From Patescibacteria group bacterium (GTDB lineage Bacteria; Patescibacteriota; Minisyncoccia; 2-02-FULL-40-12; GWA2-44-9), in NCBI GenBank assembly GCA_038062135.1, contig JBBTXT010000003.1, positions 1-40,624 on the forward strand: DNA of 40,624 nt, given 5' to 3'. Both the position numbers and the translations under genes were made by a program. Positions 1 to 40,624 of this stretch are shown here, in pieces. How positions within the stretch are numbered: the first letter of the stretch is position 1; every line of letters starts with the position of its first letter. The notes beneath the pieces were generated by a model. That model had not been told where the DNA came from, made no database searches, and was given only the letters and a program-made list of their open reading frames with translations.

Positions 1-734
1 TGGGGAGTGTTGATGTACTTCGCTTGGCCTTCCGTAGCCTTGGCGAAGGAGGCTCCGCCGTCTCCCTCTTTCGTTGAAGCTTTAGAGGGCACAGCAAAAA
101 TGCGGGCGGTAAAGCCGACGACTTGCCCGTTTACATCTTCGATTGGGAATGTAATCCTGGATCGGAAGCGGTCGTATGCGCGGCCCTCCTTCTCTACAAC
201 GACGCCGGCCGCTACAATGTCACGCTCTTTAAATCCGCGCTGACGCAAAAAACCGCTTAGAGCCTGCCAGTCGTTAGGCGCGTAGCCCATGCGGAATTCT
301 TTAATCGTTTCTTGCGTCAGGCCGCGATCAGTCAGGTAGGCCATCGCGCGCTTCCCGGACGGAGACTCCCAAAGCTGTTTTTCAAAAAACTTTGCCGAGA
401 TTTCGCAGATTTCATGAAGTGGGGCACGATTGTCGGTTTTGGGTCCGCTGTACTTTTCAATATCAACTCCCGCCCGGCGTGCAAGAATGCGCATCGCCTC
501 TGGAAATTCAACGCCTTCTATTTCTTGGACAAATGTAAACATGTCTCCACCCTTAGCACATCCGAAGCAGTGCCATATTTTACGTTCCGGTGAAACGTAA
601 AAAGAAGGCGACTTCTCGTTGTGGAACGGACAGCGCGCCTTAAAATTAATCCCCGATTTCTGGAGCTTTAAATAACCGGAGACTACATCCGCGACTTCAA
701 GCCGCGATTTTATCTGTTCAACGGTATCGGACAT
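1..734 (-). CDS. dnaG: DNA primase DnaG, N-terminal ~244 codons (gene continues past the left edge)
   Basis: Reverse-strand translation from the ATG at 732-734 reads MSDTVEQIKSRLEVADVVSGYLKLQKSGINFKARCPFHNEKSPSFYVSPERKIWHCFGCAKGGD..., the CHC2 zinc finger of bacterial primase. It continues to ...GQAKYINTP, which resembles the KY[IL]NSPET motif. The ORF is open to the window edge, so it is absent from the ORF track. Confidence 0.9.
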   Translation of the reverse strand, partial: MSDTVEQIKSRLEVADVVSGYLKLQKSGINFKARCPFHNEKSPSFYVSPERKIWHCFGCAKGGDMFTFVQEIEGVEFPEAMRILARRAGVDIEKYSGPKTDNRAPLHEICEISAKFFEKQLWESPSGKRAMAYLTDRGLTQETIKEFRMGYAPNDWQALSGFLRQRGFKERDIVAAGVVVEKEGRAYDRFRSRITFPIEDVNGQVVGFTARIFAVPSKASTKEGDGGASFAKATEGQAKYINTP

Positions 735-742
735 AAAAGACT

Positions 743-1267
743 CTAGAAACTAGTAACTGACTTTTCAAAATCTGCAACTGATATGTGCATGGTAGTATTA
801 CCACGCTGAAGTTCAACAAACGTGTTTCCGTTTTCTGTAACAATGTTGTTTACCTTCCAACGACCACCAAGATTAAGCTTGTCAAATTGCATTTCTACTT
901 CAGTGCCAACAATTTTATCAGCAATCATTGCAAGTTTTTCAACGGTCAGACTGACGCTATTTTTTATCACCTCATCTTCCGATACCTTAAGCGTATTCGG
1001 TCCGAAAGCCTGTTCAAGCAACATAGTGCGCTTACCGCTAATCGGATCCATCTTATGGGAACCCTTTTCTGTAAGTTCGTACCCAATCACCCGCCACGGC
1101 CCTAGGCCAGACTCATCATTTACCACATCAACAATTTCCCCTTCTTTGATTTCTTCAATACGAAAAACTCCTGTTTTTTCAGGATCAAAATTATCGGGAC
1201 GGAACGTCATTGTTTCTTTATCAACAGACTTTTTCTCCGGAGACGCGGGTTTTGGAAATTCGCTCAT
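743..1267 (-). CDS. hypothetical protein, 174 aa, with an internal two-fold repeat
   Basis: Track ORF with native composition, packed between dnaG and the exonuclease gene with 8-9 nt spacers. It has two similar segments (EGEIVDVVNDESGLGPWRVIGYELTEKG and GTEVEMQFDKLNLGGRWKVNNIVTENG). I recognise no family. Confidence 0.6.
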   Translation of the reverse strand: MSEFPKPASPEKKSVDKETMTFRPDNFDPEKTGVFRIEEIKEGEIVDVVNDESGLGPWRVIGYELTEKGSHKMDPISGKRTMLLEQAFGPNTLKVSEDEVIKNSVSLTVEKLAMIADKIVGTEVEMQFDKLNLGGRWKVNNIVTENGNTFVELQRGNTTMHISVADFEKSVTSF

Positions 1268-1276
1268 GGTATAAAA

Positions 1277-1816
1277 TTAGATTAGCTTTTTTAATACTTC
1301 GTAAGCTTTCATGGCACCGTTGATGCCGCGGTGTGGCGACGGTTCCGGCTCAATGCCGTATAGCTTACAAATTTCTTTCAAGCTTATTTTTTCCAAGCCT
1401 GCGTTTCGTAACTTTAACCAAGCAATCGTAGGCAGGTCTATGCGGTGATAATCAATGCCGTCGCGCACTCTGGTTGTGCGAAATGCTTCCTCAATAAACT
1501 GCCAGTCAAAGGTAATGTTCCAGGAAGCAAACACCGCACCCTCAGTTTTTGCCGAGTACTGCTCCATCGCGTCTTTTAGAGGAATCGCTTCGGTCCAATG
1601 ATCCGGCCTAAAGCCGGCAACCAGGGATGACTTGGGATCAGCCGTTTCAAGGTGCGTCGGAATGACCTTAATGTCTAAGGTATCCTTAATTTCAAAAGTT
1701 TCTTGATCAACCAACACGAGGCCGATCTCTATGATTTCGTGGCGCCGGACATCTAAGCCGGTGGTTTCCACATCTGTTATAGCGAGAGGTCGCTTAAAAA
1801 AGGACGTAGTGTCCAT
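1277..1816 (-). CDS. DEDD-family 3'-5' exonuclease (DnaQ / Pol III epsilon-like)
   Basis: AITDVETTGLD matches the ExoI DxE motif, IIEIGLVLVD follows it, and HRGINGA near the C-terminus is ExoIII-like. I prefer the ATG at 1814-1816 (MDTTSFF..., GGGAG 7 nt upstream) over the track's GTG at 1837. Confidence 0.75.
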   Translation of the reverse strand: MDTTSFFKRPLAITDVETTGLDVRRHEIIEIGLVLVDQETFEIKDTLDIKVIPTHLETADPKSSLVAGFRPDHWTEAIPLKDAMEQYSAKTEGAVFASWNITFDWQFIEEAFRTTRVRDGIDYHRIDLPTIAWLKLRNAGLEKISLKEICKLYGIEPEPSPHRGINGAMKAYEVLKKLI

Positions 1817-1905
1817 TAATTGCTCCCATTGTCGCACATTGTATTTTTACGTCAAGCCCAGGAAGACCTTCTATTTTGGGCGGTTTTAGGCTATAGTGTA
1901 GGCTT

Positions 1906-2883
1906 ATGCTCGTAGATGACCTCACAATTATAGTCGCCGCCGGGAACGGCGGTAAGGGATTATCAGCTTTTAATAAGAATAAAATGCAACTCGGCCCGTC
2001 AGGCGGGTCGGGCGGGCACGGCGGAAGCGTGTACGTAGAGGGTGTATCTGACCTTGGCGCGCTTACAAAACTTCGCTACACCAAGACTCTCAAGGCGCAA
2101 GACGGAAAAAACGGCCATCAACAACTCAACGACGGCACCGCTGGCGAAGATTTAACCATCAAGGTTCCGGTTGGCACAGTAGTACATAATTTAAATACAA
2201 AAACCGACGCGGAAATAACCGCCGTCGGACAACGCCTGCTTATTGCGCGCGGCGGCAAGGGCGGGCGCGGAAACTTTCATTTTCGCGGACCGGAAAACAC
2301 GAGCCCCACGGAATTTGAAGAAGGCCGACCTGGAGAAAAGTTTCGCGTCAGGTTTGAACTCAAGCTTATCGCTAATGTCGGTCTCATCGGACTGCCAAAC
2401 GTCGGCAAGTCTTCACTTTTAAATGAGCTCACCAAAGCAAAGAGTAAGGTAGCAAACTATTCGTTTACCACTCTTGAACCGCATTTGGGCTCCTACTACG
2501 GCCTTATTATTGCCGATATTCCCGGATTGATTGAGGGCGCATCGGAAGGCAAGGGGCTGGGTATAAAGTTTTTGCGCCACGTGGAACGAACCAAGATTTT
2601 GTTTCACTTAATTTCCGCCGAATCAGAGGATCCGGTTTCAGACTATAAGACTATTCGCTCCGAACTTGGAGCCTACAACCCGGCACTCCTTGAAAAACAA
2701 GAATATGTGTTTGTGAGCAAAAGCGATGCGGTAGATGAAGACAAACTTAAAGAGACGATTGGTTTATTAAAAAAGCATAATCCGAAAGTGTATCCCCTTT
2801 CTATTATTGATGAAGCAAGTTTAAAAAAGGTTCAGACGTTACTGAACTCGATTGCCAAAGAATCTCAAATTGAAGAGTCTTAA
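1906..2883 (+). CDS. obg: GTPase Obg/CgtA
   Basis: Glycine-rich Obg fold at the N-terminus (AAGNGGKGLSAFNKNK...GGSGGHGGSVYVEG...GGKGGRGNFHF) followed by G-domain motifs GLPNVGKSSLLN and DIPGLIEGA. Confidence 0.93.
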   Translation: MLVDDLTIIVAAGNGGKGLSAFNKNKMQLGPSGGSGGHGGSVYVEGVSDLGALTKLRYTKTLKAQDGKNGHQQLNDGTAGEDLTIKVPVGTVVHNLNTKTDAEITAVGQRLLIARGGKGGRGNFHFRGPENTSPTEFEEGRPGEKFRVRFELKLIANVGLIGLPNVGKSSLLNELTKAKSKVANYSFTTLEPHLGSYYGLIIADIPGLIEGASEGKGLGIKFLRHVERTKILFHLISAESEDPVSDYKTIRSELGAYNPALLEKQEYVFVSKSDAVDEDKLKETIGLLKKHNPKVYPLSIIDEASLKKVQTLLNSIAKESQIEES

Positions 2884-4086
2884 TTAGCGGCGGAAGCGAT
2901 TGCGGGGGCGGAATGATCGGCTGCCGAATTTTCGGACGCCGGAGCGTTCCGGAGAAAATGAAACTCCGCCATGTGAAATGACGGGAATCTCTTTACGAAT
3001 GAGTCTTTCAATATCGCGCACATCGCGCTTTTGATCGGGAGTGGCAAATGAAACGGCTTTTCCTTCTTTGCCGGCGCGAGCGGTGCGGCCAATGCGGTGT
3101 ACGTAGTCTTCGGAGTTGTCGGGAAGGTCGTAGTTGATTACAAGTTCAATGCCGCTGACATCAATACCGCGAGCGGCGATATCGGTGGCAACGAGGATAC
3201 GGTACTTACCAGATTTAAAACCAGCGAGCGCTTCCCTGCGCTGGCCAAGCGAGCGATTGGAGTGTATCTCGGCGGTCTTGTGACCCATGTTTTGAATGGA
3301 TCGGCAGATTTTAGTGGCGCCGTGTTTGGTTCTAGAAAATACCAACACCGTACCGGCGTGTTCTTTAAGCAGTTTCTCAAGCAATAAAAGTTTTTCTTCT
3401 TTTCTTACAACAAATATTTCTTGTTCAACACGTTCGGCGGCGGTTCCGGATGGCGCAACTTCAATCCGAACCGGCATCGCCATATACGAGGTAATTATTT
3501 TAATCACCTGTGGCGGCATCGTGGCCGAGAACAACATCGTCTGTCGTTCTTTCGGCACAAGGTGAAAAATCTTGTCTATCTGCGGAGCAAAGCCAAGATC
3601 AAACATGCGATCCGCTTCGTCCAATATAAGAATTTTAACCCCATCTAATTTTACGGTTCGGCGTTCTATATGATCTAAAAGTCTGCCGGGGGTCGCAACG
3701 ATTACGTTCGGTTTTCGGCGAAGCGGACCCATTTGGCGTCCCATGGGTTCTCCGCCGATAAGAACGGCCGTCATAAGGCCCAAGGAGCGTCCAAGCTGTT
3801 GGAGCACCTCGTCTACCTGTATCGCAAGCTCGCGAGTTGGAACCACGATAAGCCCCATCCCGCCTGTTTTATAAAGACGTTGTAGAAGGGGCAAACCGTA
3901 TGCCAGAGTTTTTCCAGTTCCGGTCTGGGCAATGCCCATTAAATCCTTGCCCTCTATGGCCGCGGGGATGGATTGGTGCTGGATCGGAGTCGGTTCGGTG
4001 AAGTTAATCTGCTTAAGAATGTTGAGAAATTCAGGCGCAATTCCAAGGTTATTAAAATCAGAGGACGTTGTTTGATGTAATGTCAT
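2884..4086 (-). CDS. DEAD-box ATP-dependent RNA helicase
   Basis: Motifs AQTGTGKT, PTRELA, DEAD, SAT and HRIGRTARAG, with a basic RGG-like tail. Its stop codon abuts the obg stop (TAA TTA at 2881-2886). Confidence 0.93.
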   Translation of the reverse strand: MTLHQTTSSDFNNLGIAPEFLNILKQINFTEPTPIQHQSIPAAIEGKDLMGIAQTGTGKTLAYGLPLLQRLYKTGGMGLIVVPTRELAIQVDEVLQQLGRSLGLMTAVLIGGEPMGRQMGPLRRKPNVIVATPGRLLDHIERRTVKLDGVKILILDEADRMFDLGFAPQIDKIFHLVPKERQTMLFSATMPPQVIKIITSYMAMPVRIEVAPSGTAAERVEQEIFVVRKEEKLLLLEKLLKEHAGTVLVFSRTKHGATKICRSIQNMGHKTAEIHSNRSLGQRREALAGFKSGKYRILVATDIAARGIDVSGIELVINYDLPDNSEDYVHRIGRTARAGKEGKAVSFATPDQKRDVRDIERLIRKEIPVISHGGVSFSPERSGVRKFGSRSFRPRNRFRR

Positions 4087-4100
4087 TTTGTGCGGTATTA

Positions 4101-4129
4101 ATAATATACTAAAAATTGATTTAGGTCAA
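4101..4129 (-). promoter_or_regulatory. candidate sigma70-type promoter for the helicase gene
   Basis: The reverse strand reads TTGACC (4124-4129), 17 nt, TATTAT (4101-4106), about 15 nt before the ATG at 4086. Confidence 0.45.
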
Positions 4130-4228
4130 TATTTTCTAACCTGGATAACCCGCCTTGACGCTTCTTATTAAAGGGAATAAACCAGGACATCTCCATACGG
4201 AGGAAACCGTGGAGTAAGGGAGATTGCC

Positions 4229-4324
4229 ATGAAGGCAGAGGACGTGGTCAAATGCGCCTTCCTGTGCACGATCATCGCGGTGTGTTGCTGGCTGGGACTC
4301 GGGAGGAATAACTATGAGGATTAA
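4229..4324 (+). CDS. possible 31-aa hydrophobic, Cys-rich small protein
   Basis: ATG at 4229 preceded by GGAGTAAGGGAG. Translation is MKAEDVVKCAFLCTIIAVCCWLGLGRNNYED. It overlaps the next ORF's start by 11 nt. Not in the ORF track because it is short. Confidence 0.3.
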   Translation: MKAEDVVKCAFLCTIIAVCCWLGLGRNNYED

Positions 4325-4823
4325 TGAAGATCCAAGACCCCTCATCACCGTCCTTGCGATGTTCGTGGCGGTTCTTTGGGCGCCCGTAAGCCAAGGGGGT
4401 AAACGGCACAATGTTGGCTACGGCGCCAATTCGGTCCATCAGACGGAAGGCAGGACGGTCTTCAAAGTTATCCCCACTTCGCAAGGCTATAGAAGGTGCG
4501 AGACACTGGGGATAACGGTCCAGATAGAAAACCCGGGACCGAAGTACTACTGCCTGGGGGTCAGGATTGAGTGGGGCGACGGCAGTACGAGCGAACACGA
4601 ATCTTCCTGCGAGCCGTTTGAAACGCTTGAAGATGAAGAAAAGCGCTTATCTTCGCACCCCTACTTCTTCCACAAATACCGGACACTGGCGTACCGGGAG
4701 GTGCGCATCACTCTGTACGAACAGGGCTCGGGGAAGAACCTGAAGACGCTCGAAACCATCAGGCTGAACCAGCACTTGGGTGGAATAAGCGTGTCGGAAA
4801 AAATAAGCGGCAGCATCAATTGA
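4314..4823 (+). CDS. secreted or membrane-anchored hypothetical protein with a PKD-like signature (169 aa), GC-rich cassette
   Basis: GGGAGG lies 7 nt before the ATG. There is an N-terminal hydrophobic segment (PLITVLAMFVAVLWAPVSQG). IEWGDGSTSE ... HKYRTLAYREVRITLYEQG loosely resembles the PKD WxFGDGS / HxY...Y.V.L pattern. Third codon positions are biased to G/C compared with neighbouring genes. Confidence 0.6.
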   Translation: MRINEDPRPLITVLAMFVAVLWAPVSQGGKRHNVGYGANSVHQTEGRTVFKVIPTSQGYRRCETLGITVQIENPGPKYYCLGVRIEWGDGSTSEHESSCEPFETLEDEEKRLSSHPYFFHKYRTLAYREVRITLYEQGSGKNLKTLETIRLNQHLGGISVSEKISGSIN

Positions 4824-4831
4824 GCGCGACC

Positions 4832-4863
4832 GGACGGGCAGCAATGCCCGTCCTAATTTTTTA
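4832..4863 (+). terminator. rho-independent terminator
   Basis: GGACGGGCA (4832-4840), loop GCAA, TGCCCGTCC (4845-4853), then TAATTTTTT. Confidence 0.75.
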
Positions 4864-4870
4864 TACAGAG

Positions 4871-5182
4871 TTATTCGCCAAGCTGGAACGGTGGATATAT
4901 ATCCGTGAGTCCCATGAAAAAAGCGTTTACCCTAGTGCTCCAGCGAGTCACGCCTACGGTAAAGTTAAAAAGTTCCTGCGGGTATTTACCGATAAACAGC
5001 ACCGCAAACTGGCCGATAACCACAGCAATAAACGAAGCGATACCAAGCACCCACAAAATAATAAAGTGCGGTACCAACGCTATCGCTTTTGGGAATAAAA
5101 ACAAAAGAAACGAAAGCGCCCATAAGCGCGAAGACTTTTCCGGCCGGCTGATAGAAACTGTTACGGGATGTTGTGTGTTCAT
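4871..5182 (-). CDS. DUF4389-family membrane protein
   Basis: Sequence ...KAIALVPHFIILWVLGIASFIAVVIGQFAVLFIGKYPQELFNFTVGVTRWSTRVNAFFMGLTDIYPPF matches my memory of the DUF4389 pattern (iPH...GryP...rw..rv.ay...ltd.YPPF). Confidence 0.75.
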   Translation of the reverse strand: MNTQHPVTVSISRPEKSSRLWALSFLLFLFPKAIALVPHFIILWVLGIASFIAVVIGQFAVLFIGKYPQELFNFTVGVTRWSTRVNAFFMGLTDIYPPFQLGE

Positions 5183-5519
5183 ATTTTTATTGTTTTAAAT
5201 TTAATTACTTTCTAAGATCGGCCCACAAGGATAATATACCAAGCGCTAGAAAAAGTAGTGACTCAATCCAATTGCCTTTCTGAAATGCTTCCACTAGGGC
5301 TATCCCGAAAAAATATTATAAATACCGCTTGATTTGTAAACTTTAGATTTTTCATATCCATCCGACTTCTCTTCAAGGATATAAAATAGGTTGCCATTTG
5401 GCAATCTATTTTATATCTGCGGTGGCGGGGTGGTTCAGTCCTCGTCCGGATGTTCGTCAAAGTAAGTTCGGATTTTAACCAAAAGGTACCGCAATTCATC
5501 CAATTCCGATTTTCAATTT

Positions 5520-5607
5520 TGGCGGAGGCGGGAGGATTCGAACCTCCGGTACCTTGCGGTACACCCGCTTTCCAAGCGGGCGCACTAGACCACTATGCGA
5601 CGCCTCC
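5520..5607 (-). tRNA. tRNA-Ser (anticodon GGA), type II, CCA encoded
   Basis: The reverse complement folds as acceptor GGAGGCG/CGCCTCC, anticodon stem CCCGC/GCGGG with loop TTGGAAA (GGA), a long variable arm, T-arm GGAGG-TTCGAAT-CCTCC, discriminator G and CCA. Confidence 0.9.
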
Positions 5608-5651
5608 AGAATTGAGGGGGCTCCTTGCGGGGCCCCCTTGAGAAAGTACGA

Positions 5652-5975
5652 TCAGACGACGGTGTGAACCTCGCCGACCTCGGCCAGGAGATTGAAGTTA
5701 GGCGGAATGCTGGTGAGCTGTTCTTCCACCCACTCCCGAGCCTGGTCGGTCAGGAACTCGTCCAGTGGGAGTTCCTCGCGGGCCACGATCAGGCACGACA
5801 GAAGGTCGTGGTTATTGAGGTCTTTGGGCCAAGTGTGATGGTGGCTCAGCCGGTGGATGACCTCCCGAAACACCTCTTCGGTCTCCATGAGCATCTCCGG
5901 CAAGTGCCCAAAGGTGGTCTTGTAGACCTCCAAGAGCATCGCGCGGAGATCCAGATTCCTATTCTGCATGCTCAT
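5652..5975 (-). CDS. hypothetical acidic protein, 107 aa, GC-rich cassette
   Basis: ATG at 5973-5975, one nucleotide after the murD stop (TAG at 5977-5979), with GAGGT inside the murD 3' end. Strong G/C bias at third codon positions. Followed by a GC hairpin at 5616-5637. The opposite-strand ORF 5625..5993 lacks this codon bias. Confidence 0.6.
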   Translation of the reverse strand: MSMQNRNLDLRAMLLEVYKTTFGHLPEMLMETEEVFREVIHRLSHHHTWPKDLNNHDLLSCLIVAREELPLDEFLTDQAREWVEEQLTSIPPNFNLLAEVGEVHTVV

Positions 5976-5976
5976 C

Positions 5977-7410
5977 CTACCTCACTTTCCTGACCAGGGT
6001 GTTGAACTTTGCACCCCTGTCATACTCGTTCTTGAAGAGCCCGAAGCTTTTGGCACCGGGCGAGAAAACAATCGCGGCTTTTGGCATCCTCCGCGCCAGA
6101 GCCAACGCGGCGTGAAACGCTTGGGCCAGATCCGCCACCTGGGTAACGCCATGCCACCTCCTAGGCAAACTTGCGATCATATTAGCAGTCGCGGTGCCTT
6201 CAAGCAAGATGAGATTATCCTTCTTAATGTATTTAGGAATGACTCTGCCCCAGTTCTTAAAATCAAGATTTCGGTCGGTTCCGCCGGCAATAAGGATAAC
6301 GTTGGGCCGCCCCCCCTTCGCCAAGGCTCCGAATGGCGAAGCAAATCTTTTTACCGCGGCAATAGAGCCTTCGGGAGAGGTTGCGGTTGTGTCGTTTACT
6401 ATTGTCAGGTGTTTATTTTTGAAAATAATCTCTTGGCGAAATGGTATTTGTGGAAGCGAAACAATGCGGGATTGAATTTCTTTTCCGGTTACGCCGGCAA
6501 GATATGCAGCAAGCGCGGAGGCAAGAAGATTCTCAAGGTTGTGGCTTCCGTATTCTTTTTCAAAACTCTTTACTAAAAGTACCGGGTGGGCGTGCCCGTC
6601 AAATTGGTAACAGATCTCGCCCTTTTTATAAAAAACTCCGTTTTGTTTTTTGTTTAATTTACCCGTCGCCGAGAAAAACCAGACATGACATTTGGATTTG
6701 CTCTTGGCAAGCTTTGAAAAATACGGCGTCCATTTGTTGTCCGCGTTCAAAATAAGTACTTGACCCTGCTTTTGGCCGATAAATAAATTTGCTTTGGTAT
6801 CCGCATAACCTTTCATAGTAAGGTGCCGGTTGAGATGGTCTTGGTAAAGATTGGTCACCACGGCAATATCTGATTTTCGCATTTCTTCATTGAATAATTC
6901 CAAATGGAAGGATGGGATTTCGGACGCAACCCAGTCTAATTTTGGCGTACGATCTACAATTTTCAGAAATTGATATTCGGTTGAATTACCCGCAATCGCG
7001 GAGTGATACTTTGCACCGAGAAAATGATTAATCCAATGCGTGGTCGTGGTTTTTCCACGAGTTCCTGTTATGCCGACAATCGGACAAGTCACCCACTTAA
7101 AAAATAGTGTGGCTTCGTTTTCAACAGGAATTCCTTTTTTAAAAGCGTGCTTGATGTATTCATTATTAATTGAAACATCCGGATTCATAACTATTAAATC
7201 CGATTTTTCAATGTCTTTTTTTGAATGGCCGCCAAGCTTGAGCAAAACTTTCCCCTTTATTTTTTTAAGGGTTGGAGCCAGGTCTGTTTTGGTTTTCAAA
7301 TCGGTGACCGTAACTTTTGCGCCATGCTTAATGAGCCAGTTTGTTGTGGCCAGTCCCCCGCCTAAAATCCCGAACCCGAAAACTAAAACTTTTTTATTCC
7401 TTATGTCCAT
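5977..7410 (-). CDS. murD: UDP-N-acetylmuramoyl-L-alanine--D-glutamate ligase
   Basis: N-terminal Rossmann segment KVLVFGFGILGGGLATTNWLIKHGAKVTVTD and the Mur ligase P-loop GITGTRGKTTTTHWI. Confidence 0.88.
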   Translation of the reverse strand: MDIRNKKVLVFGFGILGGGLATTNWLIKHGAKVTVTDLKTKTDLAPTLKKIKGKVLLKLGGHSKKDIEKSDLIVMNPDVSINNEYIKHAFKKGIPVENEATLFFKWVTCPIVGITGTRGKTTTTHWINHFLGAKYHSAIAGNSTEYQFLKIVDRTPKLDWVASEIPSFHLELFNEEMRKSDIAVVTNLYQDHLNRHLTMKGYADTKANLFIGQKQGQVLILNADNKWTPYFSKLAKSKSKCHVWFFSATGKLNKKQNGVFYKKGEICYQFDGHAHPVLLVKSFEKEYGSHNLENLLASALAAYLAGVTGKEIQSRIVSLPQIPFRQEIIFKNKHLTIVNDTTATSPEGSIAAVKRFASPFGALAKGGRPNVILIAGGTDRNLDFKNWGRVIPKYIKKDNLILLEGTATANMIASLPRRWHGVTQVADLAQAFHAALALARRMPKAAIVFSPGAKSFGLFKNEYDRGAKFNTLVRKVR

Positions 7411-8307
7411 TTATTTACCGCGTAAAGCTCTTATCCTTTCTTCAACCGGCGGGTGAGTCATAAATAGTTTTGCAATCCAGTTTTTGTTTTCTTTTCCCTT
7501 GAGGGGGTTGGCTAAAAATAGATGTGCGGTTGCGGTATGTGCAGTCCGGAGCGGAACGTCGTCGTGAGATATTTTTTCTAAGGCGCTTGCTAGGCCTTCG
7601 GGGTAGCGGGTTAAAAGCGCGCCGGAAGCATCAGCGACAAACTCGCGTTTTCTTGAAACCGCAAGCTGTATCATTGTTGCCGCCAAGGGCGCCAAAATTG
7701 CCGAAACAATCGCAAGCACCACAAAGACGGTATTGCCGCCGCGGTCGTTATCTCGGTCTCGCCCTCCCCAGTACGTCATTCTTAAAAACCAGTCTGACAT
7801 TATCGCGATCATCCCCGCGAGCACCACAACAATCGTGGAAACCAAAATATCACGATTACCAATGTGTGAGAGTTCATGCGCAAGAACGCCAGTCAATTCG
7901 TTGTCATCAAGTCGCTCAAGTGCGCCTTGGGTTACCGCAACCGCCGCATGCTTAGCATCGCGTCCGGTTGCAAAGGCGTTAATTTGCTGGCCGGGGATTA
8001 TATAAAGCCTAGGTAAGGGTAAGCCGGCAGTGATTGAAAGATTTTCAACAATTCTGAAAAGTCTTTCATTGCCAGACCTCTCAAGTTGACGTGCGCCAGA
8101 CATCGCAAGGGCGACTTTATCGGAGTACCAATATGCGAAAATATTACCAACAACGCTCATGAAAGCAAAGATGTAAAGAATTGATGGATTGCCGTACGCT
8201 CGGCTAAATACAAATCCCACCGCGACCAAAAGCACAAAAACCGCTGTCATGAGCAACCAGCTTTTGCGGACATTACTGTCCTGATGAGTATAAAGATTCT
8301 GAACCAT
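7411..8307 (-). CDS. htpX: M48-family zinc protease HtpX
   Basis: Four hydrophobic segments, the HELSHIGNRD (HExxH) motif, and a C-terminal ...MTHPPVEERI. Confidence 0.9.
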   Translation of the reverse strand: MVQNLYTHQDSNVRKSWLLMTAVFVLLVAVGFVFSRAYGNPSILYIFAFMSVVGNIFAYWYSDKVALAMSGARQLERSGNERLFRIVENLSITAGLPLPRLYIIPGQQINAFATGRDAKHAAVAVTQGALERLDDNELTGVLAHELSHIGNRDILVSTIVVVLAGMIAIMSDWFLRMTYWGGRDRDNDRGGNTVFVVLAIVSAILAPLAATMIQLAVSRKREFVADASGALLTRYPEGLASALEKISHDDVPLRTAHTATAHLFLANPLKGKENKNWIAKLFMTHPPVEERIRALRGK

Positions 8308-8474
8308 CTGGATTTTATAATTTTATAGATTTCTTTGTTGTGGGTTTCAGCGACTTACGGGCGGCTAAAGCACGCCCTGTCGCCTGCGGTGCTCACTCGT
8401 CGTATGTCTATACGACTCATTTCGCTCCTCGCCCACGCCTCGAACTCTAAAAAATTCTTTCAATCCCACAAATC

Positions 8475-9020
8475 TTAGAACGAAACTTTTACCGGTTCGC
8501 GCTGTGCCTCGTCAGAGAGCTGGAAGAATTCTTCTTTCTTAAAGCCAAATAATCCGGCGACAATATTTGTCGGAACTGTTTCAACCTTAGTGTTGAGAAT
8601 CAAAACGTTTGAATTGTAGAACCGACGGGCAGCCTGGATTTTGTTTTCCGTGTCAGATAACTCTTCCTGAAGTTTTGTAAAACTTTCTACTGCGCGCAGT
8701 TGTGGATACGCCTCCGAAAGCGCGAAGATGGATTTCAAAGCACCCGTGAGCATATTTTCGGCTTGTGCGTGTTCGGCAACGGTTTGCGCACCCATCGCCT
8801 TGGCGCGAGCGGAAATCACCGCATCCAGGGTTCCCTTTTCATGTTCGGCATAGCCCTTAACCGTTTCCACAAGATTCGGAATAAGGTCGTAGCGACGCTT
8901 TAACTGTACATCAATATCGGACCAGGATTCTTTAACCCTGTTCTTGGCCAACACGAGGCCGTTGTAGACGAAAATGAGCCACAGAACAATCAACCCGAGA
9001 ACAATGTATATGATTGGCAT
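8475..9020 (-). CDS. lemA: LemA-family membrane protein
   Basis: N-terminal TM helix, then YNGLVLAKNRVKESWSDIDVQLKRRYDLIPNLVETVKGYAEHEKGTL, which is typical of LemA. Confidence 0.88.
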   Translation of the reverse strand: MPIIYIVLGLIVLWLIFVYNGLVLAKNRVKESWSDIDVQLKRRYDLIPNLVETVKGYAEHEKGTLDAVISARAKAMGAQTVAEHAQAENMLTGALKSIFALSEAYPQLRAVESFTKLQEELSDTENKIQAARRFYNSNVLILNTKVETVPTNIVAGLFGFKKEEFFQLSDEAQREPVKVSF

Positions 9021-9083
9021 ATGTAGAGAGATAAACTATTTGTTACCAGCTAATGGTACAAGACTAAATCAGCAAATACAACC

Positions 9084-11005
<1,922 letters not shown>

Positions 11006-11017
11006 AAGTATTAAAAA

Positions 11018-11044
11018 TTAGCAGTTACCTTATACGAGTGCTAA
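11018..11044. promoter_or_regulatory. CIRCE operator (HrcA binding site) in the groES leader
   Basis: TTAGCAGTT-N9-GAGTGCTAA compared with the consensus TTAGCACTC-N9-GAGTGCTAA. The right arm is perfect and the left arm has 2 mismatches. It lies 13 nt upstream of the groES ATG. Confidence 0.75.
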
Positions 11045-11046
11045 TT

Positions 11047-11074
11047 ATGATAGCAAAAGGAAGGGGGCCGTCAA
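11047..11074 (-). promoter_or_regulatory. candidate groESL promoter
   Basis: The reverse strand reads TTGACG (11069-11074), 16 nt, TATCAT (11047-11052), immediately followed by CIRCE. The -35 box lies in the loop of the upstream gene's terminator hairpin. Confidence 0.5.
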
Positions 11075-11088
11075 CTACTTGGCCCCCT
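11053..11088 (-). terminator. rho-independent terminator of the 233-aa gene
   Basis: The reverse strand reads AGGGGGCC, an 11-nt loop, GGCCCCCT, then TCCTTTTGC. The hairpin overlaps the stop codon at 11075-11077. Confidence 0.6.
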
Positions 11089-11776
11089 CTGTGCGATTAA
11101 CTCCTTTTCGGAACTTTGCCAGTATCGCTTCCGCGCCTTCATGGTCAACGCGGGCCCAGGCTCTTACGTACGGATCTTTCTTGTCCGTTCCAGCCCGAGA
11201 ACGCTCTATGGCAACGATGTTGTTGCCGCCCAATTTACCAAAACTGGCCACAAGTGCAGAAAAGACAACAACATGGTTTGCGAACCGCCCGTCCTCCGAC
11301 TCTTTGCCGAGGGCTGAAGTCGTGGCACGTTTGAGTATCTGACCCTCTGCTCCTTTCGTCAGGTTGTGCACGAGCTCGTGAGCTACCGCCGCTACACAGC
11401 CGCTTGAGGTGTCCGCCAGTTCCGCAGGTATCAGAATTGGCCTGCTAAACGGTTGGCCCCCATTTCCCACAATGAAGGCTGGGATTTTGGCGGACTTGAA
11501 ACGTAGGCCAAGTTCCTGCTCCATCATCGGCATTACTAACGGCTCCCAGCCTGCCCAGACTTGCTTGCACAGATCGGCTCGTTTCTCCAAATCCTCTAGG
11601 GTGAAGAGTGGCCCAGTCCACGATGATGCGTTTCCAGCGATCTGGAGAGAAAGATCTATGTCGTAGCCGACTTCAATAACGACTCGCGGACTGTATTTCC
11701 CTGGCGGGGAATTGCTTCCACAACCAGTGAGCATCGCCAACAGTCCGGCGCACAGCACTATCGCGTATCGGACCAT
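11075..11776 (-). CDS. predicted lipoprotein with HExxH zincin motif (233 aa), moderately GC-rich cassette
   Basis: AAGGAGG lies 7 nt before the ATG. Signal peptide plus lipobox MVRYAIVLCAGLLAMLTGC. The AAVAHELVHNL (HExxH) motif is present. I recognise no further family. Confidence 0.65.
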   Translation of the reverse strand: MVRYAIVLCAGLLAMLTGCGSNSPPGKYSPRVVIEVGYDIDLSLQIAGNASSWTGPLFTLEDLEKRADLCKQVWAGWEPLVMPMMEQELGLRFKSAKIPAFIVGNGGQPFSRPILIPAELADTSSGCVAAVAHELVHNLTKGAEGQILKRATTSALGKESEDGRFANHVVVFSALVASFGKLGGNNIVAIERSRAGTDKKDPYVRAWARVDHEGAEAILAKFRKGVNRTEGAK

Positions 11777-11797
11777 GGCAAGGCCTCCTTTGCAGGC

Positions 11798-11825
11798 ATA
11801 CTACGTCAAAGTAATCCCGAGTCAA
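11798..11825 (-). promoter_or_regulatory. candidate promoter for the 233-aa lipoprotein gene
   Basis: The reverse strand reads TTGACT (11820-11825), 16 nt, TAGTAT (11798-11803). It is embedded in the last codons and stop of the upstream 330-aa gene. Confidence 0.45.
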
Positions 11826-12798
11826 GCTCTTGATATTTCCAGAGTGTTCCAAAATCAGCAACGGTTCGATTGTAACGTTCCAGGATATTTTTTTCCGCCG
11901 AGTGTGGATGAAACTCCAATTCGCCGTCATTCCAGATAATTCGCCCGCCGGATTCGTAGGTTACAGGGTTTTTTATAATACGACCCTGCTGATATTTCTT
12001 GGCAACCTTTTCAACCAAATCGCCCAACTTTGAGTTTAAAATAAATTCCCCCGCTTTTGAAAAAAAACTTAAGACTTTGTTTTTTCTCACATCTCTAAGA
12101 ATAGTAGTTGGAACAGAAGTTTGAAAAGCGAGGTATTCTCCAATCCAAAGATTTTCTTTATAAAACCGTCCTGCTAAATCCCCCACGATGAAAACTGGTT
12201 TGAGATTCGCGTACGTCTGAGCATTAAATAAACTTTGATGCGGAATGCGGAGAGATAAGTCGGTTATGTAGTGATTAAAACAAAACTTATCCGGCGCAAC
12301 CTTGTCGCGCCAGGTTCGGCGAACTCCCATCAAAGAAGCCAACCCCGATAAAATAAGCCGACAGGTATAGAGCCGTCCCGCTTGCGCAATTACCAAAACG
12401 TCAAAATCGCTTTTTTCCCCGGCGCCCTCCAGGGCAAGAGAACCGCTCGCAAGCATTCCTCTCAAAAATGGAACCGCTTGAAACCACCAAGCAAAGCGTA
12501 AAAGTTTTTTCCACTTCTGGGCAGATATTTTTTCGCGTTCTATCCGGCGCTCATACAAATCTTGCTGGCCCGGAAACATATAGTATCCGTCGCACACACA
12601 TAAACGACCAACGGAAACAAACTCATCGCACAGATTTATAACATCAATAAGTTTCGGCTGTTTTTCAAAAGATTCGCCCCACCTCTTTGGATTTATAAGA
12701 AACTGAAAAATCTCCAGCGGAGTAAGGGTAATATTCAAAGAATCATAATAGGCAACCGTGGCTAAAATTGAATTTTTGAGCGCTTCCACAACGTTCAA
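11806..12798 (-). CDS. Pol-beta-superfamily nucleotidyltransferase-fold protein (330 aa)
   Basis: ASGSLALEGAGEKSDFDVLVI fits hG[GS]-x9-13-Dh[DE]h. Composition is native. The track start is a TTG at 12796-12798, so the true start is uncertain. Confidence 0.6.
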   Translation of the reverse strand: MNVVEALKNSILATVAYYDSLNITLTPLEIFQFLINPKRWGESFEKQPKLIDVINLCDEFVSVGRLCVCDGYYMFPGQQDLYERRIEREKISAQKWKKLLRFAWWFQAVPFLRGMLASGSLALEGAGEKSDFDVLVIAQAGRLYTCRLILSGLASLMGVRRTWRDKVAPDKFCFNHYITDLSLRIPHQSLFNAQTYANLKPVFIVGDLAGRFYKENLWIGEYLAFQTSVPTTILRDVRKNKVLSFFSKAGEFILNSKLGDLVEKVAKKYQQGRIIKNPVTYESGGRIIWNDGELEFHPHSAEKNILERYNRTVADFGTLWKYQELDSGLL

Positions 12799-12828
12799 AT
12801 ACTAGCCTTTTGTTGGCTTATTTCAAAC

Positions 12829-12858
12829 TTGACCAAGCATGTTTTAATATGCTATAAT
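12829..12858 (+). promoter_or_regulatory. near-consensus sigma70-type promoter with extended -10
   Basis: TTGACC (12829-12834), 18 nt, TGcTATAAT (-10 box at 12853-12858), about 65 nt upstream of the ATG at 12926. Confidence 0.6.
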
Positions 12859-12925
12859 ATAGTTGTTCTTAAACAATTCGTTCGCAATCGTTTTTCACGT
12901 TCAAGTCCTAAGGAGGGGCTAAAAG

Positions 12926-13591
12926 ATGAGCACACTGATGGTTTGGCGCGTGACCACCGTTATTGTCTTGATCATGACAATCGCCTTCGTGGTGGTGGTA
13001 ACTAGTAAGAAGCGAACGACCCAGAAAGTCGCACTTTGGATACTACTCGCAATGGCGTGGGTGGCGGGGATTCTGGCCTTCATCGCGACAACACCGGCTC
13101 ACGGCGCCGACCTCAAGCCGAAGATGTTCCCAACGGCAGAGGCCAGGCTCCTGGAACAGGAGCTTGTGAACGCCCACATCAAGCGAGAGATGCTTCCGTC
13201 GACAAAGACGGACATCTACGCCTGCGAGGACTACGACCTCAAGATCACGCGTCTCGTCGAGCTGTACGACCAGCTCAACCGCACCGAGATGGCGCGCCAG
13301 TGGCGGCTCCACCTCGGCCACGTGTTCGAGTTCTCCCTGAACTTCTGCGAGGACGTTCAGGACTCGGAGAGGTTCAAGAAGTCGTACGAGCTGTATCGTC
13401 TGGCCGGGGACAACATCCGCGCGAGACGAGCGGCTGGCAAGGAGGCGCGACGCCTACGCTACCTGTACGCCAATGGTGACTCCGTCGAAACGGAGGACAT
13501 CAACGGCAACCACCGTTGGGAGCACTACTACGGGAAGGGAGACCAGGGGCTTCTCAAGGAAGCCAAGAAGTGGGAGAAGCTGGCCCACTAA
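12926..13591 (+). CDS. two-TM membrane protein with a helical C-terminal domain (221 aa), GC-rich cassette
   Basis: AAGGAGG lies 10 nt before the ATG. Two hydrophobic helices (VTTVIVLIMTIAFVVVV and VALWILLAMAWVAGILAFIA). Very strong G/C bias at third codon positions. Other-frame ORFs (13036..13479, 13043..13321) are Arg/Pro/Gly-rich shadows. Confidence 0.65.
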   Translation: MSTLMVWRVTTVIVLIMTIAFVVVVTSKKRTTQKVALWILLAMAWVAGILAFIATTPAHGADLKPKMFPTAEARLLEQELVNAHIKREMLPSTKTDIYACEDYDLKITRLVELYDQLNRTEMARQWRLHLGHVFEFSLNFCEDVQDSERFKKSYELYRLAGDNIRARRAAGKEARRLRYLYANGDSVETEDINGNHRWEHYYGKGDQGLLKEAKKWEKLAH

Positions 13592-13624
13592 TCGGAGGAG
13601 GGAGGGTCGGAGAAGCTCTGACAT

Positions 13625-13660
13625 GGCCAGGCGTGAACAACGCCTGGCCTATTTCTTTTT
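13625..13660 (+). terminator. rho-independent terminator
   Basis: GGCCAGGCG (13625-13633), loop TGAACAA, CGCCTGGCC (13641-13649), then TATTTCTTTTT. Confidence 0.8.
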
Positions 13661-13689
13661 GATAAAAGTATTATTTTATGGGATAGTAT

Positions 13690-15048
13690 ATGCCGCGTAT
13701 GGATATTACGACGCTTAAAAATGTTACTAATAAATTCCCCAAAAAGCCGGGTATATACCGGTTTTTAGACCCGCACCAAAAGCCCATATATATAGGAAAG
13801 GCCTCTAACCTAAAAAACAGGGTAATTTCTTACGCCCGACCAATTGATTCAAGAATTGTGGCAATGGTGTCAGACGCAAAAAGTCTTACATTTACGGAAA
13901 CCGGATCAGATATTGAAGCGCTCATCCTGGAATCCCAACTCGTTAAAAAGTACTTACCGAAGTTTAATATTATGCTCCGCGACGACAAGCAATACTTTTT
14001 TGTCGCATTCACCCAGCCTAACTTTTCTAAAAAAAAGTTAGGCGGGCAAGCTGACGAGCAATTTCCAAGAATATTTCTAACCCACCAACCACAACAAACA
14101 ACAAGAAACAAGCGACAAGCAAGTGGTATTGAATATATCGGTCCGTTCACCGAGGGAACCGCGCTTAAAACAACCTTGAGGGCATTGCGGAGAATATTCC
14201 CCTACTGCACCTGCAAACAAAAACATAATGTGATGTGTCTAAATGGACACATCGGCGCATGTCTCGGTTTTTGTTGCTTAAAAAAACCGGAAAACCCGAA
14301 CAGAAAATCTTACCTCTCCAATATTCGTGCGATAAAAGAAGTTCTAAGCGGTAAAAGGACCAGCTTAATCAAAAGATTAGAGAAAGAAATGAAAGAGCGC
14401 GGGAAGCGATTAAAACTAGAAGAAGCATCCGCAATCCAAGGGAAAATTGAAAAAGTGCGAAGGGTGTTTGAAAATGCCCAGATAATCCAGAGAATGTCTG
14501 GCGAAAGAATCCCAGATTCTTCAAGAGAAAGTATAAAAACTTTTTTGGGTCTTGCGAAAAATCCAGTCAGGATTGAAGGCTATGACGTGGCGCACATCCA
14601 GGGTAAGCATACCGTCGGCGCTATGGTTGTGTTCAATAATGGCATGCCGGACAAAAACAGCTACCGTAAGTTTAAAATCCATTCTTCAAAACCGGGCGAC
14701 GATACTGGAGCATTGCGTGAAATGCTAACCCGCAGAATAAAGCATGCGGAATGGCCCGCTCCAGATTTGGTCATCATTGATGGAGGAATGGGTCAACTCA
14801 ATGTCGCTATTGAAATCTTTGGCAATAATCATCCATTAATCGCCCTGACAAAAAATAACAAACACCAGGGTGACCTTGTGCTTGTTTCGGTTTCAAAAAA
14901 GAAGCCTGCGCAATATCCATTATCAGGCTTGCCGGAAGAGGTAAAAAACCTGATTTTGTCGGTAGACGCGGAAGCACATCGCTTTGCAATCGGGTTTTAC
15001 CGCTCGTTGCACAAACGTGAAATGCGTGGTAAGGTGGGTAGGCAATAA
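13690..15048 (+). CDS. uvrC: UvrC-like excinuclease subunit lacking the C-terminal (HhH)2 domain (452 aa)
   Basis: GIY-YIG domain (PGIYRFLD...PIYIGKASNLKNRVISY), a Cys-rich segment (YCTCKQKHNVMCLNGHIGACLGFCC), a UVR-like helix (EEASAIQGKIEKVRRV) and an RNase H-like endonuclease domain (IEGYDVAHIQGKHTVGAMVVF...YRKFKI). The protein ends right after ...EAHRFAIGFYRSLHKRE. The start is ambiguous (ATG at 13690 or 13699). Confidence 0.8.
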   Translation: MPRMDITTLKNVTNKFPKKPGIYRFLDPHQKPIYIGKASNLKNRVISYARPIDSRIVAMVSDAKSLTFTETGSDIEALILESQLVKKYLPKFNIMLRDDKQYFFVAFTQPNFSKKKLGGQADEQFPRIFLTHQPQQTTRNKRQASGIEYIGPFTEGTALKTTLRALRRIFPYCTCKQKHNVMCLNGHIGACLGFCCLKKPENPNRKSYLSNIRAIKEVLSGKRTSLIKRLEKEMKERGKRLKLEEASAIQGKIEKVRRVFENAQIIQRMSGERIPDSSRESIKTFLGLAKNPVRIEGYDVAHIQGKHTVGAMVVFNNGMPDKNSYRKFKIHSSKPGDDTGALREMLTRRIKHAEWPAPDLVIIDGGMGQLNVAIEIFGNNHPLIALTKNNKHQGDLVLVSVSKKKPAQYPLSGLPEEVKNLILSVDAEAHRFAIGFYRSLHKREMRGKVGRQ

Positions 15049-15049
15049 T

Positions 15050-15388
15050 ATGACAGGTCTCATTGTAAGGTTACTAAGCAATTCGTTAGCCCTTTTTGTA
15101 GCTACAAAGTTTGTAGACGGCTTTTCCGTTGTTGGCGGATGGAAGGAATTCCTCCTTGCAGGAGCAGTTCTTGCCCTCCTAAACCTCCTTGTAAAGCCGA
15201 TTCTTAAGGCGCTGACTCTTCCGCTTATTATCCTCACGCTCGGCCTGTTCACATTCGTCATAAACGCGGCAATCCTTTGGAGCTTAACCTTCATGTTTAG
15301 CTTCGTGGTGATCGGCGGATTAATACCGCTTGCAATAGCTACGTTGGTAATCGCGATTGTAAATATGCTGATGCCGGGCAACACATAA
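15050..15388 (+). CDS. YvlD / phage-holin-4_2 family 4-TM membrane protein
   Basis: MTGLIVRLLSNSLALFVATKFVDGFSV...LLNLLVKPILKALTLPLIILTLGLFTFVINAAILW is typical of the family. I chose the internal ATG at 15050, just after the uvrC stop, over the track's upstream start at 14984. Confidence 0.75.
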   Translation: MTGLIVRLLSNSLALFVATKFVDGFSVVGGWKEFLLAGAVLALLNLLVKPILKALTLPLIILTLGLFTFVINAAILWSLTFMFSFVVIGGLIPLAIATLVIAIVNMLMPGNT

Positions 15389-15398
15389 TAAAAACCTA

Positions 15399-15614
15399 AT
15401 GAACATTATTTCTTACATCCAAATCACCAGCGCAGTTCTGCTTATTATTACGATTTTGCTTCAGCAAAAGGGAAACGGTTTAGGCTCAACCTTCGGCGGA
15501 TCCGGCGGCGAGTACAGCACCAAACGCGGCGCTGAAAGAGTAATATTTGGAGCAACCATCGTTTTGGCCGTTATATTCATCGCCACCTCCGTCCTTAGGG
15601 TTCTGGCCCGCTAG
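15399..15614 (+). CDS. secG: preprotein translocase subunit SecG
   Basis: 71 aa with two TM segments and the central LLQQKGNGLGSTFGGSG motif. Confidence 0.85.
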   Translation: MNIISYIQITSAVLLIITILLQQKGNGLGSTFGGSGGEYSTKRGAERVIFGATIVLAVIFIATSVLRVLAR

Positions 15615-15621
15615 TTATAAG

Positions 15622-15646
15622 ACCCGTCGCAGAAGGCGGGTTTTTC
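15622..15646 (+). terminator. rho-independent terminator after secG
   Basis: ACCCGTC / GGCGGGT stem (one G-T wobble) followed by TTTTT at 15641-15645. Confidence 0.65.
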
Positions 15647-15743
15647 GCCTCTCGATTAGGCTTTATGTAAAATAAAGCCTAATCGTCCTGAGGAGCAGCG
15701 GTTTTACCGCTTAGCGACGTAGGATTACATTGATTATATATTT

Positions 15744-17534
15744 ATGGATACCAGCCCACACCAATTAGATGATTTCTTCATGCAACCGGAGGATCCGAAG
15801 GTTCCCGGCCGCCAAGGAATCAAAGAAAGCCTGCGAAACGGCCTGGGATTGCGCGCCCGAATAAGATTGCTCCCGAAAGTCCTTTCATTAAGCGAGCGCT
15901 ATATTATCGGTGCATTGTTGGTTATCGCCGCCGGAGCCATTCTCGCAATTCCGGTTACTACTTATTTCCATTTTACAACCGCCGTCGCGGATGATGGCGG
16001 AAGCTTCAGCGAGGGCTTGTTGGGCGAGCCGCGATTAATTAATCCTCTCTTGCCACCGGCGACCGACAGTGATCGAGACATCGCAACACTTGTTTATTCC
16101 GGCCTTTTGAAACACAACGAGGAAGGCAAACTGGTTCCGGATCTGGCAAAATCATATGAAATCTCAAGTGATGGATTAAATTATACCGTTTACCTAAAGC
16201 GTGATGCGCTTTGGCAAGATGGAAAATCGGTAACGGCCGATGATGTAATCTTTACAATAGAAACGGCGCAGAATCCTGACTATGGAAGCTCGCAGAGAAT
16301 CAGCTGGCAGGGCGTTGAGGTTGAAAAAATAGACGATTACGCGTTGATGTTTAAGTTAAAGAATAAATACGCGCAGTTCTTGAACAATTTTACACTCGGC
16401 ATTATTCCCAAGCACCTCTGGCAGGACGTGAAACCAATTAGCTTTTCGCTTTCTGAACTAAACCTTAAACCAATTGGCTCCGGGCCGTACAAGTTTGATA
16501 AGCTCCGCAAAGACAGGTTGGGCAGAATAATTTCTTACGAATTAACGGCGAACGATAAATACTACGACGGGCAACCGAACATAGATCGGATAGAACTTAA
16601 ATTCTACGCCTCGGAGGACGAACTTATTGATGCTTACAACCGAAACGAGGTTGAGAGTTTGAGCGTTATTTCCGCACAGAATATTAAACGTCTTAAATAC
16701 AAGAGCCGGATTTCAACCAAACAAATAAGGCTCCCGAGGTACTTCGGATTATTCTTTAATCAAAACAAGAGCGCCGCACTGGCAAATAAAAACGTACGCC
16801 TGGCATTAAGCTACGCCACCGATAAGCCCGCGCTTTTACGCGACATACTGGACGGCAACGGAATAATCGTTGACTCGCCCATGATCGGAGGAATTCTAGA
16901 TATAAACTCTGCGGTTAAGAAATATGATTTTAACCAGGAAGAAACAAAGAAGATCCTAGCTACCGACGGTTGGAAAACTCCCGAAGGCGGAACCATTCTT
17001 GAAAAGGGAAAGAACAAACTGTCATTCAAAATAACGACGTCAACCTGGCCGGAATTAGTATCGGTTGCTGAACATATCCGCGACCAGTGGAAATCGGTCG
17101 GCGCTGAAGTCACGATAGAAGCCCTCCCGATATCCCAACTGCAGGCATCTATAAAGGAGCGTAACTATGACATTCTTCTTTTTGGAGAAATCTTAAATAT
17201 TGATCCGGACCCATTTTCTCTCTGGCATTCTTCTCAAAAACGCGACCCCGGACTAAACCTTGCGCTGTACGATAATAAAACAGCCGACACCTTGCTTGAG
17301 GAAGCAAGACAAACATTGAATATTCTTGAAAGAATGCAGAAATACGACGATTTTCAGAAACTTACAATTGAAGATATGCCGGCAATATTCCTGTACAGTC
17401 CGTACTACCTATACGGCCAATCAAAGGATATAAAGGGCATGAATACCAGTATTATATCCATGCCCGCCGATAGGTTTTCAAATATCGGCTCATGGTATAT
17501 TAATACCAAGCGGGTTTGGAAGGGTTCAAAATAG
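15744..17534 (+). CDS. ABC transporter substrate-binding protein, family 5 (Opp/Dpp-like), N-terminally TM-anchored
   Basis: TM helix YIIGALLVIAAGAILAIPV, then DIATLVYSGLLKHNEEGKLVPDLAKSYEISSDGLNYTVYLKRDALWQDGKSVTADDVIFT (SBP_bac_5 pattern). No permease or ATPase gene is adjacent. Confidence 0.85.
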   Translation: MDTSPHQLDDFFMQPEDPKVPGRQGIKESLRNGLGLRARIRLLPKVLSLSERYIIGALLVIAAGAILAIPVTTYFHFTTAVADDGGSFSEGLLGEPRLINPLLPPATDSDRDIATLVYSGLLKHNEEGKLVPDLAKSYEISSDGLNYTVYLKRDALWQDGKSVTADDVIFTIETAQNPDYGSSQRISWQGVEVEKIDDYALMFKLKNKYAQFLNNFTLGIIPKHLWQDVKPISFSLSELNLKPIGSGPYKFDKLRKDRLGRIISYELTANDKYYDGQPNIDRIELKFYASEDELIDAYNRNEVESLSVISAQNIKRLKYKSRISTKQIRLPRYFGLFFNQNKSAALANKNVRLALSYATDKPALLRDILDGNGIIVDSPMIGGILDINSAVKKYDFNQEETKKILATDGWKTPEGGTILEKGKNKLSFKITTSTWPELVSVAEHIRDQWKSVGAEVTIEALPISQLQASIKERNYDILLFGEILNIDPDPFSLWHSSQKRDPGLNLALYDNKTADTLLEEARQTLNILERMQKYDDFQKLTIEDMPAIFLYSPYYLYGQSKDIKGMNTSIISMPADRFSNIGSWYINTKRVWKGSK

Positions 17535-17535
17535 T

Positions 17536-17564
17536 TTGCGTAAATCGCCAGAGTATGCTATACT
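17536..17564 (+). promoter_or_regulatory. sigma70-type promoter with extended -10, upstream of tRNA-Leu
   Basis: TTGCGT (17536-17541), 17 nt, TGcTATACT (-10 box at 17559-17564). Confidence 0.5.
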
Positions 17565-17661
17565 GGTGCATACGGTGATTTTCTCGGGCTTCGGTAAAGC
17601 CGAAACCCAGCGCAACGTTCCAGCGAGTGAAGCGTTCGTTTATTTTTGGGCTATATTGAGA

Positions 17662-17745
17662 GGGCGAATGGCGAAACTGGCAGACGCGCTAGCTTCAGGA
17701 GCTAGTGGGAGCAATCCCGTGGAGGTTCAAATCCTCTTTCGCCCA
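17662..17745 (+). tRNA. tRNA-Leu (anticodon CAG), type II, CCA not encoded
   Basis: Acceptor GGGCGAA/TTCGCCC, anticodon stem CTAGC/GCTAG with loop TTCAGGA (CAG), a long variable arm, and T-arm GGAGG-TTCAAAT-CCTCT. Confidence 0.9.
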
Positions 17746-17824
17746 CATAGAGAAAACTGTATTAATCTCTAATTAATCAAGGACTTGCCGCTATTAATTT
17801 ACGGCGTCCTTAAAAGTAAAAAAT

Positions 17825-19765
17825 ATGATTGACAGAAAGACCGGGACCACCGAGCCACAAGATGCTCCTGTGTCCCCATCAGATGCTGACGGCCAAAAGC
17901 CTCGCCAGCGAGTTTCAGCAGGAAGAACTCCCGCGGCAAGCGGACAAGAGTCTTCCGAGGAAAGTCAGAATGCGGGTTCTAAGCGCCGTTCACGTGCGCG
18001 TTTTGGCGCACGCCGATCTCGTTTACCGAGTGAACGACGCTTGCCTCCAACACAGATGCACGAGGGGCGAGTTGGGACACCGGAACACCTCAAGGGTACT
18101 GAAGATGAAACGCTTAAGTTCTATGCCCTTGGCGGTTTGGGAGAAGTCGGCCGCAATATGTACGTCATGGAATACAAGGATGAAATCGTCATCATTGACG
18201 CCGGAATCCTGTTTCCCCAAGACAACATGCCAGGCATAGACTTTATCGTCCCCGACATCTCATCACTTGAACCCAAGAAAGATAACATCCGCGCGCTCAT
18301 TCTGACGCACGGCCACATGGACCACATCGGCGGAGTCCCTTATCTTCTTGAAAAACTCGGCAACCCAGACATTTACACCGCGCTTCTAACAGAAAAGCTG
18401 GTCTTGAAGCGCCACAGCGAATTCCCCCACTTACCCAAACCAAACATGGAAGTAGTTAAGGCTGGTCAGACCATAAAGCTCGGGCAGTATTTCACGATTG
18501 AGTTCTTCAACATGAACCACAACATTCCCGACGACTTGGGTCTATTTATCCAGACTCCTGTCGGAAACATGGTTCACACCGCAGACTTTAAATTTGACCC
18601 GAACCCGCTCTATGGCGAACCGGCAAATTATCCGCTCCTGGAAGAGTTTGGCAAGCGCGGCGTGCACACGCTCGTTTGTGAATCTACTGATGCAGAAGAC
18701 GAGGGTCACTCCATTTCCGAACAAACGGTTTACGAAAACATGGAGATTATCTTTAAAGAAGCCCAGGGCATGCTTGTCTTTGGAACGTTTTCGTCCATGA
18801 TCAACCGCATGCAACAGATCGTGAAGCTGTCCGAAAAATACGGAAGAAAAGTTATCTTTGACGGCTACTCCCTAAAAACCAACGTAGAAATCGCAAAAGA
18901 AATCGGCTATCTAACTATTGATAAAGGAACGCAGATCCCGATTGAGCAAATCGGCAACTACCCTCGTGAAAAAATAACGGTCATTGCCACCGGCGCACTC
19001 GGACAAGAATCTGCTTCGCTGATGCGCATCGTGAACCAGGAACACCGCCATTTGTCGGTCAATAAGGGCGATAGCGTCGTGTTCTCATCTTCGGTTATTC
19101 CGGGCAATGAACGCTCGGTGCAGTACCTCAAAGACATGCTCTACCGCGCCGGCGTTAAAGTGTACCACTACCAGATGATGGACTTGCACGCCGGAGGCCA
19201 CGCGAAAAAGGAAGACTTGGTTAAGATTCTTGATTTACTAAAACCAAAGTTCCTGATCCCGCACCACGGCCAATACTCCATGATGGTTACCCTGGGTGAA
19301 ATCGGCAAAGAGCGAGGCGTCGCTGAAGAAAACATAATTATTGCCGACAATGGACAAGTCGTCCATCTTACCCCCGACAACTGGTGGTTTGATAAGAAGA
19401 GCGTCCAAACCAACTACATTATGGTTGACGGTCTCGGCGTTGGCGACGTAGGCAACGTCGTATTGCGCGATCGCCAGGTGCTCGCCGAAGACGGCATGTT
19501 CGTGATTATCGCCGTCGTAGACACTCGTACCGGCCAGGTGCGCCAAAGCCCAGATATTATCTCTCGCGGTTTCGTGTATCTTAAAGAACAGAAAGACCTT
19601 CTGTCTCTAACCCGCAAAAAGATTCGCCAGATTGTTGAATCCGAAAAAGCACGTCCGCTCAACATCCAATATCTCAAAGACAACATTCGCGACGAAATCG
19701 GCCGGTTCCTCTTCCAAAGAACTGAACGAAGACCGATGGTGTTACCGGTCATTATAGAAGTATAA
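17825..19765 (+). CDS. rnj: ribonuclease J (beta-CASP metallo-beta-lactamase)
   Basis: LKFYALGGLGEVGRNMYVMEY..., HGHMDHIGG, and beta-CASP and C-terminal domains. The first ~95 codons encode a basic, Ser/Arg-rich extension. An alternative ATG at 18056 would remove most of it. Confidence 0.88.
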   Translation: MIDRKTGTTEPQDAPVSPSDADGQKPRQRVSAGRTPAASGQESSEESQNAGSKRRSRARFGARRSRLPSERRLPPTQMHEGRVGTPEHLKGTEDETLKFYALGGLGEVGRNMYVMEYKDEIVIIDAGILFPQDNMPGIDFIVPDISSLEPKKDNIRALILTHGHMDHIGGVPYLLEKLGNPDIYTALLTEKLVLKRHSEFPHLPKPNMEVVKAGQTIKLGQYFTIEFFNMNHNIPDDLGLFIQTPVGNMVHTADFKFDPNPLYGEPANYPLLEEFGKRGVHTLVCESTDAEDEGHSISEQTVYENMEIIFKEAQGMLVFGTFSSMINRMQQIVKLSEKYGRKVIFDGYSLKTNVEIAKEIGYLTIDKGTQIPIEQIGNYPREKITVIATGALGQESASLMRIVNQEHRHLSVNKGDSVVFSSSVIPGNERSVQYLKDMLYRAGVKVYHYQMMDLHAGGHAKKEDLVKILDLLKPKFLIPHHGQYSMMVTLGEIGKERGVAEENIIIADNGQVVHLTPDNWWFDKKSVQTNYIMVDGLGVGDVGNVVLRDRQVLAEDGMFVIIAVVDTRTGQVRQSPDIISRGFVYLKEQKDLLSLTRKKIRQIVESEKARPLNIQYLKDNIRDEIGRFLFQRTERRPMVLPVIIEV

Positions 19766-19792
19766 TTGCGAATCTAGCCTCTCCTCAACACC

Positions 19793-19827
19793 GGAACGCC
19801 CCTTCCAGCGAGGGGCGTTCCTTTTCC
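19793..19827 (+). terminator. rho-independent terminator after rnj
   Basis: GGAACGCCCC (19793-19802), 9-nt loop, GGGGCGTTCC (19812-19821), then TTTTCC. Confidence 0.8.
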
Positions 19828-19961
19828 TCACGACGGCACCCAGCCCATTAATCAATGGGCTGGGACCGAGCTGCCTGTTGCGCAGTGTTTTAGAAGAGAC
19901 CAGATTCGCAATCATTGCCGCCTCTGGCGGACTTTTGATTTGTGCGATATTCTTAACAATC

Positions 19962-20966
19962 ATGTCTAAGAAAGTTTTACTCACTGGTGACCGGCCGACA
20001 GGCCCGCTCCATATCGGCCATTATTTTGGTTCGCTCATCAACCGCAAAGCATTGGAAACGGATTACGAGAGTTATATTCTCATAGCCGATATTCAGGCTC
20101 TTACCGACAACTGGGAACAGCCGGAAAAAGTTCGCGCGAATGTGTACGAAGTGGCAGCAGATAATCTGGCACTCGGGATTGATCCGGAAAAAACGACGCT
20201 CTATATCCAAAGTCAAATCCCCCAGATCGCGGAATTAACGGTTTTATATTCAAACCTAGTCACCGTAAATACGCTCCGCCGCAACCCGACCGTAAAAGCC
20301 GAGATTGCACAAAAGAAGGAGTTATTTGGCGCGGACGGCGAAAGCGTCACTTATGGCTTTTTGGGTTACCCCATAAGCCAGGCCGCGGACATCACCCATG
20401 TGCGGGCAGATATCGTACCCGTCGGTGAAGACCAACTGCCGATGATTGAGCAAACCAGGGAAATAATAGAAAAGTTCCACCGCATTTATAACACCGAAAT
20501 CTTCCCCTTCCCCCAGGCAAAACTTTCCCAGGCACCGAGAATTCTTGGACTGGATGGCAACGCTAAAATGTCCAAGAGCCTCAACAACGCAATTTACTTA
20601 AAAGATTCTGCCGAAGAAACTGAAGCAAAAATAAAAGTCGCCACTACGGATTCCGAAACCACTGTCGGCTACAATCCAGAAAAACGGCCGGAGGTTTCAA
20701 ATCTTGTTTTAATCTACGCCCTTGCAAAAGGTATGACTCCCGAACAAGCCATTGGTGAGCTCGGGCAAATCAATTACAGCACATTTAAACCGCTCCTTGC
20801 CAAAGCCCTCAACGAACATCTTGCACCACTGCGCGAACGGAGAATTGAGATCGTTTCCAAACCAGGCTACACTGCAGAAATCCTCTCCGCCGGCCGCGAG
20901 CGCGCTATTAAAAAAGCCGAAGAAACCATGAACCTCGTCCGGAAGGCAATGAAGATTGACTACTAA
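19962..20966 (+). CDS. trpS: tryptophan--tRNA ligase
   Basis: MSKKVLLTGDRPTGPLHIGHYFG (HIGH motif) and AKMSKSLNN (KMSKS motif). I chose the internal ATG at 19962 over the track's upstream start at 19878. Confidence 0.92.
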   Translation: MSKKVLLTGDRPTGPLHIGHYFGSLINRKALETDYESYILIADIQALTDNWEQPEKVRANVYEVAADNLALGIDPEKTTLYIQSQIPQIAELTVLYSNLVTVNTLRRNPTVKAEIAQKKELFGADGESVTYGFLGYPISQAADITHVRADIVPVGEDQLPMIEQTREIIEKFHRIYNTEIFPFPQAKLSQAPRILGLDGNAKMSKSLNNAIYLKDSAEETEAKIKVATTDSETTVGYNPEKRPEVSNLVLIYALAKGMTPEQAIGELGQINYSTFKPLLAKALNEHLAPLRERRIEIVSKPGYTAEILSAGRERAIKKAEETMNLVRKAMKIDY

Positions 20967-20984
20967 TTTTTTAAGGAATAGTAT
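20956..20984 (+). promoter_or_regulatory. near-consensus promoter for the 89-aa cassette gene
   Basis: TTGACT (20956-20961, inside the last trpS codons), 17 nt, TAGTAT (20979-20984). Confidence 0.5.
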
Positions 20985-21006
20985 CTTAATGAAATAAGGA
21001 GGAGTC

Positions 21007-21276
21007 GTGAAAGAAACTAGAGTGTCGTTCAACGACCTGCTTCCGCACCAGAAGGAACAGGTTCGCACCCTGCTCGCGTCCGCGGGCGGGAACCCTGGGG
21101 GTGACATCGTGGAGATAGTAATTCTCACCAGACCATTCAACGAGGAGATTCTGCGTCCGTTTCTGAAGACGCCCCACATGGATGTCGGGGGAGACTGTCC
21201 GGACGGTCAGCGCCTGAGCCAGGTTCTGCCCAACCATCCGCTCTCTCGAATTATCCGAGACGAGATGGATGACTAG
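21007..21276 (+). CDS. hypothetical acidic protein, 89 aa, GC-rich cassette
   Basis: GTG start 4 nt after AAGGAGG. Moderately enriched for G/C at third codon positions. Followed by its own hairpin terminator. No recognisable family. Confidence 0.5.
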   Translation: MKETRVSFNDLLPHQKEQVRTLLASAGGNPGGDIVEIVILTRPFNEEILRPFLKTPHMDVGGDCPDGQRLSQVLPNHPLSRIIRDEMDD

Positions 21277-21307
21277 GTAAACGGCGCTAAGCACCGACCA
21301 CACGCAC

Positions 21308-21347
21308 GCTCCATCTGCTTCGGCGGGTGGAGCGCTGTTTTCTTTTT
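21308..21347 (+). terminator. rho-independent terminator
   Basis: GCTCCATCTGC (21308-21318), loop TTCG, GCGGGTGGAGC (21323-21333, two G-T wobbles), then GCTGTTTTCTTTTT. Confidence 0.65.
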
Positions 21348-21374
21348 GCTCCATTCAGCTTATACTTGGGCCGT

Positions 21375-22721
21375 ATGTTGTCTAAGAATATTAAGAAAAT
21401 ATACCTTATCGGCATTAAGGGAACCGGGATGTCGTCCCTGGCGGTTTTGCTTAAAAAACTCGGCTACCAAGTAAGCGGGTCCGACACGGCAGAAAAGTTC
21501 TTTACCGAGACCCAGCTTAAAAATTCTAAAATCCCCTACACGGAGGGTTTTTCTGCGGGACATATAAAAAAGGCCAAGCCGGATTTAGTTATTACTTCTA
21601 CCGCTTACAATGAGCGTAATCCTGAAATCGCTGAAGCGAAAATACTCCGCTCGCGGATGATGAGCTACCCCGAAGCGGTCGGGGCAATTTCCCGCCAGCT
21701 TATTTCAATCGCCGTCTGCGGAAGCCATGGCAAAACAACCACCACCTCAATGCTAGGCTGGATCATGCAGTCCAATGGCGCTACTTCAGTCTTAACCGGC
21801 ACCGTCGCCGACGACATTACCAAAAACAATCACGGCAAGCCGTCATTCTTCGTGTTTGAAGCCGACGAGTACCAGAACAAGCTCCAACACTATTCGCCCG
21901 CCGCGGTAATCCTGACCAATATAGATTATGACCACCCGGATTACTTCAAAAATAAAACTTCATATCTGGCTGTGTTTAAAGAGTTTACTAAAAAGATTTT
22001 AAAGCAAGGCGGTTTTGTTCTGTACTGCGCCGAGGACAAGCTTACATCTAAACTCCTGCGCGGTAAGCCCAACACTCACAGCTATGGATTTAGTAAGCGG
22101 GCAGATTATAGAATTGAACTCGGCAAGAAAAAGGATTTCACCATCCGGCAGAACGGCGACCACCTGGCTGATATTAAACTCTCTGTATTCGGCAACCACA
22201 ACATTTTAAACGCAACCGCGGCGGCGGTTATGGCGATGCGTTTTGGCATCCCCCCAGACGCGACAGCCGGTCGCCTGGCATCTTTTAAGGGCGTGAAGCG
22301 ACGCATGGAACTAGTTCCTAGTAAAAAATATACAATCATAGACGACTACGGCCATCACCCGACCGAGATTAGGGCAACTCTTTCCGCAATCAGAGAACAA
22401 AATCCTAAGGCGCACATAACTGCCGTGTTTCACCCCCACACCTTTACGCGCACCAAGGCGCTGATTAAAGATTTTGGAAAAGCATTTAAGGATGCTAACC
22501 TAACCCTCGTGCTTGATATTTATCCATCCGCGCGCGAGACCGCCAGCGGAATACATTCAGAAGATGTTGTGCGCGAACTAGCTAAAAATAAAGCTAAAGC
22601 AGTGTACACGCCCTCAATCCCGGATGCTGCGGCATACATCAAGCATCACATTCCCAAAGGATCAATCGTGGTTACCATCGGCGCGGGCAATGTGTGGCAG
22701 TTGTGCGAATTGATTAAATAA
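21375..22721 (+). CDS. murC: UDP-N-acetylmuramate--L-alanine ligase
   Basis: IYLIGIKGTGMSSLAVLLKKLGYQVSGSD and the P-loop AVCGSHGKTTTTSML. The start is placed at ATG 21375 because the track's longer N-terminus (from 21327) runs through the upstream terminator. Confidence 0.9.
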   Translation: MLSKNIKKIYLIGIKGTGMSSLAVLLKKLGYQVSGSDTAEKFFTETQLKNSKIPYTEGFSAGHIKKAKPDLVITSTAYNERNPEIAEAKILRSRMMSYPEAVGAISRQLISIAVCGSHGKTTTTSMLGWIMQSNGATSVLTGTVADDITKNNHGKPSFFVFEADEYQNKLQHYSPAAVILTNIDYDHPDYFKNKTSYLAVFKEFTKKILKQGGFVLYCAEDKLTSKLLRGKPNTHSYGFSKRADYRIELGKKKDFTIRQNGDHLADIKLSVFGNHNILNATAAAVMAMRFGIPPDATAGRLASFKGVKRRMELVPSKKYTIIDDYGHHPTEIRATLSAIREQNPKAHITAVFHPHTFTRTKALIKDFGKAFKDANLTLVLDIYPSARETASGIHSEDVVRELAKNKAKAVYTPSIPDAAAYIKHHIPKGSIVVTIGAGNVWQLCELIK

Positions 22722-22725
22722 AACT

Positions 22726-23379
22726 ATGATAATTAATGAGCTAAAGGATGTACTAATTCTTATCCTTGGGTGGCTCCTTGGTTTACTGGGACCAGTAATT
22801 GTGGACGCCATAAAAGATAAGCGCGAAGCCAAGGCTATGAAGGCGGCTTTATTTTCAGAGCTTCACGAGCTTCAGTACAGACTTATGCTGTCTGCGTATC
22901 AAATTGAGAGTAGGTATGGTGAATTAAATCATGAATTTTTCCTATGGGCCCAGGGTATACTTGTTGGATATAAAGGTGTTAATTCAAGCGAGTCTCTATT
23001 GAAGATAATTGGTCCATTATTAAAACTAACGGATGAGCAGATGAAGACTTATGCACAACAAACAAAACAGCAAAACCAGCCCATCTCAGGTCTATCTCTA
23101 AAAAAGTATTCCTTGTCATTATTGGAGTCATACTTATCATCACTAGCAAAATTTGATTCAAAATTAAGGGGTCATCTTTTAGAATTGAAGGTTCATATTG
23201 CTTTTATAAACGAGGTTGTTGATGATGCTCGTTATTATTTTAGGCTTTCATTTCAAAATAATATCTCTCCTACAAATTATGACATCGCAAATAATAATAT
23301 GATAGATTCTTATAAAGCTTATAAATCACAAGCAAGGGTTGCTGTTGAGATTATTGGTAAAATCTTATCAAAAAAATAA
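22726..23379 (+). CDS. hypothetical protein with N-terminal TM helix (217 aa), AT-rich ORFan
   Basis: Track ORF, 4 nt after the murC stop, with its own stop abutting the ychF ATG. Visibly lower GC than either neighbour. N-terminal VLILILGWLLGLLGPVIV followed by a helical, Lys/Gln/Asn-rich region. Confidence 0.6.
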   Translation: MIINELKDVLILILGWLLGLLGPVIVDAIKDKREAKAMKAALFSELHELQYRLMLSAYQIESRYGELNHEFFLWAQGILVGYKGVNSSESLLKIIGPLLKLTDEQMKTYAQQTKQQNQPISGLSLKKYSLSLLESYLSSLAKFDSKLRGHLLELKVHIAFINEVVDDARYYFRLSFQNNISPTNYDIANNNMIDSYKAYKSQARVAVEIIGKILSKK

Positions 23380-24507
23380 ATGTCAAGTACAAAACTTTCC
23401 ATCGGTATTGTCGGTCTTCCCAATGTGGGCAAATCCACGCTTTTTAAAGCCGTCACCAACAAACAGGTAGATATTCAGAACTACCCCTTTACCACTATTG
23501 AACCGAATGTGGGCGTCGTAGCGGTACCGGATGAACGCGTTGATGCGCTGGCACTGATGTCAGGATCGGCCAAGAAAATCTACACCACCATTGAGTTCAC
23601 AGATATTGCGGGTCTGGTAAAAGGTGCGAGTCAGGGCGAGGGCCTTGGCAATAAATTTTTGGCCAACATCCGCGAGGTAGACGCAATCGCCCAAGTAGTG
23701 CGCGCATTTGAAGATGCAAACATCACCCACGTCCACAGCCGGATCAACCCAGTTGAAGACATCGGGATCATCAACACAGAACTTATTATTGCTGACCTAG
23801 ACACGGTCACCCGAAGAATTGAAAAAACGGCCAAAGAGGCGAAGAACGACAAGAAAGCACAAAAAGATTTACCCATCCTGGAAAAGCTCAAACAAACACT
23901 TGAAAGCGACACGATTATTTCTAAAATTGATCTTCATGAAGAAGAACGCGAATTGGTCAAAGAGCTTAACCTCCTAACCGCCAAGCCATTTATTTACGTA
24001 ATCAACGTTTCAGAACAACAGCTTTTGGATAACTGGCAGCCGGACGAAAAGTTAAAGTTAGCCTTTGGAAATGCCTCATTTGTCGTGATGTGCAACAAGC
24101 TAGAACTTACACTGTCCGAATTATCACAGGAAGAACGGAAAGAGCTCATGCTAGAGTTCAATCTGCTTGCCACGCCGGAGCCATCTGGCGCAGGTGGGCC
24201 CGAGAGCGGTTTGGATAAGTTAATTAAAGAGAGCTATCACACGCTTGGACTCATAACGTTTCTCACCACTGGACTAGATGAAAGCCGAGCCTGGACGGCG
24301 CACAAAGGAGATTTAATACCCAAGGCATCCAGCGCGATTCATACTGATTTTGAAAGACTGTTTATACGCGCCGAGGTCATCAATTGGAAAACCTTACTTG
24401 AGTGTGAGAGCTACGCAACCGCCCGCTCAAAGGGACTCGTTCGTACAGAGGGCAAAAATTACGTCATCCAAGATGGCGATGTTGTTGAGATTCTTATTGG
24501 AAAATAA
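23380..24507 (+). CDS. ychF: ribosome-binding ATPase YchF
   Basis: IGIVGLPNVGKSTLFKAVT, DIAGLVKGAS, and a C-terminal TGS-like segment ...GKNYVIQDGDVVEI. Confidence 0.93.
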   Translation: MSSTKLSIGIVGLPNVGKSTLFKAVTNKQVDIQNYPFTTIEPNVGVVAVPDERVDALALMSGSAKKIYTTIEFTDIAGLVKGASQGEGLGNKFLANIREVDAIAQVVRAFEDANITHVHSRINPVEDIGIINTELIIADLDTVTRRIEKTAKEAKNDKKAQKDLPILEKLKQTLESDTIISKIDLHEEERELVKELNLLTAKPFIYVINVSEQQLLDNWQPDEKLKLAFGNASFVVMCNKLELTLSELSQEERKELMLEFNLLATPEPSGAGGPESGLDKLIKESYHTLGLITFLTTGLDESRAWTAHKGDLIPKASSAIHTDFERLFIRAEVINWKTLLECESYATARSKGLVRTEGKNYVIQDGDVVEILIGK

Positions 24508-24510
24508 AGG

Positions 24511-24534
24511 GCGCGGGATCCGAAGATCCCGCGC
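24511..24534. terminator. bidirectional hairpin between ychF and the 68-aa gene
   Basis: GCGCGGGATC, loop CGAA, GATCCCGCGC: a perfect 10-bp stem lying between two convergent stop codons. Confidence 0.65.
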
Positions 24535-24558
24535 TATGGTTGGTGGTGCCGTTCTTGC

Positions 24559-24765
24559 CTAGGCGGCACTCGCGGTGGCCGGCTTGGGAACGGACCTGAC
24601 CCAGGCGAACTTCCCCGTGTCCTGGAACATCAACCGCCCCTTCTTCCAGCAGACATCCTTGCCGGTGCTCGCGGCGGTCTGCTTGGCCAGCTTCTTGCGC
24701 TCGGTCCGGAAGGACCGCGCCTTCAGCTCCGCTTCCGTCTTCTTCCTGACCATGGGCCGGGCCAT
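24559..24765 (-). CDS. small basic protein, 68 aa, GC-rich cassette
   Basis: GAGGAGG lies 5 nt before the ATG. By hand count, 63 of 67 codons end in G or C. Sequence MARPMVRKKTEAELKARSFRTERKKLAKQ... is Lys/Arg-rich. The competing ORFs 24494..24793 and 24575..24826 lack an SD. Confidence 0.55.
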   Translation of the reverse strand: MARPMVRKKTEAELKARSFRTERKKLAKQTAASTGKDVCWKKGRLMFQDTGKFAWVRSVPKPATASAA

Positions 24766-24812
24766 GGAACCTCCTCTTTTTACGCCGAACCACTTCGGCG
24801 ATGTCCTAATAT

Positions 24813-24840
24813 ATTATCATACATAAACAGGGTGTGTCAA
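24813..24840 (-). promoter_or_regulatory. candidate promoter for the 68-aa gene
   Basis: The reverse strand reads TTGACA (24835-24840), 16 nt, GATAAT (24813-24818). The -35 box forms a palindrome (GTCAA CTTT TGAC) with the rpsF -35 box. Confidence 0.5.
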
Positions 24841-24843
24841 CTT

Positions 24844-24872
24844 TTGACTTTTTACCGTAAAATTGCTACTAT
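24844..24872 (+). promoter_or_regulatory. candidate rpsF operon promoter
   Basis: TTGACT (24844-24849), 17 nt, TACTAT (24867-24872), about 90 nt before the rpsF ATG. Confidence 0.55.
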
Positions 24873-24962
24873 TTTGGAGTATCAATAACCGCGTAGAAAG
24901 TACGCGGAAACCCCGCCAAACTTTTACTTCGTAAAACTTAGGCTGGCAAACCAAAGTATTGT

Positions 24963-25385
24963 ATGTCTGAAACTTTAACCATGTACGAACTGGGGTACCA
25001 CTTGGACCCCGCCCTGGACGAGGCAACCGCCGCCCAGAACAGGACCGCAGTAGAAAAGCTCGCGACCGATAAGGGCGCCACGATAGTCATGTCGAAAGAG
25101 CCGGAACGCACCCGTCTCTCGTATCCGATTAACCACCAGCGCGCAAGCTATTTCGGATATTTCCGTTTTACGCTTGAGAACAAGGATGGTTTGGCGGAAA
25201 TGGACGAGGAGCTCAAACTCAATCCGGCAGTTATTCGTTCCGTTTTGCTAAAGATTGAACCGGAATCCGAAAGACGGGCACCGCGCATACGTCCTACTAT
25301 GGAGAAAAAGACTACACCGGCCGTTCCCAGCCAGCCGAATGCCGCGCTGGATGAACAGATTGAAAATGTTTTAGGAAACATTTAA
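24963..25385 (+). CDS. rpsF: 30S ribosomal protein S6
   Basis: MYELGYHLDP...RLSYPINHQRASYFGYFRF, followed by ssb and rpsR in the conserved order. Confidence 0.9.
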   Translation: MSETLTMYELGYHLDPALDEATAAQNRTAVEKLATDKGATIVMSKEPERTRLSYPINHQRASYFGYFRFTLENKDGLAEMDEELKLNPAVIRSVLLKIEPESERRAPRIRPTMEKKTTPAVPSQPNAALDEQIENVLGNI

Positions 25386-25396
25386 GCTATCCGAAT

Positions 25397-25939
25397 ATGA
25401 ATCTCAACAAAGTATTACTGATCGGACGCCTAACTCAAGACCCGGAAACCCGCGCTACGCCCGGCGGACAGACCGTAACCACGATCCGGATGGCCACCAA
25501 CCGCAACTGGACCAATCAGACCAGCGGTCAGAAGCAGGAATCAACCGAGTTCCATACTGTTGTTGCCTGGGGGCGGCTTGCAGAGATAGCCAGCCAGTAC
25601 TTAAAGCGTGGGGGTTTAGTTCTTATTGAAGGTCGGCTTCAAACCCGCACCTGGGTCGGCAAGGATACGGTAAAACGCTACACCACCGAAATAGTAGCCG
25701 AGAACTTACAGCTTGGTCCGCGAAGCTACAGCCAGGGCGGAAGCACCATGTCGGACGTTCGCCAGCCTGACCGCCTGTCCGGCCAGGGGTCAGAGCCCGC
25801 AACAAAGCCTGCTAGCCAGCCCAATGCGGCTCCCCTTGAAGATGAGATACCAATCATCAGTGAGGATGAGGTAGCCCGCCAAGGACAAGAAATTGAGGAA
25901 GAAGAAGTAAAAATAAAAGAAGAAGACTTGCCATTCTAA
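25397..25939 (+). CDS. ssb: single-stranded DNA-binding protein
   Basis: OB fold NKVLLIGRLTQDPETR...TEFHTVVAWGRLAE...GRLQTRTW and an acidic tail ending in EEDLPF. Confidence 0.93.
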   Translation: MNLNKVLLIGRLTQDPETRATPGGQTVTTIRMATNRNWTNQTSGQKQESTEFHTVVAWGRLAEIASQYLKRGGLVLIEGRLQTRTWVGKDTVKRYTTEIVAENLQLGPRSYSQGGSTMSDVRQPDRLSGQGSEPATKPASQPNAAPLEDEIPIISEDEVARQGQEIEEEEVKIKEEDLPF

Positions 25940-25942
25940 ATT

Positions 25943-26158
25943 ATGAGCACTATCTGTAATTTTTGCCAAGATAACATAGAGCATCTGGACTACAAGGACA
26001 CGAAAGTTCTGCGAAAGTTCGTGACCTCGGAGTTCCGCATCGGTTCAGCCAAGCGCAACAAGCTTTGCAAAAAGCACCAGCGCCGGGTTGCTAATGCAAT
26101 CAAGATCTCCCGCCTCATGGCGCTCATGCCATACACCCGAAACCAGACCGTAAGATAG
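25943..26158 (+). CDS. rpsR: 30S ribosomal protein S18
   Basis: CNFCQDNIEHLDYKDTKVLRKFVTSEFRIGSAKRNKLCKKHQRRVANAIKISRLMALMPY. Confidence 0.93.
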   Translation: MSTICNFCQDNIEHLDYKDTKVLRKFVTSEFRIGSAKRNKLCKKHQRRVANAIKISRLMALMPYTRNQTVR

Positions 26159-26170
26159 TCCAGGCTCATT

Positions 26171-26198
26171 ATAAAACCCCGGTTACCCGGGGTTTTAT
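26171..26198. terminator. bidirectional terminator between rpsR and recA
   Basis: ATAAAACCCCGG, loop TTAC, CCGGGGTTTTAT: a perfect 12-bp stem with A/T tracts on both sides. Confidence 0.8.
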
Positions 26199-26210
26199 AA
26201 TTCTTAATAC

Positions 26211-27305
26211 CTAGCGCTTGAAAACCTTGGGACCCATTTCGCCTTTCATGGGTTCAGCCTCGGCAAGGGCGGCGGCGACATTAATTTTATCGCGCAGTTC
26301 CTTTTTGAGTTTCGGGTTATCTTTCAATGCCTTTCGAGTACTCTCCATCCCCTGACCGATTTTTTCTCCGTTGTAGGAATACCAGGAGCCTTGTTTTTCC
26401 ACGATGCCGTAGTTGATTCCGGTGTTGATGATGTCCGCTTCGCCGGAGATGCCCTCGTTGTAGAGAATATCAAACTCACAGGTGCGGAACGGTGGAGCAA
26501 CTTTGTTTTTAACAATCTTAATTTTTACCCGATTACCGACAATTTTTTCACCCGATTGAATCTGGGCCGCCCGGCGGATTTCAATACGCACTGAAGAATA
26601 GAACTTAAGGGCCAGACCTCCGGTGGTTGTTTCGGGGTTGCCGAACATGATGCCGATTTTTTGGCGAATCTGGTTGATGAATAAAACGGTGGTGTTGGTC
26701 TTGGCAACAATAGCCGTGAGTTTACGCAAGGCATGGCTCATGAGACGAGCCTGAAGACCGACATGCTGTTGGTCCATCTCACCTTCAATTTCGGCGCGCG
26801 GGGTAAGCGCCGCCACCGAGTCTATAACCACAATTGAAATGCCGCCCGATTTTACGAGGGTCTCAACGATTTCAAGCGCCTGCTCGCCAGTATCCGGTTG
26901 TGAGATAAGTAAGTCTTGTATCTTTACGCCGATTTTTTTCGCATATTCGGGATCAAGCGCGTGTTCGGCGTCTACATATGCCGCTACGCCGCCGGCTTTT
27001 TGTACTTCGGAAACAATATGCAACGCAAGGGTAGTTTTGCCGGACGATTCCGGGCCATACACCTCAATCACGCGTCCGCGCGGAACTCCGCCGACACCAA
27101 GCGCGATATCAAGCGAAATGGATCCGGTCGGTATAACATCCACGTCAACTTTCTTGGCCTCGCCAAGCTTCATTATGGATCCCTCGCCGTATTTCTCCTG
27201 AATCTCCTTGATCGCTAAATCAACTTGCTTATTGCCTGCTGATTTTTCCCGTCCTCCTTGGACGAAGCTCGCCTCTTGGGCGGCTTCGGTTTGCTTTTTT
27301 GCCAT
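26211..27305 (-). CDS. recA: recombinase RecA
   Basis: GSIMKLGE..., [37 protein letters not shown]. Confidence 0.97.
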
Positions 27306-27317
27306 ATGAATTAATTA

Positions 27318-29546
27318 TTAAACTTCTTCGTTCTCTGCTTCTTTTGAATCGGCATTCACGCCGGTCACGCCGTAGTGCTGGGGGATGCTGGTAGCTGCCA
27401 GCGAGGCATCGGGACGGCCTCCAATCTCACCTGGCTTAATATACACCTCGCGAGGCTTGGCGCCGTCGCCTGGGCCGATAATACCCTTCTCTTCAAGGAT
27501 ATCAAGCAGGCGAGCCGCACGGGCGTATCCAAGGCCAAGGCGGCGCTGGAGAAGCGATGCGGAGGCCTTGCCCATCTCAATTACCATACGCTTTGCATCT
27601 TCGTATTTATCGTCATCAACGTTGTCACTACCGTAACCGCCATGGCCGTTGCTTCCGGAAGCATTTTCAAAATCAACCTGTATGTTTGTGTCGGCAAGCT
27701 CACCAGCCAGCTTCTCCCCCTGCGCCGCAAGGAACGAAACAACTTCCTTTACTTCGTTCTCGGTGACATTCGGACCTTGAACGCGGCGCGGCTTTGAGCT
27801 TTCGTTGGATACAAACAGCATGTCGCCTTTTCCAAGCAAACGTTCCGCTCCGGCCATATCTAAGATGGTACGCGAGTCAATCTGGCTTGCCACCTGAAGC
27901 GCAATGCGGGATGTAATGTTGGCCTTGATAAGGCCGGTAATAACTTCTACCGACGGGCGTTGGGTGGAAAGAATAAGATGTATACCTACAGCGCGCGACA
28001 TCTGCGCCAAGCGTACGATTGCCGTTTCAACATCGCGTCCGTATGTGGCCATGAGGTCCGCCATTTCGTCTATCACAATGACCAGCATCGGCATGAACGG
28101 TTCTTTCTTCTCAGCCATCTTGGCGTTGTAAGTAAGAATGTCGCGAGTAGCCGCCTTGGAAAGCAGTTCGTAGCGGCGATCCATTTCGTTTACCGCCCAC
28201 TTGAGGGCACCCATGACTTTTTTGGTATCCGTGATAACGGGCGTGATGAGATGGGGAATATTGTTGTAGAGGGACAGCTCTACGCGCTTTGGATCAACGA
28301 GGATTAATTTAAGAACGTCCGGAGAGTGTTTATACAAAAGCGACATCAAGATTGAGTTGATGACGACAGATTTTCCACTACCGGTGGCGCCAGCGACCAA
28401 AAGGTGCGGCATTTTTTCAAGGCCGGCATAAATCGGATTACCGGACACGTCGCGCCCGATTGCAATCGGTAGAAAATATTTAGACTTCGTGAATTCGTCG
28501 TGCTCAAACATACTCTTAAGGCCAAGGATTGCAGTTTTCTTGTTGGGAACCTCAATACCGATCAAGGACTTACCAGGTATGGGCGCCTCAATGCGGATTG
28601 GATGCGCGGCAAGCGCAAGTGAAAGGTCGGGGTGTAAAGCGCTGATTCTGGATAGCTTTACACCCACAGCCGGACGGAGGGTGTATTGGGTTACAGTGGG
28701 ACCAATGGACACCTCACCCATTTCCACATCAATGCCAAAGTGCGCCAGCGTGCGGCGGATAATCATCGCGTTAGCGTTAATATCGCCCGAAGAAGCGTCG
28801 TTCTGGTCTTCATTCATCAGGTCAAGTGGCGGAAGTTTCCAGGTGCCAAGTTTGACGTTTTTTATAACAAACTCCTCCATTCTTTCTTCTCTCGCCTGCT
28901 TTGCCTTGAGTGCATTTGCATTAGGTTGCATAGACGACTGCGCAACGCTTACCGGCGCCGGATTGGTAACTAAAGGTTTAATGGAAACCGGCTTATCTTC
29001 CATCTCTTTTTTATTCTCTTCTTCCTTTTGAGGCAGGAGTCCGTGAATAGGCACATTGAGAGAAAGAAGCAGAGAAACTATAAGCAGGCCGACAAGGATA
29101 ATCAAAGCGGCTATAAAGCCGACCAGCATTAAAAGCGGCCATCCAAGCGCCACACCAAGGTATCCGCCCTGGGCTACCCGCGTGGCAAAATCCCCTTCGC
29201 CGACGATAAATAAAATGCCCAGCGAAGAAAGTGTAAATAAAGCCGTACCCAATACTGCGCTTAATGCTATCTGGCGGTGGATAGATTTAATAAATGCCGC
29301 GCCCAAAAGCACAAACGCAACCGAAACAATAAAGAAGCCCCAGCCAAAAAGCGAGCGTGCGATCGCATTAATAAATTCTCCCGCCGCACCAGCCTTGCCG
29401 GCAAAGCTTAAAACGGCGACTACCGCCACCAAAAAGCTCGCAATACCGAGAATGCTGTTTTTTGTCTCCTGGGAAATATCCAGCCATCCGCCATCGTCAT
29501 GTGAATGCGAAGATGTGTTTTTGCCGTTCTTTTTAGGCCGTGCCAT
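27318..29546 (-). CDS. ftsK: DNA translocase FtsK/SpoIIIE
   Basis: N-terminal multi-TM region, Walker A VAGATGSGKSV, LVIVIDEMADL, and a C-terminal winged-helix gamma domain (...ASASLLQRRLGLGYARAARLLDILEEKGIIG). Confidence 0.93.
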   Translation of the reverse strand: MARPKKNGKNTSSHSHDDGGWLDISQETKNSILGIASFLVAVVAVLSFAGKAGAAGEFINAIARSLFGWGFFIVSVAFVLLGAAFIKSIHRQIALSAVLGTALFTLSSLGILFIVGEGDFATRVAQGGYLGVALGWPLLMLVGFIAALIILVGLLIVSLLLSLNVPIHGLLPQKEEENKKEMEDKPVSIKPLVTNPAPVSVAQSSMQPNANALKAKQAREERMEEFVIKNVKLGTWKLPPLDLMNEDQNDASSGDINANAMIIRRTLAHFGIDVEMGEVSIGPTVTQYTLRPAVGVKLSRISALHPDLSLALAAHPIRIEAPIPGKSLIGIEVPNKKTAILGLKSMFEHDEFTKSKYFLPIAIGRDVSGNPIYAGLEKMPHLLVAGATGSGKSVVINSILMSLLYKHSPDVLKLILVDPKRVELSLYNNIPHLITPVITDTKKVMGALKWAVNEMDRRYELLSKAATRDILTYNAKMAEKKEPFMPMLVIVIDEMADLMATYGRDVETAIVRLAQMSRAVGIHLILSTQRPSVEVITGLIKANITSRIALQVASQIDSRTILDMAGAERLLGKGDMLFVSNESSKPRRVQGPNVTENEVKEVVSFLAAQGEKLAGELADTNIQVDFENASGSNGHGGYGSDNVDDDKYEDAKRMVIEMGKASASLLQRRLGLGYARAARLLDILEEKGIIGPGDGAKPREVYIKPGEIGGRPDASLAATSIPQHYGVTGVNADSKEAENEEV

Positions 29547-29630
29547 ATGGATAAAACGAGTATAAAAGACTGACTAATTATATCCCTTGTGAAGCACAGC
29601 GCAAGGCAAAACTTAGGATATTTTAATATA

Positions 29631-29659
29631 TTGACTTGGTCGGTATAAAGGTGTATAGT
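29631..29659 (+). promoter_or_regulatory. near-consensus promoter for the receiver-like cassette gene
   Basis: TTGACT (29631-29636), 17 nt, TATAGT (29654-29659). Confidence 0.55.
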
Positions 29660-29679
29660 ATATGCATCAGGAGGATGAC

Positions 29680-30033
29680 ATGATCGGAGTTTTGGTGGTG
29701 CACAAAGAAGAGGGCACGCGCAAGCTGATCAGGGACATGATCATCGTGCGGGGGGACGAGTACGAAGTGGTGATGACCGAAAACGCTGGTCGCGCCCTAG
29801 AAGCGATCTATGATGACCAGTCCATCAGCCTCGCCATAGTGGACTTCCAGGCCATCTGGCCAGACTGCGGAGTCTTCGCCGAGGGCGCCAAGATGTTTAG
29901 GCGGAACGTCGTCATCGCCCTCGCCGTGGATGACCCGGACGAAGGCGGCGACCGGGTGGACATCAAATTCAAGATGATGGACCTGCCGGCTCGCTTGGAC
30001 GAGTTCCTGGCGATGGCCAAGTCGGCGGCCTAG
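29680..30033 (+). CDS. stand-alone degenerate CheY-like receiver-fold protein (117 aa), GC-rich cassette
   Basis: AGGAGG lies 6 nt before the ATG at 29680. The track's ATG at 29662 sits immediately downstream of the -10 box (29654-29659), at or just upstream of the likely transcription start, so it would probably not be on the transcript or would have no SD-bearing leader. IGVLVVHKEEGTRKLIRDMI..YEVVMTENAGRALEAI...SLAIVDF follows the receiver beta1-alpha1-beta2-alpha2-beta3 pattern. The usual DD acid pocket is replaced by HK, while the phospho-acceptor-position Asp is retained. Confidence 0.5.
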   Translation: MIGVLVVHKEEGTRKLIRDMIIVRGDEYEVVMTENAGRALEAIYDDQSISLAIVDFQAIWPDCGVFAEGAKMFRRNVVIALAVDDPDEGGDRVDIKFKMMDLPARLDEFLAMAKSAA

Positions 30034-30051
30034 CCGCCGACGATTGTCCCC

Positions 30052-30102
30052 AAGGGCTTGCTTGACTGCTGAAGAAGCAGTGAGGCAAGCCCTTAACTTT
30101 TT
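30052..30102 (+). terminator. rho-independent terminator of the receiver-like gene
   Basis: AAGGGCTTGC (30052-30061) pairs with GCAAGCCCTT (30085-30094), with a nested CTGC/GCAG hairpin between them, followed by AACTTTTT. Confidence 0.65.
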
Positions 30103-30108
30103 ATAATC

Positions 30109-30166
30109 AAAACATCCCCTTTGCGCCACCGCTAAAGCTTTAGCGACACGCGGTCGGGGATGTTTT
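30109..30166 (-). terminator. composite hairpin downstream of rpoC
   Basis: Outer stem AAAACATCCCC (30109-30119) pairs with GGGGATGTTTT (30156-30166). It encloses a perfect 16-nt palindrome CGCTAAAGCTTTAGCG (30130-30145). A/T tracts flank both sides. Confidence 0.55.
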
Positions 30167-30170
30167 TGTT

Positions 30171-33797
<3,627 letters not shown>

Positions 33798-33814
33798 GGT
33801 TTTTGTGGTAGTGG

Positions 33815-36800
33815 TTAGCGCTCTACAAGTTCAACATTAAGACCAAGACCTTTGATTTCAGACAGCAAGACTTTAAACGATTCCGGCAAATGCGGAGCAA
33901 CGATTTCCTCGCCGTTTACAATGGACTCGTACGTGCGGGCACGGCCAAGGACATCATCCGATTTGATGGTGAGCATTTCCTGGAGCGTATGCGCCGCACC
34001 ATAACCCTCCAACGCCCACACTTCCATTTCTCCAAAACGCTGACCGCCAAACTGCGCTTTACCGCCTAATGGTTGCTGGGTGATAAGCGAGTAAGGACCG
34101 ATGGAGCGCATGTGGATCTTATCTTCCACCATGTGGATCAGTTTCATGAAGTAAGTGATGCCGACGTGACAGGCGCGATGGAACGGTAAACCGGTTTTTC
34201 CATCGTAGAGCTGCATCTTGCCGTCTACCGGATAACCGGCCTTCTCCAGTTCTGCTTTGATGACGTCTTCATTCGGGCCGGCCATAGAAGGCGTCGCGGC
34301 TTTGTATCCAAGTTTCTTGGCCGCCAATGCCAGATGCGATTCATAAATCTGGCCCATGTTCATACGGGAGATGATACCGAACGTGTTGAGTACGATGTCC
34401 ACCGGAGTTCCGTCCGCGAGGAACGGCATTTCTTCATCCGGTAAAATCGTTGAGATAACTCCCTTGTTTCCGTGGCGTCCGGCAAGCTTGTCGCCCACCT
34501 GAATCTTGCGGAGCTGGGCCACGGAGACTTCAATGCGCTTGATAACGCCGGCGTCTAGCTTATCGCCCGCATCGCGCGAGAAAATTTTAACGCCGACAAC
34601 GCGTCCGACTTTGCCGTAGTCAAGTTTAAGTGAGGTGTCTTTAACATCACGCGACTTGTCTCCGAAGATGGCACGGAGCAAACGCTCTTCAGCGGTCAGG
34701 TCGCTTTCGCCTTTTGGAGAAATTTTACCGACTAAAATGTCTTGAGAGCGAACCTCGGCTCCGATACGGACAATGCCGTCGGCATCCAAATCAGCCAAGC
34801 GTTCCATGGCGATATTTGGAATGTCATAGGTCATCATTTCCGGACCAAGCTTAGTTTCACGAACATCAACCGTGTAGTTTTCAATATGAATAGAAGAGAA
34901 GACGTCTTCTTTTACCAACCTCTGGGATAAAACAACGGCGTCTTCATAAGTGGCGCCTTCAAATGACATGTAGGCAACCACGAGGTTTTTACCGAGCGCC
35001 AGCTCGCCCTGCTCTGTAGACGGACCGTCGGCAAGTACTTGACCCTTCTTAACCTTTTGGCCCTTTTCAACGATTGGCCGTTGGTTTAAGCAGGTAAAGG
35101 CGTTCGAGCGGGCAAACTTCAAGAGATCAAATTCAAACTTGTGGCCTTTTTCGCTTTCTAAAACAATATGTGAAGCGTCTACCTCTTTGATCACACCGCT
35201 TTCCGGCGCAATAACCACCAAGCCAGAGTCAACGGCAACTTTGCCCTCAAGACCGGTTCCAACGTACGGAGACTCCGGCATGATCAACGGCACCGACTGG
35301 CGTTGCATGTTTGAACCCATGAGCGCGCGGTTGGCGTCATCATGCTCAAGGAATGGAATAAGCGAAGTCGCCACCGAGAACTGTTGTCGGGGTGAAATAT
35401 CTATAAAATCAATCTCTTTCGGATCGGCGGTGCTTGGTTCTCCGTGAATACGAGCTTCAACGATCGGACCGACAAGGCGCCGTTTTTCATCAATCTCAAC
35501 GGCCGCTTCGGCAATAATGTGGCGTTCTTCTTCAACGGCATCTACATATACGACCTCATCAGTGACAACGCCGTTTTTTACTTTGGCGTACGGGGTAAGA
35601 ATAAAACCGAGCGGGGAGATTTTTGCGTAGAGCGCTAGGTGGCCTACCAAACCGATGTTTGGGCCTTCCGGAGTAGCGATTGGACAAATGCGGCCGTAGT
35701 GAGACGGGTGCACATCACGGACTTCAAAACTCGCGCGCTCTTTGGTCAAACCGCCGGGACCCATAGCCGACAAACGGCGCTTGTGCTCAAGCTCGGCTAG
35801 CGGGTTGTGCTGATCCATAAACTGCGAGAGCTGGCCGGATGAGAAGAATTCTTTAAGCGCGGCTACAAGCGGACGGGCGTTTATAAGCTGGGACGGCAGA
35901 ACCGTAGCCGTGTCGGATGTGCTCATGCGGTCTTTAATATTGCGCTCCATACGAGCGAACGCGATTCGCAACCGATCCTGCAAAAGCTCGCCCAGCGTTT
36001 TAACGCGGCGGTTTCCAAGGTGATCAATGTTGTCAGGCTGGGCCTGCGGGTTGTTGTTAAGCCGGATTATTTCCTTAAGAATATGAATAACGTCTTCTTT
36101 GCGCAGAACACGACTGGTGCGATCTTCAACATTCAGCTCCTCCGAGAATCGCTTATTCATGCGGAAACGCCCGACCTTGGAAAGGTCATAACGCGCCGGA
36201 TTGAAAAATAGGTTTTGAATAAGCTGGCGAGCGGTATCCGGCGTGGCCGGGTCACCCGGGCGAATACGCTTATACATTTCAATCAAGCCCTCATCCTCGT
36301 TTGAAGACGGATCCTGTAAAATGGTCGCCAGAATATATTTTGTGTTCTCGTCGGTATCTACGTCGGAGAATATCTTTTTTAACTCCTCATCTTTGCCGAC
36401 GCCAATCGCGCGCAGGAGAGCAGTCGCCGGAACCTTGCGCTTTCGATCCACACGAACACTGATAACCCCGTTAAATTCGGTTTCAAATTCCAGCCAAGCG
36501 CCTCGCGAAGGAATTAATTTGGCGCCGAAAAACCGCTTATAGCGGCTTGATCGTGATAATGAGAATAATGCTCCCGGGCTGCGAATGAGCTGTGAAATAA
36601 CCACACGCTCAACGCCATTTATAATAAAGGTTCCGCGAGGGGTCATGAGGGGCAGATCAGCTACAAATAATTCCTGCTCACGCTCCTGGCCGGTGCGTTT
36701 ATTTTTAAGAAGAACTTTAAGTTTTAAAGGCGCTTCATACGAGCTGTTGCGCTCTGTGGCCGTGCGCTCGTCATACTTCGGCTCCTCAATCTTGAAATCC

Positions 36801-36970
36801 AAAAAACGAAGTTCCTGTTCTTTTCCCGTCCAATCCTCAATGGCCGCAACATCGCCCAAAAGTTCCTTGAGACCGTATTTCAAAAACCATTCGTAGGAAT
36901 CAAGCTGAACCTGAACCAGGTTGGGAGCTTCAAAGCTGTCTACCGGGTATTTTGAGAATATTTTTCGCAT
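33815..36970 (-). CDS. rpoB: DNA-directed RNA polymerase subunit beta
   Basis: LVQVQLDSYEWFL, GTFIINGVERVVISQL, GRHGNKGVIS, LGGKAQFGGQRFGEMEVWALE; a compact 1051 aa. Confidence 0.98.
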   Translation of the reverse strand: MRKIFSKYPVDSFEAPNLVQVQLDSYEWFLKYGLKELLGDVAAIEDWTGKEQELRFLDFKIEEPKYDERTATERNSSYEAPLKLKVLLKNKRTGQEREQELFVADLPLMTPRGTFIINGVERVVISQLIRSPGALFSLSRSSRYKRFFGAKLIPSRGAWLEFETEFNGVISVRVDRKRKVPATALLRAIGVGKDEELKKIFSDVDTDENTKYILATILQDPSSNEDEGLIEMYKRIRPGDPATPDTARQLIQNLFFNPARYDLSKVGRFRMNKRFSEELNVEDRTSRVLRKEDVIHILKEIIRLNNNPQAQPDNIDHLGNRRVKTLGELLQDRLRIAFARMERNIKDRMSTSDTATVLPSQLINARPLVAALKEFFSSGQLSQFMDQHNPLAELEHKRRLSAMGPGGLTKERASFEVRDVHPSHYGRICPIATPEGPNIGLVGHLALYAKISPLGFILTPYAKVKNGVVTDEVVYVDAVEEERHIIAEAAVEIDEKRRLVGPIVEARIHGEPSTADPKEIDFIDISPRQQFSVATSLIPFLEHDDANRALMGSNMQRQSVPLIMPESPYVGTGLEGKVAVDSGLVVIAPESGVIKEVDASHIVLESEKGHKFEFDLLKFARSNAFTCLNQRPIVEKGQKVKKGQVLADGPSTEQGELALGKNLVVAYMSFEGATYEDAVVLSQRLVKEDVFSSIHIENYTVDVRETKLGPEMMTYDIPNIAMERLADLDADGIVRIGAEVRSQDILVGKISPKGESDLTAEERLLRAIFGDKSRDVKDTSLKLDYGKVGRVVGVKIFSRDAGDKLDAGVIKRIEVSVAQLRKIQVGDKLAGRHGNKGVISTILPDEEMPFLADGTPVDIVLNTFGIISRMNMGQIYESHLALAAKKLGYKAATPSMAGPNEDVIKAELEKAGYPVDGKMQLYDGKTGLPFHRACHVGITYFMKLIHMVEDKIHMRSIGPYSLITQQPLGGKAQFGGQRFGEMEVWALEGYGAAHTLQEMLTIKSDDVLGRARTYESIVNGEEIVAPHLPESFKVLLSEIKGLGLNVELVER

Positions 36971-37200
36971 AGACGATAAAACGCGGCACGGTTAACGTGC
37001 GCTTGGCCAGGAACTTATATTATTGTCGGGTTGGGATGGAAGACACGCTGGTGAGTGGGATGCACAGCGCAGGCAATCCCGCGGCTTTCAGGAGCCGTTT
37101 CGGGGCCTGCTTCCATTGATTACTTTGAGACAAGCACTAAATTGTATGACGGTCTCAAAATCTACAATGACCGGTGGGGGTTATAGGGGTTAAAAAGCGC

Positions 37201-37479
37201 CTATTCCATGGCGCAGACGACAGTTCTGGCTATTCTATATGCCAAACTGTTTTTGTCAATAACCCCGCCGATCCGTACCTTATTCAAAGACGATGGGTCT
37301 ATTCTATTCTTTTTTAATAGTTTGTCAATAGTGTCTATCAACAGGGTTTCAAGATTATTGTCAAACGAGAAATCCACATGCCCGACAGCCTCTTTTCCAA
37401 TACCAAGAACGACCAAAACATGATGATCCGGCTCAAATATTATTGAGATAATGGGTTTTGTTTTAGAGTGATGAGCCAT
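37201..37479 (-). CDS. short TsaB/YeaZ N-terminal-like protein (92 aa), tentative
   Basis: LLIDTIDKLLKKNRIDPSSLNKVRIGGVIDKNSLAYRIARTVVCA resembles the TsaB segment ...ILPMVQDIL...L.DI.A.A...GPGSFTGVRIG...A.GLA from memory. The C-terminal half of TsaB is absent. It overlaps the ftsW/rodA stop by 17 nt. Confidence 0.35.
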   Translation of the reverse strand: MAHHSKTKPIISIIFEPDHHVLVVLGIGKEAVGHVDFSFDNNLETLLIDTIDKLLKKNRIDPSSLNKVRIGGVIDKNSLAYRIARTVVCAME

Positions 37480-38587
37480 GTCGTTTTATGCCTTGCACAA
37501 TACCTATTCCAATACCGAGTGCGAGCCAGTGGCTGCCCCCGTAGCTTAGGAATGAAAATGGCAAACCCGTGATGGGCAGAATGCCTAAATTAACAGATGC
37601 GTTTACAAACACATGCGTTCCAATAAATAAAGTAATTCCGAGACAACACAACTTTGCAAAATTGTTTTCTGACCTTTGAGCAATGCTCATGATACGCATC
37701 AGCAGAATAATTATCAAGGTCAGTATGACGGCAACACCCACTAATCCGAATTGTTCCGCCAAGGCCGCGAAAGCAAAGTCGTTATAAGCTTCTGGTAGAA
37801 ACCCCAGGCTTGCCTGCGTCCCCTGGCCGAGCCCTTTTCCAAACCACCCGCCGGATCCAATCGCTATTTTTGATTGGATAATGTTGTAGCCAATACCAGT
37901 CGGATCTTTATAAGGATCAACGAATGCGAGAATACGGTCCCGTTGGTAAGGAGCAAGACCAAATTGCCATGCCAGCGCAGCGACCACTATTCCCGCACCG
38001 AGCAATAAGGCTAAATGCCGTTTATTTATTCCGGCTGCCAATAGCATCCCCAGCCAGATTGCCACCAGTACTGCTGACGATCCTAAGTCCGGCTGCGCTA
38101 AAATAATTACCAAGGGAATGCCCAAATAAACTCCCGAAGCCACGATGTGCCTGAAAAGGCTAATGTGCGTGTGACGCTGGGAAAAGTATTTAGCCATCAC
38201 GATAATCAGCGCGAGTTTTACAAGTTCCGATGGTTCCAGCGAAAATCCACCGAACAGTATCCACGCCCGAGTTCCGCGAATTGAAGGTGACAACAGGGTA
38301 ACGAGTAATAATATGATCCCGACGAAATACGCCGCTAGAACCGGAGCAGAATAATTCTTCAGGTACCGGTAGTTAAAAAATGAAACTCCAACGGCAACAA
38401 GAATAGCAACAACGATGGTCACCACGTGACGTCCAAAAAATGCTGAACTGATTCCACCCACTCCAAACAGGGTTATTATGCTTATTACAGAGAGCGCAAG
38501 AAAAGCGCCCCAAAGAGGCGCATCGGTATTCGCCAAATAGGAGCTAACGACCCTCGTAATACTGCTGGAATTTTTCTTGAGTTCCAT
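37463..38587 (-). CDS. FtsW/RodA/SpoVE-family peptidoglycan polymerase (SEDS)
   Basis: About 10 TM segments, ...LQPSELVKLALII-like (FSLEPSELVKLALIIVMAKYF), PDLGSSAVL, and PITGLPFSFLSYGGS. The start is set at ATG 38585-38587 (MELKKNSS...) rather than the Cys/Arg-rich track extension to 38680. Confidence 0.88.
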   Translation of the reverse strand: MELKKNSSSITRVVSSYLANTDAPLWGAFLALSVISIITLFGVGGISSAFFGRHVVTIVVAILVAVGVSFFNYRYLKNYSAPVLAAYFVGIILLLVTLLSPSIRGTRAWILFGGFSLEPSELVKLALIIVMAKYFSQRHTHISLFRHIVASGVYLGIPLVIILAQPDLGSSAVLVAIWLGMLLAAGINKRHLALLLGAGIVVAALAWQFGLAPYQRDRILAFVDPYKDPTGIGYNIIQSKIAIGSGGWFGKGLGQGTQASLGFLPEAYNDFAFAALAEQFGLVGVAVILTLIIILLMRIMSIAQRSENNFAKLCCLGITLFIGTHVFVNASVNLGILPITGLPFSFLSYGGSHWLALGIGIGIVQGIKRHGSSL

Positions 38588-39377
38588 AACGCCGGATAAA
38601 ATTTTCGTTGCTAAACAGATCGGCTCCGGCCTGAATGCGAGTTTTGGCGGGCATACCCGGCAACAGTGTCGGCCACACAACCTTGAAGTAGCGCTCAGTA
38701 CGCGAAGCTACCGTGCGAAGCTCTGTAGTATTTACGCCAAGGACTTTTTCATTGGCGTCCAGAACTACGACCACAACATCAACCGTGTTGAAGTCAAAAT
38801 CGGAGTCGTTAAATACCACACCCTCAAACTGACTAGCTGCGCCGGGAGTTCTAGATTCGGTAAAGCTTTCCCTCCTCAACGGAAAGTTTACCAAAAGCCC
38901 GTCGGGAGTGACTTTTTCCCAAACCGCTTCGGTTATGGCAATAGAAGCGGAAACTGCGCCCGGTTCTGCCTTGATTGAAGAGCGAACCAGGAATTTTGTC
39001 TGGGCTGGTGCAATATAGAACACGCCCGGCTCGCTTGCAATAAGCTTACCGTCCTGGTCGGTCAAGGTGATGACATACCCGATTTTAGAGGACCCGTAGA
39101 TATTGTTAGGATTCACAATTTCAGAAACAACGTCGTAGTCGCCCGATCCGACCGCCAAAAGTTGGGTTGACTTCACTTGCGGAGCAACCGGCGCCGGATC
39201 ACAAAGAACGCCGCAAACCGTTCCGCAGTCTATGCCTTCTTCTTTTTGATTCTGGATTCCATCAGTACAGGTTGCATCGGGAGTGGCTAAGTCATAGACA
39301 CCGATAGTAACGGCGCCGACAATAATAACATAGAGAAGTCCGACGATCGCCTGTTTCTGCACTCTTGAGATTGACAT
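38544..39377 (-). CDS. TM-anchored extracytoplasmic hypothetical protein with a Cys-rich module (277 aa)
   Basis: The start is set at ATG 39375-39377 (MSISRVQKQAIVGLLYVIIVGAV...), because the track's longer version (to 39440) would run through the 5S terminator hairpin and end only 6 nt from the 5S gene. It contains CTDGIQNQKEEGIDCGTVCGVLCDP followed by a beta-rich domain. No family recognised. Confidence 0.6.
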   Translation of the reverse strand: MSISRVQKQAIVGLLYVIIVGAVTIGVYDLATPDATCTDGIQNQKEEGIDCGTVCGVLCDPAPVAPQVKSTQLLAVGSGDYDVVSEIVNPNNIYGSSKIGYVITLTDQDGKLIASEPGVFYIAPAQTKFLVRSSIKAEPGAVSASIAITEAVWEKVTPDGLLVNFPLRRESFTESRTPGAASQFEGVVFNDSDFDFNTVDVVVVVLDANEKVLGVNTTELRTVASRTERYFKVVWPTLLPGMPAKTRIQAGADLFSNENFIRRYGTQEKFQQYYEGR

Positions 39378-39402
39378 GAGACTAGTATAAATGAAAAGTG
39401 AG

Positions 39403-39430
39403 TAAAAGAAAACGGAGCTTATGCTCCGCT
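39403..39430 (-). terminator. terminator after 5S rRNA
   Basis: The reverse strand reads AGCGGAGC, loop ATAA, GCTCCGTT, then TTCTTTTAC. Confidence 0.55.
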
Positions 39431-39445
39431 TTCTCGTCACAACCA

Positions 39446-39562
39446 GTGTAGGGCAGCTACCTACTTTCGCCGGGAAAACCGACTATCATGGGCCTTACAA
39501 GATTTCACTTCTGAGTTCGAAATGGGATCAGGTGGAGCACTTGCAGTATAGCCGCCTTACAC
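39446..39562 (-). rRNA. rrf: 5S ribosomal RNA
   Basis: The reverse complement contains ...GCTCCACCTGATCCCATTTCGAACTCAGAAGTGAAA..., and helix I closes as GTGTAAGGCGGC / GCTGCCCTACAC. Confidence 0.92.
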
Positions 39563-39659
39563 TAGTTACGACACTCAAGTATTGAAGCTGATTTGATTGA
39601 AGACTTAATTTTATAAGGAACCCGGGCTAAACTCCAGCAAGCTGGAATCGCCCAAAGCG

Positions 39660-40624
39660 GGTAACTCATTTTAATGCAATATGATCTATTAGGAGTTCTC
39701 GGCTGCACGCATCACTGCGCTTCCACCTGAACCCTATCAACGTGGTGGTCTACCACGGATCTATGATACCTCATCTTAGGGCCCGCTTCGTGCTTATATG
39801 CTTTCAGCACTTATCGGAACCGAACATAGCTACCCGGCAATGCCCTTGGCAGGACAGCCGGCACACCAGAGGTTCGTTCAACTCGGTCCTCTCGTACTAG
39901 AGTCAACCCCCTTCAAGTATCTACGCCCACACCAGATATGGACCAACCTGTCTCACGACGGTCTGAACCCAGCTCACGTACCCTTTTAATTGGCGAACAG
40001 CCAAACCCTTGGGGCCTTCTTCAGTCCCAGGATAGGGCGAGCCGACATCGAGGTGCCGAACACTGCCGTCGCTGTGAACGCTCGGGCAGTACCAGCCTGT
40101 TATCCCCGGAGTAGCTTTTATTCGTTGATCTTTGCCGCTCCTACGAGCAAGCATCGGTTCACTAGGTCCTGCTTTCGCATCTGCGCGACACATCCGTCTT
40201 GCAGTTAAGCCGGCTTTTGCCTTTACACTATCGCTCCGATGTCCATCCGGAGCTAGCCGACCTTGATGAACGCCTCCATTACTTTTTAGGAGGCTAGTGC
40301 CCCACCAAAACTGCCCGCCAGGCACTGTCTTGATAGGACCCTACAAAATCACAAACAACTCAAAATTAACTCCTTTCGAGGAGATTCCAAGACTGGCTAA
40401 AGCACAGTCCTAAAACCTTCTCCTTGAACCAGAGCCTTTTCCGAGCTTGTTTGGTGACCTTATAGGGTCCTACCAGTTAGAGCTACAAATCGTAGAGATG
40501 GGTGTTTCATTGGCGGATCCACATTCCCCGAGAGGAACGCTTCAAATCCTACCCACTACGCTACGCAATACAACTCGTAGACCAATACCAAGCTACAGTA
40601 AAGCTTCCGGGGTCTTTCCGTCTT
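39660..40624 (-). rRNA. rrl: 23S ribosomal RNA, 3' part (domains V-VI), continues past the right edge
   Basis: The reverse complement contains AGACGGAAAGACCCCGGAAGCTTTACTGTAGCTTGG, GGATAACAGGCTGGTACTGCCCGAGCGTTCACAGCGACGGCAGTGTTCGGCACCTCGATGTCGGCTC, CTAGTACGAGAGGACCGAGTTGAACG and GATAAGTGCTGAAAGCATATAAGCACGAAGC. The 3' end near 39660 is approximate. Confidence 0.95.

Follow-up and report, generated by a model that had tools for sequence, protein, structure and literature searches.

Single accessory genes with Shine-Dalgarno leaders in the gaps of a conserved gene backbone of a groundwater Paceibacteria genome

Seven single-gene units between housekeeping genes

The window, that is the whole stretch of 40,624 nt analysed here, comes from a groundwater Paceibacteria (Yanofskybacteria-like) genome. 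The order of its core genes is kept throughout the clade; the gaps between them differ in content from genome to genome. Seven accessory genes, C1 to C7, lie in such gaps (Table 1), and the neighbours of these slots are housekeeping genes: groES/EL, uvrC, trpS, murC, ychF, rpsF, ftsK and rpoC. In six of the seven units one ORF is framed by a promoter and a terminator of its own, a layout which resembles that of phage morons. The exception is C2, which has no promoter and abuts murD. An earlier note on this DNA had reported near-consensus promoters for five loci, and these were located for C3, C4, C5, C6 and C7. The GC-rich stem-loop which it described at the end of each locus was found as well, five times by computation and twice, at 5616-5637 and 11062-11088, by eye. 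None of the promoters appears to have been imported; all are native in type, and in two of them the -35 box falls within the adjacent core gene. The leaders of C3, C5 and C7 measure only about 15-25 nt, scarcely more than the Shine-Dalgarno (SD) sequence itself.

Two gene starts require comment. Position 4229, previously taken as the start of C1, begins a separate 31-aa ORF that overlaps the C1 ATG (4314) by 11 nt. In the databases C2 is carried as the 105-aa form, and the 107-aa form has no exact match there.

Table 1. Positions and properties of the seven units (C1 to C7) within the window
Feature	Position	Strand	SD (position)	GC3	Description
Upstream ORF of C1	4229..4324	+	AAGGGAG	.75	31 aa, Cys-rich, hydrophobic
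C1	4314..4823	+	GGGAGG (4301-4306)	.67	169 aa, N-terminal signal or anchor helix
C1 intrinsic terminator	4832..4853	+			9-bp stem, then T run
Hairpin after C2	5616..5637	-			GC-rich, just ahead of tRNA-Ser; by eye
C2	5652..5975	-	GAGGT (5979-5983, within murD 3' end)	.81	107 aa (105 aa from 5969), acidic, helical, directly after murD
C3 terminator hairpin	11062..11088	-			loop contains groES -35 box TTGACG; by eye
C3	11075..11776	-	AAGGAGG (11784-11790)	.58	233-aa lipoprotein, HExxH
C3 promoter	11798..11825	-			TTGACT-16-TAGTAT, in last codons of upstream 330-aa core gene
C4 promoter	12829..12858	+			TTGACC-18-TATAAT, 11/12 consensus, ~90% identical in sister species
C4	12926..13591	+	AAGGAGGGG (12909-12917)	.81	221-aa two-TM membrane protein
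C4 intrinsic terminator	13625..13649	+			
C5 promoter	20956..20984	+			TTGACT-17-TAGTAT, -35 box in last trpS codons
C5	21007..21276	+	AAGGAGGAG (20996-21004)	.69	89-aa acidic protein, GTG start
C5 terminator	21307..21334	+			12-bp stem, takes the place of the 5' arm of the native trpS terminator
C6 terminator	24511..24534	-			convergent with ychF end
C6	24559..24765	-	GAGGAGG (24770-24776)	.94	68-aa basic protein
C6 promoter	24813..24840	-			TTGACA-16-GATAAT, 11/12, back to back with rpsF promoter
C7 promoter	29631..29659	+			TTGACT-17-TATAGT, kept in sister species
C7	29680..30033	+	AGGAGG (29669-29674)	.82	117-aa alpha/beta protein
C7 terminator hairpin	30052..30094	+			19-nt arms

Shine-Dalgarno sequences separate accessory from core genes

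Each of the seven ORFs is preceded by a canonical SD, as had been stated before. For C1 and C3 to C7 it is a GGAGG-type motif 5-9 nt upstream of the start, and for C2 the GAGGT lies 3 or 9 nt ahead, depending on whether 5975 or 5969 on the minus strand is the start. The approximately 31 core starts of the window have no SD-type motif at all (7/7 versus 0/31, Fisher p=8e-8, for a set which had been picked partly on the SD). The same partition is seen across the clade. When 63 related loci were tested, leaving out the window and counting locus-specific genes of at least 100 aa, an SD of at least 6 bases occurred before 2 of 316 conserved genes (0.6%) and before 21 of 149 locus-specific ones (14%; p=2e-9). 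The background rate, an SD of this length before any ATG, is 0.8%. Thus the lack of SDs in front of core genes, also claimed in the earlier note, holds for the window and at background level for its relatives. Around the core starts G is scarce; A stands at -6/-5 and T at -1, and -10 boxes lie 6-9 nt ahead. Two fast-evolving or variable genes of the window, 37201-37479 and 22726-23379, have neither an SD nor high GC3; the latter, a low-GC gene, illustrates that slot genes can bear differing signatures.

Orthologues of C3, C4 and C7 retain the SD down to 27-30% protein identity; in the C3 homologues of two relatives, L126 and L127, it is weak or missing. Since orthologues preserve the SD core and vary in the adjacent bases, we infer that the SD of the accessory genes is functional.

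Translation in Bacteroidota is SD-poor, with Kozak-like A-rich leaders and rare SD-led genes such as rpsU. The likeness to that system (compare PMC3155529) comprises an SD-less core, A-rich and G-poor starts and a minority of genes with a strong SD. The differences are that the SD-led minority of the window is a fast-evolving accessory set and not a ribosomal autoregulatory gene, and that many first genes in the window look leaderless.

How CPR bacteria start translation is almost unstudied. For a subset of Parcubacteria, the same broad lineage, absence of the anti-SD motif from the 16S rRNA has been reported (PMC9297842; Tsurumaki et al. 2022), and the SD-less core found here fits a reduced use of SDs. 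That study left the SD sites of mRNAs aside. If the present lineage belonged to this subset, its SDs would be unable to act via base pairing, and conserved strong SDs before accessory genes would be unexpected if the anti-SD were truly lost. The 16S gene lies outside the window and is unlinked to 23S-5S in seven relatives.

Base composition and codon usage

High GC3 had been claimed for all seven loci. Compared with the core genes (mean.501, sd.073), the z-scores of C1 to C7 are 2.3, 4.2, 1.1, 4.2, 2.6, 6.0 and 4.4 (Mann-Whitney p=4e-5). Strong outliers are therefore C2, C4, C6 and C7; C1 and C5 are mild ones, in effect no higher than the native rpsR (.68), and C3, with a z of 1.1, is not an outlier. 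Third-position G and third-position C are both about doubled in C2, C4, C6 and C7. The shift affects GC3 and GC1 and spares GC2, which in C2, C4 and C7 (.29-.38) does not exceed the native level. In the sister species, the orthologues of C4 and C7 have a GC3 of.83 and.87, respectively. The preference for G/C-ending codons is a stable property of this class of slot genes, kept in orthologues. Among the SD-led genes of relatives the GC3 excess is weak (+.06, p=.012).

Several other sources of this composition were considered. Codon usage of highly expressed genes was rejected as a cause: rpsF, ssb and rpsR show the same lean as the cassettes for Lys, Gln and Phe, and the opposite one for Val, Gly and Ala. 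Non-coding RNA was rejected as the origin of the GC-rich islands, too. The cassettes are coding, since three-base periodicity is strong and Rfam recognizes only tRNAs, 5S and 23S in the window and no RNA at these loci. With regard to GC-biased gene conversion, the ends of the core genes flanking the slots are elevated only at murD and rpsF.

Occurrence in the sister species and in more distant relatives

A sister species was compared, whose core proteins are 84-98% identical to those of the window. It keeps C4 and C7 in place, together with SD, promoter and high GC3, and lacks C3, C5 and C6, so that the presence/absence differences anticipated by the earlier note are real for these three. They are clean indels, of approximately 350 nt each for C5 and C6, whose edges fall within terminators, promoters and gene ends of the native sequence; for C6 the indel takes in the complete unit. 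Between window and sister species dN/dS is.30 for C4 and.43 for C7; both are therefore under selection. The dS values of these genes,.46 and.55, compare with about.9 for the core. The sister species also has a 407-nt insert between rpsR and recA, which has no match in Rfam.

The earlier note had named orthologues at the same positions throughout the related genomes, with native-like composition, as a refutation of its reading. This applies in part: positional orthologues exist for C3 in distant relatives, for C4 in three species and for C7 in the sister species, and probably for C2. Those of C4 include L121 (78% aa identity) and L125 (29%; HMM E=3e-13) in the same slot. The sister orthologue of C7 is 62-63% identical. 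C2 is the top match of a profile built from the gene downstream of murD (E=0.014, a weak homology) and probably is the positional orthologue of this 114-117-aa gene in relatives. No orthologue was found for C1, C5 and C6, with the large protein databases searched individually only for C3, C4 and C7. C1 has no Pfam match. Neither has C7, for which a structural model (pLDDT 75.6) gave receiver domains among non-significant matches at a TM of ~0.5. In place of the receiver DD pair it has HK; a receiver-like fold may be suspected from the model.

C3 belongs to a family with some 54 representative sequences, which adjoins groES in distant relatives. Its relatives in L124, L125 and L126 are flanked by the same pair of core genes; the homologue in L126 has a native-like composition, and in L124 even the overlap of terminator and -35 box is present. 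H133, E134 and H137 never vary among 45 sequences, and H168 hardly does. Pfam matches are weak and the best PDB match of the model (pLDDT 88.6) is to M1 peptidases, with E=0.39. We regard C3 as a putative zinc metallopeptidase. In other genomes the same slots are occupied by unrelated SD-led genes, and the C3 profile had no match among the unrelated genes that fill slots in L015, L017, L018, L031 and L034.

The neighbourhood of C3 is a mosaic. Window and L125 share 58-79% identity over the first two-thirds of the 330-aa gene, counted from its 5' end, and 85-98% from approximately 12210 through C3 to groES, and it is in this same segment that the identity between window and sister species falls. 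By this pattern C3 appears to have come, or to have been swapped, together with adjoining core sequence via homologous recombination, and the transfer may have gone either way.

Outside searches, mobile-element features and assembly

Among 5.8 billion proteins, C4 and C7 have no homologue beyond the lineage. An exhaustive search with C3 gave none outside the lineage either; the contexts of its hits were sampled, and those read were CPR genomes. All seven genes remained without a match among phage and plasmid records, as did C1, C2, C5 and C6 in IMG/VR. A scan of the window for integrases and transposases was negative. Neither a mobile-element signature at the seven loci nor a repeat family or common end sequence shared by the cassettes was found, in agreement with the earlier note. 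An attC-type shared 3' site, as in integron gene cassettes, is absent, too: the hairpins at the 3' ends show no sequence relationship, and the window contains no integrase.

The junctions of C3 to C7 are spanned by independent ENA and Logan contigs at 99.9-100% identity. This check covered C3-C7; for C1 and C2, three sources provide 5 contigs that carry them. In one public assembly a gap of 100 N falls precisely on C5, and one ENA contig begins just before it.

Origin of the slot genes

What survives of the earlier interpretation is that the loci are, judged by their predicted signals, independently expressed accessory units which differ from the core in composition and translation. Its proposals for their origin, namely moron-like foreign genes from a high-GC donor or an unrecognised class of single-gene insertions, found no support, and neither did a phage or plasmid origin. 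We favour a different explanation, to which we assign a probability of about 0.6: the seven are real accessory genes in gaps of the conserved backbone, mostly old residents of the clade that are exchanged or lost by recombination among related species. A typical unit would comprise a native-type sigma-70 promoter, a short SD leader, the ORF and a hairpin terminator, with C2 riding on murD and C1 having a small coupled upstream ORF. Core genes would initiate without an SD, from leaderless or from A-rich, G-poor leaders, and the accessory genes would depend on it. The gaps may then be considered exchangeable slots, the occupants of which evolve fast and get lost or swapped, with the flanking core genes serving as recombination arms. 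Integrases, transposases and repeats would be lacking because the slots exchange by homologous recombination through these flanks. C3, C4 and C7, and perhaps C2, would have long belonged to the gene pool of the clade itself, and C5 and C6 would be either gains specific to this species or losses in the sister species.

A recent horizontal transfer from an SD-using donor of high GC content, possibly the host, is the next candidate, and we consider it unlikely. The SDs and the G/C-ending codons would be donor leftovers. Indeed, a GC3 of 4-6 sd above the core in C2, C4, C6 and C7, with third-position G and C both raised, and a codon usage like that of a 60-65% GC genome are what foreign origin predicts; within the window SDs are confined to the cassettes, C5 and C6 are clean indels of ~350 nt, and gene 22726-23379 indicates that slot genes can carry other signatures. 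However, GC2 is native-like, orthologues hold a GC3 of.83-.87 after a dS of ~0.5, and the promoters are of native type and partly made of core-gene codons. C4 and C7 lack outside homologues, the C3 family occupies the same slot in CPR genomes, and phages, plasmids and IMG/VR yielded nothing. For C1, C5 and C6 an outside origin is possible, because no orthologue was found.

Somewhat less probable still are two initiation regimes, in which fast-evolving surface, envelope or host-interaction genes, marked by a strong SD and by G/C-ending codons, would use a separately controlled, anti-SD-dependent route, much like the rare SD-led genes of Bacteroidia, and housekeeping genes would be SD-independent. 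The clade-wide SD partition between conserved and locus-specific genes and the SDs held in C3, C4 and C7 orthologues would suit such a division, as would the GC shift in GC3 and GC1 without GC2. Synonymous divergence of C4 and C7 is below that of the core as well, although this could be spurious, a product of extreme codon bias. Against it stand the variable genes 37201-37479 and 22726-23379, which have neither feature, and the C3 homologues of L126 and L127 with their weak or absent SDs.

That unrecognised mobile elements or phage morons were inserted gene by gene seems very improbable. Seven self-contained promoter-ORF-terminator units in 26 kb, in slots that hold different genes in relatives, would be compatible with such cargo. 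Repeats, shared ends, an integrase or transposase in the window and viral or plasmid homologues are all lacking, however; the neighbours are housekeeping genes, C3 has a flanking recombination tract, and the indel edges lie in native promoters and terminators or in the ends of genes. Like phage morons, the units are single ORFs with promoter and terminator, of atypical composition and between unrelated genes; unlike them, they have no prophage context or viral homologues, and several have positional orthologues. That a low-GC CPR genome was wrongly joined in assembly to fragments of a high-GC organism, as the interrupted contigs at C5 might suggest, is hardly conceivable given the several independent contigs across the junctions and the orthologues of C3, C4 and C7, which other species and samples show in the same surroundings.

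The explanation by exchangeable slots has its closest parallel in the recombination hotspots of flexible genomes, where variable genes of differing content sit at fixed positions and tracts consist of cassette and core flanks, with no dedicated recombinase. What sets the window apart is that each unit is one small gene whose regulatory signals are fully overlapped, that the genome measures about 1 Mb at most, and that slot and core genes differ in their translation start.

Conclusion

If accessory genes are exchanged in this way, very small genomes may turn them over without mobile machinery, through single-gene slots and homologous recombination. Composition-based calls of horizontal transfer would then mislabel old, fast-evolving resident genes as foreign, and gene callers trained on one start signal alone would mis-start one class of genes. 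Two initiation regimes, if true, would exist in a lineage whose anti-SD was thought to be often lost. The clade-wide SD split offers a concrete way of testing whether, and on which genes, these reduced ribosomes still rely on the anti-SD.

Genomic context and small elements

The window (48% GC) carries many housekeeping genes (dnaG, obg, a DEAD-box helicase gene, murD, htpX, lemA, groEL/ES, uvrC, secG, an SBP gene, the RNase J gene, trpS, murC, ychF, rpsF-ssb-rpsR, recA, ftsK, rpoC, rpoB and ftsW), two tRNAs, one 5S and the 3' part of one 23S rRNA. The same or nearly the same contigs occur in Hainich groundwater metagenomes and in the MAG GCA_964369075.1. The nearest species representatives, 'Candidatus Yanofskybacteria' and other Paceibacteria, reach a UvrC identity of only 45–49%. 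Seven small ORFs, the cassettes C1 to C7, lie in gaps between core genes. Independent assemblies span the junctions of C3 to C7. Exactly at C5 (window 20906-21325) GCA_964369075.1 has 100 N (L009 13441-13540), an ENA contig starts 156 nt ahead of C5, and a Logan contig covers it whole; the gap may be due to within-population presence/absence variation.

Cassettes and accompanying features of the window
Feature	Position	Strand	Remarks
C1	4314-4823	+	
C2	5652-5975	-	
C3	11075-11776	-	
C4	12926-13591	+	
C5	21007-21276	+	
C6	24559-24765	-	
C7	29680-30033	+	
ORF upstream of C1	4229-4324	+	31 aa, Cys-rich, hydrophobic; own SD; 11-nt overlap with C1 start codon
Palindrome	5378-5417		near-perfect, 19-nt arms; inside 78-aa ORF 5263-5499
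murD end	5977-6160	-	last ~60 codons, adjoins C2
CIRCE-like inverted repeat	11018-11044	-	in groES leader
C3 terminator hairpin	11062-11088		encloses groES -35 box; same design in distant relative L124
217-aa gene	22726-23379	+	low-GC outlier (GC.35, GC3.30); no SD
rpsF leader	24873-24962	+	conserved hairpin (ACCGCGTAG..TACGCGG), almost identical in sister species
92-aa gene	37201-37479	-	upstream of rpoB, position conserved; native composition; no SD
23S-5S region	39448-40624	-	

The promoters and terminators named in the earlier note are present; C2 directly adjoins murD and has no promoter of its own. The start of C1 had been placed at 4229, which in fact opens a separate short ORF, the C1 ATG being at 4314. 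The SD of this short ORF and its overlap with the C1 start suggest that the two are translationally coupled. The palindrome makes the gene status of the ORF around it doubtful. The rpsF leader, without an Rfam match at the gathering threshold, may be an autoregulatory leader of the S6:S18 type.

Translation initiation signals and composition

Each of the seven cassettes is preceded by a motif of the GGAGG or GAGGT type at Shine-Dalgarno (SD) spacing, whereas none of about 31 core genes has one, just as had been claimed. The leaders before core-gene starts are poor in G and have A in positions -6/-5 and T in position -1. A -10 box lies just 6–9 nt before the start of several first-in-operon core genes, which look leaderless. 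Clade-wide, with the window excluded, an SD of at least 6 bases precedes 2 of 316 conserved genes, against 21 of 149 genes that are locus-specific, the latter counted from 100 aa up (p=2e-9); an ATG of any kind has a background rate of 0.8%. In orthologues of C3, C4 and C7 the SD core is kept while neighbouring bases vary, which argues for a function of these sites. A sporadic SD pattern like that of the window is found in another lineage, where a DUF948 gene (L127 499-993) has a perfect TAAGGAGGT SD and the rest of its 34%-GC CPR contig has no SD sites. The Yanofskybacteria fall in the uL1-lacking 'OD1-L1' group, so that the present lineage may be one of the Parcubacteria without an anti-SD. 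According to Tsurumaki et al. (PMC9297842), the anti-SD motif is missing in about half of Parcubacteria 16S sequences.

A high third-position GC content (GC3), likewise proposed for the cassettes, is pronounced in C2, C4, C6 and C7 (.81–.94, z = 4.2–6.0 versus a core of.50 ±.07), in which third-position G and third-position C are each about twofold and GC2 is unraised. It is milder in C1 (.67) and C5 (.69), not above native rpsR, and C3 (.58) is no outlier. SD-led variable genes in relatives have a real, modest GC3 excess (+.06 vs -.02, p=.012). The murD end has a GC3 of.65–.72 (remainder.3–.5) and could be the edge of a recombination tract. The slot of the 217-aa gene holds, in the sister species, an unrelated 129-aa SD-led gene (L121 15751-16140). 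The 92-aa gene is fast-evolving, its product in the window and that in the sister species being 75% identical, with a dN/dS of.43.

Conserved backbone and orthologues

The core orders murD-htpX-lemA-groEL-groES-(330-aa gene)-uvrC-…-trpS-…-ychF and 23S-5S-…-ftsW-…-rpoB-rpoC-ftsK are kept in dozens of relatives. C1 to C7 are absent from dozens of distant relatives with the same core order, and the slots there hold other, unrelated genes, many with a strong SD. In seven of seven relatives (L041, L042, L047, L064, L077, L104, L110) no 16S lies upstream of 23S-5S, thus the clade has a split rRNA operon; two of these relatives, L077 and L104, have group I introns in the 23S.

In the sister species (ERZ21828321 contig-100_664, loci L121 and L128) the core proteins are 84–98% identical to those of the window (dS ~0.7–1.1). 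C4 is found there in the same slot (78% aa identity, GC3.83, SD GGAGGG, dN/dS.30) behind a promoter ~90% identical, and so is C7 (62–63%, GC3.87, SD AGGAGG, dN/dS.43) with the same promoter. C3, C5 and C6 are not in this species. These sites are clean indels with edges within native gene ends, terminators and promoters, at which no duplications or shared repeats were found. Between rpsR and recA the sister species carries an insert of 407 nt (L128 6160-6566), where the window has 52 nt; the source's gene caller predicts no gene in the insert, and it has no Rfam match.

In a third species (L125) the 330-aa gene is 81% and C3 88% identical, and the C4 slot holds a C4 homologue (29% identical, HMM E=3e-13). 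An exhaustive search found ~54 representative relatives of C3. Two distant ones (27–34% identical), in L124 and L126, are flanked by the same pair of core genes as C3, the L126 copy having native-like GC3 and only a weak SD; the one in L127, a 34%-GC genome, has another context and no SD. For a profile of the 114–117-aa gene after murD in two relatives, C2 was the best non-self match (E=.014, next 1.4), and C2 is therefore its probable positional orthologue. The closer relatives show most cassettes to be residents.

Origin and movement

A recent high-GC donor is not supported, since C4 and C7 have relatives only within the lineage (among 5.8 billion proteins), none of the seven cassettes matches phage or plasmid records, and C1, C2, C5 and C6 have no relative in IMG/VR; such a donor is possible for C1, C5 and C6. 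The product of C3 is a lipoprotein in which an HExxH motif is invariant; its predicted model is confident but has no significant match among solved structures. The predicted model of C7 is alpha/beta and receiver-like, also without significant structural match, and for the products of C1, C2, C4, C5 and C6 no family was matched.

Compared with L125, the 330-aa gene is 58–79% identical over its 5' two-thirds, and the segment from ~12210 through C3 to the groES start is 85–98% identical. Over this segment the identity to the sister species drops to.70–.83. This pattern marks a homologous-recombination tract on which C3 is carried with its core flanks.

Taken together, the observation of the earlier note stands, and its reading as foreign morons or a new insertion class is borne out only in part. 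C1 to C7 are best read as fast-evolving accessory genes in recombination slots, distinct from the core by what would be SD-dependent initiation. Slot genes would be exchanged together with their core flanks through homologous recombination, as for C3.
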